Part shown: positions 1 to 41,089 of the stretch, piece by piece
How the letters are laid out: the number at the start of each line of letters is the position of its first letter
Numbering within the stretch: the stretch's first letter is position 1
Source of the DNA: a virus
Taxonomy: Duplodnaviria; Heunggongvirae; Uroviricota; Caudoviricetes
DNA length: 41,089 nt
Direction: 5' to 3' (one strand)
Virus record (IMG/VR): IMGVR_UViG_2563366819_000008
Made by a program: the position numbers and the translations under genes
The notes under the pieces: generated by a model
Database searches by the model: none
Seen by the model: the letters and a program-made list of their open reading frames with translations, nothing else
Told to the model about the DNA's origin: nothing

Positions 1-516
1 ATGGAATTTAAAAAATGTCTTCTGCCTGTGGCAATGTTAGCGTCATTCACTCTGGCAGGATGCCAGTCAAATGCTGATGATCATGCCGCCGATGTTTATC
101 AAACCGATCAACTGAATACCAAACAAGAAACTAAAACCGTTAATATTATTTCCATTCTTCCCGCAAAAGTTGCCGTAGACAACTCCCAAAATAAACGAAA
201 CGCACAAGCCTTCGGCGCGCTTATTGGTGCAGTCGCTGGCGGTGTTATTGGCCACAACGTCGGGTCTGGCAGCAATTCCGGAACGACGGCAGGTGCAGTT
301 GGCGGCGGAGCTGTTGGCGCGGCAGCGGGTTCTATGGTGAATGATAAAACCTTAGTGGAAGGTGTTTCTCTAACGTATAAGGAAGGCACCAAAGTGTATA
401 CCTCCACCCAGGTGGGTAAAGAGTGCCAGTTTACGACAGGTTTAGCCGTTGTTATTACCACGACGTATAACGAAACGCGTATTCAGCCAAATACCAAATG
501 TCCTGAAAAGAGCTAA
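1..516 (+). CDS. yfgH: Outer-membrane lipoprotein with glycine-zipper region (YfgH-like); host flank
   Basis: Signal peptide with lipobox LAGC; Gly/Ala-rich zipper GAVAGGVIGHNVGSG...; symbol is tentative, based on size and synteny with a 179-aa neighbour and a guaA 3' end. Confidence 0.5.
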   Translation: MEFKKCLLPVAMLASFTLAGCQSNADDHAADVYQTDQLNTKQETKTVNIISILPAKVAVDNSQNKRNAQAFGALIGAVAGGVIGHNVGSGSNSGTTAGAVGGGAVGAAAGSMVNDKTLVEGVSLTYKEGTKVYTSTQVGKECQFTTGLAVVITTTYNETRIQPNTKCPEKS

Positions 517-531
517 TGATCAGGAGGAGTC

Positions 532-1071
532 ATGAAGAAAGTTTTTCTTTGCGCCATCTTAGCCTCCTTAAGCTATCCGGCTATCGCCTCATCATTGCAG
601 GATCAACTCTCTGCTGTCGCAGAAGCGGAACAGCAAGGTAAAAATGAAGAGCAAAGGCAGCATGACGAATGGGTCGCGGAGCGCAACAGGGAAATCCAGC
701 AAGAGAAGCAACGTCGCGCAAACGCCCAGGCCGCCGCTAACAAAAGAGCGGCAACGGCAGCGGCAAATAAGAAAGCTCGTCAGGATAAACTGGACGCCGA
801 AGCCTCTGCGGACAAAAAACGCGATCAAAGTTATGAAGATGAGCTACGCAGCTTAGAGATTCAGAAACAAAAACTGGCGCTGGCGAAAGAAGAAGCCCGC
901 GTTAAGCGAGAAAACGAATTTATCGATCAGGAACTGAAGCACAAAGCTGCGCAAACCGATGTGGTGCAATCTGAAGCTGACGCAAACAGGAATATGACTG
1001 AGGGCGGTCGCGATCTGATGAAAAGCCTGGGCAAAGCAGAAGAGAACAAATCGGACAGCTGGTTTAACTAA
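532..1071 (+). CDS. yfgI: Secreted coiled-coil protein, 179 aa (YfgI-like); host flank
   Basis: N-terminal signal peptide; charged Q/E/K/R/A-rich body; RBS aggagg upstream; symbol tentative, from synteny and length only. Confidence 0.45.
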   Translation: MKKVFLCAILASLSYPAIASSLQDQLSAVAEAEQQGKNEEQRQHDEWVAERNREIQQEKQRRANAQAAANKRAATAAANKKARQDKLDAEASADKKRDQSYEDELRSLEIQKQKLALAKEEARVKRENEFIDQELKHKAAQTDVVQSEADANRNMTEGGRDLMKSLGKAEENKSDSWFN

Positions 1072-1110
1072 GCGATGTCAGTAACTTCAAGCCTATGATT
1101 CGTGAGTATA

Positions 1111-1142
1111 AAAAACCCTCTGTAGTAACAGAGGGTTTTGTT
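1111..1142. terminator. Bidirectional intrinsic terminator (A-run, CCCTCTG/CAGAGGG hairpin, T-run)
   Basis: aaaaaCCCTCTGtagtaaCAGAGGGttttg directly after the 532..1071 stop and before the guaA-like 3' end on the other strand. Confidence 0.6.
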
Positions 1143-1163
1143 CATTCATAGTGCAGGGTCAAA

Positions 1164-1178
1164 TCATTCCCACTCAAT
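1164..1178 (-). other. guaA 3'-terminal codons (Ile-Glu-Trp-Glu-stop) = probable left att core of the prophage
   Basis: Minus strand reads ATT GAG TGG GAA TGA; codons upstream no longer fit GuaA (in-frame stop two codons up), so only the core survives here. Confidence 0.5.
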
Positions 1179-1288
1179 TATTTACGATAACCATAACCAA
1201 TTGAGTGATAACATTTTTCCAAATCTCAATTTTTCCCGTACCGTTTTATATACCGTCACCGGAAATCAGTACCATGAAAAATGCCATG

Positions 1289-1771
1289 CTATCTGGTCAA
1301 AGTGTCGTACTGTTTTTCGCAGACTCTTCCGGCTTCGGCTGCCCGGTCAGCATACTCTGCCAGTTGTCTGTTTCTCTCGAGAGATTTGCTGAGCACGTCG
1401 GCAAGCAAAACTCCGGTGTCTGCGGCTGACGACCCAGCGCCGACAATGGCGTTATACTGCCTGAGCTGCTCACGGATGGCAAAGAGTTGTTGCTGCAACC
1501 GGCCAGCGCTAGCGGCAGCATCAAGAGCATCATTGCGCGCCTGGTCGATCCTCTGCTGAGCTTCACGTTCATTGGTCACTTTCTCCTGTTCGTAGTACTG
1601 ACGAACTTTGTCTTCTTCGGCTTTGCGGTCTTCTTCCGCCTGAGCATACCCGGCATCGTACTGGCGACTGCCGTGTATATTCCAGGCAACCACTCCTGAT
1701 ATGACCAGAACAGCAAGCACTGCCACGATAAGAAACTGTTTCCAGTATGCTTTTACGAATGCCCAGATCAT
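1289..1771 (-). CDS. Rz-like i-spanin
   Basis: N-terminal TM helix then coiled-coil periplasmic domain; directly downstream of endolysin; contains embedded lipoprotein ORF in another frame. Confidence 0.7.
1297..1572 (-). CDS. Rz1-like o-spanin (lipoprotein) embedded in Rz; start codon uncertain
   Basis: Signal peptide [13 protein letters not shown] with lipobox, Pro/Ser-rich short mature part; fully nested in the Rz gene. Confidence 0.55.
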   Translation of the reverse strand: MNVKLSRGSTRRAMMLLMLPLALAGCSNNSLPSVSSSGSITPLSALGRQPQTPEFCLPTCSANLSRETDNWQSMLTGQPKPEESAKNSTTL

Positions 1772-2397
1772 ACCGCCAGCACCTTACTGGCAGTGATGTA
1801 CCGCGCTCGCCGGTCGTCGATGCCGTTCCGGCCACCATTGATAATCAGAGTTACACGTGCAATATCGCCGGTATACTTCATGCATCCTTTGCTGGCGAAG
1901 AACCACGCCGCGCTACGAGCCGCATATTCGTCCTGCGCCAGCAGTTCAGGGCTCTCCAGCAGGTCAACCTTTAGACCGTTTCCGCAATCACGATAGTTAT
2001 TCAAACCGGTAATCTGGATAAGTCCGCGCCCTCGGTAATTCCAGCCATCACCAGGGGCATTGTTCCCCATGCGTTTGCTGTATACCAGATTTGCGATCGC
2101 GCGCTGGCGCTCAAGTGGCAATGGTGGTTCACCAGCACGGCGCCCCAGTGCATTAGCCTGCCCCTGAGTGAGACGCCCAGCCCGAACGAAGTTAGCCAGT
2201 CCGCTGACACTGTAGTTGAAATTCTCCTGCAACCTGGTGAAGCCCCCAGACTCATGCCCGACTTGAGCAATAAACATTGCCTGATCTTCTGCTTTGCTGA
2301 TACCAAACTCTTTCATCGCAGAAGTTATATGCGAGAACCAGCGTGCGGCCAGTGCCTCGCTGATACCAGCAGCTCGCTGGAATTGTTTAATCTCCAT
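1768..2397 (-). CDS. Endolysin, glycoside hydrolase family 19-like
   Basis: Motif [20 protein letters not shown] typical of GH19 phage lysozymes; start taken at internal MEIKQFQ (ATG at 2397), upstream ORF extension looks non-coding. Confidence 0.7.
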
Positions 2398-2695
2398 GTT
2401 TAGACCTCGATACTTTAAAAATTTGAACGACGTTACCGCGCGTTTTAATAACCGCAGCCAGCATGACAGCGTTGATAATGACCTCAGATAAATCCACAGC
2501 CATTGGCGTACGTAACCAGATTGCATAGGCGACTCGAACAGGAATACTGGCCGCAGCAACAATCAGGAAATAAGCAAGCCATCCTCCCCACCTTCGATGT
2601 TGAGAGCCGTTACGCCGGAATGTGACAACGCGAATTGCTATGCCAGTGCAAATAACTGCATTAGTGATAAGCAAAAAAAACTCATGCGTTACCAT
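2387..2695 (-). CDS. Small membrane protein, holin or antiholin candidate
   Basis: About 3 predicted TM helices; overlaps holin-like gene upstream and endolysin start downstream. Confidence 0.45.
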
Positions 2696-3086
2696 CGTCT
2701 TTTCTCCCCGGAATTAACTCGCGTGGATTATCGGAACGGTGATAGAGCCATATACCAATACGCACAGCGACAATTGCTGACACGAATGCGCCTGCAGAGA
2801 AAACAATCCCTTTTTCAAAAGAGTCCTGCGTGATGGTAGGGATCAGGCTGGCTATGCCGATAAGAATTGATGCTGCTGGTTTGTAAAAGAGAAGGCCGCA
2901 AAGAAAGCTGAGCATCGACAGGAGCACCCGGCGACGGATGGGGTACTCTACTGCAGAGGTAACAAAAATTACCGCCCCAGCCAAAGCCCCTAAAGCAACC
3001 TCCGGAGGGACACCTGCAATAACTGCAGCAAGAGAACCAAAACTAAGCAACTGATTTAATTGCTCACTTGTTACTTGAGCAGACAT
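2682..3086 (-). CDS. Holin-like multi-TM membrane protein
   Basis: 134 aa with 4-5 hydrophobic helices, first gene of the lysis cassette. Confidence 0.5.
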   Translation of the reverse strand: MSAQVTSEQLNQLLSFGSLAAVIAGVPPEVALGALAGAVIFVTSAVEYPIRRRVLLSMLSFLCGLLFYKPAASILIGIASLIPTITQDSFEKGIVFSAGAFVSAIVAVRIGIWLYHRSDNPRELIPGRKDDGNA

Positions 3087-3190
3087 ACTTTCTCCTGTTT
3101 ACTATCTATAAGCCAGTCAATTATTGATGACTAAACCCGCATAGTAAACCATATATGAATCATTATTGTTCCATATCATATATCTCAATA

Positions 3191-3216
3191 AAAGTACTAA
3201 TGAAAAGTACTAATGA
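3191..3216. repeat. Perfect tandem 13-bp direct repeat AAAGTACTAATGA x2
   Basis: Seen in the 320-bp non-coding gap between tailspike stop and holin start. Confidence 0.6.
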
Positions 3217-3405
3217 TTTTACAGAACGAGCCAGCAGAGTGGGGGCAGTTGTACAGGAACCATAGACTTAATTTTGTATTTAATAATGCTATGGTGTAAT
3301 AAACCTGAACATGTATTTAAAATACGTACTGATTCATGATAGAATTCAAAGATAACTTTTCACCAACTCCGTTTTTGATACCCGCAATATTTTGCGGGCT
3401 TTTTT

Positions 3406-6400
3406 TTAACGTTCTTCCAGAGACTGAACCCGCTCTTTTATCTTATCCATTTCTCTGCGCTGCCATGCTGCCTCGATATAGAATAAGAGATCAGGTCTGA
3501 CCCCCCATCTAGATCCTGCTGGCGTTATTTCAACGCGCTCAATGATGTCTTCTATTACCATCACTGGATTATCATCCTCATCAACAATGATGCTCCCGTC
3601 ATTATCAGTCAGCGGCATTTCCCTTTGGCCAGTAATGACGTCATCATATACTGCGGGATAATCGTCATAGCAAAGAAAGGCATAGCGGCATGTTGTGCTT
3701 TCTTCTTCCATGAGTCCGTGAGAAATAAGAACATCACGAAGTTGCTGCGCGATTACACCATGATGTATCCTCGCCCCTTCTTCCCCCTTTATAGCGACAG
3801 CGTTCAGCCATTTATAAGCGATATACCTGACGTCACCCCAGGCATCCAGCAATGCTTCGTCAGGAGAGACCGGCTCTGTCTTTAATGTTCCGTCACTGGT
3901 AACCACAGGATTGGAGCCAAGATAAACTGTCGAGAACCTGTTTCCCGGACCACCAAGAGCATTTACATTATCAAGATAAGGTTTAACATCTCCGTTCTCA
4001 AAAAGATGTTCGAGTGCGTTATATACCGCGCGACGTGGAGTACTGCTTCCGGAACCATGCAACGTTATCATTGCACCATCTGCTGAAGACGTTGTTTCAC
4101 CGCCGCTAACGATTAATCTCTGAGCGGTAACATCATCAGACGGTACTTTCTTCGCAATAATGGCGTAATTACCCTCAAGTTTGACTTCCGCGCGAACTTG
4201 TCCTGATGTACCTGCATGGACAGTCAGTGACTGGACGGCAACATCATCTGTGAAATCAACGGGTACAGGAACCGTCCTCACGCCTGACGTCGACATAAAA
4301 GTAGGAAGCGTTCTGTTAGGAGTGGCTCCGTAGACAAAATCCCTTGAAACAAATTCTTCCTGTTTAATTTTCACCCTGAAACAATACAAATCAGCCGGGT
4401 GACCATCGTGAACATAAGGATATTTTCTGTTGTTATCCCCTATGCTCCATGGGTTTAGAAAGTCTTCTCCACCGAAAATGTAGTACAGCCAGTTGTCTTT
4501 GATACAAACTGAACCAACACCAACCGCAGAGTTAACTATTCCGCCCTGATAAATCTGATCAGTAACATTAACCCACTCTACATTATCCAGACTCCACTCA
4601 TTGACGTTAACTCTGGTCATAAATGTTCTTGGATAATTTCCTGCATAACGGTTATCAGGCTCTCCTCCTTCCCACTCACCAAATGCGCGCTCACTGCCAA
4701 AAATAATCAGCTCATCGCCAACTTTGGCAAAAGGAAGGTTTGAGTGATGAACATTATTTGGGAAGCGAAGAGAATTCCATGATGTACCTAAATCAGAGCT
4801 TCTGTGCAATGAACTACCGGGTTGAGTACTTAATGTCCCCCTGGTCGTCAGATACAGAATGCCATCATAATATTTTACACATGGCTCAGATGCATTCGCC
4901 TCATATTCTGCAGGTATGCGTCTGCGAACAAAGCTACCAGGAGAACCGAAAGCATCAGAGAAATAGAGTATCCCAAGCTCGCGTGGACCAATATCACCAT
5001 TATGGTAGCCAACAGCAAAACTGTTATCGCTAATCGTCGCAAAACTGTGAATCTCAGTAACAGGAGTGCTTCCGTCAACAAAAGAAGGAATAGTTCCAAG
5101 ACTGGTTTTTCTCCATGGTGACGAGTGAAATGATGTACCAAAACTCCAGTATCTACCCTCGTTATTCTGATCCACATCCTGGGTATTTTGCGTCGTAACT
5201 GTAAAAGTATTTTTATCAATAACAGTAGTCACCGTCATATTCCCGGTAACACCTGTAACACCAGAGTTTGAGAAGTTGACAAAATCACCAGCAAATAATC
5301 CGTGATCAGTAATGCGAATATAAGCGACTTGCTGATTTGCTGCTTTCGTTATACCACCATAAACGCGAAGGCTGCGACTCATTGGGCGATCCCACAACTC
5401 TGCAACCTGCAGTTTATTTCCGCTCACGGTCCGCGTCTCAATTACAGCAAAAAGGCGATTTCTGACAACCCCCATACTCATGCAGTGATAGTTAACTGTG
5501 GGATAGTTTTCATGTAAATCTGTAAGCCATTCCGGCGTTGTCCAGGTCTTCCCGTCATCTCCTGAGCGAACCCATGCAACATGGAGGTTATTTACACCAT
5601 GGCGGTCTCCAGCCATAAAAGGCGCATAGATGACATTGTCATATACAAACGTTTTATCCTGCGTCCAGGCGTTGTACCACGGTGTATCTGTAATTTTAAA
5701 TAACTCTCCCTGGATAAAATCTTCAGAAGCATAAAAAAGAGGCTGGCCCGGTATTCTCTCAAATAAAAAACGAGCATTTTTAAATCGACTGACATCCGGA
5801 AGAGTTGATACTTTAAAAGTAAGCCCTAATCCGTCAATTTTATAACCTGGAGATGAGGCTTCAAGGCACGCGCTTATTGCAGTGGAGTCGTCATTTATAC
5901 CATCACCAACAGCTCCAAAATCTTTGGGGCTAATAGCATCACGCATTTTATCCTGGAACGTTCGGTACACAGCCCCAGAACCATACTGAATAAACCAACC
6001 AAAACCACCAACAACCCCGGCAATTGCAGCATCAACATAATTACGCATTGAGCGATTATTTACAGCGTCCTGCTCAAATGATGGATCTGCAAGGTTAGAA
6101 ATTTTGTTTTGCTTTGCATCGTAATATTTTGCAAGCAGAGAGGGCTTCATCAATGCACGTCTGAACCACCCAAAACATTGCTGGATCAGCATCGTCAGGT
6201 AGTCAAAGGCATCTTCATGCACTTCGGGGAAAAATTTTCCCTGATTGCGAAGGTCTGTCTCCTGCACTACATCAAGCACACGATCTATCGTAATTCGCCA
6301 TCCAGTAGCAAGCGGAGACGGAAGAACCACAGAACCGCCACTATAAGTGCCCGCCCCAGTTACCGTATAACCGGTATCCAGGACCAATTCTGTTACGTTC

Positions 6401-6525
6401 CCGTTCAGGTCAGACACCTGAACAACCAGGTCTGATTTTCTGAAAATTCGAAAAGTATACGGAAACGATGTCGTAACGCCGTTACCGGTGTATTCGTTGT
6501 GGTCAACTTCGGTTGAGACCGTCAT
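3406..6525 (-). CDS. Tailspike protein (1039 aa) with beta-helix glycosidase-like body and C-terminal intramolecular-chaperone domain
   Basis: N-terminal particle-binding type domain; DFGAVGDGINDDSTAI motif typical of pectate-lyase-fold tailspikes; C-terminal region resembling self-cleaving chaperone domains of endosialidase-type fibres. Confidence 0.8.
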   Translation of the reverse strand: MTVSTEVDHNEYTGNGVTTSFPYTFRIFRKSDLVVQVSDLNGNVTELVLDTGYTVTGAGTYSGGSVVLPSPLATGWRITIDRVLDVVQETDLRNQGKFFPEVHEDAFDYLTMLIQQCFGWFRRALMKPSLLAKYYDAKQNKISNLADPSFEQDAVNNRSMRNYVDAAIAGVVGGFGWFIQYGSGAVYRTFQDKMRDAISPKDFGAVGDGINDDSTAISACLEASSPGYKIDGLGLTFKVSTLPDVSRFKNARFLFERIPGQPLFYASEDFIQGELFKITDTPWYNAWTQDKTFVYDNVIYAPFMAGDRHGVNNLHVAWVRSGDDGKTWTTPEWLTDLHENYPTVNYHCMSMGVVRNRLFAVIETRTVSGNKLQVAELWDRPMSRSLRVYGGITKAANQQVAYIRITDHGLFAGDFVNFSNSGVTGVTGNMTVTTVIDKNTFTVTTQNTQDVDQNNEGRYWSFGTSFHSSPWRKTSLGTIPSFVDGSTPVTEIHSFATISDNSFAVGYHNGDIGPRELGILYFSDAFGSPGSFVRRRIPAEYEANASEPCVKYYDGILYLTTRGTLSTQPGSSLHRSSDLGTSWNSLRFPNNVHHSNLPFAKVGDELIIFGSERAFGEWEGGEPDNRYAGNYPRTFMTRVNVNEWSLDNVEWVNVTDQIYQGGIVNSAVGVGSVCIKDNWLYYIFGGEDFLNPWSIGDNNRKYPYVHDGHPADLYCFRVKIKQEEFVSRDFVYGATPNRTLPTFMSTSGVRTVPVPVDFTDDVAVQSLTVHAGTSGQVRAEVKLEGNYAIIAKKVPSDDVTAQRLIVSGGETTSSADGAMITLHGSGSSTPRRAVYNALEHLFENGDVKPYLDNVNALGGPGNRFSTVYLGSNPVVTSDGTLKTEPVSPDEALLDAWGDVRYIAYKWLNAVAIKGEEGARIHHGVIAQQLRDVLISHGLMEEESTTCRYAFLCYDDYPAVYDDVITGQREMPLTDNDGSIIVDEDDNPVMVIEDIIERVEITPAGSRWGVRPDLLFYIEAAWQRREMDKIKERVQSLEER

Positions 6526-6628
6526 GTTAAATCTCCAGATAGTCGCAGCACCCGTTGCGCCGCATATCTGGTTATTCTATTACCTGAAAAACCACATATG
6601 GATAAAAAGACTATAAATACCAATAGAT

Positions 6629-6645
6629 ATTACCTTTCGGGTAAT
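6629..6645. promoter_or_regulatory. Operator-like palindrome ATTACC-TTTCG-GGTAAT
   Basis: Perfect 6-bp inverted repeat with 5-bp spacer in the divergent region between tailspike and 6721 gene; same motif recurs 10 or more times. Confidence 0.6.
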
Positions 6646-6682
6646 TTGCAAAACGTGCTGGATAGCAAACAAATTATTTGTT

Positions 6683-6700
6683 ACTGTATAAACATACAGT
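6683..6700. promoter_or_regulatory. LexA (SOS) box TACTGTATAAACATACAGT
   Basis: CTGT-N8-ACAG with AT-rich centre, about 20 bp upstream of RBS ggagaag and ATG at 6721. Confidence 0.7.
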
Positions 6701-6720
6701 TATTGCATGGAGAAGATAAG

Positions 6721-6978
6721 ATGCAGCAGTATCACTATCCACTGGAAGACGGATTTACCGAAAGGATTCACACGCCGGGAGGCGTCAGGTCACTGGTGGA
6801 GGGATCGCACTTGATGAAATTACTCCGGGATCTCGATAAGGATGGATTTAATGTCGATGGCCCACTTGCCGAACTGACTGCACTGATTAACTACGTCACC
6901 AGCTCACAGATGTCTATGCAGGATCTGCAAACACATCTCGACTATTGTGCCGAACAATTACGAAAACAAACCAGATAA
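6721..6978 (+). CDS. Small SOS-controlled protein, paralogue of the C-terminal domain of the downstream antirepressor
   Basis: 85 aa; about 45 percent identical to the C-terminus of the 7296..7952 product (shared LAELT...DLQTH/DIQTH block); LexA box immediately upstream. Confidence 0.5.
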   Translation: MQQYHYPLEDGFTERIHTPGGVRSLVEGSHLMKLLRDLDKDGFNVDGPLAELTALINYVTSSQMSMQDLQTHLDYCAEQLRKQTR

Positions 6979-7008
6979 GGTTTGCAATTACCAAATGGAG
7001 TGCTTATA

Positions 7009-7025
7009 TTTACCTTTGCGGTAAA
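7009..7025. promoter_or_regulatory. Operator-like palindrome TTTACC-TTTGC-GGTAAA
   Basis: Same TTACC-N5-GGTAA motif. Confidence 0.55.
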
Positions 7026-7115
7026 TTTACATCGCACTCCTCTTGTGCCATAGTAATCGGGCACTGGCAAAATCCAGTGCCGGGATTGGTCTCCCGGATT
7101 ACTAAGTGGCGCATA

Positions 7116-7137
7116 CCACGCCAGACGTGGTTTTTTT
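7116..7137 (+). terminator. Intrinsic terminator (CCACG/CGTGG hairpin plus T7)
   Basis: ccacgccagacgtggttttttt; lies in the 270-bp leader between operator 7009 and ant start 7296. Confidence 0.5.
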
Positions 7138-7295
7138 ATGCGTATAGCACAGTCATGCCAGAATTATGGTGGGCTGAATGGGGGTCCGAAAGGACGCCGG
7201 TACCACTTAGGCCGGTAAGACCAACTCCGTTCAGTTCACCACCATCTGATTGGTCTCAGCGGTGGTGATGTAATTCGCTAAGTGGAGACGCCATC

Positions 7296-7952
7296 ATGAA
7301 CGCTCAACTCATCCCCGTATTCAACGGCACTATATCTAACGAAACAGCCCTACTTTGTAATGCCCGCGATCTGCACGCTTTTTTAGGTGTTAAAAAGGTG
7401 TTTGCAGCATGGATTACAAATCGCATATCAGAATACGAATTCATTGAAAATCAAGACTATATTTTGCTTTCCAATTTGGGAAAGCAAACATCTGGTAGAG
7501 GCGGCCACAACCGCAAAGAGTACCACCTCACCCTTGATACAGCCAAAGAGCTGGCGATGGTCGAGCGTAACGAAAAAGGTCGTCAGGTACGACGCTACTT
7601 CATTGAATGCGAGAAACGTTTAAGACAACAAGAAACAAAAGTGGAGAAGGTCTTGTCAGGCTTCATGCCCGCCATTATGGAGGCGATCAAGCTGGAAGAC
7701 AAAAAAGAATACAGTGCCCCGCTGAAGCCCGGCTACCGCAGCCTGATTCATTCGCCGTCTGGTGTTCTCGGCCTGACGGAGAACTCACTGCTGATGAATC
7801 TGCTGAACCAGTTACAGGAAGACGGGCACGACGTATCGGGCGCGGCGGCGGAGCTGACCACCATGTTCTGCTACATCGTCGGTGTGAGCAAATGCCTGCG
7901 TGATATCCAGACGCACGCGGAGTACATCAACGACAAGGCAGGGTTCTTCTGA
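7296..7952 (+). CDS. Antirepressor (AntA-like N-terminal domain)
   Basis: N-terminal LIPVFNG...[10 protein letters not shown]...[16 protein letters not shown] resembles AntA/Rha-type antirepressor domains; lies in an immI-like position next to tailspike. Confidence 0.6.
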
Positions 7953-8023
7953 CGGGCGGTGGCACAGGGATGTGCCTTTAAATAATTCTGTACAGATTGC
8001 AGACTGTGGGTGAATAGCGTACT

Positions 8024-8040
8024 ATTACCTTAAAGGTAAA
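8024..8040. promoter_or_regulatory. Operator-like palindrome ATTACC-TTAAA-GGTAAA abutting an RBS
   Basis: Motif followed immediately by ggaggcgcgat ATG (8052). Confidence 0.55.
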
Positions 8041-8051
8041 GGAGGCGCGAT

Positions 8052-8219
8052 ATGACAGCGTTGAAAAATCGTACTCAGCACAATGAACAAGCCAAGCAAT
8101 GCTGGGATGTCATTGGAAAAGTTATGCTTGGCCGCGCAAGCAAAGAGCGCGACAAGGATATGGTTTACCAGACAGGAACATCTTTCAGCGACTTCAAGGC
8201 GGCATTTCGCTCCAAATAG
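8052..8219 (+). CDS. Hypothetical small protein (55 aa)
   Basis: ATG with strong RBS aaaggagg; below the ORF-track size cutoff, translated by hand. Confidence 0.35.
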   Translation: MTALKNRTQHNEQAKQCWDVIGKVMLGRASKERDKDMVYQTGTSFSDFKAAFRSK

Positions 8220-8239
8220 AAGCACATCAGGAGTTTTCC

Positions 8240-8680
8240 TTGAAGTTTAACATTAGAATATCTAATAGTTTTCTACATGGGGAAAGCAACACCCCTTTCG
8301 CTGTAGACGGACCTTTCCTTACTGATGATGAAATAAAAATCATACAAAGTTTTTTAGAGGATGTTGCCAATGGAAGGGCGCTTGTTGGAAAAAACAAGCC
8401 CTCGTGGGTTGATGATAACCATGATAAAATTCCCGGCTCAGACAATTATGAGCAAGAGAATTATTGGCATTATCATTGTGGGCCAACATGGTATCCAAAC
8501 ACATTTAAGAATTATACCATTAACTTAAATTTCAACCCTGGCGGAAGGCATTCTAATGAATGCATTCATTATGCAAAAAATGATAATGAAATTGTCATTG
8601 TTGGATTTTCAAGAGAACACATACCTTTCCTTTCATCAGATGGAAACAACAATCCGCTTTTTAATGATGAAGAAGAATAG
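8240..8680 (+). CDS. Hypothetical protein, AT-rich, probable TTG start, no internal Met
   Basis: In-frame TTG at 8240 with RBS caggag 6 nt upstream; upstream part of the 8099 ORF overlaps the 55-aa gene and looks non-coding; terminator follows. Confidence 0.4.
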   Translation: MKFNIRISNSFLHGESNTPFAVDGPFLTDDEIKIIQSFLEDVANGRALVGKNKPSWVDDNHDKIPGSDNYEQENYWHYHCGPTWYPNTFKNYTINLNFNPGGRHSNECIHYAKNDNEIVIVGFSREHIPFLSSDGNNNPLFNDEEE

Positions 8681-8700
8681 CCCGCGCTGCGGGCTTTTTT
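8680..8700 (+). terminator. Intrinsic terminator (GCCCGC/GCGGGC hairpin plus T6)
   Basis: agcccgcgctgcgggctttttt right after the 8680 stop. Confidence 0.65.
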
Positions 8701-8772
8701 GTGGACGAAACAAAAGTCAGTGCTACACTCATTGACGCCACATTGAGGTGGCTTATAGATGGAAATTTCACA

Positions 8773-8934
8773 ATGAAAAAAGCATTTGCTGCACTGTTCG
8801 TTTTGTTGTCTCTGGTAGCTTCAACTCAGGCCTTTGCCGGTCGTTGTCAGCACGACAGCGATACTGCCGCTGACGGCTCCCGCTGCGGTGGGCGTTCTGC
8901 GGATTCCCGCCCGGGTGGCGGTGGCATTCGTTAA
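8773..8934 (+). CDS. Small secreted peptide (53 aa, about 31-aa mature part with 2 Cys)
   Basis: Start at internal MKKAFAALFVLLSLVASTQAFA signal peptide; Gly/Arg-rich C-terminus. Confidence 0.35.
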   Translation: MKKAFAALFVLLSLVASTQAFAGRCQHDSDTAADGSRCGGRSADSRPGGGGIR

Positions 8935-8940
8935 AAACAA

Positions 8941-8956
8941 GGCCGCGAAAGCGGCC
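8941..8956 (-). terminator. GNRA-type hairpin GGCCGC-GAAA-GCGGCC, with U-run on the minus strand
   Basis: On the minus strand it follows the lipoprotein stop and the 12-bp palindrome and is followed by TTGTTTTT. Confidence 0.5.
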
Positions 8957-8957
8957 T

Positions 8958-8969
8958 GTGACATGTCAC
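8958..8969. repeat. 12-bp perfect palindrome GTGACATGTCAC (copy 1 of 3)
   Basis: Contains the TGA stop of the 8966..9346 lipoprotein gene; adjacent to terminator hairpin. Confidence 0.8.
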
Positions 8970-9346
8970 GCAACGCAATTATTACCGCGCCATGTAACAT
9001 TTTTAATAATCTTATCAGCACCAAACTCAACGTAAACAGAGCAACTGAAATGGAGTGTATAACCGCCATCAGTTGTTGCGTATGTGTTTGAATATATAGT
9101 ATTACCAATTAGATTAGACGTAGTATTATACGTTGTGGTTTGTGGTACGTTATAACTACCAGAGCTTGAGTAAACATACACTCTGTTTCCATCTGGAGAT
9201 GTAAGCTCTCCCTGAGGATACCCCCACTGCTGAACCATTGCGTCTATACTCTGCCCGCGCCACGTAAGCATATTTCTTTCAAACTGTGCAGCTGACTGGC
9301 ATCCAACGAGAAGCATAAATCCAAAAATCAAAAATACTTTTCTCAT
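8966..9346 (-). CDS. Lipoprotein of unknown function (cargo gene; superinfection-exclusion candidate)
   Basis: Start at MRKVFLIFGFMLLVGC with lipobox; RBS agggg; Thr/Ser/Asn/Tyr-rich mature domain. Confidence 0.55.
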   Translation of the reverse strand: MRKVFLIFGFMLLVGCQSAAQFERNMLTWRGQSIDAMVQQWGYPQGELTSPDGNRVYVYSSSGSYNVPQTTTYNTTSNLIGNTIYSNTYATTDGGYTLHFSCSVYVEFGADKIIKNVTWRGNNCVA

Positions 9347-9431
9347 AATTACCCCTATCATGGAAAAACAGCACCAATCCACAAATTAACTAGTTATTTT
9401 ATTATTCTTCCGAACAATACAATTCCGAATA

Positions 9432-9557
9432 CTACAAAGCCGAACCATGCCGCTGCACGCAACAGAGATTCCAATTGAAACCCATTTTTATCAAAATGTA
9501 TGAATAGCATAAAAACGCTGCACATATTAGTACAATAAAAGTTATTTGAACCATCAT
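9432..9557 (-). CDS. Possible 41-aa hydrophobic membrane peptide
   Basis: ATGATG preceded by RBS ggaga; hand translation MMVQITFIVLICAAFLCYSYILIK...; competes with the 62-aa track ORF 9394..9582 in another frame. Confidence 0.3.
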   Translation of the reverse strand: MMVQITFIVLICAAFLCYSYILIKMGFNWNLCCVQRHGSAL

Positions 9558-9565
9558 ATCTCCTT

Positions 9566-12040
9566 TTATTGCGGAGTGACATCCTGTGGTCGCCACCAGT
9601 ATGTCTGGTTAAACTCTTTCTTCGAACGTTGCTCCATTTTACGCAAATAGCCTGGTGAAAAATACTCCTGCATCTGGTTAAAGATCATGTGATCGAGAGC
9701 CGCCTTCAAGTACCAGAGATTCGCACCAGGCATCAAACCTTTCCCCAGCTTCACCAGATCACCACCAGTCTGCTCACTCTTCCCTTCCACAGCATTTAAC
9801 GGTATGCCCTGAGCAATCTTCACTACGTCATCAACCAGACCAGCTACCGGGCCAAGCATCGACGCCAGCGCGCCGCTTCCGTACCTAGTGTGATCTGACA
9901 ATAAAAAGTCACCGTAAAGGCCAAGACCACCACCTTTCAGTAGAGCACCAAGCCAGAATTTTGCGGCATCTTCTCCTGTCATCTCTCGAGGATTACGACC
10001 AGACGCAAGGTCGTTAAGTTGCTGCGACAAAGCGCCAAGAATGGTCGTACTGGCAATAAACGTCGCAATATATGCCGCACGCCCACCAGCAGACGGCATA
10101 CCCATAGCGCGTGACCAGTGACGCATAACAACCGAGATAGGGAACGATTTAAACAGGAAAACACTTCTCGTTAATTCACCTTTCCATGTTCCACGCTGAA
10201 TACCAGAACCGGTTATCAGTTGCTCACGTGCTCCCGGTGTAATAACAGCCATATCAACTTCTTCAGTTACGGCACCGAGCAGTTTACGCATTGCCTCAAA
10301 TTTCACGCGTTCAGGCTCACCAAGATGTTTAACTGCTGAATCAGGGATACGCATAATGCTTTCCGGTGTCAGCATCGTATTATTACCGTTCCCCCAGTCC
10401 TCCTGTTTCGCCAGCTTCCATACGCTCCAGTCTGTGTCAGTAATCCCTTTGCTTTTCAGGATACGAAAATCAGAGTCATCGAGGCTACGAAGGTCTGGTG
10501 TCCGTGACACTACTTCTCCCAGGCTTCCCATCATGGTTACGCCATAGGCGCGCTTGTGCGCATCTGACCATGCTGTAAGCCCACTGGCACGCATTACCGC
10601 CGTTGCCGCCCAACGAGACACTGACGGCCCCATATTATCCATCGCCCAGCGGTTAACGCTGCCAAGTAGAGATTCCATCGCCAGACCAGCGCGGCGCGCC
10701 CGCGCAAGTTCTGTACGGTTCGTTGGGTCCATAGCTTCAAGCTGGTTGCGGAATAACTGGTTCATTGGAAGGTTGGTAACCTTCGCAGACAGATACATGG
10801 TTCCAAGATCAGAGAACGATGACAGCAACGCGGATCCGAGTCTGCTGGCAACCAGCCAGTTGCGGATATTGTCAGACCATCGCGCGATGTGCGGATTCGC
10901 TACAGGCTGTGTCTTTCCGGAAATAAAGTTGTACAGATTCTCTGTGTTGTTCGCCAGCCGCTCGACTTTACCGGTTTTACTCGGGTTAGCTGTTGCCGTT
11001 TCTGCCTTCACCTGATCAAGAAGAGAGCGGAAAACATGATCGGGGTTTGGGCCATATGTTTCCACCAGTGCAATATCTTTACTGATACCTTCCAGGTGAC
11101 AGACCATGATTTCCCATAGAGAGCGATCGCCATAAAGTTGCTGATATTGCAGATAGGAATCTGCATCTTTGAAATGTATCTGTCGTGATGCATTACCACG
11201 GTTAGCACGTGCGCCGGAAATTCGCATTCCGGTATCAGTAAGCTTATTCAGCCCACCAGTAGCGATCGTGTTATAAGCCTCTCCAAGAAATGAAGACAAC
11301 TCGGCATCGTTCATCAGTTGTCCATCGGCTCGGATATAATATTTGCGATCCAGCTTACCTATAACATCGCTAACCCACTTATCCTTTGATACTGCCCCAA
11401 CCTTTTCCATAGAATGATGTTGAGGGATCCCCCAGTTTTCGAGATAGCCAATGTCCCCACCAGCATCATTAAACCGGCGGCGCAGCAGCTCTGTAACTTC
11501 TCTCCACGCCTTAGCACCGTTTCTTGCTTTAGCATTGCCAGTATTTTGCCCCCGCATTTCATATACCAGGTCACGTACGCCCGCTTCATCTTCAAACAGA
11601 CCAAAAAAGCGAGGATCAACTGCTTCGAATGCCTCCTGCAATTGACTCAATGCATAATCACGGGTGGCTTTTGTTCTGGATTCAACAGAGAGGAAATTAG
11701 ATTTACCGTCTGCATTAAAAGCTATAGTACGGTTAAGAGCGCCAAGTTTCCCATCAGCCCCTTGATAGCTATTGATAAATTTATCCAATCTCTGACGCGC
11801 GGCTATAGTGAGAGCCACACGACGTTTATTTAATGCCGCTTCTCGCTGTAATTCTTCAGATGCCAATTGTGCTGCTCGATATAGCCGCTCTGATTCGGAA
11901 AGTTGTCGCCACGACATAGTGTCATCACGAGCAATGGAGCGCATATTTCGATAAATGCGGTCTTCAATGTTCTGTATTTCTCGCGCCGTTAACATGCGCT
12001 GCGCCGCCTGCTGAACCGCTTGTATACATTCCTGTCTCAT
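9566..12040 (-). CDS. Internal virion (core/ejection) protein, 824 aa
   Basis: One of four consecutive structural ORFs between tail tubular genes and the accessory island, as in podoviruses; no motif recognised. Confidence 0.5.
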   Translation of the reverse strand: MRQECIQAVQQAAQRMLTAREIQNIEDRIYRNMRSIARDDTMSWRQLSESERLYRAAQLASEELQREAALNKRRVALTIAARQRLDKFINSYQGADGKLGALNRTIAFNADGKSNFLSVESRTKATRDYALSQLQEAFEAVDPRFFGLFEDEAGVRDLVYEMRGQNTGNAKARNGAKAWREVTELLRRRFNDAGGDIGYLENWGIPQHHSMEKVGAVSKDKWVSDVIGKLDRKYYIRADGQLMNDAELSSFLGEAYNTIATGGLNKLTDTGMRISGARANRGNASRQIHFKDADSYLQYQQLYGDRSLWEIMVCHLEGISKDIALVETYGPNPDHVFRSLLDQVKAETATANPSKTGKVERLANNTENLYNFISGKTQPVANPHIARWSDNIRNWLVASRLGSALLSSFSDLGTMYLSAKVTNLPMNQLFRNQLEAMDPTNRTELARARRAGLAMESLLGSVNRWAMDNMGPSVSRWAATAVMRASGLTAWSDAHKRAYGVTMMGSLGEVVSRTPDLRSLDDSDFRILKSKGITDTDWSVWKLAKQEDWGNGNNTMLTPESIMRIPDSAVKHLGEPERVKFEAMRKLLGAVTEEVDMAVITPGAREQLITGSGIQRGTWKGELTRSVFLFKSFPISVVMRHWSRAMGMPSAGGRAAYIATFIASTTILGALSQQLNDLASGRNPREMTGEDAAKFWLGALLKGGGLGLYGDFLLSDHTRYGSGALASMLGPVAGLVDDVVKIAQGIPLNAVEGKSEQTGGDLVKLGKGLMPGANLWYLKAALDHMIFNQMQEYFSPGYLRKMEQRSKKEFNQTYWWRPQDVTPQ

Positions 12041-12045
12041 TTAAT

Positions 12046-13848
12046 TTAACCTCTCAAGAAACACGCCACAGCGACATCAAACAGGCTGGAATCCTGTATT
12101 GCCTGCTCACTTTCCCTGTTCGCTTCATCCAGTGCTTCACGCGCACTGCGCGATTGTGGATTACCATCATCATCCAGCACGGTGATTATCATGTCAGGTG
12201 ATTCAAGCAGCGAGTCTTCAGCTATGCGCAAATCAATATCTCCTGCCTGATCTGACATCATTTTTTGTTCTGCCTGTTGCAATATTTTATCAGGCTCAAA
12301 AGGAGCTACTTCGTCTGGCGTCCTGACCTCTGCTGTTTTATAGAATGAAACAGCCTGAGCATTAAGTTCACTTTCTGCCTGCTGTCTCCGAGCCAGTTCT
12401 GCTCGAGCTTCAAAAAACTGACCGCCAGGCTCATGCGGTGCCAACGCGTTACGAGAAAATTCCAGGCGTTCTTGTGCCTGCCGGATTCGTTGGTCAATAT
12501 CGCGAAGTCTGGCCTGTTTATCTGATCGAGCACGAGATAAAGCCTTACCGCTACCGGCTGGATCTTCTGCAAGAATTTGTGCGCGCTGTTCAGTGAGATT
12601 TTCAATAATTCGTTGGCTATTAGCGATTTCAGACTGGTAAACCTGTCTATCGCCACGCGGCAAAAGCTGCGCGGCCTGTTCTTCAAGCAACCGATTTTCT
12701 ATAGCGCGCGCCGTTACTCCATCATCTACAGATGACAGAGCCTCATTAACTGCCTGAGACAGCAGACTCTTGCGTCCAGGAATTTCACTGAAAGATGCAG
12801 ACTCAACAATGCTGGCAACGTCTACAGGTCTCCCCTGGCTAACATCAGACATGGCTTTTCGCAGAGCCTGAATGTGCGAATTACGCGAAAGCACGTTGAT
12901 CGGCACGCCGGGAGCAATATCAATTTCAGCATGATGAGCGGCATTCGCCGCCAGTGCAGCATCGATATCAACTGGTGAAAAATTTGGTGCGCTTGTAGAC
13001 TCGCCGCGAGAGTTAATAAATCTGCCGACACCACCAAACGCCACCCCAAGAACAGCATCAATAGCAATTGCCTGTCGATCCAACACATCATACTGGTTAG
13101 CCATTTCGCTATAGCCACCATCACGAAGCGTTTTTGCAGTAAGCCCACGCTGTGCCATACCGAACGCAATATTTGTACCTGCGGCATAGGCAATATCTGG
13201 CGTTGCACGTACTGCTGTTGCTGCGGCGCGTCGCACTGAACTTTCACCCGTCCGCGCAAGCTGAGCCGCCACACCTTCCGCCAGCGCACCACCAGCACGT
13301 AACCCGAGGCTCATAGGGATCAGTGTTCCGGCACCAGCAGTAATACCCTGCACTAATCCCGCTTCCTGCGCCGTCCTGAAATCAACACCCTGTGCTGTAA
13401 GCCGTTCAAACTCAGAAAAACCCTGTAGAGAAGTTACCGCCGCAGCACCTCCGACCGGACCACCGAGCGTTGTACCGACAACAGCCTGCCCGCCCATATC
13501 GAACAACCCATAAAGGACCTGCCCGGCGGTTCCGGTTGTCGCGGCATCAGGCGTCAGCCGCTTAACCTGCTGCTCTGCTAGTTTTCTCTGCTCAGCAATG
13601 TATGAAACTGAAGTGTCATTGATCGAGGTGTTTTCGTTAACAAACTGAGCAATCGGGGATACGATTTTATCCATCCCTGCCCATAGCAACTGATCTGGCT
13701 TTGCCACCAGCCCGGAGTACAAACCAGACAATGCCGCTCCTACAGCATTGTCGAAAAAACCAACATCGCTGTTAAAGCCAGCTGGATTTGATGCTGCTTC
13801 GTCAAGCTGCTGATTCTGGTTTACTGGATTAAGGCCAAAGTAACTCAT
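12046..13848 (-). CDS. Internal virion protein, 600 aa, Ala/Gly-rich
   Basis: Position in virion operon; low-complexity Gly/Ala segments. Confidence 0.45.
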   Translation of the reverse strand: MSYFGLNPVNQNQQLDEAASNPAGFNSDVGFFDNAVGAALSGLYSGLVAKPDQLLWAGMDKIVSPIAQFVNENTSINDTSVSYIAEQRKLAEQQVKRLTPDAATTGTAGQVLYGLFDMGGQAVVGTTLGGPVGGAAAVTSLQGFSEFERLTAQGVDFRTAQEAGLVQGITAGAGTLIPMSLGLRAGGALAEGVAAQLARTGESSVRRAAATAVRATPDIAYAAGTNIAFGMAQRGLTAKTLRDGGYSEMANQYDVLDRQAIAIDAVLGVAFGGVGRFINSRGESTSAPNFSPVDIDAALAANAAHHAEIDIAPGVPINVLSRNSHIQALRKAMSDVSQGRPVDVASIVESASFSEIPGRKSLLSQAVNEALSSVDDGVTARAIENRLLEEQAAQLLPRGDRQVYQSEIANSQRIIENLTEQRAQILAEDPAGSGKALSRARSDKQARLRDIDQRIRQAQERLEFSRNALAPHEPGGQFFEARAELARRQQAESELNAQAVSFYKTAEVRTPDEVAPFEPDKILQQAEQKMMSDQAGDIDLRIAEDSLLESPDMIITVLDDDGNPQSRSAREALDEANRESEQAIQDSSLFDVAVACFLRG

Positions 13849-16358
13849 TGCGGAATATCTCCGGAGAATCTCTGACGCTTCTGTGTCAGATTAAGAACAA
13901 CGGGAGAACCATCATCTTTCAGCAGATAACCAGTACCAAGTTTCACCAGGTACTGACTATCGCCGTAACTTTGCAAACCATACTGACCAGGCGGTGTTTT
14001 TATCCCGGAGCCGACAACTTGTTCATTCCAAGCCTGATTAACCTGCTTATCGAATTGCTCTGCAGACATTCCCCACGGCAAAAGGACATTCCCCATTCCG
14101 TTATAGTCATGCACGCCACCTGTAGCTACGTTAACAGCCTGTTTCCAGACATCATTGTCAATTTCGCCTGATACCACGCCTTTTTTCGCCATCACACCAG
14201 CGTAATAATCCTTTGCGATCTCGTATGCCATTGATGCGCCCTGAGCGTCACCAGCAAATGCATCCTTCACCATGTCAGAAAACTCAAGGCGAAGATCAGC
14301 ATCTTTAGGCATCGGAATACCTTTCGCATCATCAGTACCTTTACGAGCCGCCGCGCCAGCAAGAATTGTCTGCGCAGCGGTTTCAGGAGACACGGAAACA
14401 TCCGGATTAAACCAGTTTTTTTCTGCCAAAATACCACCAGGCTTATCCATCAGTATCCCGGCAACGGCAGCAGATGGAGCGTTGGCACTGATCTGCTGTA
14501 GTGCTGACATATACACCTGCCCACCACCAGTGCTCTGCCTGATGGTATCGAGATATGCTGCCTGTTGGGAAACTGGAGCATCACGAAAGAAAACACCGAT
14601 CTGATTGGCCTCGTCTTTGGAAAAGAACGTCAGTAGAGTGCCATATGACTTAGCAAGGTCACTGACCTGAGCGGCACGCAAGGCAACGCTCTGTCCAAAG
14701 TTATCCTTATTGCTCATGTCGATAGGCTTTGCCTGTCCGGAGGCAAGAGAGAACTGCACAGGATCCGACTGCCGCTGCTTTATCACCTGATTTGCAGCCG
14801 AAACAACGTTGTCATAAAGAGTTGCGCGTGCCGCATACCCCTCCCCTGTATCACCAGTATCCGGGCGTAATTGCTCAACATATGCTGTAATGCTGCTTGT
14901 CGGCATGTTGCGGAAAGAGCCTATATACTGTCCGGCGATCTGCGTATTCTTAAACTCGGTATATCGCAGGTTTCCTTCTCTGACTCCATAAGCTGCAATA
15001 AAATCATCCTCACCAGGTGGGTTAGGAAATTCAATGCCACGCATATACGCAGCCGTCGCATCGCGAACCCGGCTGTCGAGCATCGTTTTATATTCAGCCT
15101 GCTGTTGTCTGGCTAGTGCATCAGTCTGTCGCAACACGCTGGCCTGATCTGATTCACTTAAAGCATCGAACCAGGCTACACCGGTATAACGTTTATTTTT
15201 TGTCGGTAGCTGAGAAAGCCCCAGCGCAGCACTAACACCTGCAGTTAACTGCTGATCACTGTATGGCTGGCTACCGTTTTCATGATGGATAATGGCTGCA
15301 CAAAGCGCCTTCAGGGTATCAGGATTTGATGCATCGAGAGGCTCATCAGCAGAAACGCCAAGTTGTTCGCACACTGCTTTGATATACGACATAGTGTCAT
15401 TTTTATCAGTAGGCGGTGCCCAGCGATTAATTATCTCGCTGACGGTATCAATACCCTGCCGCTGATACGACATCAGGTTCCGCCCTAATGCACGAATACC
15501 GTGTTCAGGGGTTTCGAATTTGGCAAAGCGACCATCATCACCAGTCTGCCCAACCCACGGATTAGTTTTGCTGTATTCAAGATTGCCGGGGTTATTGTTG
15601 CGTATACCGCGGGTACGATCGGAAGAGCCACTATCTGCTACAGCACGGCGAGAACCAGCAGCAGTATCGCTTAACTCTCCGTTTTGCTGTCTTACCTGAA
15701 GATAGTTTGCTCCAATAGCATTTTGAGCAGTTGCTTTTGCTGTTGCTTCTTTAAACTCGATTTTCTTGGCCTGGATTTGCTCGTCACTCCAGCCATGTGC
15801 AATGCCGTAATCCTCAATTTGCTGGAAAGTTTGCTTATTAGCCAATACGTATGCGGCGTTGTCGCCATACAATGCTGCGGCATTTTTACCATTGTTCAGC
15901 AGCGTAGCCTGAAACTGGCCTTCTTCGTAGGCATTTATTTGCCCTATCTCGTGCCGCCCGGCCTGCGTAGTGAACTGAATGCGCTGCTGCTGCGCCTGCT
16001 GCATGAAAGCATTACGAGCCTGTTCATCCGGCAGCGACATAGCCAGTTGTTCGACCTGAGCATCAAACTGCTGCGTATACTCCTGACCTTTTCCAATAGC
16101 ATTTTTCCCTTTCAGGTTAAGCAAACCTGTTTCAGGGTTATTCAGCAGATCGCTGCTTATCTGGCTTAAGCTAAGAGAAGCATCCTGAGCCATAGCAACA
16201 TTCGCACGCTGTTTTGCCTGCGCAATAATACCTGCATATTGCTCTGCAACATCGCCAAGTACATCACCGACATTTGGTGTCTGAAACGATGAGAATCCCT
16301 GCGTCGAAATCCCTCTGCTCTGAACCTGACGGCCCGATGTTGTTGGTACAACTGGCAT
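13845..16358 (-). CDS. Internal virion protein, 837 aa, possible cell-wall-active domain
   Basis: Position; conserved-looking block IRNNNPGNLEY...GIRALGRNL; enzymatic assignment is speculative. Confidence 0.45.
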   Translation of the reverse strand: MPVVPTTSGRQVQSRGISTQGFSSFQTPNVGDVLGDVAEQYAGIIAQAKQRANVAMAQDASLSLSQISSDLLNNPETGLLNLKGKNAIGKGQEYTQQFDAQVEQLAMSLPDEQARNAFMQQAQQQRIQFTTQAGRHEIGQINAYEEGQFQATLLNNGKNAAALYGDNAAYVLANKQTFQQIEDYGIAHGWSDEQIQAKKIEFKEATAKATAQNAIGANYLQVRQQNGELSDTAAGSRRAVADSGSSDRTRGIRNNNPGNLEYSKTNPWVGQTGDDGRFAKFETPEHGIRALGRNLMSYQRQGIDTVSEIINRWAPPTDKNDTMSYIKAVCEQLGVSADEPLDASNPDTLKALCAAIIHHENGSQPYSDQQLTAGVSAALGLSQLPTKNKRYTGVAWFDALSESDQASVLRQTDALARQQQAEYKTMLDSRVRDATAAYMRGIEFPNPPGEDDFIAAYGVREGNLRYTEFKNTQIAGQYIGSFRNMPTSSITAYVEQLRPDTGDTGEGYAARATLYDNVVSAANQVIKQRQSDPVQFSLASGQAKPIDMSNKDNFGQSVALRAAQVSDLAKSYGTLLTFFSKDEANQIGVFFRDAPVSQQAAYLDTIRQSTGGGQVYMSALQQISANAPSAAVAGILMDKPGGILAEKNWFNPDVSVSPETAAQTILAGAAARKGTDDAKGIPMPKDADLRLEFSDMVKDAFAGDAQGASMAYEIAKDYYAGVMAKKGVVSGEIDNDVWKQAVNVATGGVHDYNGMGNVLLPWGMSAEQFDKQVNQAWNEQVVGSGIKTPPGQYGLQSYGDSQYLVKLGTGYLLKDDGSPVVLNLTQKRQRFSGDIPQ

Positions 16359-16370
16359 CTTATTATCCCC

Positions 16371-16910
16371 TTATCGACCGGTTGGAGTGCCAACAGCAGC
16401 AGAAATCGGCGCAGCCTTCTGAGAGAACGGGCTCCACGTTCCGCCGCCCATCTGGTATGCACCGTATGCTTTTAGTGGTGCCGTTAACAAAGTGCTGGTC
16501 ATCGATGATTTAGCAGCCGACTGAGCAGCAGCCCCCTGTGCCTGAGCATTCATTCCCTGAACCTGATACCCATATGCCTCACGCTGAGCATTATTCACTG
16601 TCGTTAACGCATCAAGAGTGCCGAACTGAGCATTATCCGCAAAAACGTCAAGAGCTGTTCCGCTACTTAATTCCGCACCGGTAGCCCCCATAGTGGCCGC
16701 CGCAGTGCCTGAGCGTTGACGCATTTCACGACGACGCTGATCCGCTTCAATATTCCCACGATTGATTGAATCCTGTGCCTGAGCTTCAGCAATTTCAGCA
16801 TTCCGATCAGCTATGGCTGACTGGTATTTTGCCTGCTTGCTCTGGCTGTACATTGACGCGGCTGTGGATGCCACTGTGACGGCAACCAAAGCGATGGCTG
16901 GGTTACACAT
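16371..16910 (-). CDS. Small internal virion protein with N-terminal hydrophobic segment
   Basis: Position; Ala/Gln-rich. Confidence 0.4.
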   Translation of the reverse strand: MCNPAIALVAVTVASTAASMYSQSKQAKYQSAIADRNAEIAEAQAQDSINRGNIEADQRRREMRQRSGTAAATMGATGAELSSGTALDVFADNAQFGTLDALTTVNNAQREAYGYQVQGMNAQAQGAAAQSAAKSSMTSTLLTAPLKAYGAYQMGGGTWSPFSQKAAPISAAVGTPTGR

Positions 16911-17374
16911 TATTTTCTCTCCATGTGAAATCTGTGGAAATTAAGACCAAGAGCACCATAAGGCGCGGCTTCTTCAAGCCTGAATCCAAGCCAGTGCAGC
17001 CATGCTTTGGCAACATGGTTTCGCTCGTCGACGTAGTTTTCCAGGCGCGGATAAACTGCCAGCATCTGCTGCAATACAGGGCGGCAGTGGCGAAGAAATG
17101 TCTTCTGATATTTTTCAATACGGCTGGTTCCTACCAGCCAGGGAGTACCATTGCCACCGATCATTGACGCCGGAGATACGCCAAACATGGTTACCAGTTC
17201 TCCGTTCGCAAATCCTGACCAGGCCATAGTCGCAGTGCGAAGACCAACACGCAGCGCATCTTCGGTAGTCATCAGTGATACCGCATACAGTTCGTCAATA
17301 TCAGCCTGACGAACATCCGGCAAAATCATCTGAAGATGCTCTTCGGTTGCGGGAATAATTTGAACATCGATCAT
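16910..17374 (-). CDS. Hypothetical virion-module protein (154 aa)
   Basis: Tightly coupled (ATGA overlap region) with neighbours in the late operon. Confidence 0.4.
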   Translation of the reverse strand: MIDVQIIPATEEHLQMILPDVRQADIDELYAVSLMTTEDALRVGLRTATMAWSGFANGELVTMFGVSPASMIGGNGTPWLVGTSRIEKYQKTFLRHCRPVLQQMLAVYPRLENYVDERNHVAKAWLHWLGFRLEEAAPYGALGLNFHRFHMERK

Positions 17375-19845
17375 CAGAACCCACCAACAGTAAGGCGAGG
17401 AATAACGGCAAGAACAGACAGCGGCAACGGATCAAGCTGACGGATTTTTACACGTCCGTTTTTGCCCCAGTTACTGTCCAGTTTCACTTCTACTTTTCCG
17501 GTAGCATCATCAACAGGATCATCGTAGAACTCGAATTCACGCTGTGGATATTCGTACCATTTACCGCCGGGCGTAGTCGCCCAGATGCCGCGACTGGCAT
17601 TCACAACCAGAGTAACGGACGGGATCACCTGTTTTTTGTCCAGCAGCGTTTCCTGTCCGTTAATGTTGATATCCAGTGTTTCGAATTCAGCAGTTATTGG
17701 CAGGCCGATGTGCACTACAGCCCCCGGTGATTCCAGCGTGACGGCACCTCCGGAAACCACTTTCTGTGGTTCCACGTTCGCATCAGAGAGAATGTTTACG
17801 GTCTGGCCTTCAAGATGAGACAGGCCTCCAAATGTCCGGCGCGCCATCTGCCAGTTCGTGGTGGCCACATTCCTGAGGGATGGCGGGACGTTCCTGTTAG
17901 CACGAACCACTACAGCGGTATTGCTGGTTACAGAAATAATGTCGCAACGTAATTCTTTTGACACCTCATCGCCAGTATCAGGATCAGTTCCGGTATAAGG
18001 GAACTGTAGTTGCGCGCCGACATCACTACTGGTGAAGTACGCACCACCAGAAACACTGATTGTATATTCCGCGCGGTAATCCCATTCGCCAGAACCACCA
18101 GTGATGATCATCGTTCTGTCAGACGTATTTCTTCCATCATAGCTAAGGCCAGAATCAACAAAGAAAGCATCTTCATCGCTGGTAAATAAACGGCTGGACA
18201 GTCGCTCGATGTATCTCACTGTTTGCCCGTTAACGGTTCGGTTAACGACGAAATACACCGCATCTTCATTGCCTTCGCTGATACTGCATGTGCTTTCATA
18301 TTTTCCGGTACTGGATTGTGGTGCCCATGCAAAAACCTGCTGATCACGCAAATAGGTCATCACCAGTAATTTACCGTCATCACGAATGCAAAAGGCACTG
18401 GAGTAAGGGACAATCGAGAAGCACCAGTCAACAATGCTGTGCTTCTGAAAAAGATGATTGGCAAGGATGGTCAGGTCGTTCCCCTGATAGCCGTCAACAT
18501 CAAATGAGTAGGCCAGATCACGGACAACGCTGCCTTTCTCCTGGACGAACAGAGCAATATTCGCCACGGCAATTGGCGGGACGTTGCTTGAGCCATTTGA
18601 TCCCTGAGAGCTGAATGCGAATGATGATGGGGTAAGCACTTTGTTCTGGTCGCCGGTGATGACGTACTCACCTCCGGAAGTCAGCGCCACCAGCGAACCG
18701 ACATCAATCAGGTGGCGGATCTCATTAACCTGACGCCCGGCATAGGTGTAGATAATTCTGTCGTCATCCTGCGTAGGATTGCTTTTGCCAAAATCCTTAT
18801 AATCCCCGGTACGGCTGGCCCAGATAGTCTGAGGAAACGCAGTCGATGCGGCGAAGTAAAGACGTTGTTGATAATAAACAACAGTGCCAGGATAACCATT
18901 AACACTGTTCCAGGCATATTTAGCCCATTTATAGCTGGCATTATCCTCGCCAACTACCTGCGAAGGGATATAGGAAATCACCTCGGCAGTTGCAGTAGTT
19001 CCATTTGCAGCAGAGATACGGGCAATGCCAAAACCACTGTGCAGATACTCCCACTCAATGCCGGTATCATCATCACCGGATCCGCCCCAGCCATCCCATG
19101 ATGTGCCTTCTGTATGCGAAGGGCGCAAAGTGCCTGTTTTGCCTACTGTAACGGCGCGATAGTAGTTACTGTCTGCACGGCGAATATCGCCAATTGACGT
19201 ACTCTTACTGGTTTCCCATACCGGCACAGAATCCACTGCAGGCTGTTCCAGATAGAACAATTTGCCTACCTGCTCCGCGCCAAAAATAGAGGCGCTTGCC
19301 GTTAACGTAATTGTCCCGGTGCTGGCGCTGGCATAAACCGTCACTGACTCGTCAATATTGATATCTTCAAATGGTCCGTTCTTCGTTACCACATCAACCA
19401 GTTGCCAGTTGTCATGCGCATAGCGACGCAACTCTTTCGGCGGGTATGCCGGATGAACAAGCGTAAGCACGTCGGCGCTTTGCGTGAATTTAATTCGGAA
19501 CAGATCGGCTTCAGTATATGGCGTGGCAATTTCATAAATAACATTGCTGCTGTTCAGCACCAACGCACCATCTTTGATAACGCGCATGTACTGGTGTCCG
19601 AACTCCAGAGCATAGGTCTGAACCGTCGAGAACTGGAACGGGATCAGGCGGCATTTCCGATTTGGGTATTTGGCGGCACCGACAAAACGCGTACCTGGTC
19701 GATTCTCAACGCCGCCATACTGCCGCACGATAAAGTTATCGCACTTGCGCAATGCCACCTGGTACTTCGCCATGTCAATACGCCCGTACAACGACGGTCC
19801 AATCTCACCACCGGCAAAGCTGGGCTGGATCCAACTGATAGCCAT
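17374..19845 (-). CDS. Tail tubular protein B-like (nozzle), 823 aa
   Basis: Size and position immediately after a tail tubular A-like gene. Confidence 0.5.
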   Translation of the reverse strand: MAISWIQPSFAGGEIGPSLYGRIDMAKYQVALRKCDNFIVRQYGGVENRPGTRFVGAAKYPNRKCRLIPFQFSTVQTYALEFGHQYMRVIKDGALVLNSSNVIYEIATPYTEADLFRIKFTQSADVLTLVHPAYPPKELRRYAHDNWQLVDVVTKNGPFEDINIDESVTVYASASTGTITLTASASIFGAEQVGKLFYLEQPAVDSVPVWETSKSTSIGDIRRADSNYYRAVTVGKTGTLRPSHTEGTSWDGWGGSGDDDTGIEWEYLHSGFGIARISAANGTTATAEVISYIPSQVVGEDNASYKWAKYAWNSVNGYPGTVVYYQQRLYFAASTAFPQTIWASRTGDYKDFGKSNPTQDDDRIIYTYAGRQVNEIRHLIDVGSLVALTSGGEYVITGDQNKVLTPSSFAFSSQGSNGSSNVPPIAVANIALFVQEKGSVVRDLAYSFDVDGYQGNDLTILANHLFQKHSIVDWCFSIVPYSSAFCIRDDGKLLVMTYLRDQQVFAWAPQSSTGKYESTCSISEGNEDAVYFVVNRTVNGQTVRYIERLSSRLFTSDEDAFFVDSGLSYDGRNTSDRTMIITGGSGEWDYRAEYTISVSGGAYFTSSDVGAQLQFPYTGTDPDTGDEVSKELRCDIISVTSNTAVVVRANRNVPPSLRNVATTNWQMARRTFGGLSHLEGQTVNILSDANVEPQKVVSGGAVTLESPGAVVHIGLPITAEFETLDININGQETLLDKKQVIPSVTLVVNASRGIWATTPGGKWYEYPQREFEFYDDPVDDATGKVEVKLDSNWGKNGRVKIRQLDPLPLSVLAVIPRLTVGGF

Positions 19846-20453
19846 CAGGACAACCTCGCAATGGTAAACTCGTCAACCGGTGGCTGTGGTTCCTGTGATT
19901 CATTCTGGCTATGCGAGCCAGCACTAAGAATCACGCGATTGTACATATTGAGAGCAAATGTACCGAGATCCGCATTCCCAGTCAGCGCCATGTTAATGGC
20001 TGCCGCAAGACGCCAGGCCAGCGCCTCCATAAAAATGGCATCAAACATGTTTACATCTGAAACGCGAGAGACATACTTGAGCCATGCCTGCGGCTGGTCT
20101 GTGTAGATCAATTTTCCTGTTCCGTTGGTGTCTGCACCAACTTCGTACTGAACGCGCATTGCTGCTGTTGGATTGCGTACACCAGGAAGCATAATTTCAG
20201 TAATGCGCAGACAATCTGACGGGTACTGGTACGCATATTCCCAGTCAGGCGGTGGATTGCTCGTATCTGCAAGCGCCACGCGTTTGGTAGCAAAGTTCCA
20301 GTCAAAATCAGAAAGCACAGTATCACGGCAGGCCTCAAAGTGCAGCGAACATTCCCCCGCTTCCTTGCTGGCTTCCGTCAGGCTGTTAATGCTGCGGCTG
20401 TTGCCAATATTGGACAGCGCACGATTACAGATCTCTACTACAGAGGCCATCAC
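19845..20453 (-). CDS. Tail tubular protein A-like (adaptor), 202 aa
   Basis: Size about 200 aa and N-terminal pattern resembling T7 gp11-type proteins. Confidence 0.5.
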   Translation of the reverse strand: MMASVVEICNRALSNIGNSRSINSLTEASKEAGECSLHFEACRDTVLSDFDWNFATKRVALADTSNPPPDWEYAYQYPSDCLRITEIMLPGVRNPTAAMRVQYEVGADTNGTGKLIYTDQPQAWLKYVSRVSDVNMFDAIFMEALAWRLAAAINMALTGNADLGTFALNMYNRVILSAGSHSQNESQEPQPPVDEFTIARLS

Positions 20454-20779
20454 TCACCTCCGTTACCGTACAGAGTTTCAGCCGCTGATTTTTCTACATC
20501 CCCGGAAACAGGAGCGATCGCCATATCAGTGATCTGCAGATCGGCGCTGCGATTAACGCCATCGTCAGTTTCTCTGGCAGACAGGCCTCGAATAACAGCC
20601 TTTGCAGTTATCATCACTTCCGTTCCGACGCCCTTAGGTTGCGCCTTCAGCTTATTCAATGTGTCGTTATTCAGCGTGATGCACAGCCCCCACGGGTATT
20701 CATCGCGAGTTCTGGTTTCTCCGCTCTCATCCTGGTAGCTGTCAGTGCCGGTTTTGAGGTTTACGAGTTCCATATACAC
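20450..20779 (-). CDS. Hypothetical head/tail-joining module protein
   Basis: Position between capsid and tail genes. Confidence 0.4.
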   Translation of the reverse strand: MYMELVNLKTGTDSYQDESGETRTRDEYPWGLCITLNNDTLNKLKAQPKGVGTEVMITAKAVIRGLSARETDDGVNRSADLQITDMAIAPVSGDVEKSAAETLYGNGGE

Positions 20780-20823
20780 TCCTGCAATAAAGGGGCCGAA
20801 GCCCCTTGTCTGATCCGCGAGGC

Positions 20824-21168
20824 TTACACGCCCAGTTCTTTACGCTTATCTGCGATCTTCTCGCGTAGCGTTTCGGCTTTGGCGTTATGGTGTGGCTTCT
20901 CGTTAAAGAGCAATTCGTACTCTTCACGGAGCTTATCCAGTTCACCATCATCTGACACATCGTTGATGATTTTGGTGCTGGTTGCTGCCATTGACACCTT
21001 TCCTGCAACTTTTGCTTTTGCCTGTCTGGCTGCATCGTTAACAGGTTCCAGTGCGCTACCAGGCTCACCTTCGTATTCGATTTCTGCCCCCTCCGGCCAC
21101 AGAGTGTTATGGATATGAGAGAGGCGCAGAACGCGGTATCTTGGTTTCTCACCTGACATCGATATCAC
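20824..21168 (-). CDS. Hypothetical small virion protein
   Basis: Position downstream of major capsid gene. Confidence 0.4.
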   Translation of the reverse strand: MISMSGEKPRYRVLRLSHIHNTLWPEGAEIEYEGEPGSALEPVNDAARQAKAKVAGKVSMAATSTKIINDVSDDGELDKLREEYELLFNEKPHHNAKAETLREKIADKRKELGV

Positions 21169-21169
21169 C

Positions 21170-21607
21170 TTAACCAGTTACTTTTGAGCGGATCGGGTAC
21201 GGCGTATTGGCATCAACATCCAGACTGATACCCGCAGTGAATTTGCCAGCCGTTAGTGGGCCAGTTGCGACGGAGTAGTTAACACGCAGATATCGCTGAA
21301 CACCGGCAGGCACCTTTGCAGAAACAACTCGTTTACCTGCTGTCAGGGCGGTCTTTGCCAGTGCGCCACTATCATAAATAGTGGTCCATGAGCTGTTATT
21401 CTCACTCGTCTGCAACTGGATGTTTACAGTTGCATCACCGCTTGCTGCGGCGGCTGCGTTAACCAGCACCCAAAACTCAAGCGGGTAACCCACGCCGATA
21501 TCACGACGTTTTCCGTCAATTGGACCGAGATCGATTACGTCAGTAGAAGCCGCGGTATCAGTTACCGCCTGTGCTTCGGAGAACATCAACAGTTTGTCGG
21601 TGATCAT
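21170..21607 (-). CDS. Hypothetical capsid-associated protein (decoration candidate)
   Basis: Immediately after major capsid gene; beta-rich composition. Confidence 0.4.
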   Translation of the reverse strand: MITDKLLMFSEAQAVTDTAASTDVIDLGPIDGKRRDIGVGYPLEFWVLVNAAAAASGDATVNIQLQTSENNSSWTTIYDSGALAKTALTAGKRVVSAKVPAGVQRYLRVNYSVATGPLTAGKFTAGISLDVDANTPYPIRSKVTG

Positions 21608-21658
21608 CTTCTTTCTCCATTAGTGGGCCTGTTGCGGCCCACAGGTTAATAACAGGCG

Positions 21659-22651
21659 TTACACCACGCGGGCTTCTGTTTCCAGAAGTGCGTCAGTTTC
21701 GCGAATCGGCACACCACGAAGTGCTGTCCACCATTCGCCTTCTGTCTCTTTCACGCTGATCGCCAGAGAACTCTTCTCCAGAGATTGCAGGTCAAGCACT
21801 TCGTTAATGGTTCTGTTCATGTAGAAAACAGGACGTCCCATCCCACGATTTGGGATTCGATGAAGGGCACGAATCATCAGTTTTGCGATATTCGCGGCAG
21901 TAGAAGGAGCGTCAAGATTACTGACATCAATGTTTGCGATACGAACTACATAGCGCCAGTCACGTAATGTCAGCCCGTTGTCCCACTTATAATGGGTACG
22001 ATAACCTTCGTACTTGCCGCCATTAGCATCTTCCAGTGTCACCTGACCTTTATCTTCCATCTGAATGCCAGCCTTCTGCCCTTTCGGGAAGATGCCATGC
22101 ACGGTGTTTTCGCCCCACACCACTAACCAGATTGAAGTGTTATCTGTACCCGTGCCACCAGCATCAATGATGTTCTGAGCATTACCCGCAGACAGGCTGG
22201 AATAGCGGGAGGACAGTCCCATAAACTGCTGAGGGTTAACGCTGGAATCACCGTAAAACAGCGTCTGCGCCATCGCCTGATTCATCGCTTCAATAAATGC
22301 TCGGTCTTCAGACAGGCGGAATTCGGCAGTATTACCGTTCAGATCAGCCAGAGACTTATCGACTTCAGCATAGGTTTCCAGCATGCCAATGGAATCAGTG
22401 ACCTGCACCGTTGTTGATTTGCTCGGTTGTACGCCATAGTTCAGCAAACGCCAGGTAGCGGAAGGTAAACCAGAACGAATGGTGGTTCGGTGTCCGGTAG
22501 GAAGGTTTCCTTCAACAAAAGGCATATCCTGAAGGATTGGGTTAGTTTGACTGAGAAGCTCGATAATCTTATCGACTTTCCCGTTTGGATCGACGCGCTT
22601 ACCCCAGTCAGCCAGCGTTAGCGCAGTTAAGCCTTTAACAGCCATTGTCAT
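21659..22651 (-). CDS. Major capsid protein (330 aa)
   Basis: Size and position directly after scaffold gene; strong RBS. Confidence 0.6.
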   Translation of the reverse strand: MTMAVKGLTALTLADWGKRVDPNGKVDKIIELLSQTNPILQDMPFVEGNLPTGHRTTIRSGLPSATWRLLNYGVQPSKSTTVQVTDSIGMLETYAEVDKSLADLNGNTAEFRLSEDRAFIEAMNQAMAQTLFYGDSSVNPQQFMGLSSRYSSLSAGNAQNIIDAGGTGTDNTSIWLVVWGENTVHGIFPKGQKAGIQMEDKGQVTLEDANGGKYEGYRTHYKWDNGLTLRDWRYVVRIANIDVSNLDAPSTAANIAKLMIRALHRIPNRGMGRPVFYMNRTINEVLDLQSLEKSSLAISVKETEGEWWTALRGVPIRETDALLETEARVV

Positions 22652-22659
22652 TTCCTCTC

Positions 22660-23355
22660 TTATTTGCCATAGAGCACTTCGGCCGCACTACGCTGGCCTT
22701 CATTACCACCGGTGACCATGCCATCTTCAGACATCGCCTTTCCGATTTTCACGAACGTTTTGACCAGATCAGGGTGATTACCCAGCCCGGTGGTGTTCAG
22801 ATATTCTTTGAGCTCAGGTGTCCCGAACTGGTCAAGCGCACGCTGTGCGGCGCTAAGGTTAGAAATCAACTTGTCGCCACCGATTTCTTTGTCAGCTTTT
22901 ACATCCGCAGCCCACTGCTCGGTTGTTTTCTGCCAGGCTTCTGCCTGGCGCTGCTGAACACCTGCCAGAATCTTCGGATAAGCATCAACCAGCTTTTGCG
23001 CTTGCTCGTTGGTCAGGTTAAGTTCTCGCGCCACAGGCTCGAATTCCTTCAACGCTTCTGTATCCAGCTCTACGCCTTCGGCAGCCTGAAACTCGTACTT
23101 CTCAGGCGCACCCTCTGGTTTATCGCCGTCCTTTTTTTCATCCTGCTTATCGTTTTCAGGCTTTTTGTCATCAGCAGGTTTATCGCCATCAGCAACAGGT
23201 TGTGGCTTATCACCTTCCGATTGTGATGGATCACCAACTGGAGCATGGTTATCACCTGCAGGCGCTGACGGTTCTGACGCAGCCGGAGCTGCTCCACCAT
23301 CGACTGGTTGCTCATTGCAAAGACGGCGATACAGCAAACGCTCAAATAAATTCAT
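22660..23355 (-). CDS. Scaffolding protein
   Basis: Acidic, low-complexity Pro/Asp/Lys-rich N-terminus and helical C-terminus; between portal and capsid. Confidence 0.55.
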   Translation of the reverse strand: MNLFERLLYRRLCNEQPVDGGAAPAASEPSAPAGDNHAPVGDPSQSEGDKPQPVADGDKPADDKKPENDKQDEKKDGDKPEGAPEKYEFQAAEGVELDTEALKEFEPVARELNLTNEQAQKLVDAYPKILAGVQQRQAEAWQKTTEQWAADVKADKEIGGDKLISNLSAAQRALDQFGTPELKEYLNTTGLGNHPDLVKTFVKIGKAMSEDGMVTGGNEGQRSAAEVLYGK

Positions 23356-23357
23356 GA

Positions 23358-23654
23358 TCACTCCTGTTCACTGGCCTCTTTGGCCATCTTCAAATACTGT
23401 TCAGGGCAATGCGCCATAACGCGCTGAAACAGTTCCAGCGCCAGATTGCGTTGCCCCTCATTAAATGCCATTGCCATAGCGTCCATCGGTGAGATAGCGG
23501 AAAACACACGGCCTTTCTCCAGCACCGACCAGACAACGCGACGCCCCTGTTCACTGCTCATGACAAAGCGAATGTCATCAATTTCACGCTGTGCCATGTC
23601 ACGTTGCTTACGGGCGTTTTCTTCTTTCAGTTGATCATCTTCGTAATCTGTCAT
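23358..23654 (-). CDS. Hypothetical small protein between portal and scaffold
   Basis: Overlaps portal stop; conserved position in head module. Confidence 0.4.
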   Translation of the reverse strand: MTDYEDDQLKEENARKQRDMAQREIDDIRFVMSSEQGRRVVWSVLEKGRVFSAISPMDAMAMAFNEGQRNLALELFQRVMAHCPEQYLKMAKEASEQE

Positions 23655-25330
23655 TGTGATTGCCCACCCTGACCACTAACTGCATTCGCCATAGCTGACA
23701 AAACACTCGGATCCGAAGTTTTAGCTTCGCTTAGCGTCTTGGCGCCCTGTGCCGCCGCCATTCCCATCGCCATCATTTGTTGCTGCTGTTGCTGCTGTGC
23801 CCGTTGCTGGCGAGCCTGCTCAACCTGTTCCTGCGGAACAATGACGGTTGGAGACACTCCGGACATATCAGCGAATGCATCGATCGCCTGATCAACGTTG
23901 AGTTTGTCGAGAGCTTCTGGTTTCGCTTGCGCAAGTTGACCAATGAAGTTGACCGTAGACGCCAGACTGGACAGGCCGATAGACTTCTGCGCCTGAGCCA
24001 TGACGGAAATGTATTCGACCTTCAGGGGCATACCTTCCATCGCGTCAGGCGGTGGCGGCAGCATGTTTTTACGCACCATCATCGAGAAAGCGCGGTCAAT
24101 GAGAGGATTAAGACATTCGTCGTTCAGACGCTCCAGAACCGGCCCCAACATCAGAAGTTTTTCTTCTTTCATTTCGATCACCGCTTCAACAGGCATCGAG
24201 CGGGTATTGATGTTCTGCAACATCATGAACAGATCGACAAAGTAGGCGCTGTTAATGATTTGACGAGTGTCCTGAATGTCTGCCACCAAATCTGCTGTAC
24301 TGGGGTTAACCAGATAAGCAGGCCTGAAACCATCCTGACCAGTAATCTGATCGATATACGTGATGTCGCCAGGAAGAAGGGAGGCACGCTGATTCTTGAG
24401 GGAAGTCGGAGCAACCATCGGCGGATTGGTGGCTTTATCAATCAACTGCGACTTGCGCTTCTGGAGAAGCTGCAATGCCTTAACAGGTCCAAGCGCCAGC
24501 ATACCCGGGCATGATGATCCATAAACATCTTCGCCGTTAACTTCCCAGCGCGGAGCCATAATTGGAAACTCATCGAATCCGGACTCACGCAACAACTTGT
24601 CGTTATCGCCACCAACCTCGTAATAAACCGATTTGAATGGCTTGTTCTTGCTATCCAGCTTCGATGTATCGCGGTCAATGTTCGGGTAAACCGAATGCAT
24701 CACTTCAATCCACTTCTCGTAGGTGCCGCTTTCCCACATGCTTTTTACGGATTCGCTGACGTTATTTAGCCCGAACTCCTGAACAAGCTGACGAACAGTC
24801 ATAGAGAACTTGCGAAAACAGGTGTCCACACTGCCACGAGGTGAGTTAGCCAGGTAGTAACTGCCTATCGGGAATGGCATTGTGCGAATGATGTCCTCGT
24901 CATCCTCCAGCACCGCCATTGCACCAGTGCTGTATGTGCCGAGGCTTCCGTATAACTGCGGCAGCGACTGATAGAGATTCGACTTATTGAACATATCGTT
25001 CATGCGGTTCTGCACCGCCTCAAGCCACAACTTAACAGGGCCATAATCCATCATTTCAGGATCTGGCGTAGCCAGGCGAAACCACGGACGCGCAGGGCTT
25101 GTGATGCCTGACATCATGCCGCTGGCGAGAGTGCGCGCCGCCATAGTCCCGGTCGAATCAATAATGCGTGTGTTGCGTCGATCGTTACGGTTGACCTCAG
25201 AAGTCAGAAAGCGGGAACCACGCGGGTTGATGTAATCACTCAACTCGCGCCAGTGCGGCTCGAACGACTGACGCTCGCTTTCAAGTTGTGCGAACTGTTT
25301 GTTCAATCGCTCTTTAGTTGTTTCCGCCAT
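23651..25330 (-). CDS. Portal protein (T7-like head-to-tail connector), 559 aa
   Basis: Size, position after terminase, Gln-rich C-terminal tail. Confidence 0.75.
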   Translation of the reverse strand: MAETTKERLNKQFAQLESERQSFEPHWRELSDYINPRGSRFLTSEVNRNDRRNTRIIDSTGTMAARTLASGMMSGITSPARPWFRLATPDPEMMDYGPVKLWLEAVQNRMNDMFNKSNLYQSLPQLYGSLGTYSTGAMAVLEDDEDIIRTMPFPIGSYYLANSPRGSVDTCFRKFSMTVRQLVQEFGLNNVSESVKSMWESGTYEKWIEVMHSVYPNIDRDTSKLDSKNKPFKSVYYEVGGDNDKLLRESGFDEFPIMAPRWEVNGEDVYGSSCPGMLALGPVKALQLLQKRKSQLIDKATNPPMVAPTSLKNQRASLLPGDITYIDQITGQDGFRPAYLVNPSTADLVADIQDTRQIINSAYFVDLFMMLQNINTRSMPVEAVIEMKEEKLLMLGPVLERLNDECLNPLIDRAFSMMVRKNMLPPPPDAMEGMPLKVEYISVMAQAQKSIGLSSLASTVNFIGQLAQAKPEALDKLNVDQAIDAFADMSGVSPTVIVPQEQVEQARQQRAQQQQQQQMMAMGMAAAQGAKTLSEAKTSDPSVLSAMANAVSGQGGQSQ

Positions 25331-25344
25331 TTCAATGACTCCGG

Positions 25345-25551
25345 TTACTGACCAAGCAGCGTTTTACCGCTGGTATTAGCAGTTGATGTGTCGCCCTGAG
25401 AACCGGTAAGCAGCGTAGAACTACGACCAGCAGCAGCGCGACGGCGACGAGTTTCTTCGTCGCGGGCATCAACAACGGCGGCATCCTGCTCCTGTGGTGC
25501 TGCCTGAACTTCTGGTGTTGCAGGCACTGATGGTGAGCTACCCATGCACAT
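25345..25551 (-). CDS. Questionable small ORF upstream of portal
   Basis: Two overlapping frames (25345..25551 and 25332..25571) compete; low-complexity product. Confidence 0.2.
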   Translation of the reverse strand: MCMGSSPSVPATPEVQAAPQEQDAAVVDARDEETRRRRAAAGRSSTLLTGSQGDTSTANTSGKTLLGQ

Positions 25552-25640
25552 ATCAATGACTCCGTACGCAATTAAATTATTACCAATTTAACCACATATG
25601 ATTTATTTATCGTAGACAGTTGACATTTAACGCGCGAATT

Positions 25641-25657
25641 ATTACCTTTCAGGTAAC
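25641..25657. promoter_or_regulatory. Operator-like palindrome ATTACC-TTTCA-GGTAAC upstream of the portal operon
   Basis: Same TTACC-N5-GGTAA motif; TTGACA-like hexamer about 20 bp to the left. Confidence 0.55.
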
Positions 25658-25978
25658 CAAAGAGTTCATTCCGGTTACTAACCTGACTGGCTTGTCGTTA
25701 AATTGAACAGGTGGAGTGAGCTTTTATTTTGAGCAGTACGGCGTATGGCACATGCGACGATAGCGGTCTGGATACGTTTAAGGGGCACCCTCCCTTGCTC
25801 GGGCAAACGAACCAGGTAGCCGGAATGTGCAAGTCGAGCGGTTTTATTCCGCGCACGGGGATTCACCATCCCGGCTATTCGGTGTGACGCCTCGGAAGAG
25901 ACGAGGGTACAACGATGAGAGCATTTATGGAGCCGCGACAAAGTGTGGCGCCTTAACAGGCTAAGTGCTCTCAGCGTT

Positions 25979-26055
25979 GTGGCATTAGCTCAGTCGGACA
26001 GAGCAACCGCCTTCTAAGCGGTTGGTCGCAGGTTCGAATCCTGCATGCCACGCCA
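25979..26055 (+). tRNA. tRNA-Arg, anticodon UCU (reads AGA)
   Basis: Acceptor stem GTGGCAT/ATGCCAC, D arm GCTC/GAGC, anticodon stem ACCGC/GCGGT with loop CTTCTAA, T arm GCAGG-TTCGAAT-CCTGC, 3' GCCA; similar but not identical to host argU. Confidence 0.85.
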
Positions 26056-26098
26056 GAATCACGCCTAAGGACCGTGATGCCAGAAGTTCCAGGTGCTT

Positions 26099-26140
26099 GG
26101 CGGTGATGGTTTCCCTTGAAGGACTATCACCGCCCTTTTT
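26099..26140 (+). terminator. Hairpin (GGCGGTGAT/ATCACCGCC) plus T-run after the tRNA
   Basis: Seen in sequence; long loop, so strength uncertain. Confidence 0.45.
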
Positions 26141-26218
26141 ACAGCAGGACGCCATTGCGATGACTTCATGCTGTAAACCAGTACAGCCACGGAAGGCATA
26201 ACTCATTGCTTCCAGTTC

Positions 26219-26242
26219 GCCCGGTTCGCCGGGCATTTTTTT
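26219..26242 (+). terminator. Intrinsic terminator-like hairpin GCCCGG-TTCG-CCGGGC plus A-T7, immediately upstream of the RBS of the 26254 ORF
   Basis: Seen in sequence; followed directly by aaggtgag and ATG. Confidence 0.55.
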
Positions 26243-26253
26243 AAGGTGAGATC

Positions 26254-26676
26254 ATGAAAACAGCCGACATGCTAGCTAAATATCTAAATGAATGGCCGTG
26301 CAAATATGTACGCATTGTTCAGGGTGATGATTCAATTTTTTATGGTGTTTTTGCAGGAAATGAAATGCTTTGTGAAGCAATTCCAGGTGAGCGACTTGCC
26401 GGGTTAACGCTTAGCGATGACCATGGAATAGGAGTTACTTGCCATGACTGGATTTCAGCGCAGAAAACTGAAATGGAAAAAGGCAATGTGTTTGATATTT
26501 CTCGCGCTGTATACGCCAAAGAAAAAAGTGATGATGATTACATGCGCGAAAACTTATACAACATGAAGTTACAATGCCTGGCTGAAGTGCTTAGTAAAAG
26601 ATCTTTACTTGATGTGGTTGGTGCTGAGCAGGACGCCAAGGCAATCAACGCCGCATTCGATAAAATAACCTTCTAA
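26254..26676 (+). CDS. Hypothetical cytoplasmic protein (140 aa), cargo gene antisense to the late operon
   Basis: Good RBS; no TM or signal peptide; own terminator; no family recognised. Confidence 0.5.
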   Translation: MKTADMLAKYLNEWPCKYVRIVQGDDSIFYGVFAGNEMLCEAIPGERLAGLTLSDDHGIGVTCHDWISAQKTEMEKGNVFDISRAVYAKEKSDDDYMRENLYNMKLQCLAEVLSKRSLLDVVGAEQDAKAINAAFDKITF

Positions 26677-26680
26677 CGCC

Positions 26681-26692
26681 GTGACATGTCAC
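26681..26692. repeat. 12-bp perfect palindrome GTGACATGTCAC (copy 2 of 3)
   Basis: Between the 26676 stop and the terminator hairpin. Confidence 0.8.
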
Positions 26693-26697
26693 AATCA

Positions 26698-26721
26698 GCC
26701 CGCCGATTCGCGGGCTTTTTT
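26698..26721 (+). terminator. Intrinsic terminator GCCCGC-cgattc-GCGGGC plus T6
   Basis: Overlaps the 3' end of terL on the other strand. Confidence 0.65.
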
Positions 26722-28195
26722 ATGCAAAAGGATCATAGTCTGTGATGGCTTTGCCTTGCTGGTTCTGCTGCCCGGGAATTCGCAGACGCTTCGACACAGG
26801 GAACGCAAACGTCAGCAGTAGCGCATCGCCTTTACCCGGCGAACGCCCAAGCCGCTCCTTGATATCTTCCTTCGGTTCGATAACGATTTTACCGTCCACA
26901 CGAACTTTGTACTCTGCTGCCGACAGGTCGTCCGCTGTTTCCTGGTCATCCAGCATGCCGCCGAGCCTCAGCCATGTCTTGCATGAGTTGAACATCTCCC
27001 CACGCTTGTTAAGCATCTGCGGGTCAGTAGACGCGCCACCGAACGGAACAAGTTGCCATGTACGACCCCAGCCGTCACCGATTGACTTCAAACCGGTTCC
27101 GTAACCGAAGTCGATGAACACCGCGTCAGCCTGATACTGGTCTTCAAAGTCAGCGATACGCTTCGCCATAATCAGATCGTCGGTAGTCTTGTTGCCAGTC
27201 CACAGCACCTTACTGTGTAGCCCCTGCCGCAGGTATATCACAGCGTCATCAACGCCGGAGTATGCCGGGTCAACGCCGATTATCACCGGAGCATGTGCAA
27301 CCTGCGCAGCGGTTACCACCCGTTTCATTGCCTCGTCAGTAAGACCGGTAGGGATAAACTGCAATTCAGATGCATCAGGGAATATGCCACGCACACGGAT
27401 TTTAACGAAGTCGCTGTCTTCCCCGTAGTCATCAACCCATTTCTGCAACTGCTGTTTGTTGGTACCTTCCACCGTCCGACTGTCAATCTGCGCAGTTTTC
27501 CAGCGGTGTTTATACTTGCGGAAACATTCACGGAAACGTCCGGTGTTACGAGTAGGGTTTCCGAACGCCACCCAGATAATCTCAGTGTCTTCGTCCGTAA
27601 GCGCACCCTCAGCAACTTCCCACACCAGATCCGCAATGTTCGACGCTTCATCGAATACCACGATGATGCGTTTGCGCTCGTTGTGTAGTCCGGCGAATGC
27701 CTCAGTGTTGTGCTCAGACCAGGGGATTGCGTCAGCTCGCCACCGCTTGTCGTGCCCAGGATCATTGCTGTACATCGCGGTAGCGGTACAGGTAAACCAG
27801 TCTTTCGTGATAGCAAGGTTCGACCACTTGATAATTTCCGGCCAGGTCTTCGTTCGTAGCTGGTTGTCGGTGTTGGCGGTCACCACGACCTTACAATCCT
27901 CGCAAGTGGACATGCCCCAGTTGATCAACATTGAGATGAATGCTGATTTACCAATACCGTGGCCCGAAGCACGTGCCAGCATAAGCGGCTGATAGCGCGT
28001 CTCGGGATTCTGCAGGTGATCACGTATCTCTCGGAACGCATCGGCCTGCCACTGACGTGGGCCGGTAGCATGTGCCAGTTCAGTCCCCTCTTCCCCCCAC
28101 GGGAACGCATAGAGGGCATAGCCAAGCGGATCGTGAGTGAACCCTGCAATATCCTCGATCAACTGCTCTTCAGGAGATAACGCTGCATCTGTCAC
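26720..28195 (-). CDS. Terminase large subunit
   Basis: Walker A-like GHGIGKSAF, ATPase then nuclease domain organisation; overlaps TerS stop. Confidence 0.85.
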   Translation of the reverse strand: MTDAALSPEEQLIEDIAGFTHDPLGYALYAFPWGEEGTELAHATGPRQWQADAFREIRDHLQNPETRYQPLMLARASGHGIGKSAFISMLINWGMSTCEDCKVVVTANTDNQLRTKTWPEIIKWSNLAITKDWFTCTATAMYSNDPGHDKRWRADAIPWSEHNTEAFAGLHNERKRIIVVFDEASNIADLVWEVAEGALTDEDTEIIWVAFGNPTRNTGRFRECFRKYKHRWKTAQIDSRTVEGTNKQQLQKWVDDYGEDSDFVKIRVRGIFPDASELQFIPTGLTDEAMKRVVTAAQVAHAPVIIGVDPAYSGVDDAVIYLRQGLHSKVLWTGNKTTDDLIMAKRIADFEDQYQADAVFIDFGYGTGLKSIGDGWGRTWQLVPFGGASTDPQMLNKRGEMFNSCKTWLRLGGMLDDQETADDLSAAEYKVRVDGKIVIEPKEDIKERLGRSPGKGDALLLTFAFPVSKRLRIPGQQNQQGKAITDYDPFA

Positions 28196-28788
28196 TGATT
28201 ACCATCCTGACGTTCTTTGAGTCGCTTCCTGGCTGCTGCTATGCGATCAGCAATTGTCACATTCACATTAACATCCAGACGTTCTTTGAACGCGTTGACA
28301 TCAACATGCTTACCAATCAGCTCAAGGTTCTTCACCTTGTCAGGCCATTTAATTTTTTTGAGGATTGTCTCTATCGAATCCTCGTTCATGTTCATGATGG
28401 TCGATGACAGATCAAAGCCACTAAGCGTAGTGCGCCAGATTTTCGGCCACTCACGGATTGGTTTAAGGCTCCCATCGTCGTTGAGGATGTCGATCACATC
28501 CATCTGGTCGATCTCCACCAGGCGCATAAGAACGTAATCGGCACTGACGCGCATTCGTTTGTTGCGCTCCTCCATCAGCTCGGCAATCCGTTTTTGAATG
28601 CGTTCATCGCGCATCATGACACTGGCTTTAACTGCCGCTGTATTTGGGGAGAATCCTGCGTTAATCGCTGCCTGAGTCTGGTTTTCAGGCGTTTTGATGT
28701 ATGACTGGCAATAAGCCTCCTGCATTGCTGTTAGTGGCTTAAATTGCGTTGATTTGCGTTTATAGGTTTTAGGTTCAGCAGGCATCAT
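28192..28788 (-). CDS. Terminase small subunit (start moved to MMPAEPK)
   Basis: Position upstream of TerL; track ORF begins at a TTG inside tandem repeats that translate to low-complexity TITTTVTITT, so the ATG at 28788 is preferred. Confidence 0.6.
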   Translation of the reverse strand: MMPAEPKTYKRKSTQFKPLTAMQEAYCQSYIKTPENQTQAAINAGFSPNTAAVKASVMMRDERIQKRIAELMEERNKRMRVSADYVLMRLVEIDQMDVIDILNDDGSLKPIREWPKIWRTTLSGFDLSSTIMNMNEDSIETILKKIKWPDKVKNLELIGKHVDVNAFKERLDVNVNVTIADRIAAARKRLKERQDGNQ

Positions 28789-28795
28789 AACCACC

Positions 28796-28827
28796 GTGGT
28801 AATAGTTACCGTTGTGGTAATAGTACC
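28796..28827. repeat. Tandem everted half-site repeats GTGGTAATAGTTACC / GTGGTAATAGTACC
   Basis: GGTAA-tag-TTACC uses the same half-sites as the operator motif but in everted order, just upstream of terS. Confidence 0.6.
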
Positions 28828-28830
28828 ATG

Positions 28831-28857
28831 CAAAATAAAGCCGCCATAGTTGGCGGC
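28831..28857 (-). terminator. Minus-strand intrinsic terminator GCCGCC-loop-GGCGGC plus UUUAUUUUG in the late leader (tR'-like)
   Basis: Located between the zinc-finger gene stop and terS start. Confidence 0.55.
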
Positions 28858-28898
28858 AGTATTCAAAACCCGTCAAATTCATCATGCATAATCTACTC

Positions 28899-28910
28899 GT
28901 GACATGTCAC
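28899..28910. repeat. 12-bp perfect palindrome GTGACATGTCAC (copy 3 of 3)
   Basis: Contains the TGA stop of the 28907..29248 gene; about 50 bp upstream of the tR'-like hairpin. Confidence 0.8.
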
Positions 28911-29248
28911 ACTATTAATTTCGTTTCATGCCAGCCTTTAGTCACCCAGCATTGCGAGTCACCATTACACGGGCATGAATTAACTGGAACTCTCTCGCCG
29001 CACTTACCGCAACGTTTTCTGCTGATCGATTTTATACGCCCGCGCACGCGTGCATCATCCTGGCGGATCAGTAACGCTATATACTCACCAAATTCGTAAG
29101 GCGCACGCCCGGGGCGACGCGTGGCACAGTTACGCTCCAGCATTTCAATTTCCTGAGCATCAAGCACAATTTCCAGCTTACGCACACCAGATGCAGCTTG
29201 TCTGGCTCTCTGAGCGGCTTTGCGCTCTGCTGCTGATTTAGCCATCAA
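28907..29248 (-). CDS. Zinc-finger protein (Cys cluster CGKCG...CPCNG...C), late-regulator candidate
   Basis: Last gene before the late leader; basic N-terminus; function inferred from position only. Confidence 0.4.
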   Translation of the reverse strand: MMAKSAAERKAAQRARQAASGVRKLEIVLDAQEIEMLERNCATRRPGRAPYEFGEYIALLIRQDDARVRGRIKSISRKRCGKCGERVPVNSCPCNGDSQCWVTKGWHETKLIV

Positions 29249-29519
29249 TATTCACCTTTATCGCGTACACCTTTACCGGTTTATCGCCGAAGTGGGGATG
29301 TGTGATTGTCTTTATTTCATATCCATCATACGGAACATCAATTCTACGGCTGGAATCGTCGCGCTTCGGATATCCCTTTGTGATAATCAGGCGGTCATAC
29401 TCCCGGAACATAATTCGCTTATTCCAGTAGTCATTACACAGGCGATACTCTTCCGTTTTCTCTCCGCGAATCATGGCATCGAAGTATTCACCTTTAACGG
29501 CAAGTTGCAGGTTAGCCAC
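29238..29519 (-). CDS. Small ASCH-like domain protein
   Basis: Approximate family resemblance only. Confidence 0.35.
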   Translation of the reverse strand: MANLQLAVKGEYFDAMIRGEKTEEYRLCNDYWNKRIMFREYDRLIITKGYPKRDDSSRRIDVPYDGYEIKTITHPHFGDKPVKVYAIKVNIDG

Positions 29520-30315
29520 GGTTAACCTCCTGCGGCGGTTCTGGTAGATGCATCCAGTGGGTTACACCGTCAATTGGTTCATCGTCGTCGTACTCCAATG
29601 CGGCTATATAGAACCCGTCACGACGAGAATAAGAAATCCCGGACATTACAATGCCATCCGAAACAACTATAATGTCACCCGTTTCTTCCGGCATTCGCTC
29701 ACTACAGCTTATCCAACCATCCGGAGTTACCGGATAGTTGCGCATTGCGACCTTTAATGCCTCATAGAAGCAACCTTTCAGATTGTTGAACTGACGCCCA
29801 TTTAGCGGGACGTGTTCAGTCAGCATGTTGTGTAATTTCCATGCCGCGTCGTTTACTTCGCTGGATGACAGGGGAGGCAACTTGTAAGTTTGGCTTACAG
29901 GTTCGGCACCATGAAGCATGGCAGCACGGCAGGCGTTCCAGCCTCTCACCTCTGCAATAGCGGCAACAGCATCAACCGTGTACATGCTAAGAGGATTAGG
30001 CATTGGTTTTTCTTCCGGTACTACTGGCACTGGAGGGGCGGTATAAAACTTCGTCCCCAGCGGCAACAACTTCATCGCTTTTTCTCCCTTAATGATGCGA
30101 TAAGTTGATTTCCCGCCAAGGTCTACCGTTCCATCCATAACAAGGCCGAGTCGCTTCTCTGAAACCTCACCAATAGGCTCTGCTTCCAGCGATGCCAGAG
30201 CAATTCGTGCCAGTTCTTCCGCTTCTTCTGCTGGCAGTACAACGTTGCTACCAGGTCCGTATGTTTCGCGCCACTGCTTGAGTGTCAGCAGTCGTTCTTT
30301 GGTCATAGTGGTCAT
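29512..30315 (-). CDS. DUF551-type lambdoid early protein
   Basis: C-terminal GW...DGVTHWMHLPEPP block; start at MTTMTKERLL next to upstream stop. Confidence 0.5.
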   Translation of the reverse strand: MTTMTKERLLTLKQWRETYGPGSNVVLPAEEAEELARIALASLEAEPIGEVSEKRLGLVMDGTVDLGGKSTYRIIKGEKAMKLLPLGTKFYTAPPVPVVPEEKPMPNPLSMYTVDAVAAIAEVRGWNACRAAMLHGAEPVSQTYKLPPLSSSEVNDAAWKLHNMLTEHVPLNGRQFNNLKGCFYEALKVAMRNYPVTPDGWISCSERMPEETGDIIVVSDGIVMSGISYSRRDGFYIAALEYDDDEPIDGVTHWMHLPEPPQEVNRG

Positions 30316-30316
30316 A

Positions 30317-30979
30317 TCACTCTCCTTTGATGCGAAAGCCAGCTGCGCTTGCTGATTCTTCATATGCGCGTTTAGCAGCGTTAAGGATTGCTGCCAGTGG
30401 CGTATAGCCGCCATCCATTCGGATTGTGTTGTGGATGCCAGCCATTGTGTTGCGCAATTTTCTGTGGCTAGCAGACAGTTCTGCTATGCGCTTCTCTGCG
30501 GCTTCCAGCTTCTCGCGCATATCGTCAACGTACTCGACCAGAGAACCGCCAGCAGGAATTTCGCACTCCTCGACCAGTTGGAAGTAGATATCAGCTGCGG
30601 CCCGTGTGTTGCTATGCCTAGCGTCGCCCATCTCACCTTCACGAAGAGCATCGCGTTCGGCGGTAAGATTGGCTATTTTGCTGTCTTTGCCTTCCAGCTC
30701 AACGCGCAGCTTCCCTACCGTTAGCGCAATTTCCTCGTTCTCCTGATCGCGGCGTTTGATGTATTGCTGGTTTCTTTCCCGTTCATCCAGTAGTGCCAGC
30801 ACGGTTTCTGGTCCGGTCAGAAATTTGAAGGCGTTGAGCGCATCAATATCCACACCGTAATCTTTAAGTTCCTGTTCACTTAACAAATCATCATCAGCTG
30901 GCAACATTAACAGGCGTTCCATTGCTGGAATTGCACGTTCCGCCGCCTCACGCAGTGCCTGGTAATTAATTTCGCTCAC
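30317..30979 (-). CDS. Ead/Ea22-like protein (probable GTG start overlapping upstream stop)
   Basis: N-terminal SEINYQALREAAERA pattern; RBS aaggagg before the GTG. Confidence 0.5.
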   Translation of the reverse strand: MSEINYQALREAAERAIPAMERLLMLPADDDLLSEQELKDYGVDIDALNAFKFLTGPETVLALLDERERNQQYIKRRDQENEEIALTVGKLRVELEGKDSKIANLTAERDALREGEMGDARHSNTRAAADIYFQLVEECEIPAGGSLVEYVDDMREKLEAAEKRIAELSASHRKLRNTMAGIHNTIRMDGGYTPLAAILNAAKRAYEESASAAGFRIKGE

Positions 30980-31443
30980 TGGTTGCCTCCTTTGCGAAGC
31001 TGCTCCGCACAATGCAGCAGGGCGTCCGTCGCTTCTTTCACCGTAACGATGTCGCCATCGTCCAGCCCGGCAACCGTCGCGTCCTTAACGAACACCGAGC
31101 AAAGGTCATTAAACGCCTGCGCCCGTACTTCAGCCAAGAAAGCGTCGGTGGCTGTGGTTTCGATATCGTTAATTTCAGGAAGAATCTCTTCCCATGTAGC
31201 GATATCGCCATTCAAATGCCATCCGGCAATTCCACTGGAGTTATCCGCAACACTCCGAACGGCTTCAATAGTTTCATGCATTGCCGCATTCTCCGCTGCC
31301 AGCTCATTAGCACGCACCAACTGAACTTCCAGTTGCGCTGCCAAACAGCGAACAAGCACGGATGGTGCGCCTGTCATGTCGTCAGCTAACGCATGCCCTG
31401 ATGCCACTAAATCTTTGATCATACCTTCAGCCATACTTTCCAT
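30976..31443 (-). CDS. Ea22-like acidic protein
   Basis: Composition and position in non-essential early region. Confidence 0.4.
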   Translation of the reverse strand: MESMAEGMIKDLVASGHALADDMTGAPSVLVRCLAAQLEVQLVRANELAAENAAMHETIEAVRSVADNSSGIAGWHLNGDIATWEEILPEINDIETTATDAFLAEVRAQAFNDLCSVFVKDATVAGLDDGDIVTVKEATDALLHCAEQLRKGGNQ

Positions 31444-31504
31444 CTTTACCCTCGCTTATCCACATAACTTATTGATTGCATTGATAACTAAAAAGATCGT
31501 CGAC

Positions 31505-31849
31505 TCAGAACTCTTCGATGTTCCAGCCGCCACCTGCTTTCTTTGGTTTAACCGTTACCCCGATTATTCGGAACGGATACTGATCTGCGGCGACTTTTGT
31601 TTTCACTCTGGCGTCGTCGGTCCAGAAACCTTTCACTTCGTGCAGTTCCATCTCGCCGGTGGCGAGCATCACAGCAAAATCGGGCGTATAGAACGTGTTG
31701 TCAGCTAACCGCAGCTTGATACCCTCGAATCGATACCAGGCGATTTCCCCTGCACGTTTACGCTGCTCAAGGTGCTGGCAATACGCAGATTCTGTTTTGT
31801 TCATCTGGCCTGTTTTGAGTCGACCAAGAGCCTGTATCTGTTTTCTCAT
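31505..31849 (-). CDS. Small PD-(D/E)XK-type nuclease (VRR-NUC-like)
   Basis: TPDFAV ... ELHEVKG arrangement fits a PD...ExK active site. Confidence 0.45.
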   Translation of the reverse strand: MRKQIQALGRLKTGQMNKTESAYCQHLEQRKRAGEIAWYRFEGIKLRLADNTFYTPDFAVMLATGEMELHEVKGFWTDDARVKTKVAADQYPFRIIGVTVKPKKAGGGWNIEEF

Positions 31850-31851
31850 GA

Positions 31852-31868
31852 TTTACCTCTGAGGTAAT
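31852..31868. promoter_or_regulatory. Operator-like palindrome TTTACC-TCTGA-GGTAAT overlapping the RBS of the 31849 gene
   Basis: Right half-site GGTAA lies in the GAGGT Shine-Dalgarno. Confidence 0.55.
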
Positions 31869-31913
31869 TAAAAACCACATAAGACACGAAATCAATAGAT
31901 TTTAGAATATTTT

Positions 31914-31930
31914 ATTACCCATCAGGTAAT
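31914..31930. promoter_or_regulatory. Operator-like palindrome ATTACC-CATCA-GGTAAT
   Basis: Perfect 17-bp site between P-like gene end and nuclease gene. Confidence 0.6.
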
Positions 31931-31966
31931 CATTGAGACGTAAAAAAATGCGCTATCGCGCTGGTA

Positions 31967-32749
31967 TTACTTGATAAATCCTGCCGCCTTTCCCCGCCTG
32001 TATTCCTCCATCAGCCACTGCGCCGGTGTTATTCCCCCAAGGGTGGCGGCGTTAGGCATGCACCCGAAACTTCGCCCTGGTGGATGGTAAACGTCTCTCC
32101 CTGTGCCCGGAGGTGTACTCATGGGCTCTGGCTTTGCCTGTATGCTGATCACCGGATCGGGTATCTGCTGTCCGGAAGCCACCTTTTTCGCCCAATCATC
32201 GAGCAGCCTGCGCGCGTGTTTCTCAACCTCAATCTCGCTAAGCTGGCGCTGATACATTGCACGGCGGGTATCACATACGACCCAGTACATAACCGGATGT
32301 CGCCACGGGAATCTTTCGGGACCACCAGGATATAAACTTTTTTCCTTGCTGTACCGGTGAAACTCCGCCATCACATCGTCAATGGTGACGCCAAGAACCA
32401 TCTTGCTGTCTTTGCACCACTTGATGAATTGCCCTGGCGACGGCCAGAACGGAGATTCACTGGCGCGGGCGTGGCGCATACCAGCGTTAACCTGTTCCAT
32501 TGTTGTGATCCCATTCTCCAGAAACGCAAGCATCCATTGTTTTCGAAATTCGTTTAGCTTTCCTTGCTCGCTGATAGCAGCGATGCTGCCTGGAAATGCA
32601 GCCTGTAACTGGACAAACATTTCGTTGAAAATTCTTGCAACCTGCTCCTTCTTTGCCCTTTCATCGTCAGCAGAAGCAACCGCCGTCGAGTGGTCATGCC
32701 CACCACGAAAGCGATCGTACTCATTAAGAAGTTCTGGAGTTGATTTCAT
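31967..32749 (-). CDS. Replication protein P-like helicase loader
   Basis: Blocks FLENGITTMEQVNAGMR and PSPGQF closely match lambda P; start at MKSTPELL with RBS gaggtg. Confidence 0.8.
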   Translation of the reverse strand: MKSTPELLNEYDRFRGGHDHSTAVASADDERAKKEQVARIFNEMFVQLQAAFPGSIAAISEQGKLNEFRKQWMLAFLENGITTMEQVNAGMRHARASESPFWPSPGQFIKWCKDSKMVLGVTIDDVMAEFHRYSKEKSLYPGGPERFPWRHPVMYWVVCDTRRAMYQRQLSEIEVEKHARRLLDDWAKKVASGQQIPDPVISIQAKPEPMSTPPGTGRDVYHPPGRSFGCMPNAATLGGITPAQWLMEEYRRGKAAGFIK

Positions 32750-33557
32750 CCCACACCTCATCTATCCAGTCAGTGTTATGCCAGTCAAGGCTCTTTCTGA
32801 CTTCACCTGATTTCTGTCTACAGAACTGGATGCGCCTTGCCAGCTTCTGCTCCCACTGTGCCTGATGGTATGCCTTACCCTCAGCCATCCAGTAAATTCT
32901 GAACTCTGCAAGTTCCTGTGCCGTTGGCAGACTGTCCAGGTAGATCCCCTGCAATGAGCTTTTCCGAAGAAAGTCATCTGATGGCTGCCATTGTTCATGC
33001 ATGACAAATTTGCCTAATTGCCCTGGCCCACCAGGAGGAACAAAGTTATTCATCACGGCGTTGTTTGCGCCGGGGTCATGATGCACAGAATCCCCGTTTT
33101 TTGTCCTGCTCTCCCTCTCTTGGTTAAATGACTGGTTATATGACTGGTTCTGGATCCCGTTTTTGGGATCATTCAACATCCCGTTTTTGGGATCATTCAA
33201 CATCCCGTTTTTGGGTATATTCCCGTTTTCGGTAACATTACCGTTTTCGGGTTCATTGCCCCCCTCCCGGCTGCCTTTAATGTTCCCGTTTTTGGTTATA
33301 TTAAGAGAGAAAACCCGCACTCTTTTTGTCGCTCCCTTTCTCTCTCCGGTATCTGAAATAAGCCCCATTTTCATGAGCGATATAAGCCCGGCCTGCACGG
33401 TTTTTTTATTCAGGCAAGTGTCTTTAACGAGGCGTTCTATGCTGGGGTAGCAGAGGTTATATTCATCGGCTCTGTCAGCCATCGAGAGCAGTATGAGCTT
33501 TAATGATGAGCTACCTGGATCTGTCTCCCAGGCCCAATCTGTTGCATGTCTGCTCAT
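32724..33557 (-). CDS. Replication initiator, O-like, with internal origin iterons
   Basis: N-terminal winged-helix-type block; central repeats in DNA and protein (NGMLNDPK x2). Confidence 0.65.
   Translation of the reverse strand: MSRHATDWAWETDPGSSSLKLILLSMADRADEYNLCYPSIERLVKDTCLNKKTVQAGLISLMKMGLISDTGERKGATKRVRVFSLNITKNGNIKGSREGGNEPENGNVTENGNIPKNGMLNDPKNGMLNDPKNGIQNQSYNQSFNQERESRTKNGDSVHHDPGANNAVMNNFVPPGGPGQLGKFVMHEQWQPSDDFLRKSSLQGIYLDSLPTAQELAEFRIYWMAEGKAYHQAQWEQKLARRIQFCRQKSGEVRKSLDWHNTDWIDEVWDEINSRTS
33153..33300. repeat. Origin iterons: 24-bp unit GATCCCGTTTTTGGGATCATTCAA x2 plus about four degenerate CCCGTTTT(T/C)GG copies
   Basis: Direct repeats inside the O-like gene. Confidence 0.7.
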
Positions 33558-33572
33558 GATTAATCTCCGCTA

Positions 33573-33773
33573 TCAGCTTGAGTGTTGTGGGGAGGAATTA
33601 ATCATGATCTGCTTAATCTCTGCCCTGATGCGACGGTTTGATTCCATGGTGCACTCAACACAGTGTCCGTTGTAAACCCAGCGTTCACTGTCATGTCCGT
33701 GCTTACATGGTTTTCCGGTGTAGTAGCGTTTAAGTCCGCGCTTTGCGGCATCAATACGTGTAATGATTTCCAT
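33573..33773 (-). CDS. Small zinc-binding protein in the cII position
   Basis: Motif CKHGH...CVEC; start codon uncertain (alternative at 33836). Confidence 0.35.
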   Translation of the reverse strand: MEIITRIDAAKRGLKRYYTGKPCKHGHDSERWVYNGHCVECTMESNRRIRAEIKQIMINSSPQHSS

Positions 33774-33852
33774 GGTAAGCCCTGTTATTAGTATTGGGAT
33801 TACGGTCATTTTGTGCTGACACAAAAAAAAGATCAACCAGATTTGGTTTTTT

Positions 33853-33869
33853 ATTACCTTTGAGGTACG
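33853..33869. promoter_or_regulatory. Operator-like site ATTACC-TTTGA-GGTACG (one mismatch)
   Basis: Between Cro-like gene and the next gene. Confidence 0.45.
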
Positions 33870-33923
33870 AATAGATATGAAAAGACCGCCGGGTGGCGGT
33901 CTACAGAGGGTTGTAGCTGGATA

Positions 33924-34154
33924 TCATGAGTAGAAGAAGTATGCCAGTTCTGCTTTTGAGCGCAGCCATTGTCTTGTTTTACAGGCTTTAAAAAGCCCAT
34001 TCATCAATACCTTACCTGGCATTTTGCGCTTACCTGTTAAGTGAGTCTGGATATAGTGACTCGTCGTTCCGGCTTCCTGTGCGAAGGCTTCACGCTCATC
34101 CGGAGTAAGTGCAAGCCAGTGCTTTTTGAAATCGAAATGTCCGTTATCGCTCAT
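33924..34154 (-). CDS. Cro-like HTH regulator
   Basis: Small HTH protein divergent from the repressor gene, first gene of the rightward early operon. Confidence 0.5.
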   Translation of the reverse strand: MSDNGHFDFKKHWLALTPDEREAFAQEAGTTSHYIQTHLTGKRKMPGKVLMNGLFKACKTRQWLRSKAELAYFFYS

Positions 34155-34190
34155 AGCTATTGCCTGATATTTATTTCAGATAATAAATAT

Positions 34191-34254
34191 TCACCCATAA
34201 GGTAACAAAAATCAAGGATAGTTACCTATGAGGTGCATTTACCTGTTGGGTAAT
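34191..34254. promoter_or_regulatory. Divergent immunity promoter region with three operator sites (two imperfect, one perfect TTTACC-TGTTG-GGTAAT at 34238-34254)
   Basis: TCACC-cataa-GGTAA, TTACC-tatga-GGTGC and a perfect site between the Cro-like and repressor genes. Confidence 0.6.
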
Positions 34255-34308
34255 ATTGCTTTAAATTGAATCATCTACTGATTCATATATGAGGCGATTT
34301 TCCAGAAA

Positions 34309-34893
34309 ATGAAAAGTATCCAGGACGTCCGCAGGCAAAATCTCAACGACTTGATCGACCGTGAATTCAATGGTGTTCAGACGCGGATGGCAGAAAAACT
34401 TGGAACTCAGGCAAATCTGGTAAACCGCTGGGCTCTTGGCAAGAAGGTTATCGGCGACCAGGTTGCACGAAAAATTGAAGCTGCCGCCAATAAACCCCGT
34501 AACTGGCTTGATATCGATCGCTCGCTTTCTCAGGAAGGTTTTCAGCCTGTCGGCCCAAGCGACATTGGCCAGCTGGCGGCTCACAACCTGGAACGCTGGA
34601 TGAGCGAAAGCCGCGACCTTTCAACACAGGGAAAACTTCACCGCGCATCCGGCGTAGCCCAGGTGACAATCAGCCGCCTGTTAAACAATGAGGTCAGCGT
34701 TTCCATTTCCACCCTGGAGAATGTTGCATCCGCATTCGGGCGTCACGGCTATGAATTACTGATTCACCCGCACGACCCTGCGACCATCAACTATGATCGC
34801 TCGCGCTACGCATTGTTACCCGAAACCGAGAAAGCAAAGATCGAAAGTTACATTGAATTTGTCATCAACCAGAACGAAAAAAACAAACAATAA
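34309..34893 (+). CDS. Repressor-position protein with two tandem HTH domains and no LexA-like autopeptidase domain
   Basis: Two HTH_XRE-like segments (QTRMAEKLGTQANLVNRW and HRASGVAQVTISRLL); divergent from cro; own terminator. Confidence 0.55.
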   Translation: MKSIQDVRRQNLNDLIDREFNGVQTRMAEKLGTQANLVNRWALGKKVIGDQVARKIEAAANKPRNWLDIDRSLSQEGFQPVGPSDIGQLAAHNLERWMSESRDLSTQGKLHRASGVAQVTISRLLNNEVSVSISTLENVASAFGRHGYELLIHPHDPATINYDRSRYALLPETEKAKIESYIEFVINQNEKNKQ

Positions 34894-34913
34894 AACCATA
34901 TTTTTCAGTAAGT

Positions 34914-34940
34914 AAGCCGCCTTATGGCGGCTTTTTCATT
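34914..34940 (+). terminator. Intrinsic terminator AAGCCGCC-TTAT-GGCGGCTT plus T-run
   Basis: Directly after the repressor stop. Confidence 0.65.
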
Positions 34941-34949
34941 GCCTATTCG

Positions 34950-34966
34950 ATTACCTAACGGGTAAT
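34950..34966. promoter_or_regulatory. Operator ATTACC-TAACG-GGTAAT (early-left promoter)
   Basis: Perfect 17-bp palindrome. Confidence 0.6.
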
Positions 34967-35011
34967 TTTTTTAACTCATATCTATTGACATCAAACCATA
35001 TACGCATAATT

Positions 35012-35028
35012 ATTACCTCAACGGTAAC
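35012..35028. promoter_or_regulatory. Operator ATTACC-TCAAC-GGTAAC (early-left promoter)
   Basis: Second site 62 bp from the first; TTGACA hexamer at about 34985 between them. Confidence 0.6.
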
Positions 35029-35046
35029 AGACCGAGGTAACAAGTT

Positions 35047-35199
35047 ATGCAGTGGAAAATCATCAACGGTTGGTACTGCGTTACTGCATGCGGATTCATG
35101 AGCTGGAAGTTCCGCACCTTACAGGAAGGCATTAAGTGGGCTTTCGTCAGCAAAGAAGCTCGCGATGTGGCCAACGATAACGAGATATGGGAGGGCTGA
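35047..35199 (+). CDS. Hypothetical 50-aa protein, first gene of the early-left operon
   Basis: RBS GAGGT; below the track cutoff, translated by hand. Confidence 0.3.
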   Translation: MQWKIINGWYCVTACGFMSWKFRTLQEGIKWAFVSKEARDVANDNEIWEG

Positions 35200-35201
35200 T
35201 A

Positions 35202-35501
35202 ATGAACGTTAATCAGCAGAAAAATCTTCAAAAAATCATGCTGGCATTCGACAAGGACTACCGCCTGTCAGAACAGCTATATGACCGACAAGTTGAACTG
35301 ATTGAGAGCATCCGACTTCATCAACTGTCCTCAACTTTCGACGTTGTAACAGGCAAAGGCGTTCGTCAGGAAGTGCTGGAGGCTGCTAAAGACAGCCCTG
35401 AGTTCGAAGAACTGATGGATGCCTACCGGCGCGAGGCAATGGCAATTATCGCCCGCTGGGATCTGGCGGATCAGCTTGATGGACAGAGGGACGCGGCATG
35501 A
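35202..35501 (+). CDS. Hypothetical protein (99 aa) ahead of the recombination genes
   Basis: RBS gggaggg; position analogous to Gam/Abc-type genes, but no similarity recognised. Confidence 0.4.
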   Translation: MNVNQQKNLQKIMLAFDKDYRLSEQLYDRQVELIESIRLHQLSSTFDVVTGKGVRQEVLEAAKDSPEFEELMDAYRREAMAIIARWDLADQLDGQRDAA

Positions 35502-36319
35502 ATCCGGGAATTTATTTCGATATCAGCAACGAAGACTACCACGCCGGTGACGGCGTGAGTAAGTCGCAACTGGACATGGTTGCCAAGAATCCGGCGCTTC
35601 TTAAATGGGTTCAGGCAGCACCAGAAGACGAAGAGAAAAAGTCTGCACTGGATATGGGAACCGCATTGCACTGTCTGCTTCTGGAGCCTGGAGAGTTCGA
35701 CAAACGCTTCATTGTTTCACCGAAATTCGATCGTCGGACGAAACAAGGTAAAGCTGACGAAGAGGCATTTCTTCGTGATGTGGCGGATATGGGGATTACG
35801 GTACTTGATGCCGAGCAGTGGCGGAAACTGGAGCTGATGCGTGATAGCGCAATGGCTCACCCGGCGGCACGCTGGATGTTGGAAGCACCTGGTTACTGCG
35901 AAGCGTCAATGTACTGGAACGATGAAGAAACGGGTGAGTTGTGCCGAATTCGTCCAGACAAATGGCTGAACGAGCACAACGTGATCATCGACGTGAAAAA
36001 GGTTGCAGATATGGACCGTTTTGCACGTCACATCGAGGAATTCCGCTACCACGTGCAGGACGCAATGTACCGCGAAGGCGCAATGAGGGTTACTGGTCAG
36101 CCGCATGGTTTTTTCTTTCTTGCCGTGAGCGAAAGCATTGATTGTGGTCGGTATCCGGTACGCGTGTTCGAGCTGGATGCGCCGGATGTCGATGCCGGGC
36201 ACGCTCTGTTCCGCCGGGATCTGAATACCTATCACGAATGCCGCATCAACGATGAGTGGGGCGGAGTGGAAATTATTAAACGCCCTGACTGGGCACGTAA
36301 ACAGGATATGTACGTATGA
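35498..36319 (+). CDS. Recombination exonuclease, PD-(D/E)XK (YqaJ-like)
   Basis: D...E.K type block around IIDVKK; translationally coupled to RecT. Confidence 0.6.
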   Translation: MNPGIYFDISNEDYHAGDGVSKSQLDMVAKNPALLKWVQAAPEDEEKKSALDMGTALHCLLLEPGEFDKRFIVSPKFDRRTKQGKADEEAFLRDVADMGITVLDAEQWRKLELMRDSAMAHPAARWMLEAPGYCEASMYWNDEETGELCRIRPDKWLNEHNVIIDVKKVADMDRFARHIEEFRYHVQDAMYREGAMRVTGQPHGFFFLAVSESIDCGRYPVRVFELDAPDVDAGHALFRRDLNTYHECRINDEWGGVEIIKRPDWARKQDMYV

Positions 36320-37197
36320 GCAATGATATCGCAATCACATCACAACCAGGCGCAACTGTAGGCACTGCTGCGGCAATCTTCAGCCCCGAGGGAATGAATC
36401 AACTGGTGCGTTTCGCTGAGTTGATGTCACAAAGCAAAGCGACTGTACCGAAACATCTTGAAGGCAAACCTGCCGATTGCCTGGCGGTGACCATGCAGGC
36501 GGCACAGTGGGGAATGAACCCTTTCGCCGTGGCGCAGAAAACGCATGTGGTAAACGGAACGTTAGGCTACGAAGCACAGTTGGTAAACGCGGTCGTATCC
36601 TCGTCAAGCCTGCTGGCGACACGCCTGAATTATCGCTGGAGCGGTGACTGGTCGAATGTTAACGGCAAAACAGATAAATCACCGAATCTGACGGTAACTG
36701 TGTCAGCAGTTCTTAAAGGAGAAGCAGAACCACGTGAGCTTACCATCAGTATGGCGCAAGCCGGAGTGCGTAACTCTCCATTGTGGGAACAGGATCCTCG
36801 CCAGCAGCTTGCCTATCTTTGCACGAAACGATGGGCTCGCCTGCACGCTCCTGATGTGCTTCTCGGTGTTTACACCCCTGACGAATTACAGGAAACGGCA
36901 CCGCGCGTTGAGCGAGACATTACTCCGCAAACGACTACTGCTGCGGGAATGAACAGTCTGATCAACGCTAAACCAGTGAAAAAGCATGATGAGCAAACGC
37001 GTAAAGCGGATAGCCGTGATCCAGAAGAAATGCTGATGGCCTTTACCAGCGCAGCGATGAATTACAGCACCGTCTCCGAACTGGATAAGGCTTACAAATA
37101 CATTGCACAAAAACTTTCAGATGATGACGAACTGCTGGCAAAAGCCACCGACGTTTACAGCGTTCGTCGGGAAGAATTAAACGAAACATCTATGTAA
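36316..37197 (+). CDS. recT: RecT-family single-strand annealing protein
   Basis: NPF and KRWAR blocks typical of the RecT/Red-beta family; ATGA overlap with the exonuclease. Confidence 0.7.
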   Translation: MSNDIAITSQPGATVGTAAAIFSPEGMNQLVRFAELMSQSKATVPKHLEGKPADCLAVTMQAAQWGMNPFAVAQKTHVVNGTLGYEAQLVNAVVSSSSLLATRLNYRWSGDWSNVNGKTDKSPNLTVTVSAVLKGEAEPRELTISMAQAGVRNSPLWEQDPRQQLAYLCTKRWARLHAPDVLLGVYTPDELQETAPRVERDITPQTTTAAGMNSLINAKPVKKHDEQTRKADSRDPEEMLMAFTSAAMNYSTVSELDKAYKYIAQKLSDDDELLAKATDVYSVRREELNETSM

Positions 37198-37246
37198 CCA
37201 CCACCGCGGCGCCACGCGCGCCGCACTGCAACCAAGAGAGGTATTT

Positions 37247-37495
37247 ATGAAAGGTGCATTAGGTAAGAAGGAACTCCTAGCGGTGGTGCCACTGTCATGG
37301 AGCACTATCGACCGTATGGAGCGCGCAGGGGAATTTCCTAAACGCTGGTATATCACCGATAAACGCTGCGCATGGAACCGTGATGAAGTTGAGCGTTGGC
37401 TTGATGAACGTCAGGCAGCAAGCCCGGCAGAGTTCCAGGGTAAAAAACCTCCTGTTCAGCAACGTGTATATCGTCCTGTGAGCAACGCTGCATGA
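37247..37495 (+). CDS. AlpA-like excisionase/regulator
   Basis: Small HTH with W...DRMERAGEFPKRW...W..DEVERWL pattern. Confidence 0.55.
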   Translation: MKGALGKKELLAVVPLSWSTIDRMERAGEFPKRWYITDKRCAWNRDEVERWLDERQAASPAEFQGKKPPVQQRVYRPVSNAA

Positions 37496-37652
37496 GTGCG
37501 CTGCTAAGGCACTGGAGCAAATGGTCAGGATGGTACTTATTCCTGGCCTCTGTTTCAGCATGGCTTTATCTGCTGGCATTAATTTTCAGAGAGGGTTGGA
37601 TTAAGTGAGAAAGTTAAGCCGACTTGAAAAATATCACATGAACAAGGTTTCA

Positions 37653-37904
37653 ATGCGCAGCCATTCAAAGGTTGTTGCCGTTACTCCTGCGGCGATAGAG
37701 ATCGAAAAACGCGCGATTGAAAGAGAGAAAAAAGGGCAGTTCCGCATTGCCGCCCACCTTTGGCTTCAGTGTATGGATGTTGCTTCTGGTGATGTTGAGC
37801 GTGCAAGGATCGCGGTTCGAAGGGACCAATGTATCACAAAAGGTAACGGCCTTCGCCGTGGCGACTATAGCGGTATAGGATGTTGCGGGGTGGTTTATGA
37901 ATAA
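37653..37904 (+). CDS. PerC-family-like small regulator (tentative)
   Basis: Block FRIAAHLWLQCMD...ERARIAVRRDQC resembles the PerC/Pch family as recalled; start chosen at ATG with aagg RBS. Confidence 0.4.
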   Translation: MRSHSKVVAVTPAAIEIEKRAIEREKKGQFRIAAHLWLQCMDVASGDVERARIAVRRDQCITKGNGLRRGDYSGIGCCGVVYE

Positions 37905-39000
37905 TCAAAACAATAATGTAAAAGGTAATATCATGAGCAAGGTAGGCGATTATTTCTTTGAATTTCCCGCATCACGAGGAGCGCAGGGAAGTACTGTAAT
38001 ACTTATGATGACAGTACCAGCAAGAGCACTATCGAGAGTATTGGCAACCGACAATACGGGAAGTACCCTTGAACGTTCTCAACGTGAAATTAATCCAACC
38101 AGGGTAAAAAAGTTTTATCAATATTTAGTCAACGCTTACGAGAAAAAGGAACCATTTATTGTTCCACCATTGGTCGGAAATTGTAACTCAGAAATAGAGT
38201 TCCATGAGATTGGAAATACTAATGTCGGTTTAGCTAGATTTCCTATGGATGCAGAAATAAAATTATTTGATGGACAGCATCGTGCTGCAGGATTAGCTGA
38301 GTTCTGCCGTAATTATGGTGAAACAATTATGATTCCTCTTATGCTTACGCATAACCTTCCTTTGAAGGCGCGTCAGCAGTTCTTTTCTGACATTAATAAT
38401 AATGTTTCAAAACCATCTGCAGCAATTAATATGGCGTATGACGGACGAAACGATGTTGCCCAAGAAATGGTGTCTTTCCTGTCGCAACATGACACTTTTG
38501 CAGAAGTCACTGACTTCGAGCACAACGTTGTTCCGTCAAAGTCAAACATGTGGGTGAGTTTCAAAGCATTAAGTGATTCAACATCAAAATTTTGTATTCA
38601 TAATGGGAAAAAACTAGAAATTGGTAACATCGAGTCAGTATGGGAATCATGGTTATGTCTTACACAACTAGAAGCAATTCGCCATGGTACAAAGCAATCA
38701 GAATACAAAAGAGAATATATCCAGTTTCATGCAGTGATGATTAACGCTTTTGGCTATGCTGTTCAGCAAATGATGGTTAATCACTCAATAAAAGAAATAA
38801 TTTCAATGATTGAAACATTATGTGCAAATACTGACTTCGCAGAAAGAGAGAATTTTTTCCTAATGGATAATTGGGTTGGGATCTGCACGAAAGCAAGCCA
38901 GGGAAAACTATCAGTTATTGCCAATGTAGCAGCACAGAAAGCGGCAGCAAACAGGCTGATACAAGCCTTTACCAAAGGAAGTCTGGGAGCAGAACAATGA
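37897..39000 (+). CDS. DGQHR-domain (DndB-like, ParB-fold) protein
   Basis: Explicit FDGQHRAAGL motif; overlaps upstream stop and downstream start. Confidence 0.65.
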   Translation: MNNQNNNVKGNIMSKVGDYFFEFPASRGAQGSTVILMMTVPARALSRVLATDNTGSTLERSQREINPTRVKKFYQYLVNAYEKKEPFIVPPLVGNCNSEIEFHEIGNTNVGLARFPMDAEIKLFDGQHRAAGLAEFCRNYGETIMIPLMLTHNLPLKARQQFFSDINNNVSKPSAAINMAYDGRNDVAQEMVSFLSQHDTFAEVTDFEHNVVPSKSNMWVSFKALSDSTSKFCIHNGKKLEIGNIESVWESWLCLTQLEAIRHGTKQSEYKREYIQFHAVMINAFGYAVQQMMVNHSIKEIISMIETLCANTDFAERENFFLMDNWVGICTKASQGKLSVIANVAAQKAAANRLIQAFTKGSLGAEQ

Positions 39001-39644
39001 AAAAATACACGCTAATCTATGCAGATCCACCCTGGGTATACCGGGACAAAGCCGCAGATGGTAATCGCGGTGCCGGTTTTAAATATCCGGTTATGAGTGT
39101 GCTGGATATCTGCCGCCTTCCTGTGTGGGATTTGGCCGATGAAAACTGTCTGTTGGCCATGTGGTGGGTGCCAACACAACCACTCGAAGCACTAAAAGTT
39201 GTTGAAGCCTGGGGATTCCGTCTGATGACGATGAAGGGCTTCACGTGGATAAAATGTGGTAGTCGACAACAAGATAAACTGGTTATGGGTATGGGACACA
39301 TGACTCGCGCCAATAGTGAAGATTGCCTGTTTGCGGTAAAGGGAAAACTACCTACGCGCATTAATGCAGGGATCGTTCAGTCATTTACCGCACCGCGGCT
39401 TGAGCATTCAAGAAAGCCAGATATCGTTCGTGAAAAACTTGTGCAATTATTAGGCGATGTTTCTCGCATTGAACTGTTCGCCCGCCAGACGTCTCATGGC
39501 TTCGATGTTTGGGGTAATCAGTGCGAAGACCCGGCAGTGCAACTACACCCTGGATACGCGTTGGATATTGGCGGATTAACAAATGCATTCAGCAATGCTC
39601 CGCTGTCACCAACAGACAACCAGGGGCGGGAGCGTGCTGCATGA
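38997..39644 (+). CDS. MT-A70-family N6-adenine DNA methyltransferase
   Basis: IYADPPW motif and conserved C-terminal FAR...GWD.WGN-type block; ATGA overlap with DGQHR gene. Confidence 0.8.
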   Translation: MKKYTLIYADPPWVYRDKAADGNRGAGFKYPVMSVLDICRLPVWDLADENCLLAMWWVPTQPLEALKVVEAWGFRLMTMKGFTWIKCGSRQQDKLVMGMGHMTRANSEDCLFAVKGKLPTRINAGIVQSFTAPRLEHSRKPDIVREKLVQLLGDVSRIELFARQTSHGFDVWGNQCEDPAVQLHPGYALDIGGLTNAFSNAPLSPTDNQGRERAA

Positions 39645-39835
39645 ACAGGGCATCACCAGCAGATTTAAGAAAATGCCTTGAAACTGCAAACATGCTTGCA
39701 CACAGCGGGATCAGGTTTGTTCCAATTCCCGCTGTCACTGATGCTGAATTTGCAACACTGTCAGCAATATTCGAAAACAAAATTGAATCACTGGCAGCAG
39801 AAGCAGAGATGGAAGAAAATCAGCAGAACTATTAA
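39641..39835 (+). CDS. Small protein (64 aa) coupled to the methyltransferase
   Basis: ATG overlaps the MTase TGA (ATGA). Confidence 0.4.
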   Translation: MNRASPADLRKCLETANMLAHSGIRFVPIPAVTDAEFATLSAIFENKIESLAAEAEMEENQQNY

Positions 39836-39838
39836 ACG

Positions 39839-41089
39839 TTATTCCCCCGCCATCCACTTCTCAAACTTCGACGGGGAGAACGGAATCAGATCCGTATGCT
39901 CCCCGTCAATCCATGAATCAATCATATCGGCCCACTGCTGCAACATGTAGGCGCGCTGTCTGGCGTATTCCGCTTTGTTATATACGGCGCGCACACCTTT
40001 CTGCTCATGTGCCAGAGCCTTTTCAATCCAGTCTGAAGGATAACCAGCCTCATGCAACAACGTACTGGCTGTACGGCGCATATCATGTACAGTGAAGTCC
40101 TGAATATGCTCACCATCTTCATTTATTATTTTCACCGTTCTGTCGATCAGAGAGTTCAGCGCGGCATTAGATAATGGCTTCCGGAAATTGTAACGACCAG
40201 GAACCAGATATTCACTTCCACCAGCGCACATCTGCAACCCGACCAATATATCCTGTGCCTGTTTAGGCAGGTAAATAACGTGCGCCCGGCTTCCCTTCAT
40301 GCGGTCTGGAGGAATTGTCCATGTCCATTTTTTAAAATCTATTTCATCCCACGTTGCATTGGTGAATTCGCCCTTACGAACCATAGTGATAAGCACCAGT
40401 TTTAAAGCCATTTTCATAGTGCCCATAGCACCAATGGCATCCAGCGTGCGGAAGAACAGGCCAATTTCTTCTGGTGTCAGTGTTCGCTCTCGTGGTTTAA
40501 ATATGGCGATAGACGAAGGTTTAATGTCAGCCGCAGGATTAAACAAACCATGACCACGGTCATTGGCGTGACGGTATACGCTACTGATGATCTCCCTGGC
40601 CTGCACTGCTGTTGCCCGGCCACCGCGTTCGACAATCCGGTCACACAAATCACGAACCATCGATGTGGTAATTTCAGCCATCATTTTATTGCCAAGAACC
40701 GGAAGTATGTCACGGTCGATCACCGCCTGTTTCATTGCGCGGGTACTGTCAGCCAGGATGACGTGTTTCATATAACTGTCGGTATGTACCGCAAACGTCT
40801 CGGCACCACGAATCTTTTTGATACCGTCACGTTTAGCCGCAGCCGGTGACTGGCCTGCTTTAAGCAGCTTCTTTGCAGCAATCAGTTCTTCTCGCGCTTC
40901 TGCCAGGCTGATACCGTCACGCCCATACTGCCCGATTACCAGTGTTTCGCGGCGACCGTTGATACGGTAGTCATAGCGAAACGAGACCGTGCCTGACGTA
41001 AGCACAGCTACATACAGCCCGTCACGATCGGAGACCTTGTACAGTTTGTCCTGCGGCTTGAGGTTTTTTAATTTTGTATCGGTAAGCAC
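39839..41089 (-). CDS. Tyrosine integrase (P4-type); 5' end at window edge
   Basis: N-terminus LTDTKLKNLKP...DKLYKVSDRDGLYV; C-terminal catalytic region with conserved R/H/Y context; first codon in window is GTG. Confidence 0.85.
   Translation of the reverse strand: MLTDTKLKNLKPQDKLYKVSDRDGLYVAVLTSGTVSFRYDYRINGRRETLVIGQYGRDGISLAEAREELIAAKKLLKAGQSPAAAKRDGIKKIRGAETFAVHTDSYMKHVILADSTRAMKQAVIDRDILPVLGNKMMAEITTSMVRDLCDRIVERGGRATAVQAREIISSVYRHANDRGHGLFNPAADIKPSSIAIFKPRERTLTPEEIGLFFRTLDAIGAMGTMKMALKLVLITMVRKGEFTNATWDEIDFKKWTWTIPPDRMKGSRAHVIYLPKQAQDILVGLQMCAGGSEYLVPGRYNFRKPLSNAALNSLIDRTVKIINEDGEHIQDFTVHDMRRTASTLLHEAGYPSDWIEKALAHEQKGVRAVYNKAEYARQRAYMLQQWADMIDSWIDGEHTDLIPFSPSKFEKWMAGE

Follow-up and report, generated by a model that had tools for sequence, protein, structure and literature searches.

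At what point in this DNA does the bacterial chromosome give way to the phage, and what became of the bacterial gene at the boundary? The window, by which we mean the whole stretch of 41,089 nucleotides analysed here (IMG/VR record IMGVR_UViG_2563366819_000008), opens with host genes and runs on into phage genes. An earlier note, made from the letters alone, placed the left junction of a prophage at 1105-1291, at the 3' end of guaA. We find that 1105-1291 is almost certainly the integrase-distal junction of a full-length (~40.1 kb) prophage of the epsilon15/phiV10 type, integrated at the 3' end of E. coli guaA.

The host flank and the stranded guaA tail

The left end of the window is host DNA. 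The gene yfgH (1-516, plus strand), encoding a glycine-zipper outer-membrane lipoprotein, is followed by yfgI (532-1071, plus strand), encoding a DUF5384 protein. Both are annotated in RefSeq at the matching loci L001 and L002, and both have Pfam matches (Rick_17kDa_Anti / Gly-zipper for YfgH; DUF5384, E = 1.8e-61, for YfgI). YfgH is the reference protein except for its called start, and YfgI is identical to that of L002 at 178 of 180 positions, the stop counted. Annotation, protein identity and Pfam matches thus establish the flank as yfgH and yfgI homologues, as the note had supposed. The same two genes appear in a public phage record, that of TL-2011b (NC_019445, L009), where the deposited genome includes host flank at 494-1564; both are entered there as genes of the phage, yfgH under the name 'DNA methyltransferase'. 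These entries are an annotation artefact.

Beyond yfgI the plus strand at 1164-1178 reads TCATTCCCACTCAAT. Its reverse complement, ATTGAGTGGGAATGA (ATT GAG TGG GAA TGA), encodes I-E-W-E-stop, and the earlier identification of this string on the minus strand as the Ile-Glu-Trp-Glu-stop tail of GMP synthase is correct to the base. Translation of the same frame further upstream gives ...LWLS*IIEWE* in the window, against ...KPPATIEWE* at the C-terminus of uninterrupted guaA. It had been noted that the upstream codons do not continue the gene, and a TAA stop indeed stands in frame two codons upstream of I-E-W-E-stop, indicating that the guaA body is absent here. The string at 1164-1178 (minus strand) is accordingly a duplicated guaA tail, I-E-W-E and stop, with no gene body attached.

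The att core and its four contexts

To delimit the junction from the host side, a query of 601 nt across it was searched against 5426 complete E. coli genomes. The query matched 5412 of them, at the yfgI-guaA locus. In the great majority the alignment is unbroken over yfgI and the intergenic terminator and ends at query position 279, which is window position 1178, and at this position the annotation of the matched genomes switches from yfgI to guaA. In 363 genomes, as in the window, the alignment runs on into the Rz-like gene of the phage. Alignment to the uninterrupted yfgI-guaA locus therefore ends host homology at 1178. From the phage side, window 1100-5000 was searched against a phage database. 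Homology to free phages begins at query 62-63, corresponding to window 1161-1162, in ZX5 (99.3% identical), phiV10 (89.7%), epsilon15 (82% at this, the junction end of the window) and many others.

The overlap between the end of host homology (1178) and the start of phage homology (1162) defines a 17-bp att core, AATCATTCCCACTCAAT (1162-1178), made up of the last four guaA codons, the stop codon and the two bases that follow it. Since host and phage homology overlap there, strand exchange took place within 1162-1178, showing that recombination occurred within the 17 shared bases. The core is present as a single copy in the window, even with three mismatches allowed. The same endpoints bear on another reading, in which I-E-W-E-stop is a chance match of 15 nucleotides and there is no att site. 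Nothing beyond the shortness of the string speaks for it. The string is exactly where an unbroken alignment to the unoccupied locus stops, in more than 5000 genomes, and it is where homology to free-phage attP starts; the host and phage alignment endpoints refute a chance match.

We then compared the four kinds of attachment site in an alignment anchored on the core, which included the unoccupied locus L002, the window junction, the int-side junctions of CE10, AZ162 and TCM3e1, and the attP of the free phages ZX5, phiV10, EC.W1-9, epsilon15, SPN1S, PAT1 and Klebsiella phage Kp4865-1. The identical 17-bp core stands in attB, attL and attR and in the attP of ZX5, phiV10, EC.W1-9 and epsilon15. 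In attB the order is yfgI terminator, core, guaA body; in attP it is int, a 190-bp arm, core, a 110-bp arm, Rz. The window junction reads yfgI terminator, core, 110-bp arm, Rz, and the opposite junction in lysogens reads int, 190-bp arm, core, guaA body. The alignment thus shows the expected arm swaps, its left side collinear with the unoccupied locus and its right side with free-phage attP. That an att core had been duplicated by integration into the guaA 3' end, as the note proposed, is borne out by the presence of the same core in attB, attL, attR and attP. Just left of the core, at 1159-1161, the host arm reads GGGTCAAATC against GGGTTCAAATC in unoccupied L002; this one-T difference is common to the lysogen TCM3e1 and is probably a strain polymorphism.

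We propose that the tyrosine integrase recombines the phage and bacterial sites within the shared 17 bp, and that exchange within the core would leave one copy at each end of the prophage. The copy at 1162-1178 has the yfgI terminator on its left and the lysis-side attP arm on its right; joined to the phage arm in this way, it carries the orphan I-E-W-E-stop. The other copy would lie ~190 bp beyond the right end of the window, still joined to the guaA body, which would leave guaA intact.

The junction is a member of an att system that is already known and experimentally characterised, the integration of Uetakevirus phages at the guaA 3' end. The temperate K1-specific Uetakevirus vB_EcoP_ZX5 (MW722083) was isolated on K1 E. 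coli; its core, attgagtgggaatgatt, was mapped 190 bp from the int 5' end, at the guaA 3' end, its attB, attL and attR were amplified by PCR and Sanger sequenced, and its lysogens were spontaneously induced (PMC9782041). The core published there for ZX5, phiV10 and epsilon15 is the reverse complement of the window core, and it is because ZX5 integration at this core has been published that we count the junction as known. Likewise, guaA is given as the insertion site of the related prophage TL-2011b (PMC3293862). An integrase of this type is carried by 554 of the 5426 complete E. coli genomes (~10%); with the same junction in 363 genomes, the guaA site is a common and well-understood one. What the analysis adds is the left boundary of this prophage, fixed at 1162-1178, the intactness of guaA, and the identification of the element as a relative of ZX5 directed at the K1 capsule, all of little importance beyond correct annotation.

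The arrangement resembles integration into gene 3' ends by P4- and lambda-type integrases, in that an arm-binding integrase adjoins attP, a short core overlaps the 3' end, the target gene stays intact, and repeated arm motifs accompany IHF-like sites. The targets of such integrases are classically tRNA genes. Unlike in the classical case, the target here is the protein-coding guaA, and phage and host share two separate pieces of homology, the 17-bp core and a 27-nt copy of a terminator.

In other E. coli genomes, different elements share the guaA 3' end as a hot spot. The genomic island GIsul2 (PMC9376610) and the islands at loci L016 and L017 all use this chromosomal site, with cores that are similar or variant, but they are non-phage elements with different cargo. 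At L016, a type III restriction-modification island stands at the guaA 3' end with the core variant TCATTCCCACTCCAT (2765-2779); at L017, a DUF262 island and a Uetakevirus prophage form a tandem joined by the hybrid core TCACTCCCACTCAAT (2501-2515).

Arms, repeated motifs and terminators

To the right of the core lies the integrase-distal (lysis-side) attP arm (1179-1288). All but one of its 110 positions match the attP of ZX5, and it is collinear with the arms of phiV10, EC.W1-9, epsilon15, SPN1S, PAT1 and Kp4865-1. An AT-rich stretch at 1172-1212, detected by motif scans, holds GATAACC (1186-1192), ATAACC (1193-1198) and GATAAC (1207-1212). The GATAACC-type repeats that the note had seen at about 1185-1215 are therefore present, as three copies within 1186-1212; in the whole window GATAACC occurs 10 times, with 3.3 occurrences expected.

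The note suggested that these repeats may be integrase arm sites. Three ATAAC-containing copies within 27 bp do adjoin the core, and CATAAC and TAACA are partly conserved across the phage family. However, the first copy is changed in phiV10 (GGCAACC) and EC.W1-9 (GGATACC), and also in epsilon15. Arm-type sites are normally present in both attP arms, but neither GATAAC nor GTTATC was found in the 190-bp integrase-proximal arm, the sequences of which were read directly. The stretch furthermore overlaps three one-mismatch matches to the IHF consensus WATCAANNNNTTR, at 1172-1184 (plus strand), 1194-1206 and 1198-1210 (both minus strand), so that 3 of the 44 such matches in the window fall within 40 bp here, and the RefSeq record of epsilon15 annotates two IHF sites at the homologous place. 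Moreover, it is a different motif, ATACCGTCAC, that is repeated in both arms and invariant. Poorly conserved, absent from the other arm and coincident with IHF-like matches, the GATAACC repeats are very unlikely to be arm-type sites, and this part of the earlier account is not supported; judging by motifs and annotation, 1172-1212 is probably a region bound by a bending protein instead. We also considered a 9-bp inverted repeat, CACTCAATT (1171-1179) and AATTGAGTG (1199-1207), as a pair of core-type Int sites, and rejected it because its 19-bp spacing is too wide for the overlap region of a tyrosine recombinase and because its right half is only partly conserved in epsilon15.

Candidate Int arm-type sites, picked out by conservation and repetition, lie at 1238-1262 (plus strand), where GTACCGTT (1238-1245) and ATACCGTCAC (1250-1259) stand in tandem. 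The block TACCGTTTTATATACCGTCACCGG (1239-1262) is invariant across phages of E. coli, Salmonella and Klebsiella, whereas its neighbours diverge. The window has four exact copies of ATACCGTCAC, confined to the ends of the prophage (1250-1259, 40568-40577, 40821-40830 and 40911-40920), against a chance expectation that we ourselves estimate at ~0.08, and more copies of this type occur in the integrase-proximal arm, just outside the window. In the RefSeq record of epsilon15 the equivalent of 1238-1262 is an 'integrase' protein_bind feature, and four such motifs are labelled integrase sites. Repeats of the ATACCGTCAC type appear to be much better arm-site candidates than GATAACC.

Motifs of the ATACCG type also recur within the 5' part of int, between 40778 and 40920 (40778-40791, 40821-40830 and 40911-40920); the copy at 40568-40577 is less conserved and falls outside this span. 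In a codon alignment of int from 7 phages, only 26% of third codon positions are invariant, and of the four longest runs of invariant nucleotides, three (14, 12 and 11 nt) hold ATACCG-type motifs. Their positions relative to the core are conserved, and the density of TACCG is 12.5 per kb in the att-proximal 720 bp as against 2.6 per kb overall. Since the motifs lie in the longest invariant runs, selection at the DNA level is suggested, for example through Int binding or autoregulation, and the motifs are probably extra Int-binding or autoregulatory sites.

Between yfgI and the core, at 1110-1142, is a host bidirectional intrinsic terminator, unchanged in the unoccupied locus. Its stem is formed by CCCTCTGT (1116-1123) and ACAGAGGG (1128-1135) around the loop AGTA; an A-run and a T-run border the hairpin, and the fold energies are -22.8 kcal/mol on the plus strand (z = -8.3) and -18.2 kcal/mol on the minus strand (z = -5.6). 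A simple consensus scan for promoters and terminators over 900-1500 returned nothing; we set this result aside because folding shows a very stable bidirectional hairpin at 1110-1142. The terminator serves yfgI, and it also served guaA until the phage integrated.

The integrase-proximal arm, just outside the window (L005, 5205-5262), contains AAAAACCCTCTGTAAAAACAGAGGGTT, which is identical to the host terminator 1111-1137 at 25 of 27 positions; no shuffle out of 2000 scored as high, and in epsilon15 the resemblance continues farther upstream. This arm copy folds as a terminator in the guaA-to-int direction and is followed by UUUUUGUUUU, and guaA and int are co-directional. From this layout we infer a terminator swap on integration. 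The phage copy would replace the guaA terminator, coming to stand between guaBA transcription and int and shielding int from read-through, and in the lysogen the host copy at 1110-1142 would terminate the leftward phage lysis operon.

If the terminator copy and the int motifs are both functional, the attachment site may extend beyond a 17-bp core and its two short arms, the ATACCG motifs reaching ~460 bp from the core into int. We hold this only tentatively and think it rather improbable. Were it true, two equivalent terminators would be swapped, with guaA and the lysis operon each keeping one; int would come next after the guaBA operon, which is regulated by growth rate, with one terminator in between and with Int controlling its own gene, and integrase expression could be coupled to host purine metabolism. 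Two minor points may merit a specialist look: the copy of the terminator in attP, and the Int-type motifs conserved within int.

The integrase end, guaA and the extent of the prophage

The window ends on the start codon of the integrase gene (39839-41089, minus strand; 416 aa). The product matches Phage_integrase (PF00589, 70.9 bits, cutoff 27.1), Arm-DNA-bind_3 (PF13356, 72.2 bits, cutoff 27) and Phage_int_M (PF22022, 46.1 bits), all three above threshold, indicating a P4-type tyrosine integrase with an arm-binding domain; the box motifs ...TMVRKGEF... and HDMRRT...LAHEQKGVRAVY were seen by eye. A small HTH protein of the AlpA family (37247-37495, plus strand; Phage_AlpA, 24.2 bits against a cutoff of 21) is a candidate excisionase or directionality factor. 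In the scheme that we favour, Int would bind ATACCGTCAC-type repeats, both those of the two arms and those within the 5' part of its own gene, the DNA would be bent at the IHF-like sites adjoining the core, and the AlpA-like protein would act in excision. We infer these accessory roles of Int, IHF and AlpA binding from motifs, conservation and annotation.

As the window stops at position 41089, on the int start codon, its own right junction falls outside the sequence read, and we turned to relatives: CE10, AZ162, TCM3e1, eight contigs (L018-L025) with an identical 416-aa integrase, and the metagenome scaffold L026. In CE10, AZ162 and TCM3e1 the order is xseA-guaB-guaA, then 192 bp, then int, and in all eight of the contigs among the matches listed the identical integrase likewise has a 525-aa guaA 192 bp away. 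The closest relative of the right end is L026, which agrees with the last 8.2 kb of the window at 8138 of 8193 bases (99.3%), has the same rare DndB insertion, and beyond int has the arm, the core and then guaA. In every related lysogen checked, int is followed by the 190-bp phage arm, a second core and an intact 525-aa guaA; the note had expected the intact gene and the second core copy beyond the integrase, and with the window ending at the int start this is what the relatives contain. GuaA (525 aa) of the lysogen CE10 is identical to that of a non-lysogen, which shows that guaA is not disrupted by the prophage.

With its right junction placed as in L026, the prophage would measure ~40.1 kb; free relatives measure 39.1-39.9 kb. 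It is collinear with phiv142-3, HEMP4, phiV10, PAS61 and ZX5, at 96-98% identity over 66-83% of its length, and the order int, attP, Rz, endolysin, holin, tailspike is that of phiV10, epsilon15 and ZX5. Among complete E. coli genomes, the best match to 21 kb of the window has 87% coverage at ~97% identity. By its gene order and collinearity, the element is classed as a prophage of Uetakevirus, the epsilon15-like podophages.

The junction might instead belong to a decayed, cryptic remnant or to a composite tandem array that has lost the ability to excise, the att site being only a scar. Other elements do occupy the guaA site, as at L016 and L017, sometimes in tandem, as at L017, and the right junction of this prophage lies outside the window. 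Against this, the left phage arm directly adjoins yfgI and the core is perfect; the length is close to that of free relatives; the integrase, lysis cassette, tailspike and structural genes are intact and collinear with free phages; and the nearest relative, L026, leads directly into guaA. Spontaneous induction from lysogens has, moreover, been described for a phage that matches this end at 99.3% identity (PMC9782041). We consider a remnant or array unlikely and retain the full-length prophage.

At the left end, the first phage gene past the junction is the last gene of the lysis cassette, encoding an Rz-like spanin (1289-1771, minus strand; DUF2514, E = 1.7e-43), as annotated in phiV10 and epsilon15. 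In another frame within it, the ORF list has a 91-aa Rz1-like lipoprotein (1297-1572, minus strand) with the lipobox LALAGC. Such embedding is the usual arrangement of an Rz1-type o-spanin, and phiV10 and epsilon15 are annotated in the same way. The tailspike (3406-6525, minus strand; 1039 aa) has, by Pfam, the full set of endosialidase domains and a C-terminal intramolecular chaperone; given this domain set, the prophage is predicted to target the K1 polysialic-acid capsule, like ZX5.

From core through tailspike (1162-5000) the window is 99.3% identical to ZX5, with which it shares the 17-bp core, the integrase-distal arm but for one base, the length and position of the integrase, and the endosialidase-type tailspike. 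Unlike in this region, the relationship is mosaic elsewhere, and ZX5 covers only 66-69% of the rest of the window. With the Uetakevirus type members phiV10, of E. coli O157:H7, and epsilon15, of Salmonella, the window has in common the layout of int, attP and lysis cassette as well as the core, and the ATACCGTCAC repeats, the terminator of the int-proximal arm and the IHF-like region are conserved in both. They differ from it in having other tailspikes and, between tailspike and holin, O-antigen-modifying genes that are absent from the window.

The window also carries, between a PerC-like gene and an MT-A70 methyltransferase gene, an ORF of 367 aa with a DndB/DGQHR domain (37897-39000, plus strand; Pfam DndB, E = 4.5e-46). 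Among the related int-proximal modules examined, the ORF was found neither in CE10 or AZ162 nor in the eight contigs with the identical integrase, and just 3 contigs were found to encode the exact protein. The gene may represent cargo for defence or anti-defence.

Follow-up and report, generated by a model that had tools for sequence, protein, structure and literature searches.

The sites bound by the repressor (gp38) of Salmonella phage ε15 presumably go back to Kropinski et al. (2007), and the Rep-Ant-LexA switch of Salmonella phage SPC32H is, we take it, the one represented by PDB entries 5D50 and 5D4Z, Kim and Ryu (2013) and Kim et al. (2016). In the GenBank record of ε15 (AY150271.2), seven dispersed copies of a motif are annotated as protein_bind 'repressor'. 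In SPC32H Rep, DNA binding is assigned to the N-terminal domain, dimerisation to the middle one, and tetramerisation and Ant binding to the C-terminal one, and the protein reportedly binds palindromic DNA as a tetramer (PMC9986798; PMC9638917). In phage P1, one repressor, C1, holds many separate operons through 22 dispersed operators (PMC8546580). Stoperators, for which the comparison set was the cluster A mycobacteriophages (L5 gp71, TipsytheTRex repressor), are 13-mers that lack symmetry and are oriented with transcription; a monomeric repressor carrying two DNA-binding domains occupies them, and they block elongation (PMC9283540).

The window, the whole 41,089-nucleotide stretch analysed here, is an E. 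coli prophage of the phiV10/ε15-like (Uetakevirus) type. It carries the same palindrome as ε15, ATTACC-N5-GGTAAT, and the two share sites at terS, the portal genes, tailspike/ant, early-left and RuvC/DUF1064. The prophage differs in having additional ant-island sites (7010 and 8025), two early-left sites against three in ε15, and no operator in the lysis operon, where relatives have one. The int-proximal site of relatives would lie past the window end. Three switch sites were also matched by the scan in ε15, although its record leaves them unannotated. Motif and repressor assignment are thus already known from the ε15 record, and what is confirmed here is an ordinary feature, not a discovery.

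Motif counts and site positions

The exact core TTACC-N5-GGTAA occurs 10 times in the window, against 0.01 expected from dinucleotide shuffles, so the repeated intergenic palindrome of the preliminary description is real. These 15-bp cores start at 6630, 7010, 8025, 25642, 28806, 31853, 31915, 34239, 34951 and 35013. Three copies have one mismatch (28788, 33854 and 34191), and a two-mismatch copy at 34222 adjoins 34239 and is kept in relatives. All 14 sites (10 exact, 4 degenerate) are intergenic, occur between 6.6 and 35 kb and lie at the 5' ends of about nine units. The whole-window scan with shuffled controls that had been proposed recovered 14 sites scoring at least 12 bits, against 0.39 in shuffles; since the position weight matrix was built from the same sites, only the shuffle background is informative. 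The palindrome is two-fold symmetric with identical half-sites and hence has no orientation.

The catalogue of copies in the preliminary description needed partial revision. Of its perfect or near-perfect copies, 33853 has one mismatch (GGTAC). The half-sites at 6580–6584, 25580–25584 and 35035–35039 are indeed isolated, whereas those at 34191 and 34222 are degenerate full operators. Its 'everted half-sites' at 28796–28827 are really two tandem full sites, 28788–28802 and 28806–28820, immediately upstream of terS.

The operator ATTACCTTTCGGGTAAT (6629–6645, exact) lies in the divergent control region of the tailspike and small ant genes, and its syntenic ε15 site (19895–19911) is annotated 'repressor'. 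An isolated half-site, GGTAAT (6579–6584, minus strand), sits upstream of the tailspike gene, 50 bp from this operator, and is kept in all six genomes compared. Within the ant island, TTTACCTTTGCGGTAAA (7009–7025, exact) is located 3' of the ant stop codon and adjoins the −35 element of the isrK promoter-like site, with syntenic counterparts at phiV10 20497, Tyrion 21393 and BUCT711 17377. The third, ATTACCTTAAAGGTAAA (8024–8040, exact), overlaps the Shine-Dalgarno sequence of a 55-aa ORF (8052–8219) and no counterpart was detected at that position in the other five of the six genomes.

Upstream of the gp3-like/portal structural operon (minus strand) is an exact operator at 25641–25657 (ε15 2931–2947, annotated 'repressor'), with a second isolated GGTAAT half-site (25579–25584, minus strand) 62 bp downstream, centre to centre, present in 6/6 genomes. 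At terS, a terminator-like hairpin (28857–28840) is followed by an exact operator (28805–28821; ε15 12–27, annotated 'repressor') and then by a one-mismatch copy (28787–28803) that takes in the Shine-Dalgarno sequence of the terminase small-subunit gene together with its ATG (28788). The promoter-proximal operator of the DUF1064 gene (31505–31849, minus strand) is exact (31852–31868; ε15 counterpart 35969) and overlaps its Shine-Dalgarno sequence; 62 bp away is an exact upstream operator (31914–31930; ε15 35906–35922, annotated 'repressor'), and this spacing is conserved in relatives. The two Shine-Dalgarno overlaps originally noted, at 8024–8040 and 31852–31868, are therefore joined by one at 28788.

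The remaining sites surround the immunity region. A one-mismatch operator (33853–33869), which separates the cro-like gene's terminator from the replication genes, is syntenic with phiV10 33112, Tyrion 35365 and BUCT711 6032. Three operators form the switch. The first (34190–34206, one mismatch) falls between the −35 and −10 elements of the leftward promoter-like site of the cro-like gene. The second (34221–34237, two mismatches) directly adjoins the third, and its position is kept in phiV10, ε15 and SPC32H (17-bp spacing). The third (34238–34254, exact) is nearest the repressor gene and is identical in 79/80 related loci. Directly past the rep terminator lies the exact upstream early-left operator (34950–34966; ε15 32616–32632, annotated 'repressor'), and a further exact operator (35012–35028; ε15 32554–32570, annotated 'repressor') overlaps −10/+1 of the early-left promoter-like site (TTGACA-17-AATTAT, 34985–35013). 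The isolated half-site at 35035–35039 is shared by the window, phiV10 and Tyrion alone, being absent from ε15, SPC32H and BUCT711.

Clear sigma-70 promoters were seen at just three places, the early-left, cro-like and isrK sites, where operators overlap or bracket them. None was evident at portal, tailspike, terS or 33854, and we infer repression of initiation at these four places. Each 17-mer could form a hairpin of 4–7 bp, which would allow the palindromes to be RNA processing or termination signals instead of DNA-binding sites. We consider this scarcely credible: the hairpins are of low stability (−1 to −5 kcal/mol) and lack a U-tract, several sites precede a −35 element and so fall outside the transcript, and the degenerate sites lose pairing uncompensated (TCACC/GGTAA, TTACC/GGTAC, TTACC/GGTGC). 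What is conserved is the sequence rather than the pairing.

Conservation of half-sites and spacings

Six Uetakevirus genomes from four host genera were compared (the window, phiV10, ε15, SPC32H, Tyrion and BUCT711). Motif positions are syntenic, with matching spacings, in phiV10, ε15, SPC32H, a Klebsiella phage and an Enterobacter phage. Selection was assessed in 80 related prophages with identical Rep. Variable columns amounted to 3/110 in the half-site core, 31/55 in N5 and 163/858 in the flanks, and π was about 0.005, 0.13 and 0.03, respectively, with 0.02–0.16 at four-fold sites. Judged from these alignments, the half-sites are under strong purifying selection, and the rate of change in the N5 spacer is close to that of synonymous sites.

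Spacing between paired sites is also kept: 62 bp in 150/154 pairs, 48 bp in 80/80, and 18 bp, the distance between the two terS operators, in 63/63. The operator code appears frozen genus-wide (that is, across Escherichia, Salmonella, Klebsiella and Enterobacter phages), half-sites and the 62-, 48- and 18-bp geometry being retained even with Rep at 42% identity. This bears on the proposal that the repeats serve mainly as module boundaries or recombination sequences facilitating mosaic exchange, without a regulatory role. The variable ant island does start at operator 7010, and homology with ε15 and SPC32H stops at 6973–6978. Most sites, however, lie within conserved collinear regions at fixed distances from promoters and from one another, which makes the proposal very unlikely; a boundary role would in any case be compatible with operator function.

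The repressor and competing readings of its sites

The rep gene (34309–34893, plus strand) encodes a 194-aa protein that matches SPC32H Rep (PDB 5D50) over residues 1–190 (E = 4e-42), with about 42% identity to that protein and 42% to the ε15 repressor gp38. It shares 100% identity with the repressors of phiV10 and ZX5. Overexpression of the ZX5 repressor reduced the transcripts of holin and endolysin by over 99.9%, and in that work, on an identical repressor, a PL operator was a matter of speculation only (PMC9782041). Operator annotation is absent from the phiV10 records, both GenBank (immunity/replication region) and RefSeq (whole genome), and the RefSeq terS gene model spans two operators.

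Pfam matches of Rep are to HTH families only (HTH_3, HTH_26, LacI, YdaS, HTH_31), with HTH_3 at residues 106–147, and the protein has two HTH-like regions; no Peptidase_S24 autocleavage domain was matched in Pfam. The prophage resembles lambda/434-type CI systems in its 17-bp two-fold symmetric operator with free central bases and paired HTH domains, and in a tripartite switch flanked by divergent repressor and cro-like genes. It differs in having sites beyond OL/OR and predicted antirepressor induction. A lambda-type CI (S24 domain, OL/OR only) does not fit the lack of a Peptidase_S24 match or the sites across 6.6 to 35 kb.

In a Pseudomonas phage, a cI that has only its N-terminal domain in common with Rep is flanked by four TTACC-N4-GGTAA sites (0.06 expected). 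Comparison supports a reading in which two identical N-terminal HTH domains would contact two identical half-sites one helical turn apart. The notion in the preliminary description of a two-HTH monomer spanning both half-sites is not supported, because this cI, with the N-terminal domain alone, is still flanked by palindromes.

The same evidence weighs on a stoperator-type mechanism, in which monomeric Rep would use two HTH-like domains per site to block elongating RNA polymerase inside operons. Many repressor sites in short intergenic gaps across the genome, together with the two HTH-like regions, recall that system, and sites 8025, 28788/28806 and 33854 lie past terminators, ahead of co-oriented genes, with no clear promoter. 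We regard it as highly improbable. Stoperators are asymmetric and orientation-dependent (PMC9283540), whereas the sites here are symmetric, free of orientation and located at operon starts, with the readable promoters overlapped or bracketed; the likeness originally drawn to stoperators is not supported. In addition, the homologous SPC32H Rep is reportedly a tetramer that has a single DNA-binding domain in each chain and engages palindromes via these N-terminal domains, its middle HTH-like domain serving dimerisation (PMC9638917; PMC9986798), and the Pseudomonas homologue has palindromes without that middle domain.

A more serious competitor, unlikely as we judge it, is the 76-aa cro-like regulator (33924–34154, minus strand), which could be the main or an additional ligand, the dispersed copies then serving a lytic regulator. 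Lambda Cro and CI use common operators. The protein matches phrog_35 'transcriptional repressor' (E = 5.6e-13), and its gene is divergent from rep across the three switch operators. Against this, the ε15 annotation credits the sites to the repressor, and the half-site follows the Rep-type N-terminal domain into the Pseudomonas phage. The cro-like protein might nevertheless share the switch sites.

The evidence supports reading the 14 dispersed palindromes, of the form (A/T)TTACC-N5-GGTAA(A/T), as the operator set of one master repressor, Rep. On the single-repressor, genome-wide set, the original proposal is upheld by the ε15 annotation, six-genome synteny, half-site selection and the full-length SPC32H Rep homologue.

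Proposed silencing, induction and antirepression

In a lysogen, Rep would shut the 5' ends of units directly and not just by way of a cascade of early genes. The units concerned are early-left, cro-like, replication, DUF1064-to-terS, portal/structural, tailspike and ant island. The reported tetramer has two N-terminal domain pairs, so one Rep tetramer could hold two operators. Candidates for such bridging are the operators 62 bp apart on either side of the early-left and DUF1064 promoter-like regions, a full site together with the conserved half-site in the portal (62 bp) or tailspike (50 bp) control region, and the abutting 17–18-bp pairs at the immunity switch and terS.

Induction would proceed by antirepression, without repressor cleavage. 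The small antirepressor Ant (6721–6978, plus strand; 85 aa) is 88% identical to SPC32H Ant, and a LexA box, TACTGTATAAACATACAGT (6682–6700; 0.02 expected by chance), lies upstream of ant. Release of LexA would allow small Ant to be made, and Ant would disassemble the Rep tetramer, as it reportedly does in SPC32H; homologues and the LexA box point to the same step here. The likeness to SPC32H thus extends to a full-length Rep homologue, Ant, the LexA box before ant and the same operator motif set. The differences are a Rep of only about 42% identity and a second antirepressor, of the AntA type, behind isrK and C4 RNAs. Taken as a whole, the model of 14 Rep operators, possible tetramer pairing, direct unit shutdown and antirepression is, in our judgement, very probably correct.

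The system also works like that of P1 C1, with a C4 antisense RNA/ant module under an operator. P1 operators are asymmetric 17-bp sequences (ATTGCTCTAATAAATTT), unlike the symmetric, different motif here. A relationship between P1 C1 and Rep is not indicated by the Rep Pfam matches, all to HTH families, and the shared trait of many dispersed operators is a working likeness, not family membership.

We tentatively raise, as a conjunction that we think doubtful, that the tetramer clamps two in-phase sites, that respecification needs about 14 changes, and that immunity and induction specificity has moved to antirepressors. A change of specificity would require about 14 simultaneous site changes, and for that reason the specificity would have shifted to the antirepressor layer. 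If this is true, clamping, including at the lone portal and tailspike half-sites, would lock late promoters directly, and the antirepressor layer would comprise LexA-controlled Ant and an AntA-Ant fusion that is controlled by isrK/C4 RNA and itself placed behind a Rep operator, recalling the immI logic of P1/P7.

As a discovery the operator set is minor, the repressor family already having crystal structures, and its practical value lies in the annotation of operators. Its invariant half-sites, neutral spacer and fixed 62-bp pairing offer a testable map of how a tetrameric repressor may silence a whole podovirus genome.

The palindrome and its counterparts in Uetakevirus

The window contains ten exact copies of TTACC-N5-GGTAA, where dinucleotide shuffles give an expectation of 0.01. 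Allowing one mismatch added copies at 28788, 33854 and 34191 (sites are named here by the start of this pattern). A further copy with two mismatches, at 34222, directly abuts the site at 34239 and is kept in relatives. Scanning with a position weight matrix at a threshold of 12 bits recovered 14 sites at 12.6–24 bits, against a background in the window of no more than 11.2 bits; at the 14-site threshold, shuffled sequence yielded 0.39 matches. Since the matrix was built from the very sites it scored, the information lies in the shuffle background alone. Each of the 14 sites is intergenic. A weak match at 2726 and others below 12 bits lie within genes and were taken as chance. The enrichment over shuffles confirms that the recurrent palindrome noted in the preliminary description is a real feature. 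The coordinates assigned there were right overall, with three corrections. The copy at 33853 (33854 here), listed as perfect, has one mismatch; the "everted half-sites" at 28796–28827 are two full sites in tandem; and 34191 and 34222, listed as half-sites, are degenerate full operators. A reading of the palindromes as RNA hairpins was rejected.

The Uetakevirus podophages phiV10, PAS61 and phiv142-3 of E. coli match the prophage region at 97–98% identity. Bases 1 to ~1100, next to the prophage's lysis end, carry the host genes yfgI and yfgH, an arrangement that fits the integration at the 3′ end of guaA reported for the sister phage ZX5 (PMC9782041). Since the integrase gene reaches the right-hand edge of the window, the prophage junction on that side and the int-proximal operator of relatives fall outside it.

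In GenBank AY150271.2, which describes the genus's type species, Salmonella phage ε15, seven features are labeled "protein_bind, repressor, lysogeny", and all have the sequence ATTACC-N5-GGTAAT. Single sites lie upstream of the terminase small subunit gene (terS), gp3/portal, the tailspike gene and RuvC, and three lie downstream of the repressor gene. The window contains a matching region for every one of them, with two early-left sites versus three in ε15. For phiV10, no operator is annotated in the whole RefSeq record or in the immunity and replication region (31700–35600) of the GenBank record. In phiV10, ε15, SPC32H, Klebsiella phage BUCT711 and Enterobacter phage Tyrion, the motif recurs at matching control regions, with 13–18 sites per genome versus about 0.5 expected. 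The geometry is also common to the genus: a pair of sites spaced by 18 bp at terS, 62-bp pairs at the early-left and DUF1064/RuvC regions, and three sites at the immunity switch, the outer two separated by 47–48 bp. An operator precedes the lysis operon in phiV10 (24692), ε15 (24704), SPC32H (24782) and Tyrion (26408); the upstream region of this operon in the window (3087–3405) contains neither a Rep operator nor an O-acetyltransferase gene.

Rep and recognition of the half-sites

The master repressor, Rep (34309–34893, + strand, 194 aa), has the same sequence as its phiV10 and ZX5 counterparts (100% identity), and its alignment with SPC32H Rep is full-length (PDB 5D50; E = 4e-42). When the identical ZX5 protein was overexpressed, free phage was abolished and transcript levels of holin and endolysin fell by over 99.9% (PMC9782041). 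Taken with the ε15 annotation and the synteny across the genus, this homology upholds the proposal of a genome-wide operator set for one repressor. The window sites share every sequence-level feature of the Uetakevirus Rep operator set, and the feature is in that sense already known.

SPC32H Rep is described as comprising an N-terminal DNA-binding domain, a middle dimerization domain and a C-terminal domain for tetramerization and Ant binding (PMC9986798). On palindromic DNA it is reported to be a tetramer, with the paired DNA-binding domains proposed to originate in different dimers (PMC9638917). Given this domain description, the Pfam HTH_3 match at residues 106–147 corresponds to the dimerization domain and not to a second DNA reader. 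The suggestion that a two-HTH monomer contacts both half-sites is therefore not supported. The half-sites are identical and related by two-fold symmetry, and hence call for two identical domains. Comparison supports the N-terminal domain of Rep as the probable reader of TTACC. The cI protein of PseuP_224, a Pseudomonas phage, has the N-terminal domain alone in common with Rep (39% identity), and its C-terminal part differs. Its gene is flanked by four copies of TTACC-N4-GGTAA (3922–3974 and 4797–4836; 0.06 expected), which have the same half-site and a spacer shorter by one base.

Two known systems were considered. Stoperators are asymmetric, orientation-dependent sites for a monomeric repressor that has two DNA-binding domains (PMC9283540), whereas the window sites are symmetric; the likeness to stoperator-type control drawn earlier thus does not hold. 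The C1 network of P1 works alike, with 22 dispersed operators in P1. However, the P1 operators are asymmetric and the Pfam matches of Rep are to HTH families only, so kinship to C1 is not indicated. The comparisons favor a Rep operator set in which N-terminal domains, paired symmetrically, read each site.

Constraint was assessed in 80 IMG/VR prophage loci. Because Rep is 100% identical in all of them, they were of no use for covariation between recognition helix and half-site and served for population constraint instead; Rep diversity was drawn from the phage collection. Polymorphism affects 3 of 110 columns in the ten-position half-site core (mean π about 0.005), 31 of 55 in the N5 spacer (0.13) and 163 of 858 in the flanks (about 0.03). 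The excess in the spacer over the flanks (56% versus 19% of columns) raised the possibility of hypermutation or diversifying selection. This was rejected, as four-fold degenerate sites in nearby genes are equally variable (mean π 0.02–0.16, the terS value being void owing to an out-of-frame start coordinate). Judged by these polymorphisms, the half-sites are strongly constrained and the spacer is simply near-neutral. Pair spacing is also fixed among related loci: 150 of 154 pairs keep 62 bp, and the 48-bp and 18-bp spacings hold in 80 of 80 and 63 of 63 cases, respectively.

Operators, promoters and gene starts

As far as comparison supports, nearly all transcription units have an operator at their start. 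At the early-left promoter (TTGACA-17-AATTAT, 34985–35013), one operator covers −10/+1 and another lies upstream of −35. Operator 34191 falls between the hexamers of the minus-strand promoter (TTGTTA-17-TATTAT) of the cro-like gene, which encodes a 76-aa regulator (33924–34154, − strand) divergent from rep. Operator 7010 abuts the −35 of the isrK promoter (TTTACA-17-CATAGT). Sigma-70 scans gave convincing promoters at these three places only, and promoter overlap is claimed nowhere else. The DUF1064 region has the layout and distances of early-left but a poor −10, and scans gave no convincing sigma-70 promoter at portal, tailspike, terS or 33854. A single Rep tetramer could bridge two in-phase sites and so bracket a promoter, and the late operons may be repressed directly. 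Operators at 8025, 31853 and 28788 cover Shine-Dalgarno sequences. This placement would not represent translational control; the overlap probably results from the close packing of the first gene against the operon start.

The portal and tailspike regions each also contain a lone GGTAAT half-site, at 62 and 50 bp respectively from the full operator, and both are kept in all six genomes compared (the window and the five phages). A second conserved element, CATATRTGGTT, is present on the minus strand at tailspike (6590–6597), portal (25590–25597) and DUF1064 (31873–31880), in each case with the Rep operator on its upstream side and a half-site or operator downstream, and also before the lysis operon (3147–3157, − strand). 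It is kept in 6/6 genomes, from four host genera, and is a candidate late-promoter or activator element.

The longest terS ORF, from a TTG at 28866, would enclose both operators. An in-frame ATG at 28788 with the Shine-Dalgarno sequence GGTGG gives a 198-aa product that agrees with ε15 terS, and the start of the phiV10 RefSeq model (41..715, 224 aa) is therefore probably placed too far upstream. A tRNA-Arg gene (anticodon TCT; 25979–26055, + strand) lies between the terminase and portal regions, and its location matches that of a tRNA-Arg in SPC32H.

Proposed induction by antirepression

Induction of SPC32H reportedly occurs by antirepression (work attributed to Kim and Ryu, 2013), and this prophage may be induced in the same way. 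This reading is supported by a perfect LexA box (6682–6700) and by the small antirepressor Ant (6721–6978, + strand, 85 aa), which has 88% identity to its SPC32H counterpart. For Rep, the binding partner of Ant, identity to the SPC32H protein is only about 42%, and the two partners have thus changed at unequal rates.

Behind Rep operator 7010 lies a module (7061–7952) resembling the P1 immI and Gifsy-1 isrK-type modules. It comprises the Hfq-binding sRNA isrK (7061–7137, 67.7 bits), a C4 antisense RNA (7162–7246, 61.2 bits) and, preceded by both RNAs, a gene for an AntA-type antirepressor (7296–7952). The C-terminal part of AntA (residues 135–216) matches the PHROG family of Ant, so AntA looks like a second, RNA-controlled antirepressor of Rep. 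The residual interest of the operator set lies in this second antirepressor module, under isrK and C4 RNAs and behind a Rep operator, in the strict 62-bp spacing of paired sites, and in an operator code that is seemingly frozen across the genus.

What the first reader, a model, noticed from the sequence alone, without database searches (positions are those of the whole stretch)
6526..9565. immI-like accessory island placed between the internal virion genes and the tailspike
About 3 kb of mostly plus-strand genes with their own operators and terminators sits inside the minus-strand structural operon: the SOS-controlled ant paralogue, antirepressor, a 55-aa protein, an AT-rich TTG-start protein, a secreted peptide, and on the minus strand a lipoprotein and a hydrophobic peptide. 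The placement mirrors the P22 immI region next to the tailspike gene, but the content is largely unrecognised.
Basis: partly seen in the sequence, partly recalled or inferred. Interest (0 to 1): 0.6.

Follow-up and report, generated by a model that had tools for sequence, protein, structure and literature searches.

The report
Prophage antirepressor switch plus cargo cassettes
This 3-kb stretch is the induction-control region of an epsilon15-like E. coli prophage: a known SOS-triggered antirepressor, a second antirepressor gated by a P1-type antisense RNA, and a few swappable cargo genes, so it is a well-assembled example of known parts and not a new kind of system.

Summary
The features are real and at the stated coordinates. 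The window is an epsilon15/phiV10-like (Uetakevirus) prophage with a K1 endosialidase tailspike. Between the tailspike start (6525) and the gp17-like internal protein stop (9566) there are five units.

1. ant (6721-6978) is the orthologue of the SPC32H antirepressor (PDB 5D50). A conserved LexA box precedes it.
2. A P1-immI / Gifsy-1 isrK-type module. It has an isrK-like leader (7061-7137) and a C4 antisense RNA (7162-7246). Two C4 loop segments are complementary to targets in the leader and to targets over the ribosome-binding site of the next gene (7296-7952). That gene encodes an AntA domain fused to an Ant-like C-terminal domain.
3. A 55-aa gene followed by a TTG-start, AT-rich 146-aa gene. 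The 146-aa product has a RelE/YafQ-like fold and matches no annotated family.
4. A 53-aa signal-peptide protein.
5. On the minus strand, a BamE/BLIP-like lipoprotein and a small membrane peptide.

A palindrome, TTACC-N5-GGTAA, is the inferred Rep operator. It sits on the promoter of each of the three plus-strand units.

Across 81 related islands only ant is constant. The rest is shuffled at operator and terminator boundaries.

The RNA-gated part is P1-type, not P22-type, and most of the content is recognisable. Interest is moderate to low.

The parts
6630..6644 (.). Palindrome TTACCTTTCGGGTAA, the inferred Rep operator. It ends 1 nt before the -35 of the ant promoter.
   Evidence: 13 sites in the window against 0.67 expected. 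(exact copy at a fixed distance upstream of ant in 64 of 80 copies). (same arrangement in SPC32H).
6646..6674 (+). Inferred ant promoter: -35 TTGCAA at 6646-6651 and -10 ACAAAT at 6669-6674.
   Evidence: Read from the sequence by alignment with the SPC32H ant upstream region, TTGCAT-N17-TGATAT. Inference only; the consensus scan did not flag it.
6682..6701 (.). LexA box TACTGTATAAACATACAGTT.
   Evidence: Conserved in 79 of 80 ant copies, 21-22 nt before the ATG.
6721..6978 (+). ant: 85-aa small antirepressor, orthologue of SPC32H Ant.
   Evidence: PDB 5d50_E, E 4e-47 over residues 2-84. phrog_450. Present in all 81 islands.
6982..7010 (+). Promoter-like site TTGCAA-N17-TATATT for the RNA-gated antirepressor module.
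7010..7024 (.). Palindrome TTACCTTTGCGGTAA, the inferred Rep operator, directly after the -10.
7061..7137 (+). isrK-like leader/sRNA. It carries the upstream targets of C4 (TTGGTCT 7086-7092, CTAAGTGG 7102-7109) and an intrinsic terminator (7115-7137).
   Evidence: Rfam RF01394, 67.7 bits against gathering 50. RF03163 c4-a1b1, 39.9 bits, below its gathering score of 46.7. Terminator. Complementarity.
7162..7246 (+). C4 antisense RNA with two pairing segments: CCACTTAG at 7203-7210 and AGACCAA at 7218-7224.
   Evidence: Rfam RF01695, 61.2 bits against gathering 45. Six stem pairs with compensatory changes among 8 variants. Fold z-score -5.3 for 7015-7300.
7250..7285 (+). Downstream C4 targets: TTGGTCT at 7250-7256 and CTAAGTGG at 7278-7285. 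The second overlaps the Shine-Dalgarno GGAG (7283-7286) of the gene starting at 7296.
   Evidence: In 83 C4 copies (9 allele combinations) the downstream targets are always complementary, 7-9 nt and 7-8 nt. Cross-allele means are 4.9 and 4.5 nt.
7296..7952 (+). Large antirepressor: N-terminal AntA domain fused to a C-terminal Ant-like domain (residues 137-213, nt 7704-7934).
   Evidence: Pfam AntA 4e-26. 5d50_E E 5e-14 on residues 137-213. phrog_377. Mosaic junction at about 7677.
7997..8039 (+). Inferred promoter TTGCAG-N17-TACTAT (7997-8025) with palindrome TTACCTTAAAGGTAA (8025-8039) overlapping the -10 by 1 nt.
   Evidence: Sequence.. The same palindrome precedes every plus-strand cargo type in relatives. 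Mosaic breakpoints pile up at 8030-8049.
8052..8219 (+). 55-aa partner protein, candidate antitoxin.
   Evidence: phrog_8607. A homologue sits directly upstream of the 146-aa homologue in Serratia, and as the C-terminal part of a 95-102 aa protein in Klebsiella.
8240..8680 (+). 146-aa RelE/YafQ-fold protein, TTG start, GC about 0.37.
8679..8695 (.). Terminator-like hairpin flagged on both strands (clear T run on the plus strand only), closing the cargo cassette.
   Evidence: Mosaic breakpoints at 8650-8679.
8773..8934 (+). 53-aa protein with a signal peptide (named 'transmembrane anchored protein' in databases). No palindrome upstream.
   Evidence: phrog_14503. Source names. Present in 33 of 81 islands.
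8940..8957 (-). Terminator-like hairpin (flagged on the minus strand) between the convergent 53-aa gene and the lipoprotein gene.
   Evidence: Breakpoints at 8950-8979.
8966..9346 (-). 126-aa lipoprotein with a BamE/BLIP/OsmE-like fold and a conserved Cys102-Cys124 pair.
9394..9582 (-). Small two-helix membrane peptide directly after the gp17-like gene. An overlapping alternative frame, 9432-9557, has the stronger Shine-Dalgarno.
   Evidence: The 62-aa frame resembles the 57-aa peptide at the same position in other islands (z 7.4). The other frame does not. An equivalent 46-aa gene exists in phiV10 and SPC32H.

Best explanation
The stretch is the anti-immunity region and cargo hotspot of an epsilon15-like prophage. 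It is built from self-contained cassettes.

Step 1, shown by homology. ant encodes the SPC32H-type small antirepressor. LexA holds it off, and the phage repressor Rep probably does too. DNA damage removes LexA, Ant is made, and Ant takes apart the Rep tetramer.

Step 2, inferred. Loss of Rep opens every promoter that carries the TTACC-N5-GGTAA palindrome, including two more promoters inside this stretch.

Step 3, shown by Rfam models, base complementarity and covariation. The first of those promoters drives a P1-immI / Gifsy-1 isrK-type unit. A C4 antisense RNA pairs with two sites, one of which covers the ribosome-binding site of a large antirepressor (AntA domain plus Ant-like domain). The short isrK-like leader carries copies of the same two sites. 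By analogy with Gifsy-1 IsrK, I infer that the leader titrates or displaces C4 so that the large antirepressor is translated only once transcription is strong. That would give a delayed, reinforcing second hit on Rep-type repressors.

Step 4, inferred. The second promoter drives a two-gene cargo: a 55-aa protein and a RelE-fold protein, most likely a toxin-antitoxin-like pair.

Step 5, inferred. The 53-aa secreted peptide, the lipoprotein and the membrane peptide have no palindrome upstream. They are candidates for expression in the lysogen, for example in superinfection exclusion.
For: Ant, Rep and LexA.
- Ant matches 5d50_E at E 4e-47.
- Rep (34309-34893) matches 5d50_A at E 4e-42.
- The LexA box is present and conserved in 79 of 80 copies.
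- SPC32H has the same ant position in a minimal island.
- Published function of Ant, Rep and LexA: PMC7380047, PMC9638917, PMC9986798.

Palindrome as operator.
- There are 13 sites against 0.67 expected.
- Three lie between rep and the divergent cro-like gene, and two flank the promoter downstream of rep.
- SPC32H shows the same distribution.
- The palindrome overlaps the -10/+1 of predicted promoters.

RNA module.
- isrK and C4 both score above their Rfam gathering thresholds.
- Both C4 segments have perfect complements in the leader and over the Shine-Dalgarno.
- All 83 C4 copies, in 9 allele combinations, keep matching targets.
- The stem shows compensatory changes.
- P1 logic is described in PMC8198154 and PMC12197685. 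IsrK given in trans activates anrP translation about 140-fold (PMC4825925). The same isrK + C4 pair upstream of a Bro-N gene is reported in APSE phages (PMC7313666).

Large antirepressor.
- It has an AntA domain and an Ant-like C-terminal domain.
- Every large antirepressor type in the islands carries that C-terminal domain.
- Overexpressing the Bro-N version in phage ZX5 lowers lysogeny (PMC9782041).

Cargo. RelE-type fold and a conserved upstream partner.

Cassette nature..
Against: - No experiment on this phage was available. The papers that define the SPC32H Rep operator and the ant promoter are not in the held library, so calling the palindrome the Rep operator rests on its distribution alone.
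- The -10 of the inferred ant promoter is weak (ACAAAT).
- The icd/orf45-type upstream ORF is not coupled here. In P1 and Gifsy-1 its translation is coupled to the antirepressor. Here the 37-codon ORF 7155-7268 ends 28 nt before the ATG.
- The same palindrome precedes the RelE-like cassette in a Klebsiella lambdoid prophage, in the nin region. The repressor of that phage was not examined.
- The 55-aa protein has no recognisable DNA-binding domain. The cassette lacks the autoregulation typical of type II toxin-antitoxin pairs.
- No PADLOC match exists for any cargo.
Confidence: 0.78

Rival explanations
1. This is a P22-immI-like accessory island whose genes, mostly of unknown kind, mainly set superinfection immunity. 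The LexA-controlled gene would be only a spare paralogue of the 'real' antirepressor.
For: The position next to the tailspike gene matches P22. Some relatives carry arc, a P22-type ant and sar RNA at this place. The region is variable and not structural.
Against: The window has no Arc or Mnt and no sar RNA. The LexA-controlled gene is the orthologue of the characterised switch protein and is the only invariant gene. The RNA control is C4/isrK type. Most of the content is assignable.
Confidence: 0.08
2. The region is chiefly a defence or competition hotspot. The large antirepressor acts on repressors of other resident or invading phages (prophage cross-talk). The RelE-fold pair is an abortive-infection or stabilisation module. 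Neither contributes to this prophage's own induction, which needs only ant.
For: SPC32H and three IMG/VR relatives have ant alone, so the rest is dispensable. The N-terminal AntA domain is shared at about 91% DNA identity with antirepressors of lambdoid Stx phages. Cargo types include YafO toxins, DUF4760 and DUF2335. Cross-acting antirepressors are documented in Salmonella (PMC7380047).
Against: The C-terminal domain of every large antirepressor is the Ant-like, Rep-binding type, which points at Rep-family targets, the phage's own Rep included. Each cassette carries the phage's own palindrome. No known defence family matches. This reading overlaps with the best explanation and does not exclude it.
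Confidence: 0.25
3. TTACC-N5-GGTAA is not the Rep operator. It is the site of another regulator (the Cro-like protein or a host factor), or it is mainly a conserved junction sequence at which cassettes recombine.
For: Mosaic breakpoints pile up exactly at the 8025-8039 palindrome. Identical palindrome variants precede unrelated cargo. The palindrome travels with the RelE-like cassette into a Klebsiella lambdoid prophage and a Serratia prophage.
Against: The sites cluster in threes and pairs around rep in two phages whose Rep proteins have clearly similar N-terminal DNA-binding regions. They sit on -10/+1 positions of promoters. A recombination role and an operator role are compatible.
Confidence: 0.15

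Closest known systems
Salmonella phage SPC32H antirepression system (Ant, Rep, host LexA; PDB 5D50 and 5D4Z)
   Same: Ant is near-identical: E 4e-47, with 83 aligned residues that are mostly identical. Rep is homologous over its full length. A LexA box lies just upstream of ant. ant occupies the same slot between the gp17-like gene (plus a small membrane peptide gene) and the tailspike gene. The same palindrome surrounds rep and precedes ant.
   Different: SPC32H has only ant and the membrane peptide gene in this slot. The window adds an RNA-gated large antirepressor, a RelE-fold pair, a secreted peptide and a lipoprotein. Rep is markedly more diverged than Ant (E 4e-42 over 190 residues, many substitutions).
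Phage P1/P7 immI operon (c4 - icd - ant1/2)
   Same: A C4 RNA scores above the Rfam threshold. Two pairing segments each have an upstream and a downstream target, and one downstream target covers a ribosome-binding site. An antirepressor gene follows. The operon promoter carries a site for the primary repressor (inferred here). Allelic loop/target variants are analogous to P1/P7 heteroimmunity (PMC8198154, PMC12197685).
   Different: There is no coupled icd-like gene; the target covers the antirepressor's own Shine-Dalgarno. The antirepressor has an AntA domain plus an SPC32H-type Ant domain. The host phage is a podovirus prophage, not a plasmid myovirus.
Gifsy-1 isrK - orf45 - anrP locus
   Same: An isrK match above threshold with its terminator, then a conserved non-coding-like stretch, then an antirepressor-like gene. 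Short and read-through isoforms are expected (PMC4825925).
   Different: In Gifsy-1 the orf45 stop overlaps the anrP start, and the output is the AntQ antiterminator. Here the small ORF is uncoupled, and the stretch between isrK and the gene is a clear C4 RNA.
APSE phages of Hamiltonella (isrK + C4 upstream of a Bro-N gene)
   Same: The same pair of RNAs precedes a Bro-N or AntA-type gene in a temperate podovirus, with a'/b' segments matching the upstream region of that gene (PMC7313666).
   Different: The phage lineage is different. No LexA-controlled small Ant was reported next to it.
Phage P22 immI (mnt - arc - ant - sar) with sieA next to gene 9
   Same: Antirepressor genes and membrane proteins sit between the ejection-protein genes and the tailspike gene. 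Relatives such as TL-2011b carry an arc-ant-sar unit at this place.
   Different: The window has no Arc, Mnt or sar.
RelE/ParE-superfamily type II toxins (RelE, YafQ, YoeB, HigB)
   Different: The protein is about 55 residues longer, with an N-terminal extension. It has no sequence-family membership. The promoter carries a phage palindrome and not an antitoxin-specific operator.

Membership tests
SPC32H-type LexA-controlled small antirepressor (Ant) | Sequence homology to SPC32H Ant | tested here: met
   5d50_E, E 4e-47, residues 2-84 aligned.
SPC32H-type LexA-controlled small antirepressor (Ant) | LexA box at the ant promoter | tested here: met
   TACTGTATAAACATACAGTT at 6682-6701. Conserved in 79 of 80 copies.
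SPC32H-type LexA-controlled small antirepressor (Ant) | Cognate non-cleavable Rep with a C-terminal Ant-binding tetramerisation domain | tested here: met
   34309-34893 matches 5d50_A at E 4e-42 over residues 1-190, C-terminal domain included. Non-cleavability was not tested.
SPC32H-type LexA-controlled small antirepressor (Ant) | Ant binds Rep and breaks up its tetramer | not testable with these tools
   Needs biochemistry. Known for SPC32H (PMC9638917).
P1/P7 immI (C4 antisense control of ant) | C4 RNA with the family's structure | tested here: met
   RF01695, 61.2 bits against gathering 45. Compensatory stem changes.
P1/P7 immI (C4 antisense control of ant) | Two C4 segments complementary to an upstream and a downstream target pair, with a downstream target on a ribosome-binding site | tested here: met
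   Covariation over 83 copies and 9 allele combinations.
P1/P7 immI (C4 antisense control of ant) | icd-like ORF translationally coupled to ant | tested here: not met
   The only candidate ORF (7155-7268) ends 28 nt before ATG 7296.
P1/P7 immI (C4 antisense control of ant) | Operon promoter under the primary repressor | tested here: inconclusive
   The palindrome at 7010-7024 abuts the -10. Its binding protein is inferred, not shown.
Gifsy-1 isrK locus | isrK RNA with a Rho-independent terminator upstream of an antirepressor-like gene | tested here: met
   RF01394, 67.7 bits against gathering 50. Terminator at 7115-7137.
Gifsy-1 isrK locus | orf45 whose stop overlaps the start of the antirepressor gene | tested here: not met
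   as above.
P22 immI | Arc/Mnt ribbon-helix-helix repressors and sar antisense RNA | tested here: not met
   No such Pfam hits. No RF00262 hit in the window. Present in relative L003.
RelE/ParE-superfamily toxin | RelE-type fold | tested here: met
RelE/ParE-superfamily toxin | Match to a curated sequence family | tested here: not met
   No hit in Pfam, NCBIfam or PADLOC. Remote members also have none.
RelE/ParE-superfamily toxin | Toxicity neutralised by the upstream gene product | not testable with these tools
   Only the conserved gene pairing was seen.
YafO toxin family | Profile similarity to the YafO-type cargo found at the same slot in relatives | tested here: not met
   hhalign probability 0.1. 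BLASTP found nothing. The relatives' cargo does hit PF13957: one type passes the gathering score and the other falls below it.
BamE/SmpA_OmlA-BLIP-like lipoproteins | Lipobox plus the alpha-alpha-beta fold | tested here: met

The most novel reading that the evidence does not exclude
Every plus-strand cassette of this hotspot is wired to the prophage master repressor through a portable palindrome. If so, any loss of Rep would fire an exchangeable set of effectors at once. Rep could be lost through SOS via Ant, or through an antirepressor brought in by an invading phage. In this window the effectors would be a RelE-fold toxin and an RNA-gated second antirepressor. That makes a repressor-guarded commitment or abortive-infection device, with the IsrK-like leader acting as a sponge for C4 and so setting a threshold. 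The RelE-fold family would then be a new toxin family.
Probability: 0.15. Interest if true: 0.6.

Novelty: new member of a known kind. Interest (0 to 1): 0.35.

Why it matters
- It gives a complete, testable wiring diagram for induction of a widespread group of E. coli K1/ExPEC and APEC prophages. The order is LexA, then Ant, then Rep, then an RNA-gated second antirepressor.
- The isrK and C4 Rfam families are neighbouring parts of one P1-type module here. The reviews I could read treat them separately.
- The module comes in at least nine loop/target specificities.
- It flags an unannotated RelE-fold family and a set of cassettes delimited by operator and terminator. These would be convenient for studying how prophage cargo is exchanged.
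- None of this changes a general principle.

Tried and rejected
- YafO membership of the 146-aa protein was rejected. BLASTP and hhalign against the YafO-type cargo of relatives found nothing.
- Known defence systems were rejected. There are no PADLOC hits for the window's proteins or for ten alternative cargo and membrane proteins.
- NCBIfam gave nothing useful.
- P22-type immI was rejected for this window.
- A structural role was rejected because of the variability.
- Three papers are not in the held library: Kim & Ryu 2013, Kim et al. 2016 and Kropinski et al. 2007. The published Rep operator and ant promoter could therefore not be compared. My recollection of a 17-bp ATTACC...GGTAAT repeat reported for epsilon15 is unverified.
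- blastn-short recovered only the identical C4 allele. Two regular expressions failed before the working one (then 86).
- A divergent tailspike promoter sharing the 6630 palindrome was considered. The hexamers are too weak to claim it.
- The frame of the small membrane peptide stays ambiguous.

Full report
**What the window is.** The 41-kb window is an epsilon15/phiV10-like (Uetakevirus) prophage.
- Its closest phage record is Escherichia phage phiv142-3, which matches 6400-8970 at 99.2%.
- The gene left of the finding (3406-6525, minus) is a tailspike with the complete K1 endosialidase domain set.
- The gene on the right (9566-12040, minus) is the homologue of phiV10 p20 / epsilon15 gp17, a virion internal protein.
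- Rep, a cro-like gene and an integrase lie elsewhere in the window.

**Check of the observation.**
- The ORFs are: 85 aa (6721-6978), 218 aa (7296-7952), 55 aa (8052-8219), a TTG-start 146-aa ORF behind AGGAG (8240-8680), a 53-aa signal-peptide ORF (8773-8934), a minus-strand lipoprotein (8966-9346) and a hydrophobic small ORF beside the gp17-like stop.
- A strong LexA box lies at 6682-6701. CTGT-N8-ACAG occurs 3 times in the window against 0.53 expected.
- Terminator-like hairpins lie at 7115-7131, 8679-8695 and 8940-8957.
- GC falls to 0.37-0.40 over the 146-aa gene and over the minus-strand genes.
TTACC-N5-GGTAA occurs at 6630, 7010 and 8025, and 13 times in the window against 0.67 expected.

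**Unit 1, ant.**
- The 85-aa product aligns with SPC32H Ant (PDB 5d50, chain E) over 83 residues at E 4e-47.
- The window's Rep (34309-34893) aligns with SPC32H Rep over its full length at E 4e-42.
- In SPC32H, Rep is not cleaved after DNA damage. It is inactivated by Ant, whose synthesis LexA represses. Ant is a tetramer that splits the Rep tetramer (summaries in PMC7380047 and PMC9638917; the primary papers were not available).
- In SPC32H the slot between the gp17-like gene and the tailspike gene holds only a 46-aa membrane peptide gene and ant.
- In 80 IMG/VR loci with 99-100% identical Ant, ant is the only gene present in every island.
- The LexA box is kept in 79 of 80 copies at a fixed distance.
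- So this gene is the core lytic-switch gene of the group. It is not a spare paralogue.

**The palindrome.**
- Besides the three island copies, it lies three times between rep and the divergent cro-like gene (34191, 34222, 34239).
- It lies on both sides of a TTGACA promoter just downstream of rep (34951, 35013).
- It also lies upstream of the replication, terminase and portal gene blocks.
- SPC32H shows the same pattern, including a copy abutting the -35 of ant.
- At 7010, 8025 and 35013 it starts at the last base of a -10-like hexamer.
- I therefore take it as the operator of Rep, and possibly also of the Cro-like protein. This is an inference from distribution. No binding data were accessible.

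**Unit 2, the RNA-gated antirepressor.** The 317-bp "intergenic" stretch 6979-7295 is not empty.
- Rfam finds isrK (7061-7137, 67.7 bits, gathering 50) and the C4 antisense RNA (7162-7246, 61.2 bits, gathering 45).
- Just below threshold it also finds the c4-a1b1 target motif (7048-7100).
- The stretch folds far better than shuffles (z = -5.3).
- C4 has two exposed segments, CCACTTAG and AGACCAA.
- Each segment has a perfect complement inside the isrK-like leader (7102-7109 and 7086-7092).
- Each also has one downstream (7278-7285 and 7250-7256). The first downstream site overlaps the GGAG of the gene starting at 7296.
- Among 83 C4 copies in 75 sources there are nine allele combinations: five loop and three segment specificities. 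In all of them the downstream targets stay complementary. Cross-allele complementarity is at background.
- The closing stem shows six pairs with compensatory changes.
- This is the logic of the P1/P7 immI operon. There the primary repressor and the C4 RNA together keep ant off, and loop differences make P1 and P7 heteroimmune (PMC8198154, PMC12197685).
- It is also the Gifsy-1 isrK-orf45-anrP locus. There the short IsrK, given in trans, raises anrP translation about 140-fold (PMC4825925).
- The same RNA pair in front of a Bro-N gene was noted in APSE phages (PMC7313666). The module occurs in many enterobacterial phages.
- One family feature is not met: there is no translationally coupled icd/orf45. 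The 37-codon ORF 7155-7268 ends 28 nt before the ATG.

**The large antirepressor.**
- The 218-aa product has an N-terminal AntA domain. Its DNA is about 91% identical to antirepressor genes of lambdoid Stx phages.
- Its C-terminal 77 residues are a paralogue of Ant (E 5e-14 to 5d50_E).
- All four large antirepressor types found in the islands carry this C-terminal domain: Bro-N, AntA, a third type, and the P22-like Ant next to arc and sar.
- A sharp mosaic junction lies at its start, near 7677.
- Overexpressing the Bro-N version of phage ZX5 reduced lysogeny (PMC9782041).
- The likely target is therefore a Rep-family repressor.

**Unit 3, the AT-rich pair.**
- The 146-aa protein has no hit in Pfam, NCBIfam or PADLOC. 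It belongs to phrog_5954.
- Its family is small: 34 clusters in one search and 122 representatives among 1.84 billion proteins.
- Remote members also lack Pfam domains.
- The AlphaFold model is confident (pLDDT 92).
- Invariant residues include GKNK, WHYHCG, H110/Y111, S124 and H127.
- The 55-aa gene travels with it. A 57-aa homologue lies directly upstream in a Serratia prophage island. The motif forms the C-terminus of the upstream protein in Klebsiella lambdoid prophages.
- The TTG start is also kept in Serratia.
- It is not detectably related to the YafO toxins that fill the same slot in relatives.
- A toxin-antitoxin-like pair is the most likely reading. That reading rests on fold and gene order only.

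**Units 4 and 5.**
- The 53-aa protein is common in E. coli prophages and carries only a placeholder name, "transmembrane anchored protein".
- The lipoprotein family is enterobacterial and has no Pfam domain.
- Its model (pLDDT 85) resembles BamE, OsmE, BLIP-like inhibitors and a T6SS immunity protein.
- The small membrane peptide has two candidate frames. Homology to the peptide of other islands favours 9394-9582. The Shine-Dalgarno favours 9432-9557.
- None of these three has the palindrome upstream. That fits expression in the lysogen, but it was not tested.
- A role in superinfection exclusion is a guess from location and envelope targeting.

**The island as a whole.**
- In 81 islands the length runs from 645 bp to more than 6 kb. 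Only one locus (L049) shares the window's architecture.
- Among 5,426 complete E. coli genomes, 895 have some match and 18 have at least 80% of the stretch.
- Every plus-strand cargo type is preceded by the palindrome. The types are the 55+146 pair, two YafO types, DUF4760, DUF2335 and several unknowns.
- Similarity breakpoints pile up at these places:
  - the ant stop (6970-6979);
  - just before the large antirepressor start (7260-7289);
  - the start of the Ant-like domain (7670-7679);
  - the palindrome (8030-8049);
  - the terminators (8650-8679 and 8950-8979).
- The region is thus an array of promoter/operator-to-terminator cassettes.

**Comparison and verdict.**
- The nearest known systems are SPC32H Ant/Rep/LexA (membership met), the P1 immI / Gifsy-1 isrK / APSE RNA module (core features met, coupling ORF not met) and RelE-superfamily toxins (fold only).
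- P22 immI is a positional analogue only.
- The parts are known. What I did not find described in the papers I could read:
  - the tandem arrangement;
  - the shared Ant-like domain of all large antirepressors;
  - the nine C4 specificities;
  - the palindrome-led cassettes;
  - the RelE-fold family.
- These are increments within known kinds.
- I rate it a new member of a known kind, interest about 0.35.

Noticed in passing
window 3406-6525 (-): The tailspike joins an epsilon15-type N-terminal adaptor (first 110 residues 72-100% identical across relatives) to a complete K1 endosialidase (End_N_terminal, beta-propeller, beta-barrel, End_tail_spike, Peptidase_S74 chaperone). So this is a K1-capsule-specific epsilon15-like prophage. 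phiv142-3 has a different, shorter fibre after the shared N-terminus.
   Followed up: partly
window 25642, 28788, 28806, 31853, 31915, 33854, 34191, 34222, 34239, 34951, 35013: The TTACC-N5-GGTAA palindrome also precedes the portal, terminase and replication gene blocks. That suggests one regulator touches nearly every transcription unit of the phage, late genes included. Spacings between paired sites are 17-18, 31, 48 and 62 bp.
   Followed up: partly
L003 (TL-2011b) 6596-7780; L016; L011; L040: Some relatives stack several antirepressor systems in the same hotspot. TL-2011b has a P22-type arc-ant pair with a sar RNA hit (RF00262). L016 has three isrK/C4 modules, and L011 and L040 have two in opposite orientation. 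In one L016 copy the upstream (leader) target does not match its C4 segment, which looks like a recombinant.
   Followed up: partly
L085-L088 (Klebsiella) 2391-3486; L089 (Serratia) 2755-3450: The RelE-fold cassette occurs in the nin region of Klebsiella lambdoid prophages and in a Serratia prophage island. Each time a TTACC-N5-GGTAA palindrome lies upstream, so the palindrome moves with the cassette across phage types.
   Followed up: partly
L089 5497-5584 (-): An sRNA-Xcc1 (RF02221) hit lies near a second Bro-N gene in the Serratia island. APSE phages of whitefly symbionts have the same RNA upstream of an ORF6N gene (PMC7313666). It may be an alternative RNA gate for antirepressor-like genes.
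   Followed up: no
window 7140-7295 compared with the Gifsy-1 isrK locus (PMC4825925): In this window the stretch between isrK and the antirepressor gene is a C4 RNA. The Gifsy-1 paper describes the equivalent stretch as 'orf45', with conserved nucleotides but a variable amino-acid sequence, and 'phage P1' does not occur in its text. The two literatures may describe one system. I did not scan Gifsy-1 itself.
   Followed up: no
window 26171-26186 and 21629-21644: Two further CTGT-N8-ACAG matches occur (CTGTAAACCAGTACAG, CTGTTGCGGCCCACAG). Their centres are not AT-rich and they may be chance. The first lies near the tRNA gene at 25979-26052.
   Followed up: no
window 6526-6650 (-): The island separates the tailspike gene from the rest of the minus-strand late genes by 3 kb and by minus-strand terminator-like hairpins (8940-8957, 8679-8695). 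The tailspike needs either its own promoter in 6526-6650 or read-through antisense to the island. I found no convincing promoter hexamers there.
   Followed up: partly
window 9394-9582 and 9432-9557 (-): Two overlapping hydrophobic ORFs lie in different frames. One is supported by similarity to peptides of other islands and the other by a strong AAGGAG-N5-ATG.
   Followed up: partly

Follow-up and report, generated by a model that had tools for sequence, protein, structure and literature searches.

An SPC32H-type SOS antirepressor and a candidate RNA-gated second antirepressor in an epsilon15-like Escherichia coli prophage

Layout of the antirepressor locus

The window, meaning the whole stretch of 41,089 nucleotides analysed here (IMG/VR record IMGVR_UViG_2563366819_000008), is an epsilon15-like (Uetakevirus) E. 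coli prophage of the K1 type. Two genes that share a domain lie close together in it, with two small RNAs between them. The features of this region are as follows.

6630..6644, no strand: predicted Rep operator TTACCTTTCGGGTAA upstream of the ant promoter, a palindrome found at the same offset in related phages
6659..6687, plus strand: tentative ant promoter, read by eye (-35 TGGATA, 17-nt spacer, -10 TACTGT overlapping the LexA box)
6682..6701, no strand: LexA box TACTGTATAAACATACAGTT, a consensus match whose position is conserved in SPC32H, epsilon15, phiV10, TL-2011b, Tyrion and BUCT554
6721..6978, plus strand: ant, 85-aa SOS antirepressor and orthologue of SPC32H Ant (PDB 5D50 chain E; tblastn; phrog_450)
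7010..7024, no strand: predicted Rep operator immediately next to the -35 element of P_isrK (palindrome count)
7026..7054, plus strand: promoter-like site P_isrK (TTTACA, 17 nt, TG-CATAGT; consensus scan)
7061..7137, plus strand: isrK sRNA with intrinsic terminator (Rfam RF01394, 67.7 bits, gathering score 50)
7162..7246, plus strand: C4 antisense RNA (Rfam RF01695, 61.2 bits, gathering score 45)
7250..7285, plus strand: C4 targets b2 (7250-7256, TTGGTCT) and a2 (7278-7285, CTAAGTGG), from complementarity
7296..7952, plus strand: putative chimeric second antirepressor with an AntA N-domain (nt 7359-7571) and an Ant-like C-terminal domain (approximately nt 7698-7949) (PF08346; 5D50_E; phrog_377)
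8025..8039, no strand: predicted Rep operator (palindrome) between a -10-like TACTAT and the Shine-Dalgarno sequence of the ORF at 8052-8219

Residues 2-84 of the ant product match SPC32H Ant (5D50_E) with an E-value of 4e-47, and the identity to SPC32H ant is 88% by tblastn. PDB entries 5D4Z and 5D50 belong to the SPC32H Rep/Ant switch. No Pfam or NCBIfam model matches Ant, which gives its identification practical value for annotation; the small protein carries the label `hypothetical protein' both in RefSeq and in the records of E. coli phages examined, including that of ZX5. A full HMM search with an Ant profile found nothing but Ant-type proteins, in 62 cluster representatives. Homologues of Ant occur in 35 phage records and those of Rep in 37, drawn from the same set of records.

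The LexA box in front of ant, TACTGTATAAACATACAGT at 6682-6700, leaves 20 nt to the ATG at 6721 and agrees with the consensus TACTGTATATATATACAGTA at 17 of its 20 positions. The strict pattern TACTGTAT-N4-ATACAGT occurs once in the window, where 0.02 occurrences would be expected. An earlier sequence-only reading of positions 6683-7952 had proposed a near-consensus LexA box approximately 20 bp upstream of the 6721 gene, and both the site and its distance hold, its start having been placed one base off. The looser pattern CTGT-N8-ACAG has three matches in the window and is AT-rich with TA flanks only at the ant box; the matches at 21629 and 26171 were rejected as LexA boxes and are taken as chance occurrences because their spacers are GC-rich and the TA flanks are missing.

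The box, its spacing and its arms are kept in eight of the ten related phage loci examined, and two Klebsiella phages have ATGT instead of CTGT as the left arm. Across the Uetakevirus relatives the box keeps its position, the arms are invariant and the 8-bp spacer varies; in the IMG/VR loci the box is perfect in 76 of 79. The window's box aligns column for column with that of SPC32H, and a direct sequence comparison of SPC32H with its lytic variant SPC32N reveals a single base difference in one arm of the box (ACAG>AAAG). The block CTGGATAG at the ant promoter is likewise conserved across phages. A sigma-70 consensus scan reported no convincing ant promoter, the best -10 being weak.

The repressor and its predicted operators

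The repressor gene is accompanied by further copies of the palindrome noted above, on both of its sides.

34191..34253, no strand: predicted operator cluster between rep and a divergent 75-aa HTH gene (33924-34154, minus strand)
34309..34893, plus strand: rep, 194-aa repressor homologous to SPC32H Rep, with a pair of HTH domains but lacking an S24 peptidase (5D50_A match; Pfam)
34951..35027, no strand: two predicted operators, at 34951 and 35013 (62 bp apart), on either side of a strong rightward promoter (TTGACA at 34985) that lies downstream of rep

Rep matches SPC32H Rep (PDB 5D50 chain A) over its full length with an E-value of 4e-42, at 42% identity. Its Pfam matches are HTH only: HTH_3 at residues 106-147 and a second, weak HTH at 21-61. 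Most textbook temperate phages are induced by RecA-stimulated self-cleavage of the repressor, and lambda CI/LexA-type repressors of this kind are recognized by a C-terminal Peptidase_S24 domain, which Rep does not have; Pfam found none in approximately 20 other early-region ORFs either. This agrees with the expectation from the letters alone that the protein in the repressor position would lack an S24 peptidase. Classical induction, with RecA-stimulated self-cleavage of Rep and a merely incidental LexA box, is thus left as an extremely improbable account, and we found no evidence here that favours it. Further arguments against it are that the box is conserved and functionally mutated in SPC32N, and that Rep is homologous to the repressor of SPC32H, which is cited among the Salmonella prophages induced via an antirepressor and not by repressor cleavage (PMC7380047).

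The window contains 13 copies of the palindrome TTACC-N5-GGTAA, where 0.67 would be expected. Its assignment as the Rep operator is a prediction from GenBank annotation and position: the epsilon15 GenBank record annotates the equivalent site as a `repressor' protein_bind. The copy at ant lies 54 bp before the LexA core, an offset kept in related phages. Upstream of isrK, the distance from a Rep-type palindrome to the start of the RNA is 48 bp in phiV10 and 51 bp in four others (the window, Tyrion, TL-2011b and ST512-KPC3phi13.3); in the window the predicted operator is at about -44. Operator pairs 62 bp apart are also present in SPC32H. A predicted Rep operator precedes each of the two promoters, and a palindrome just upstream of a -35 is compatible with repression or activation alike. 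The 55-aa ORF at 8052, which follows one of these palindromes, had no match in Pfam or NCBIfam and falls into an uncharacterised PHROG only.

The AntA-like fusion and its RNA module

The 218-aa product of the 7296-7952 gene carries an AntA domain (PF08346) at residues 22-92 with an E-value of 4e-26, and its residues 137-213 match 5D50_E with an E-value of 4.6e-14; phrog_377 spans the full length. The 85-aa Ant aligns to residues 137-210 at 42% identity (31/74, no gaps, E-value 3e-16), close to the approximately 45% that the sequence-only reading had estimated between the 6721 product and the C-terminal domain of the AntA-like protein. The architecture is that of the AntA/Bro-N/pRha/ORF6N modular antirepressors, in which an N-terminal, KilA-N-like module is fused to a variable C-terminal effector. 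Homologues of the C-terminal domain were collected by the full HMM search and an IMG/VR locus scan (a word-indexed search gave 20 mostly fragmentary matches), and Ant-like C-terminal domains occur behind Bro-N, AntA, Phage_pRha and ORF6N N-domains. The N-terminal part of the gene (nt 7292-7616) has approximately 91% nucleotide identity to ant genes of Stx phages; ZX5 ORF4, a protein with a Bro-N N-domain, has the same C-terminal domain at 100% identity. Across relatives the N-domains (AntA and several Bro-N types) are swapped while the C-terminal domain remains 93-100% identical.

Between the two genes lie an isrK and a C4 RNA, both scoring above the gathering scores of their Rfam models; C4 antisense control of the P1/P7 immI type corresponds to Rfam clan CL00128. 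The sequence-only reading had overlooked both RNAs and the predicted Rep operator that goes with them; the box and the paralogy that it had proposed for this interval stand. The predicted transcription start of P_isrK, at approximately 7061, falls exactly where the match to the isrK model begins, and the isrK terminator consists of a stem at 7115-7131 plus a T-run. Because this terminator (7115-7137) separates the genes, the AntA-like gene lies outside the LexA-controlled transcription unit. The C4 loops a' (7203-7210, CCACTTAG) and b' (7218-7224, AGACCAA), of 8 and 7 nt, are exactly complementary to two sets of sites: b1 (7086-7092) and a1 (7102-7109), which are the decoy sites within isrK, and b2 and a2 downstream. 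The a2 site overlaps the Shine-Dalgarno sequence of the AntA-like gene, 11 nt before the ATG at 7296. In the predicted fold of the read-through RNA (z = -4.9), a'/b' pair in cis with a1/b1.

Both RNAs were also found in phiV10, TL-2011b, Tyrion and ST512-KPC3phi13.3, and six specificity classes can be told apart in which C4 loops and targets covary, a change in a loop being compensated at both copies of its target. This prophage and phiv142-3 are of class 1, phiV10 and ZX5 of class 3; phages of these two classes have Rep in common and differ in C4. In the L013-type class the same RNA module stands ahead of an unrelated 168-aa protein, from which it follows that the cassette is a general gate and not specific to Rep. 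The window and ZX5 share no protein encoded by a coupled ORF of the icd/orf45 kind, so the translational-coupling step of Gifsy-1 may not apply: a 37-codon ORF in the window (7156-7268) stops 27 nt before the ATG, and a 37-codon ORF of ZX5, annotated `ash', encodes an unrelated peptide and stops 6 nt before the ATG. A Trp_leader match at 8596-8702 was discarded as noise (score 21.5 bits, gathering score 41, E-value 0.38).

The sequence-only reading had treated the 6721 product as a side paralogue of `the' antirepressor, an emphasis under which the AntA-like protein would be the main inducer and the small one a minor or regulatory paralogue, acting as a decoy or modulator. In databases the label antirepressor is given to the large protein only, and passages of a study of ZX5, a mitomycin C-inducible phage whose Rep and small Ant are identical to those of the window, describe how overexpression of ORF4 drives the phage from lysogeny, with lysogens falling from approximately 1e9 to 1e6 and rep mRNA by 75% (PMC9782041). 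This was an overexpression experiment with a GST fusion and does not pin the activity on the C-terminal domain; the study tested the large protein only, and these passages do not mention the LexA-controlled gene or the RNAs. Against this assignment, SPC32H and epsilon15 carry the small ant as the sole antirepressor gene of the pair and are fully switchable through it; the cassette is entirely missing from approximately 13 of the 79 loci of E. coli type; and the LexA box serves the small gene only, with the large one behind a terminator and an antisense-RNA block. We therefore consider a main-inducer role of the AntA-like protein unlikely. By orthology the roles are reversed: the 85-aa protein is the characterised SOS antirepressor, and the AntA-like protein an optional accessory fusion. 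The complete cassette is present in approximately 79 of 5,426 complete E. coli genomes.

A proposed two-tier antirepressor circuit

We interpret the locus as an SOS-induction module in which an SPC32H-like switch forms the first tier and an RNA-gated antirepressor the second, a joint explanation to which we assign a probability of roughly 0.8. The LexA-controlled Ant/Rep switch itself is already known from Salmonella phage SPC32H, reportedly through Kim & Ryu 2013 (J Virol) and Kim et al. 2016 (PNAS). Since the core finding re-identifies this switch in an E. coli K1-type prophage, it adds no new mechanism. The two phages have orthologous Ant proteins (88%) and homologous two-domain Rep proteins without S24; their LexA boxes are equally far from the ATG, a TTACC-N5-GGTAA palindrome lies upstream in both, and in both the locus is placed between the tailspike and injection genes. 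There are also differences: the repressors are only 42% identical, and compared with SPC32H and epsilon15 the E. coli phage adds the RNA-gated antirepressor cassette and small genes downstream of ant.

In a lysogen, Rep (34309-34893) would hold the early promoters through its TTACC-N5-GGTAA operators, and host LexA, bound to the box at 6682-6701, would keep the ant promoter shut. Upon DNA damage, active RecA would bring about self-cleavage of LexA and ant would be transcribed; Ant should then bind Rep and dismantle the DNA-bound Rep tetramer without proteolysis, turning the lytic genes on. These steps are experimental in SPC32H and are transferred here by orthology: LexA cleavage leads there to Ant synthesis and Rep inhibition, with tetrameric Ant splitting the Rep tetramer into dimers (reviews PMC7380047, PMC9638917). 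That induction runs through a LexA-controlled antirepressor rather than repressor cleavage, as the sequence-only reading had suggested, is supported by the homology of both Ant and Rep to their SPC32H counterparts and by the box in the same place.

Binding of Rep by Ant in this phage is an extrapolation across a diverged partner, because Rep is 42% and Ant 88% identical to the SPC32H proteins. For two proteins that co-evolve tightly, such a disparity between the lineages of E. coli and Salmonella is unusual, and it could mean that the small protein of the E. coli lineage no longer targets the diverged Rep and that the LexA-controlled gene has another SOS function. We regard this as very unlikely: homologues of Ant and Rep occur in the same phage records, the operator motif and promoter architecture are conserved in both lineages, and a second, Rep-context-specific copy of the domain has been kept, in a carrier protein that, in the passages on ZX5, has antirepressor activity when overexpressed.

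In the second tier of our interpretation, P_isrK (7026-7054) would drive a separate transcription unit, with most transcripts ending at the isrK terminator and the read-through RNA containing C4 and the AntA::Ant-CTD gene. Loops a' and b' of C4 would pair with a2 and b2 and cover the ribosome-binding site, so that, as in P1/P7 immI, no second antirepressor would be translated in the lysogen; an excess of short IsrK with its a1/b1 decoy sites could lift the block, as in Gifsy-1. Since a predicted Rep operator abuts P_isrK, the cassette probably responds to Rep occupancy as well. The fusion's C-terminal domain, an Ant paralogue, probably has the same Rep as its target, and anti-immunity or commitment is the most likely function of the second tier.

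An extended version of this proposal has one Rep-binding domain used twice, in a LexA-gated trigger and in an immI-like effector gated by isrK/C4 and a Rep operator, with at least six C4 specificities and shuffled N-domains making homoimmune phages heteroimmune; we hold it tentatively, at a little under even odds. If it is true, phages of a population with one common Rep and small Ant, otherwise homoimmune, would be heteroimmune and one could break another's repression. Equally plausible, and likewise somewhat short of an even chance, is that the second module is no induction device but a P1/P7-style anti-immunity or heteroimmunity system for superinfection, in which an incoming phage with a different C4 would express AntA/Bro-N::Ant-CTD, disable the shared Rep and escape from or induce the resident. 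This superinfection account overlaps with the second tier and differs from it in the main biological role only. In its favour, Rep (98.5-100% identical among the E. coli phages in GenBank, the set in which it was compared) and small Ant (at least 99% in 80 loci of the IMG/VR locus scan) vary little, against which stand six covarying classes of C4 loops and targets and shuffled N-domains on a near-constant C-terminal domain. The annotators of phiV10 named the gene `putative anti-immunity protein', and P1 Ant is under the control of C1, C4 and Icd (PMC8201110). On the other side stands the L013-type class, in which the same RNA module gates an unrelated protein.

Only the two-tier arrangement appears to be undescribed; in the literature we found no earlier description of a link between SOS-type and immI-type antirepressors or of the diversification of RNA specificity. 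Competition and cross-induction between related prophages in E. coli could be influenced by this pairing of one conserved, putatively Rep-binding domain with interchangeable N-domains and covarying C4 specificities, an idea directly testable with the existing phages phiV10, ZX5 and phiv142-3.

The closest parallel to the second tier is the immI operon of P1/P7 (c4 antisense RNA, icd, ant), reportedly described by Citron & Schuster 1990. Both have a two-loop C4-family RNA with duplicated targets, a1/b1 upstream and a2/b2 downstream, on one transcript, the downstream target blocking antirepressor expression; specificity variants exist, and at the promoter there is here a predicted operator of the primary repressor, a putative analogue of Op51. 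The differences are that no icd-like ORF is conserved here and a2 covers the antirepressor's own ribosome-binding site, that the antirepressor (an AntA or Bro-N N-domain with an SPC32H-type Ant domain) is unrelated to P1 Ant, and that the host element is an integrated podophage rather than a plasmid prophage. The isrK-anrP mechanism of Gifsy-1 (Hershko-Shalev et al. 2016, PMC4825925) shows the same order in isrK-orf45-anrP: isrK with a leaky terminator, then a processed RNA (the STnc1160/C4 region), then an antirepressor-like gene that is transcribed but untranslated, with short IsrK complementary to the downstream RNA. It differs in that orf45 is not conserved here, the promoter here has a Rep-type palindrome, and the output, which in Gifsy-1 is activation of antQ, would here presumably be inactivation of Rep.

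For the first tier, Tum of phage 186, GfoA/GftA of Gifsy and AntC of N15 offer the same logic, namely an uncleaved repressor inactivated by a small LexA-repressed protein (PMC3121763), but they belong to other protein families, with no sequence relationship detected by the Ant profile among its 62 cluster representatives. P22-like Arc and Mnt homologues were sought with Pfam and NCBIfam and none was found; the P22 immI region (mnt-arc-ant-sar) is controlled by Mnt, Arc and sar, in contrast to LexA and a C4 RNA here. It nevertheless resembles the present locus in its bipartite immunity and in having the antirepressor region among late tail genes, by the tailspike.

Small Ant, Rep and the LexA box

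The 41-kb window is a temperate podophage of the epsilon15-like group (genus Uetakevirus), integrated in E. coli; across 6400-8300 it shares 99.1% identity with Escherichia phage phiv142-3 and, in parts, approximately 90-94% with phiV10, TL-2011b and ZX5. Its layout is typical of the group:

3406-6525, minus strand: lysis genes and tailspike
6600-8950, plus strand: short island
after the island, minus strand: injection, tail, head and terminase genes
approximately 28.9-39 kb: early/immunity region, with the integrase at the right end

The 85-aa product of 6721-6978 (plus strand; small Ant) matches one solved structure, PDB entry 5D50 chain E ('Anti-repressor protein'; E = 4e-47), and shares 88% identity (tblastn) with what is annotated as ant in Salmonella phages SPC32H and SPC32N. 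Rep, the 194-aa product of 34309-34893 (plus strand), matches chain A ('Repressor') of 5D50 from end to end (E = 4e-42) and is 42% identical to SPC32H Rep. The sequence-only reading had described the repressor-position protein as lacking an S24 autocleavage domain, and this holds: the domain matches of Rep are to HTH only, and no Peptidase_S24 was found in Rep or in approximately 20 other early-region ORFs. The phage records with Ant homologues (35) and those with Rep homologues (37) are the same set. Both proteins are identical in ZX5, which is mitomycin C-inducible (PMC9782041). The claimed paralogy of approximately 45% between the small protein and the AntA-like protein encoded at 7296-7952 is borne out by an ungapped alignment of small Ant with residues 137-210 of the 218-aa large protein (42% identity; E = 3e-16), but the small protein is no side-copy: it is the orthologue of a characterized antirepressor, SPC32H Ant. 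Its identification has annotation value. No Pfam or NCBIfam model exists for it, PHROG 450, to which it belongs, is labelled 'unknown function', and PGAP names it 'hypothetical protein' in E. coli RefSeq genomes; the large gene is named there 'phage antirepressor Ant' or 'antA/AntB antirepressor family protein'.

The LexA box, TACTGTATAAACATACAGT, lies at 6682-6700, with the ATG (6721) 20 nt downstream, as had been proposed. The strict LexA-type pattern is expected 0.02 times per window of the same composition, and the ant box is its sole occurrence; the -35 and -10 hexamers of the ant promoter were assigned by eye. The offset of the box is kept in the window, phiv142-3, SPC32H, epsilon15, phiV10, TL-2011b, Tyrion and BUCT554, in all of which its arms are invariant and its AT-rich spacer varies. 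Among 79 IMG/VR loci with a small Ant at least 99% identical to that of the window, 76 carry a perfect box. SPC32N differs from SPC32H by one base in the ant upstream region, which changes the right arm of the box from ACAG to AAAG; SPC32N is reportedly the constitutively lytic sibling of SPC32H. Two other CTGT-N8-ACAG matches in the window were rejected as LexA boxes, since their spacers are GC-rich and the TA flanks are missing. Klebsiella phages BUCT711 and ST512-KPC3phi13.3 have a left arm of ATGT rather than CTGT (tatATGTATATATATACAGTa); relative to the window, their Ant is approximately 60% and their Rep 45% identical.

In SPC32H, ant occupies the same slot between tailspike and injection genes, and its upstream region aligns with that of the window column for column, LexA box included. 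According to PMC7380047 (citing Kim & Ryu, 2013), self-cleavage of LexA allows the antirepressor to be made, which inhibits the repressor through protein–protein interaction; PMC9638917 and bioRxiv 2025.11.27.690993 describe a tetrameric Ant that binds two Rep dimers, breaking the DNA-binding Rep tetramer. The homology of Ant and Rep to the SPC32H pair, together with the conserved box, supports the earlier proposal of induction through a LexA-controlled antirepressor instead of repressor cleavage, and identifies that wiring with the published SPC32H mechanism. The core finding is thus already known, because the system is orthologous to one characterized structurally and genetically. By this mechanism, which was demonstrated in SPC32H, host LexA would repress ant in the lysogen; upon SOS induction LexA would be cleaved and Ant would accumulate, bind Rep and disassemble the operator-bound tetramer without proteolysis, so that early promoters fire. 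The Ant–Rep interaction in the window phage is itself an extrapolation, because Rep has diverged far more than Ant between the lineages. This divergence of the E. coli and Salmonella lineages is asymmetric (Rep 42%, 34309-34893 versus 33739-34335 of SPC32H; Ant 88%, 6721-6978 versus 2995-3255 of comparison locus L002), and the operator motif is unchanged despite the divergence of Rep.

Predicted Rep operators

The window contains 13 copies of the palindrome TTACC-N5-GGTAA, where 0.67 would be expected. These predicted operators cluster on both sides of rep, with other copies at other intergenic promoters, and one lies ahead of each transcription unit of the island:

34191-34253: predicted operator cluster beside rep
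34951/35013: predicted operator pair, 62 bp apart, bracketing a TTGACA promoter
6630-6644: predicted operator 54 bp before the LexA core, in all relatives
7010-7024: predicted operator abutting the -35 of P_isrK, 48-51 bp before the isrK start in five phages
8025-8039: predicted operator flanked by a -10-like TACTAT and the Shine-Dalgarno sequence of a 55-aa ORF

In SPC32H the motif recurs at corresponding positions, and in the GenBank record of epsilon15 these palindromes are marked as 'repressor' binding sites, the one ahead of the ant homologue gp19 among them. Rep is predicted to bind at the palindromes, and the positions of the predicted operators at 6630 and 7010, just upstream of a -35, are compatible with repression and activation alike. 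Pairs exactly 62 bp apart (start to start) bracket promoters at 31853/31915 and 34951/35013 in the window and at 33604/33666 and 35972/36034 in SPC32H, a spacing that would be consistent with a Rep tetramer whose two DNA-binding units bridge a pair of palindromes.

An isrK/C4 unit ahead of a chimeric antirepressor gene

The 317-bp gap between ant and the large gene is no plain spacer: it holds two RNAs, a module that the sequence-only reading overlooked.

7026-7054: P_isrK promoter-like site (TTTACA, 17 nt, TG-CATAGT; predicted start approximately 7061)
7061-7137: isrK (Rfam, 67.7 bits; gathering score 50)
7086-7092 and 7102-7109: C4 targets b1 and a1 within isrK, exactly complementary to b' and a'
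7115-7137: intrinsic terminator ending isrK
7162-7246: C4 antisense RNA (Rfam, 61.2 bits; gathering score 45)
7203-7210: C4 loop a', CCACTTAG
7218-7224: C4 loop b', AGACCAA
7250-7256 and 7278-7285: C4 targets b2 and a2 just 5' of the large gene, complementary to b' and a'
7296-7952, plus strand: AntA-like protein, 218 aa, AntA domain at residues 22-92

Target a2 overlaps the Shine-Dalgarno sequence 11 nt ahead of the large-gene ATG. The read-through RNA folds well above shuffled controls (z = -4.9), with a1 and b1 paired in cis with a' and b'. In phiV10, TL-2011b and ZX5 the loops read CCTTTTAG (a') and ACGCCAA (b'), and in Tyrion and one Klebsiella phage CCTTTGTAG and AGACCAA; in these phages the two copies of every target carry the matching changes, which is comparative evidence that loop–target pairing is functional. 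The architecture is that of the P1/P7 immI operon, in which the antirepressor Ant is controlled by C4 antisense RNA (PMC8201110), and of the Gifsy-1 isrK-anrP locus, in which transcription reading through the isrK terminator reaches an antirepressor-like gene whose translation awaits the action of short IsrK in trans (PMC4825925). A coupled ORF of the icd/orf45 type is not conserved between the window and ZX5.

The large gene is a chimera, because its AntA part (7292-7616) is approximately 91% identical at the DNA level to Stx-phage ant genes; the C-terminal domain matches 5D50 chain E (E = 4.6e-14). This Ant-like domain family has only 62 members in a profile search of 1.84 billion representatives, and its longer members carry Bro-N, AntA, Phage_pRha or ORF6N as N-domain. 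The C-terminal domains of ZX5 ORF4 (Bro-N, 230 aa) and the AntA-like protein are identical; overexpression of ORF4 lowered lysogens about 1000-fold and rep mRNA by 75% (PMC9782041).

The cassette (isrK, C4 RNA and large gene) is present in about 65 of the 79 IMG/VR loci, in six loop/target classes that combine four a' and two b' sequences differently. It is optional, because about 13 of the 79 loci, like SPC32H and epsilon15, lack it and have a terminator right after ant. In the controlled protein the N-terminal domain varies by class (AntA in the window type, four Bro-N variants in other classes), and across the AntA and Bro-N classes its last approximately 88 residues are 93-100% identical to those of the window. 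In one class (a' CCTACTAG, b' ACGCCAA; L013, L027 and L061), the same gate precedes an unrelated 168-aa protein (MPGQKISNDDLY...) without the Ant-like C-terminal domain; because one class controls such a protein, the RNA gate is generic. An insertion of 0.8-1.1 kb separates ant from isrK in TL-2011b (L010 2780-3868) and in four of six IMG/VR loci checked (L014, L016, L022 and L023), giving ant-to-C4 distances of 1023-1260 nt versus 184 nt in the window; the sole annotation of the TL-2011b insert, 'similar to hypothetical protein', is on the opposite strand.

We infer that the isrK/C4 unit would keep the second antirepressor untranslated in the lysogen. Release would follow loss of Rep from the predicted 7010 operator, a rise of IsrK relative to C4, or both; the Ant-like C-terminal domain would then bind Rep, whether to reinforce commitment or, during superinfection, to act in trans upon a resident prophage's Rep. 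Rep is 98.5-100% identical among the E. coli phages in GenBank. Because Rep and the effector domain are constant while RNA specificities and N-domains vary, diversification of the cassette fits a P1/P7-style heteroimmunity device, a tentative reading that we put at slightly under even odds. A LexA-gated Ant combined with an immI-like fusion under a C4/IsrK gate, in which the Ant domain is used again and the RNA specificities covary, is apparently an undescribed composite, and it is testable with existing phages.

Cargo and other genes of the prophage

Four small, functionally uncharacterized cargo genes lie downstream of the large antirepressor gene, all of them missing from SPC32H:

8052-8219, plus strand: 55 aa, behind a Rep-type palindrome
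8240-8680, plus strand: 146 aa, phrog_5954
8734-8934, plus strand: 66-aa membrane-associated moron, phrog_14503/3117
8966-9382, minus strand: 137 aa, lipoprotein-like N-terminus (by eye), phrog_3716

The tailspike (3406-6525, minus strand) is a full K1-type endosialidase with End_N_terminal, beta-propeller (E = 1e-233), beta-barrel, End_tail_spike and S74 chaperone domains; judging from these domains, the phage probably infects E. coli with a K1 capsule. Its match to phiv142-3, whose tail fibre is shorter, is confined to the N-terminal head-binding part. In region 25620-26055 (plus strand), a Rep-type palindrome (25642-25656) overlaps a TTGACA promoter that is aimed at a tRNA-Arg(tct) gene (25979-26055) and ORF 26254-26676; SPC32H has a tRNA-Arg at the equivalent place. 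The early-left operon (37247-39000, plus strand) encodes RecT and a PDDEXK exonuclease, then an AlpA-like regulator, a PerC-like activator and a DndB-like (DNA sulfur modification-associated) protein. At the left edge (1-1071, plus strand), two genes, which may belong either to the host or to the phage as cargo, encode a glycine-zipper/TraT-like protein, whose signal sequence looks lipoprotein-like by eye, and a DUF5384 protein.

Follow-up and report, generated by a model that had tools for sequence, protein, structure and literature searches.

The element at positions 7061-7137 of the window, by which we mean the whole stretch of viral DNA analysed (41,089 nucleotides), very probably encodes an IsrK-family RNA that carries the target copies of an antisense module of the P1 immI type, a module that gates a prophage antirepressor. 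Three lines of observation support this reading directly, namely membership of the family, colinearity with P1 and the three-way covariation of the pairing elements. Taken over 16 loci and with the match to the C4 family downstream, the same evidence bears out the initial annotation, which had proposed a small RNA or an attenuating leader exerting antisense control over ant in the manner of immI regions. The element is the target-mimic partner of this control (a1/b1, seqA-like) and not the antisense RNA itself.

Features of the isrK-C4-ant module and of the Rep/Ant system, in window coordinates
Feature	Position	Strand	Basis or remark
Further operator copy, upstream of small ant	6630-6644
LexA box CTGT-N8-ACAG, in front of small ant	6684-6699
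Small Ant, homologue of the SPC32H antirepressor	6721-6978		vs 5D50_E, E = 4e-47
Operator TTACCTTTGCGGTAA, inverted repeat, probable Rep site	7010-7024	.	adjoins the -35 of the isrK promoter
Predicted sigma-70 promoter of isrK	7026-7054	+	promoter scan; predicted start near 7061
-35 of isrK, TTTACA	7026-7031	+	17-nt spacer to the -10
Extended -10 of isrK, TGcCATAGT	7046-7054	+
IsrK-family small RNA (a1/b1, seqA-like): hairpin 1, hairpin 2, linker, terminator	7061-7137	+	Rfam RF01394
Hairpin 1, GCACUGG/CCAGUGC	7061-7067/7074-7080	+
Hairpin 2, CGGGA/UCCCG	7081-7085/7092-7096	+
a1, TTGGTCT	7086-7092	+	loop of IsrK hairpin 2; complements C4 a'
b1, CTAAGTGG	7102-7109	+	linker before the terminator; complements the C4 b' loop
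Intrinsic terminator, ACCACG/CGTGGT, T run from 7132	7115-7137, stem 7115-7120/7126-7131	+	terminator scan and isrK alignment
C4 antisense RNA: 17-bp closing stem, two hairpins, 3' CCA (7242-7244)	7162-7246	+	Rfam RF01695
b', CCACTTAG	7203-7210	+	loop of the second C4 hairpin; complements b1 and b2
a', AGACCAA	7218-7224	+	single-stranded C4 junction; pairs with a1 and a2
a2, TTGGTCT	7250-7256	+	4 nt past the C4 match
Conserved GGTGGTGA	7261-7268	+	complements the 3' strand of the C4 closing stem, TCACCACC (7236-7243)
b2, CTAAGTGG	7278-7285	+	overlaps the ant Shine-Dalgarno GGAG (7284-7287)
ant, predicted second antirepressor, 218 aa: N-terminal AntA and C-terminal SPC32H-type Ant-related domain	7296-7952	+	ATG 7296
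tRNA	25979-26052		Rfam scan at curated threshold
Rep homologue (SPC32H repressor)	34309-34893		vs PDB 5D50_A, E = 4e-42

The window is an epsilon15/phiV10-like (Uetakevirus) prophage of E. coli with a Rep/Ant system of the SPC32H type. Phage phiv142-3 is 98.7% identical to it over 6560-7960 and 100% identical over 7000-7300; the latter segment has an identical copy in E. coli IAI39 and is matched in 467 of 5,426 complete E. coli genomes, with at least 99% identity in 71 of these. The isrK and C4 RNAs carry no annotation in the records checked (phiv142-3, phiV10 and IAI39), and at this place the phiV10 GenBank record gives a 'putative rho-independent terminator' and an 'anti-immunity protein' only. 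Our comparative set consisted of the window and 15 further loci (16 in all) from several phage groups: Uetakevirus loci (phiV10, HEMP4, TL-2011b, Tyrion and Kp4865-1), lambdoid or Stx-type loci (CP-1639, phiP27, 2H10, Ayreon, IdasGreatGrand and SW-37) and loci of other Klebsiella phages, of Hafnia and Yersinia phages and of APSE-7. All 15 other loci present isrK, then C4, then an antirepressor-type, BRO or small gene. The two RNAs lie on the same strand in the window, 24 nt apart, a spacing of about 24 nt being found in every locus, and the first long ORF (at least 60 aa) begins 46-57 nt past C4 in the 16 loci.

Scanning the whole window against Rfam at the curated thresholds gave three matches: the tRNA, isrK and C4. 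The isrK match is full-length, covering model positions 1-77 on the + strand with 67.7 bits (gathering score 50; E = 1.6e-12), and because it lies above threshold we assign the flagged element to the IsrK family. A permissive Rfam scan yielded in addition a match to RF03163, c4-a1b1 ('a1, b1 targets of C4 antisense RNA'), at 7048-7100, whose score of 39.9 bits is below the gathering score of 46.7. Both stem-loops seen in the initial annotation were recovered (7061-7080 and 7081-7096), as was, within a base or two, the intrinsic terminator that it had placed at 7116-7137. The length of about 110 nt assigned to the RNA did not hold: since the promoter sets the 5' end near 7061, IsrK would measure about 77 nt. 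Folding, which had been suggested as a check, came out in favour of a structured RNA: the segment 7026-7140 folds with -45.9 kcal/mol (z = -4.66), and none of 200 shuffled sequences folded as well. Across the 16 loci 94% of hairpin 1 and 96% of hairpin 2 are paired, and four of the seven pairs of hairpin 1 show compensatory changes; covariation in the terminator is uninformative because MAFFT aligns the terminator columns poorly. By homology to the IsrK RNA of Gifsy-1 (PMC4825925), the element would give rise to a discrete short transcript.

The single operator/promoter initially annotated at 7009-7025 resolves into an operator, which stands (7010-7024), and a separate promoter downstream of it (7026-7054). 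The promoter stretch TTGTGCCATAGT is invariant in seven Uetakevirus-type loci, promoter-like -35 and -10 elements occur at the same place upstream of isrK in eight of the nine other loci, and in P1 the annotated P1c4 -10 stands seven nt ahead of the isrK-like match. A 5' end at 7061, like the efficiency of the terminator and the excision of C4, is predicted from sequence features. The operator motif, TTACC-N5-GGTAA with at most one mismatch, is present in 13 copies in the window against 0.67 expected, a number that none of 100 shuffled sequences reached. These 13 sites cluster around the ORF of the Rep homologue, and phage SPC32H has the same motif in the region of its ant promoter; in the seven Uetakevirus-type loci the half-sites of the operator are invariant and its spacer is variable. 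Judging from the distribution of the motif and the position of this copy, the operator is probably bound by Rep. Another candidate, TTGCAA-17-TATATT (6982-7010), was rejected as the main promoter, since its conservation is confined to close relatives and does not extend to the Klebsiella loci.

The terminator does lie well before ant, the start of which had been correctly placed at 7296 (ORF 7296-7952), but the gap between the two holds the C4 RNA, which the initial annotation had missed. C4 is matched over model positions 1-87 with 61.2 bits (gathering score 45; E = 1.4e-9), and the RNA folds with -41.2 kcal/mol (z = -5.52). Its closing stem is 100% paired in the 16 loci, with compensatory changes at five of 17 pairs, and the tRNA-like arrangement of this stem followed by CCA is invariant in the alignment. 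The c4 RNA of P1 is excised by RNase P, which uses the closing stem and the CCA; by analogy, the same two features would be the RNase P determinant of C4 in the window. Just downstream, GGTGGTGA is nearly invariant in the 16 loci (one compensatory change, in phiP27). In the minimum free energy (MFE) structure of the read-through RNA it pairs with the closing-stem strand of C4 (TCACCACC), possibly as an alternative helix (GGUGGUGA with UCACCACC), for or against which the near-invariance with its single compensatory change does not speak.

The two RNAs and the ant leader share two short pairing elements, for which we follow the letters of the annotated P1 record (the APSE-7 record uses the opposite letters). 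Within the window a1 and a2 are identical in sequence, as are b1 and b2. TTGGTCT stands at a1 and at a2, with its complement in the C4 junction, and CTAAGTGG has three occurrences in the whole 41 kb, namely b1, b2 and, as the complement, b'. Both a' and b' are unpaired in the Rfam structure and in the MFE structure. Column-wise pair counts were made on the 16-sequence MAFFT alignment for the a pairs and the helices only. The a1:a' pairing is 100% maintained in the 16 loci, with compensatory changes at three of six pairs, and the a':a2 pairing about 97%, with compensatory changes at four of seven pairs, the a2 element of APSE-7 being scored as unpaired because it is shifted in the alignment. 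The a elements fall into four types: GACCAA/TTGGTC, CGCCAA/TTGGCG, GTCTCAA/TTGAGAC and GTTCCAA/TTGGAAC.

The b' loop has at least nine different sequences among the loci. As MAFFT leaves b1, b' and b2 out of register, the b elements were assessed by an alignment-free comparison of cognate and non-cognate loops: the longest stretch exactly complementary to the b' loop had a mean length of 7.2 nt (isrK) and 8.4 nt (leader) for cognate loops and of 4.4 nt and 4.9 nt, respectively, for non-cognate ones. The b' loop CCACTTAG of the window is matched by CTAAGTGG at b1 and b2; the corresponding sequences are CCTTTTAG and CTAAAAGG in phiV10, CCTTGTTAG and CTAACAAGG in APSE-7, and CCGATAAC and GTTATCGG in 2H10. 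Over the whole structure the covariation score was 0.28, compared to 0.14 in shuffles and at most 0.10 for slid partners. The a':a2 and b':b2 sites co-vary in the 16 loci; in the window, b2 overlaps the ribosome-binding site of ant, the next ORF downstream.

The product of ant matches the AntA family of Pfam (PF08346, E = 4.2e-26), and in its C-terminal 74 aa (residues 137-210) it shares 42% identity with the small Ant encoded upstream (E = 3e-16). From the AntA domain and the homology to SPC32H Ant, a protein of known structure (PDB 5D50), it is predicted to be an antirepressor and would presumably bind Rep. As far as these features can tell, the prophage appears to set two antirepressors against one repressor, one gated by LexA and the other by C4 and IsrK. 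An ORF over C4 that would couple translation in the manner of icd or orf45 was considered and rejected, such ORFs being absent or in differing frames in the 16 loci. In the window, the frame opening at the conserved AUGGUGGG (ATG 7166) closes after three codons (TGA 7175). We regard such a coupling ORF as a trait of individual members and not of the RNA families as such.

These elements suggest a regulatory scheme, in which we infer where the transcripts end, how they are processed, and in which direction and how strongly each regulatory step works. Transcription would start near 7061, from the promoter abutting the Rep-type operator, and many transcripts would end at the terminator to give an RNA of about 77 nt. 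Read-through would produce an RNA comprising C4, to be cut out of the leader, and the ant mRNA. C4 would pair with a2 and b2 through its b' loop (CCACUUAG) and its a' junction (AGACCAA) and, since b2 overlaps the Shine-Dalgarno sequence of ant, we propose that ant is untranslated when C4 is bound. Because IsrK holds exact second copies of both targets, we further propose that it competes for C4: free IsrK would sequester C4, either as such or within the long transcript, and thereby turn ant on, as shown for the IsrK RNA of Gifsy-1. C4 pairing with b1 of a nascent transcript would, for its part, favour the terminator and bring about feedback attenuation as in the CI/seqA system of P4. The roles of decoy-activator and of C4-dependent attenuator would act in opposite directions; they are non-exclusive and both are compatible with the data, which favour neither.

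The predicted folds bear on both roles. The read-through RNA (7061-7310) has an MFE of -100.3 kcal/mol, compared to a sum of -88.3 kcal/mol for the modules folded separately; in this structure a1/b1 pair in cis with a'/b' (7081-7109 with 7203-7229), and b2 and the Shine-Dalgarno sequence are free of C4 pairing. In free IsrK, according to equilibrium folding alone, the terminator hairpin (probability 0.019) loses to a more stable fold in which the 3' half of b1 takes part (-29.4 versus -26.5 kcal/mol). With b1 masked, the terminator probability becomes 0.996; masking a1 changes nothing. For most relatives this probability is already 0.74-1.0 without masking and rises modestly, and the switch is strong in few loci. 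We therefore put forward the attenuator arm as a hypothesis for the sequence type of the window.

The same arrangement raises the possibility, in our view a rather doubtful one, that IsrK links the LexA-gated and the RNA-gated antirepressor circuits of the prophage and acts as an RNA feed-forward amplifier over the Rep/Ant switch. As the gap between small ant (6721-6978) and isrK is devoid of a terminator, SOS transcripts would end at 7137 with an a1/b1 tail. If the link existed, this tail would be an SOS-inducible sponge for C4, licensing translation of the AntA-Ant fusion; in the uninduced state, C4 on b1 would flip the anti-terminator fold to the terminator and hold the operon off.

The element could also be a purely cis-acting transcriptional attenuator that limits the transcription of C4 and ant, the released short RNA being functionless. 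This reading is unlikely, though by no means negligible: a good intrinsic terminator stands about 55 nt into the transcript, the terminator is predicted to compete with the alternative fold in a b1-dependent way, and the CI/seqA system of P4 works by premature termination (PMC4825925, PMC10111431). However, attenuation alone leaves a1 unexplained, since masking it does not affect the terminator, and its place in the loop of a hairpin is typical of RNA-RNA kissing contacts. Moreover, the short IsrK RNA of Gifsy-1 is stable and regulates its own read-through transcript in trans, as supported by mutant and compensatory data (PMC4825925). A pure attenuator and the main model are non-exclusive and partly compatible. 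It seems improbable, on the other hand, that the region is mainly the 3' end of the LexA-controlled ant (6721-6978), its terminator simply ending that transcript. According to the terminator scan, no + strand terminator lies between 6978 and 7115, the one at 7115-7137 being the first past the stop codon of the upstream ant, and the phiV10 record annotates a putative rho-independent terminator alone at the homologous site. Yet the IsrK element has a conserved promoter of its own, and the same RNA is found in lambdoid, APSE, Yersinia and P1 phages, which have no SPC32H-type ant upstream; in SPC32H itself, where the module is absent, ant ends at a different hairpin directly past the stop codon. 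A plain terminator would need neither two extra hairpins nor a1/b1 elements that co-vary with C4.

Nor is it at all probable that the RNA is a trans-acting, Hfq-dependent sRNA directed mainly at host mRNAs and not at the C4/ant circuit of the phage. The name of the RF01394 family ('isrK Hfq binding RNA') points this way, as does the 3' end of IsrK, a terminator followed by a U run. The same can be said of the conserved loop of hairpin 1 (GCAAAAUC), which has no complementary partner in C4 or in the ant leader; its complement GATTTTGC is absent from the + strand of the window, so that no + strand transcript of the window complements the loop. Still, the sole parts of IsrK that differ among the loci co-vary with C4 and the adjacent leader, as self-targeting predicts. 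We find it barely credible, finally, that the stretch is protein-coding, either through a 107-aa ORF with a TTG start (6945-7268) or through short ORFs over C4. The frame at 6945-7268 is indeed open, and the records of Hafnia phage yong2, phiP27, 2H10 and Ayreon have CDS features over the homologous stretch, some phage records labelling it 'Ash family protein', 'hypothetical protein' or 'immunity region'. But no ORF keeps its frame or its extent from locus to locus, several of the 16 loci have none, Pfam gives no match for 6945-7268 or 7155-7268, substitutions in the RNA helices are compensatory, and two curated RNA models match above threshold.

An IsrK-family target-copy element paired with C4 accounts for a 230-nt 'intergenic' stretch that is unannotated, reduced to a terminator or called a hypothetical CDS in phiV10-group phages and in RefSeq E. 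coli genomes. Both this kind of module and the link between its halves are already known and curated, as the literature attests (PMC4825925, PMC10111431, PMC7313666), and the copy in the window, unannotated in the records checked, brings no new principle. Its presence implies that epsilon15-like prophages of the window type have two antirepressors with differing triggers, one LexA-gated and the other RNA-gated. For annotation pipelines, isrK followed by C4 can be treated as one immunity module, and b' and a', as specificity determinants, would predict which prophages share RNA immunity.

In the account of Citron and Schuster (1990), in so far as it is cited in PMC7313666, the immI region of P1 and P7 comprises the c4 antisense RNA, its a1/b1 and a2/b2 targets, icd and ant. 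The order in the P1 record (AF234172) is the C1 operator Oc4 on the -35, promoters, a1, b1, c4, a2, b2, icd and ant, and the a1/b1 stretch matches the c4-a1b1 model with 51 bits and, weakly, the isrK model with 35 bits, a terminator-like hairpin included. The function of a1/b1 is annotated there as 'putative' only. P1 resembles the window in having an operator on the -35, a promoter, a1/b1 hairpins, c4 with the C4 fold and its 3' CCA, a2 just past c4, and b2 on a ribosome-binding site. In P1, however, b2 lies on the ribosome-binding site of icd, on the translation of which ant depends, whereas in the window, which has no icd, it lies on that of ant itself. The repressor is C1 in P1 and a Rep of SPC32H type in the window, and the antirepressors are unrelated in architecture, that of the window combining AntA with an Ant-like domain of the Rep-binding type.

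Phage P22 has an immI region as well, in which ant is controlled by the sar antisense RNA, a true cis-antisense RNA encoded on the opposite strand; P22 also uses the Mnt and Arc proteins. The likeness to the window is that a small RNA limits an antirepressor, that the tailspike gene is adjacent and that the phage is temperate and short-tailed. Unlike sar, the RNAs of the window are all on the same strand and pair through short dispersed repeats.

The IsrK RNA of Gifsy-1 exists as short terminated and as read-through isoforms, the short one activating in trans the translation of the downstream antirepressor-like gene anrP (PMC4825925). This activation acts via a small upstream ORF, orf45, translationally coupled to anrP; the central part of IsrK base-pairs with about 30 nt located downstream in the long RNA, and a processed RNA, STnc1160, arises downstream of IsrK (PMC4825925). 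The Gifsy-1 locus (IsrK, orf45/STnc1160, anrP, isrJ) and the window have in common an RNA of the same Rfam family with its own promoter and, downstream of it, a structured RNA (processed in Gifsy-1) and then an antirepressor-like gene. The pairing of the IsrK middle is reproduced in the read-through MFE structure of the window as that of a1/b1 with a'/b'. An orf45-type ORF is, by contrast, present in Gifsy-1 and not in the window, and the same is true of isrJ, the permissive Rfam scan of the window having found none downstream of ant. Because the ORF of the window closes after three codons and is unconserved across loci, the details of Gifsy-1 are not directly transferable. In Gifsy-1 the outcome is AntQ toxicity, to which the window has no known counterpart.

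Hershko-Shalev et al. (2016; PMC4825925) likened the IsrK RNA of Gifsy-1 to seqA of P4. The immunity of P4 relies on the CI RNA with seqA and seqC and on premature transcription termination of the replication operon (PMC4825925, PMC10111431), and relatives of P4 CI and seqA are reportedly detected by the Rfam profiles for C4 and isrK (PMC10111431). Compared by description, P4 shares with the window a processed antisense RNA placed between upstream and downstream target copies, and binding of C4 to b1 is predicted to favour the terminator in the window in a P4-like manner. P4, though, operates by premature termination, whereas in the window one target copy lies on the ribosome-binding site, so that a translational block is expected. 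In APSE phages both RNAs lie beside a BRO gene, with a'/b' matching the region upstream of BRO (PMC7313666).

The Rep/Ant antirepression system of SPC32H has been described (PMC9638917). It shares with the window Rep, a small Ant preceded by a LexA box, and the same operator motif and LexA-box arrangement. Unlike the window, SPC32H is devoid of the isrK-C4-ant module: a terminator and then leftward genes come directly after its ant. In the phiV10/phiv142-3 group the RNA-gated second antirepressor is an addition to this system.

The C4-controlled ant gene is a fusion, with an AntA domain (PF08346) at the N-terminus of its product and a C-terminal segment of 74 residues that shares 42% identity with the small LexA-controlled Ant encoded by the same prophage. 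This architecture suggests that ant specifies a second, RNA-gated antirepressor, which would target the same Rep repressor as small Ant. Using small Ant as a tblastn query, we found only one Ant-like place in phiV10, and two or three in phiv142-3, ZX5, HEMP4 and TL-2011b.

Features of the window (positions without a locus name) and of related phage loci (L numbers)
Feature	Position	Remarks
Operator TTACC-N5-GGTAA	6630-6644	precedes small Ant gene
LexA-box-like CTGTATAAACATACAG	6684-6699	precedes small Ant gene
Small Ant gene	6721-6978	85 aa; close homologue of SPC32H antirepressor Ant (PDB 5D50_E, E = 4e-47)
ant (fusion)	7296-7952	
TTACC-N5-GGTAA starts	6630, 7010, 8025, 25642, 28788, 28806, 31853, 31915, 33854, 34191, 34239, 34951, 35013	
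Rep homologue	34309-34893	matches PDB 5D50_A, E = 4e-42
Tailspike	3406-6525	minus strand; 1039 aa
tRNA gene	25979-26052	Rfam tRNA, 73.3 bits
Additional CTGT-N8-ACAG match	26171-26186	close to tRNA gene
CDS over isrK-C4	L009 588-1271; L013 731-1390; L015 631-1176; L016 370-1206	
CDS over isrK-C4, ZX5		record MW722083
isrJ	L014 (Salmonella phage SW-37) 1617-1691	101.7 bits

Two short segments, one in the small RNA IsrK and one just after the antisense RNA C4, are conserved. The octamer GGTGGTGA (7261-7268), located 3' of the C4 target site a2, is almost invariant across the 16 loci compared. Its complement lies in the closing stem of C4, on the 3' strand (7236-7243), so that pairing of the two is a possible alternative helix to C4's own fold; one compensatory change in this pairing is observed, in phiP27. 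The loop of IsrK hairpin 1, GCAAAAUC (7067-7074), is kept in 11 of the 16 loci, with similar forms in TL-2011b (GAAAAAUC) and P1 (GCAAAUUC); no complement of this loop was found in C4, the ant leader or the rest of the plus strand of the window.

Several phage records carry protein-coding genes across the isrK-C4 stretch, under the names 'Ash family protein', 'hypothetical protein', 'putative antirepressor' and 'immunity region'. Most likely, what was called as an ORF in these records is structured RNA. In the Gifsy-like locus of SW-37, isrJ lies 3' of isrK-C4 and an antirepressor-like gene, an order that agrees with the published isrK-orf45-anrP-isrJ; the window differs in that no isrJ follows ant.

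Elsewhere in the window, the tailspike gene matches a region of IAI39 whose CDS is named 'endosialidase catalytic beta-propeller domain-containing protein' in RefSeq, a name that suggests specificity of the phage for a polysialic-acid (K1-type) capsule. The tRNA gene may be phage-borne or may mark the attachment site.

The 6630-6978 region is probably the SOS-triggered switch for prophage induction; SPC32H has the same layout of LexA-box-like site and operator before its Ant gene. With up to one mismatch allowed, the operator palindrome occurs 13 times in the window (0.67 expected), the copies being spread across the prophage and clustered near the Rep homologue, a scattered layout similar to that of P1 with its many C1 operators.

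Follow-up and report, generated by a model that had tools for sequence, protein, structure and literature searches.

A probable toxin-antitoxin-like gene pair in an exchangeable cassette of a Uetakevirus prophage of Escherichia coli

Two adjacent small genes, at 8052-8219 and 8240-8680 of the 41,089-nucleotide stretch of phage DNA analysed here (the window), probably constitute a toxin-antitoxin-like (TA-like) cassette, a reading to which we give a probability of about 0.6: a RelE/YafO-like RNA-cutting toxin would be kept in check by a 55-aa partner. The 146-aa product of 8240-8680 is most likely a divergent member of the RelE/ParE (BECR-fold) superfamily, with YafO as its closest relative. 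This type of system is well known; the particular family carries no name and is probably new. Where an earlier note on this DNA had recorded the function as unknown, the RelE/ParE-type fold and the constant pairing with a homologous small gene now provide a specific hypothesis, and a testable function can be proposed for families which every database lists as hypothetical (phrog_5954 and phrog_8607; WP_000671198.1 and WP_000125783.1). The features of the region are the following:

7997-8025, plus strand: promoter-like element of the backbone with putative function (TTGCAG at 7997-8002, a 17-nt spacer, TACTAT at 8020-8025)
8025-8039, no strand assigned: operator palindrome TTACCTTAAAGGTAA, a perfect 7+7 inverted repeat and a copy of TTACC-N5-GGTAA
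8040-8045, plus strand: AGGAGG, recognised in the sequence as the Shine-Dalgarno motif of the partner gene, 6 nt ahead of the ATG at 8052
8044-8656, plus strand: exchangeable cassette, delimited by blastn against TL-2011b (homology stops at 8043 and restarts at 8657)
8052-8219, plus strand: partner gene, putative antitoxin of 55 aa, basic (pI 9.8), phrog_8607, consisting almost wholly of a conserved domain of ~45 aa
8229-8233, plus strand: Shine-Dalgarno sequence AGGAG of the toxin gene, with a 6-nt spacer to the TTG and purine-rich equivalents conserved in relatives
8240-8680, plus strand: putative toxin gene, TTG start, 146 aa, acidic (pI 4.9), phrog_5954, predicted RelE/ParE-type fold
8370-8528, plus strand: published 'orf10' of phiv142-3, a 159-nt out-of-frame ORF inside the toxin gene, judged spurious
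8679-8701, plus strand: intrinsic terminator of the backbone, AGCCCGC-GCT-GCGGGCT followed by a T run, overlapping the stop codon

The putative toxin lies in a frame that runs without a stop from 8099 to the TAG at 8678-8680. The earlier note had placed its start at a TTG with a good ribosome-binding site at 8240, and this assignment holds: of 60 distinct homologue genes, 22 have TTG (21 genes) or GTG (one gene) at the corresponding codon of the alignment, 18 of these 22 being enterobacterial, with identity reaching down to ~55% and with a purine-rich Shine-Dalgarno-like stretch ahead of the start. PGAP (NCBI/RefSeq) calls exactly the same 441-nt CDS (WP_000671198.1, hypothetical protein). Most of the TTG/GTG-start loci have an in-frame stop 0-17 codons upstream of the start, so that an upstream ATG is unusable there. 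The sole in-frame ATG of the window gene, that at 8099, lies 141 nt upstream, within the 55-aa gene and in a different frame, as had also been noted; it was considered as the toxin start and ruled out because relatives carry in-frame stops between this ATG and the TTG. Equally confirmed in the sequence is the lack of any methionine past the start residue of the product, which contains 20 Asn. This lack is incidental: internal Met is present in 52 of 72 members of the toxin family, and the window's Arg103 is replaced by Met in a cluster of 99% identity.

The gene at 8240-8680 is real and conserved, and so is its TTG start. The product of the gene aligns with phrog_5954 over its full length (1-142 of 143, E 7e-74); against relatives of ~75% protein identity, dN is 0.14-0.16 with synonymous sites saturated, and dN/dS is well under 1 for both cassette genes. 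Full-length homologues are found in 122 representative clusters. The possibility, named earlier as one that would refute the gene, of degraded pseudogene fragments in relatives was checked and is not borne out, interrupted copies being limited to 4 of 105 loci (L016, L071, L074 and L027, with two distinct sequences). A chance ORF or a decaying remnant could be argued from these few interruptions and from the GenBank record of phiv142-3, in which orf10 is annotated and the 146-aa gene is not, but such a non-functional origin is effectively refuted by the conservation just described and by the intactness of all 77 copies in E. coli (see below), to which the confident fold prediction, the PGAP call and the detection of transcripts can be added.

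The partner gene is likewise called by PGAP (WP_000125783.1) and its 55-aa product matches phrog_8607 with an E-value of 4e-39. Both window proteins are full-length members of their PHROG families, neither of which has a functional annotation; the partner has no match in Pfam, NCBIfam, PADLOC or PDB, and literature searches by protein accession and by PHROG id gave no result. In the window, 20 nt separate the two genes on the same strand, and all 105 loci present a same-strand ORF which overlaps the toxin start or ends at most 35 nt ahead of it. Scoring with a 45-position profile of the window's 55-aa protein picked out the ORF immediately before the toxin homologue in 94 of the 105 loci, and none of the other ~18,900 ORFs; in the remaining 11, the upstream ORF aligns by motif, with a similarity judged by eye. 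Because the upstream ORF matches either the profile or the motif, the pair represents a conserved two-gene module. The conserved part of ~45 aa forms the C-terminal end of longer partners in other loci, and no fusion of the toxin to the partner domain was found among the extended family members checked. The pair is kept as a unit in Uetakevirus-like prophages, Klebsiella lambdoid prophages and P2-like prophages of Haemophilus, and it is also found in a filamentous phage of Vibrio, in Kingella between nuoK and nuoL, and beside AbiTii in Aeromonas. Two adjacent, co-oriented and co-inherited small genes, as in type II TA systems, are what is observed here. The DNA-binding domain expected of a type II antitoxin is not recognisable in the partner by Pfam, NCBIfam or PDB, which is why the customary autoregulation of such systems is not evident; the partner may hold a cryptic DNA-binding fold.

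The host element is a Uetakevirus prophage of E. coli, ~99.9% identical to phiv142-3, and the cassette is an accessory ('moron') insert in it, with boundaries obtained by computation. The low GC content, for which a foreign origin had been proposed, is borne out by the values for the toxin gene (35.6%), the partner gene (47.0%) and the whole window (48.8%), and by the location of this low-GC insert in a variable slot of the backbone, which is empty in phiV10 and holds a YafO-type cassette in TL-2011b. The TL-2011b genes gp45-gp44 sit at the identical site, with the anti-repressor gene on one side and the gene of a 53-aa membrane protein on the other, and have the upstream promoter/operator and the terminator in common with the window. 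They overlap, whereas the window genes do not, and gp44 passes the Pfam YafO threshold (26.3 bits for a cut-off of 25), whereas the window toxin does not match; BLASTP between the window toxin and gp44 was non-significant. Of 5,426 complete E. coli genomes, 77 (~1.4%) carry the exact cassette at full length, always on the chromosome and intact in every case, and the family extends to phages of Enterobacterales, Pasteurellaceae, Vibrio and Neisseriaceae. The slot can be described as a Uetakevirus 'plug-in' site (promoter, operator, cassette, terminator) receiving different two-gene cassettes according to the phage, one of them a YafO-family pair, and should be useful for studying the exchange of accessory modules between prophages.

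The AlphaFold2 model of the toxin (pLDDT 92.5, pTM 0.87) predicts a compact alpha/beta protein with an antiparallel sheet lying on N-terminal helices, in the order strand, helices and three more strands, and thus with the fold by which the RelE/ParE (BECR-fold) toxin superfamily is recognised. The families ranked at the top by Foldseek are of the RelE/ParE type, non-significantly, all E-values being above 0.3. Pfam gave no match for the toxin at E<=1, the YafO_toxin and RelE/ParE models included, and a Pfam scan of 44 distant relatives, used as a bridge to YafO, gave no relevant match at E<=0.01; searches in NCBIfam, PADLOC, PDB sequences (with the single sequence and with a profile) and BFVD via Foldseek were also without match. 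Three histidines, H77, H79 and H127, are invariant over 83 sequences with identity down to ~25%. In the model, H77 and H79 lie on strand 75-79, H110 lies on strand 108-113 and H127 just past the last strand. Residues 76-87, WHYHCGPTWYPN, make up the His/Cys/Trp cluster to which attention had been drawn earlier; the cluster is present, but it is not a general metal-cluster signature, as C80 varies across the wider family.

RelE, YafQ, YoeB and HigB, which are ribosome-dependent mRNA endonucleases, are likewise encoded in small operons of two genes, one of them for a short partner. In YafQ and HigB, histidines are located on or beside the strands of the sheet, and those of the window toxin may be placed in a comparable way. 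Unlike these four toxins, the window protein is acidic and not basic and is longer by ~55 residues; no sequence-level match to them was found in Pfam or among PDB sequences. With an acidic toxin and a basic partner, the charges are the reverse of those in most RelE-type pairs.

The resemblance is closer to YafO, the mRNA interferase of the YafN-YafO pair of E. coli K-12 (Pfam PF13957). YafO is of a similar size class (132 aa against 146 aa) and is not basic either (family median pI of 6.7, so that the two are near-neutral or acidic), and its gene follows that of the antitoxin as in the cassette. YafO is one of 13 Pfam families of BECR-fold toxins, with the gene order antitoxin then toxin (PMC11980606). 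Comparing the family of 83 toxin sequences with 115 YafO sequences, hhalign gave a score of 24.9 with a P-value of 0.0021 and a probability of only 13.5%; with a smaller set of 16 YafO sequences, the P-value was 0.0085. None of 300 column-shuffled controls reached 24.9 (mean 12.2, sd 2.4, maximum 22.7). Five motif blocks are co-linear between the toxin and YafO (LTxxE..F, GKNK~GRD, WHYH~AHIH, TS..IHY~TSD.HLVY and IVGFS..H~LIAIL.P.AH), so the two have the same motif order, with the H-x-H strand and the C-terminal histidine among the shared elements, and the predicted order of secondary-structure elements agrees under the hhalign alignment; the YafO comparison model has a low pLDDT of 52 and supports this order only. 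The differences are an identity of ~11-12% in the hhalign alignment, the position of the toxin below the PF13957 threshold, ~12 extra residues past the first strand, a longer loop between the WHYH and IHY strands, and the absence of the C-terminal helix of YafO. At the profile-to-sequence level, HMMER gave null scores of ~0-1 bit for the toxin against YafO and against TL-2011b gp44, and was non-significant for the partner against gp45 and against YafN. The C-terminal LNDMTDDDF of YafN resembles, non-significantly, the partner motif SFDDF; the partner differs from YafN in having no Pfam match and is not an antitoxin of the Phd/YefM type.

In the mechanism that we infer, which extends to toxicity, RNase chemistry, neutralisation by binding, the operator-binding protein and the biological role, the 146-aa protein would act as an endoribonuclease, cutting mRNA and stopping translation, with a proposed active site made of H77 and H79 on one sheet strand, H127 after the last strand and the GKNK loop. 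The basic 55-aa protein would bind and neutralise it through its conserved domain of ~45 residues, and the conserved weak TTG start would keep the output of the toxin under that of the antitoxin. The RelE/ParE superfamily would gain in this way a divergent branch together with an unclassified antitoxin domain. That a toxin of this superfamily acts on a target other than RNA, either by poisoning DNA gyrase as ParE does or by acting on another protein, is in our opinion decidedly unlikely. The putative RNase might have a role in stress modulation, shut off the host in the lytic cycle, or serve for exclusion or abortive infection; the last of these had been suggested earlier, and either of the last two is compatible with a TA-like module.

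Transcription of the cassette would start from the backbone promoter, whose -10 abuts a 15-bp phage operator, and end at the backbone terminator. The promoter-like element agrees with the consensus at 7 of 12 positions, and for this reason it was absent from the list of the automatic scan; the same layout of -35 and -10 with the palindrome immediately after them recurs at 7010, 25642 and 35013. The palindrome TTACCTT-A-AAGGTAA stands directly upstream of the Shine-Dalgarno sequence of the partner, and its stability as an RNA hairpin is unremarkable (z = -1.1). The motif TTACC-N5-GGTAA is enriched in this phage, with 13 sites in the window where 0.67 would be expected, and none of 100 shuffles reaching 13; the sites include the immunity region, in the interval from which the cro-like gene and the repressor gene (34309-34893) diverge, and the copy ahead of the cassette is conserved in relatives and in TL-2011b. 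The small gene was thus rightly described as preceded by an operator, except that this operator is a phage-wide motif of the backbone and not a specific one of the cassette. Since the -10 abuts a copy of it, the likely regulator of the cassette would be the phage immunity repressor and not the antitoxin. The terminator that had been attributed to the toxin gene itself exists (a 7-bp stem with six G-C pairs at 8679-8695, then TTTTTT), but it belongs to the backbone and also serves the unrelated cassette of TL-2011b. An RNA element was considered and rejected: Rfam Trp_leader over the terminator is sub-threshold (21.5 bits for a threshold of 41 bits) and the operator palindrome is unremarkable as a hairpin.

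The operator in the cassette promoter, together with the induction of the region along with early genes (see below) and the acidity of the protein, which is common among mimic proteins, could also be read as an anti-defence or counter-TA function, in which an inactive RelE-like decoy, made with the early genes, would titrate the antitoxins or defence sensors of the host. The three invariant histidines and the conserved GKNK loop favour catalysis over mimicry, the pair exists outside phages in the nuoK/nuoL interval of Kingella, and searches in PHROG, PADLOC and BFVD revealed no similarity to known anti-defence proteins, so that we hold a decoy to be very improbable. Neither of the two proteins matched the known defence systems of PADLOC-DB, and nothing points to the anti-defence role that had been envisaged.

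The RNA-cutting toxin that we favour also bears on published work on phiv142-3. As a real overlapping gene, orf10 is contradicted by stop codons in relatives ~75% identical; the 146-aa frame remains conserved at identities as low as 40%. The primer arms used for the knockout of orf10 map to 8310-8369 and 8529-8588; the deletion therefore removed toxin codons ~45-96, the core of the protein, and left the partner intact. In serum, transcripts of the orf10 region rose 2^4.12-fold, alongside those of the early genes orf40 and orf41 (2^3.68 and 2^4.56), and the knockout had a serum survival of ~60%, an approximately 2-fold decrease of kps transcripts and a reduced colonisation of chickens, a phenotype that was restored by a plasmid whose insert is not described in the paper (PMC7724020). 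This phenotype of serum resistance and kps expression is unlike that of a classical toxin. The mutant grew normally in LB (PMC7724020), as would be expected after loss of a toxin.

These data can be taken to mean that a protein with a RelE-like fold causes no growth arrest but selectively binds or processes RNA to modulate host genes, for instance those of the capsule, to the advantage of the lysogen, with the small protein as cofactor or chaperone. The loss of codons 45-96 with its consequences for serum survival, kps transcripts and chicken colonisation, the reported complementation and an acidity unlike that of most ribosome-binding RelE toxins speak for such a modulator. We nevertheless find it unlikely: the authors of PMC7724020 targeted a different, non-conserved frame and the complementing insert is undefined; the effects are small and possibly an indirect result of toxin loss or of altered prophage induction; and strict pairing with a small partner across many unrelated mobile elements marks a toxin and its antidote, not a host-specific regulator.

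Returning to the toxin and its putative antidote, we put forward only tentatively a more specific version, according to which the pair is an undescribed TA family whose antitoxin is a short neutralising domain without a DNA-binding part and whose transcription is under the phage immunity repressor via the shared operator. In that case the RNase toxin would come on along with the early genes of the lytic cycle, for host-mRNA shut-off or for suicide or exclusion coupled to induction, and would not belong to an autoregulated addiction module, and the orf10 phenotype would be that of this toxin. Whatever the version, the serum-resistance and virulence phenotype assigned to orf10 in avian pathogenic E. 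coli needs re-examination because orf10 lies out of frame inside the toxin gene; if a TA family controlled by the phage repressor is the true one, the serum-resistance phenotype would be re-assigned to the product of 8240-8680.

The pair of genes analyzed here lies in the accessory region of the phage, where window 7900-8800 shares 99.9% identity with Escherichia phage phiv142-3 (MN187550), a member of the genus Uetakevirus (epsilon15/phiV10 group), and 97.5% with phage HEMP4. The tailspike and anti-repressor genes stand on one flank of the pair and a membrane-protein gene on the other:

3406-6525, minus strand, tailspike gene
7296-7952, AntA/Bro-type anti-repressor gene (ant)
8052-8219, plus strand, partner gene (putative antitoxin, 55 aa, phrog_8607)
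8240-8680, plus strand, putative toxin gene (146 aa)
8773-8934, downstream of the pair, membrane-protein gene (53 aa, signal-peptide-like, phrog_14503 'membrane associated protein')
8966-9382, minus strand, downstream of the pair, gene of a 138-aa protein with a lipoprotein-like N-terminus (LLVGC)

The last two are further accessory genes. On the other side, a small ORF (6598-6978) encodes a homologue of the anti-repressor's C-terminal domain, phrog_450 matching residues 42-126 of its product and 135-216 of the anti-repressor, and window 7723-7975 matches, inverted, the 3' part of a second anti-repressor gene in TL-2011b.

The earlier note had proposed that the 146-aa gene starts at a TTG with a good ribosome-binding site, and its observations held: the only in-frame ATG (8099) is inside the 55-aa gene, which is read in another frame, the toxin frame is open from there to the TAG at 8678-8680, and AGGAG (8229-8233) precedes the TTG at 8240 with a 6-nt spacer. 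The product indeed has no internal methionine (and 20 asparagines) and the gene is low in G+C, with 35.6% versus 48.8% for the window. Among 60 distinct homologous genes from 105 related loci, 21 use TTG and one GTG at the same aligned codon, just after a purine-rich Shine-Dalgarno-like sequence; 18 of these 22 are enterobacterial, and they reach down to about 55% identity. Most of them have an in-frame stop 0-17 codons before this codon, so that the start cannot be an ATG further upstream, while more distant homologues present ATG at the aligned position. The RefSeq annotation pipeline PGAP called the identical 441-nt CDS (WP_000671198.1) and the 168-nt CDS of the partner (WP_000125783.1), both as hypothetical proteins. 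Compared with relatives about 75% identical, the toxin gene has a dN of 0.14-0.16 with saturated synonymous sites. Its product matches phrog_5954 across the entire length (E 7e-74); the homologues form 34 clusters at 90% identity, and an exhaustive profile search gathered 122 clusters at 50% identity (E<=1e-3), 74 of which were below 1e-10. Internal methionines are present in 52 of 72 family members, so their absence here is incidental. We conclude that the 146-aa gene is real and that TTG is its start. At four loci the toxin homologue is split by an internal stop or a frameshift (about 3955-4423 in L016, L071 and L074; about 1568-2099 in L027) beside an intact partner gene, and these copies are probably pseudogenes.

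The toxin gene is never alone: in all 105 loci a same-strand ORF of 50 to 211 aa ends at most 35 nt before the toxin start or overlaps it, with gaps mostly of 0-31 nt. An iterative profile seeded by the 55-aa partner gathered 42 of the 51 distinct upstream proteins. When the resulting 45-position profile was searched at E<=10 against the 18,914 ORFs of all loci, every match fell on the ORF directly preceding the toxin homologue (94 of 105 loci), with none elsewhere; in long partners the match is the C-terminal end. The remaining partners align by eye through a hydrophobic run, [S/G/P]-R, about 12 residues and S-x-[D/E]-[D/E]-hydrophobic. Partner and toxin thus constitute a conserved two-gene module. 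The toxin would most naturally be bound by the conserved C-terminal domain of the partner, which matches nothing in Pfam or PDB. In charge the two are opposed, with a pI of 9.8 for the basic partner and 4.9 for the acidic toxin (net charge about -11), a polarity opposite to that of most RelE-type pairs, although YafO proteins likewise lie near neutrality.

Searches of Pfam, NCBIfam, PADLOC and PDB gave no sequence match to the toxin. From 26 family sequences AlphaFold2 produced a confident model (pLDDT 92.5, pTM 0.87), which places helices at residues 9-13, 29-43 and 68-73 and strands at 4-7, 52-54 (a short one), 75-79, 108-113 and 117-124. In fold comparison, ranks 1 to 15 were entirely occupied by RelE/ParE-superfamily toxins, each aligned over about 80 residues, with scores of 7.9 for archaeal RelE, 7.8 for the Helicobacter pylori toxin (4ls4), 7.5 for Thermus RelE, 7.4 for YafQ, 6.9 for YoeB, 6.0-6.9 for HigB and 5.9 for ParE; below came six more toxin-antitoxin toxins, the insecticidal toxin Txp40 and the CRISPR-associated protein Cami1. 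Foldseek placed the same families on top, yet with E above 0.3, and a BFVD search with the model gave no match. A RelE/ParE-type fold of the toxin is therefore well supported, if not by every method. Five remote relatives of 205-251 aa from AT-rich sources (P0086, P0109, P0118, P0124 and P0141), with either a cysteine-rich, zinc-ribbon-like N-terminal segment or about 100 additional residues at the C-terminus, are multidomain versions of this fold; none is fused to the partner domain.

Because TL-2011b carries, in the same genomic slot, a small gene followed by a protein above the Pfam YafO_toxin threshold, the toxin was compared with YafO, one of 13 Pfam BECR-fold RelE/ParE toxin families, which has the gene order antitoxin-toxin and degrades mRNA (PMC11980606). 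BLASTP against the TL-2011b protein was not significant (E 1.5), HMMER profile-to-sequence comparison gave about 0-1 bit, and none of 44 distant toxin relatives matched YafO. Profile-profile comparison gave a consistent but weak signal, with P 0.0085 against 16 YafO sequences and P 0.0021 (score 24.9) against 115; 300 column-shuffled controls had a mean of 12.2 (sd 2.4, maximum 22.7) and the reversed template scored 15.1. In the extended alignment, five motif blocks are in register and the invariant H77, H79 and H127 of the toxin family align with H60, H62 and H109 of YafO. A YafO model is of low confidence (pLDDT 52), but under this alignment it agrees with the toxin in the order of secondary-structure elements. 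We read the toxin as a distant YafO-like branch of the RelE/ParE superfamily, outside PF13957.

Starting from the genes, pairing, fold, conserved residues and operator enrichment obtained by computation, the following scenario can be proposed. A bicistronic mRNA would be driven by the phage promoter and operator, with a strong AGGAGG/ATG site for translation of the partner and an AGGAG/TTG site giving a lower rate for the toxin; the 45-aa domain of the partner would then bind and block the toxin. By analogy with RelE, YafQ and YafO, free toxin would arise if the partner were out-titrated or if, like the labile antitoxins in known type II systems, it were broken down sooner than the toxin; this free toxin would cleave mRNA via H77, H79 and H127, stopping translation. 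Prophage-borne, type II-like toxin-antitoxin pairs whose toxin has the RelE/ParE fold are a well-known kind of system; this toxin family and partner domain are unnamed and uncharacterized in the databases and literature searched, and the points of interest are the cassette slot, a mis-annotated, virulence-associated 'orf10' and what looks like control by the phage repressor.

The earlier note called the small gene operator-controlled; before that gene, at 8025-8039, lies a perfect palindrome, one copy of the 15-bp motif TTACC-N5-GGTAA. The window holds 13 such sites with at most one mismatch (10 exact) versus 0.67 expected, a number reached in none of 100 shuffled controls:

6630, 7010 (before ant) and 8025, in the accessory region
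25642, 28788, 28806, 31853, 31915, 33854, 34191, 34239, 34951 and 35013, in the rest of the window

The cro-like gene (33924-34154, minus strand) and the divergent repressor gene (34309-34893) have two sites between them; two more fall just 3' of the repressor gene, before the leftward early genes, and further ones near replication genes. At 7010, 8025, 25642 and 35013, a -35-like hexamer, 15-17 nt and a -10-like hexamer directly precede the motif, and single sites of this layout stand before ant, the cassette and other units. Uetakevirus-like relatives (L008, L049, L052) have it 3-4 times per 8-kb locus, and other phage types present a different palindrome at the same position before the cassette. 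The repressor has YdaS/Cro-like (residues 21-61) and HTH_3 (106-147) helix-turn-helix regions and no LexA-type peptidase domain, which suggests that induction proceeds via the anti-repressor rather than by repressor self-cleavage. In phage ZX5, whose repressor is reported to be identical, repressor overexpression shuts down the lytic genes (PMC9782041). The 13 sites probably serve the Uetakevirus immunity repressor as its operators, a set that the literature searched does not define, and we infer transcription of the cassette from a phage promoter under the control of this repressor.

The gene was also said to have its own terminator. A G+C-rich hairpin with a T run does exist at 8679-8701, but it belongs to the phage: backbone homology with TL-2011b stops at 8043 and restarts at 8657, so the promoter region with its palindrome and the terminator are phage-owned, and exchange is limited to the two genes and their ribosome-binding sites. 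The slot is occupied as follows:

TL-2011b, YafO-type pair
EC.W1-9, 108-aa protein and DUF2335 membrane protein
Phi05_2388, other ORFs
phiV10, empty

The slot between the anti-repressor and 53-aa membrane-protein genes, at 8044-8656 in the window, is a hot spot of cassette exchange with a common promoter/operator and terminator. The cassette is present, full length at >=97.9% identity and always chromosomal, in 77 of 5,426 complete E. coli genomes. Distant pairs occupy the same slot in a Serratia Uetakevirus-like prophage, the nin region of Klebsiella lambdoid prophages, the interval between tape-measure and baseplate gpV genes in P2-like Haemophilus prophages (L019, 3438-4435), the nuoK-nuoL interval within the NADH dehydrogenase operon of a Kingella genome (L026, 3366-4519), the vicinity of AbiTii and NYN-domain genes in Aeromonas salmonicida (L025, 3543-4188) and a Vibrio filamentous phage. 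Moving as a unit among unrelated elements is typical of toxin-antitoxin modules.

In the phiv142-3 record (MN187550), the 146-aa gene is unannotated and another ORF is given instead:

8370-8528 (record 6498-6656), Orf10, in a frame other than that of the toxin gene

Relatives about 75% identical have stop codons in this frame; 'orf10' is a non-conserved, out-of-frame ORF inside the 146-aa gene. Its publication presents it as a gene for serum resistance and virulence in avian pathogenic E. coli: the knockout grew normally in LB, its survival in 50% serum was about 60%, its kps genes were lowered about 2-fold and its loads in blood and heart were reduced; the insert of the complementing plasmid is not described (PMC7724020). 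Since the knockout primers map to window 8310-8369 and 8529-8588, the deletion removed about codons 45-96 of the toxin, with the motifs GKNKPSW and WHYHCG, and left the partner gene intact; these phenotypes ought therefore to be ascribed to the 146-aa gene or, at a minimum, tested again with respect to it. In chicken serum, RNA of the 'orf10' region rose 2^4.12-fold, together with the early genes orf40 (2^3.68) and orf41 (2^4.56) (PMC7724020 supplement), which fits control of the cassette by the immunity repressor.
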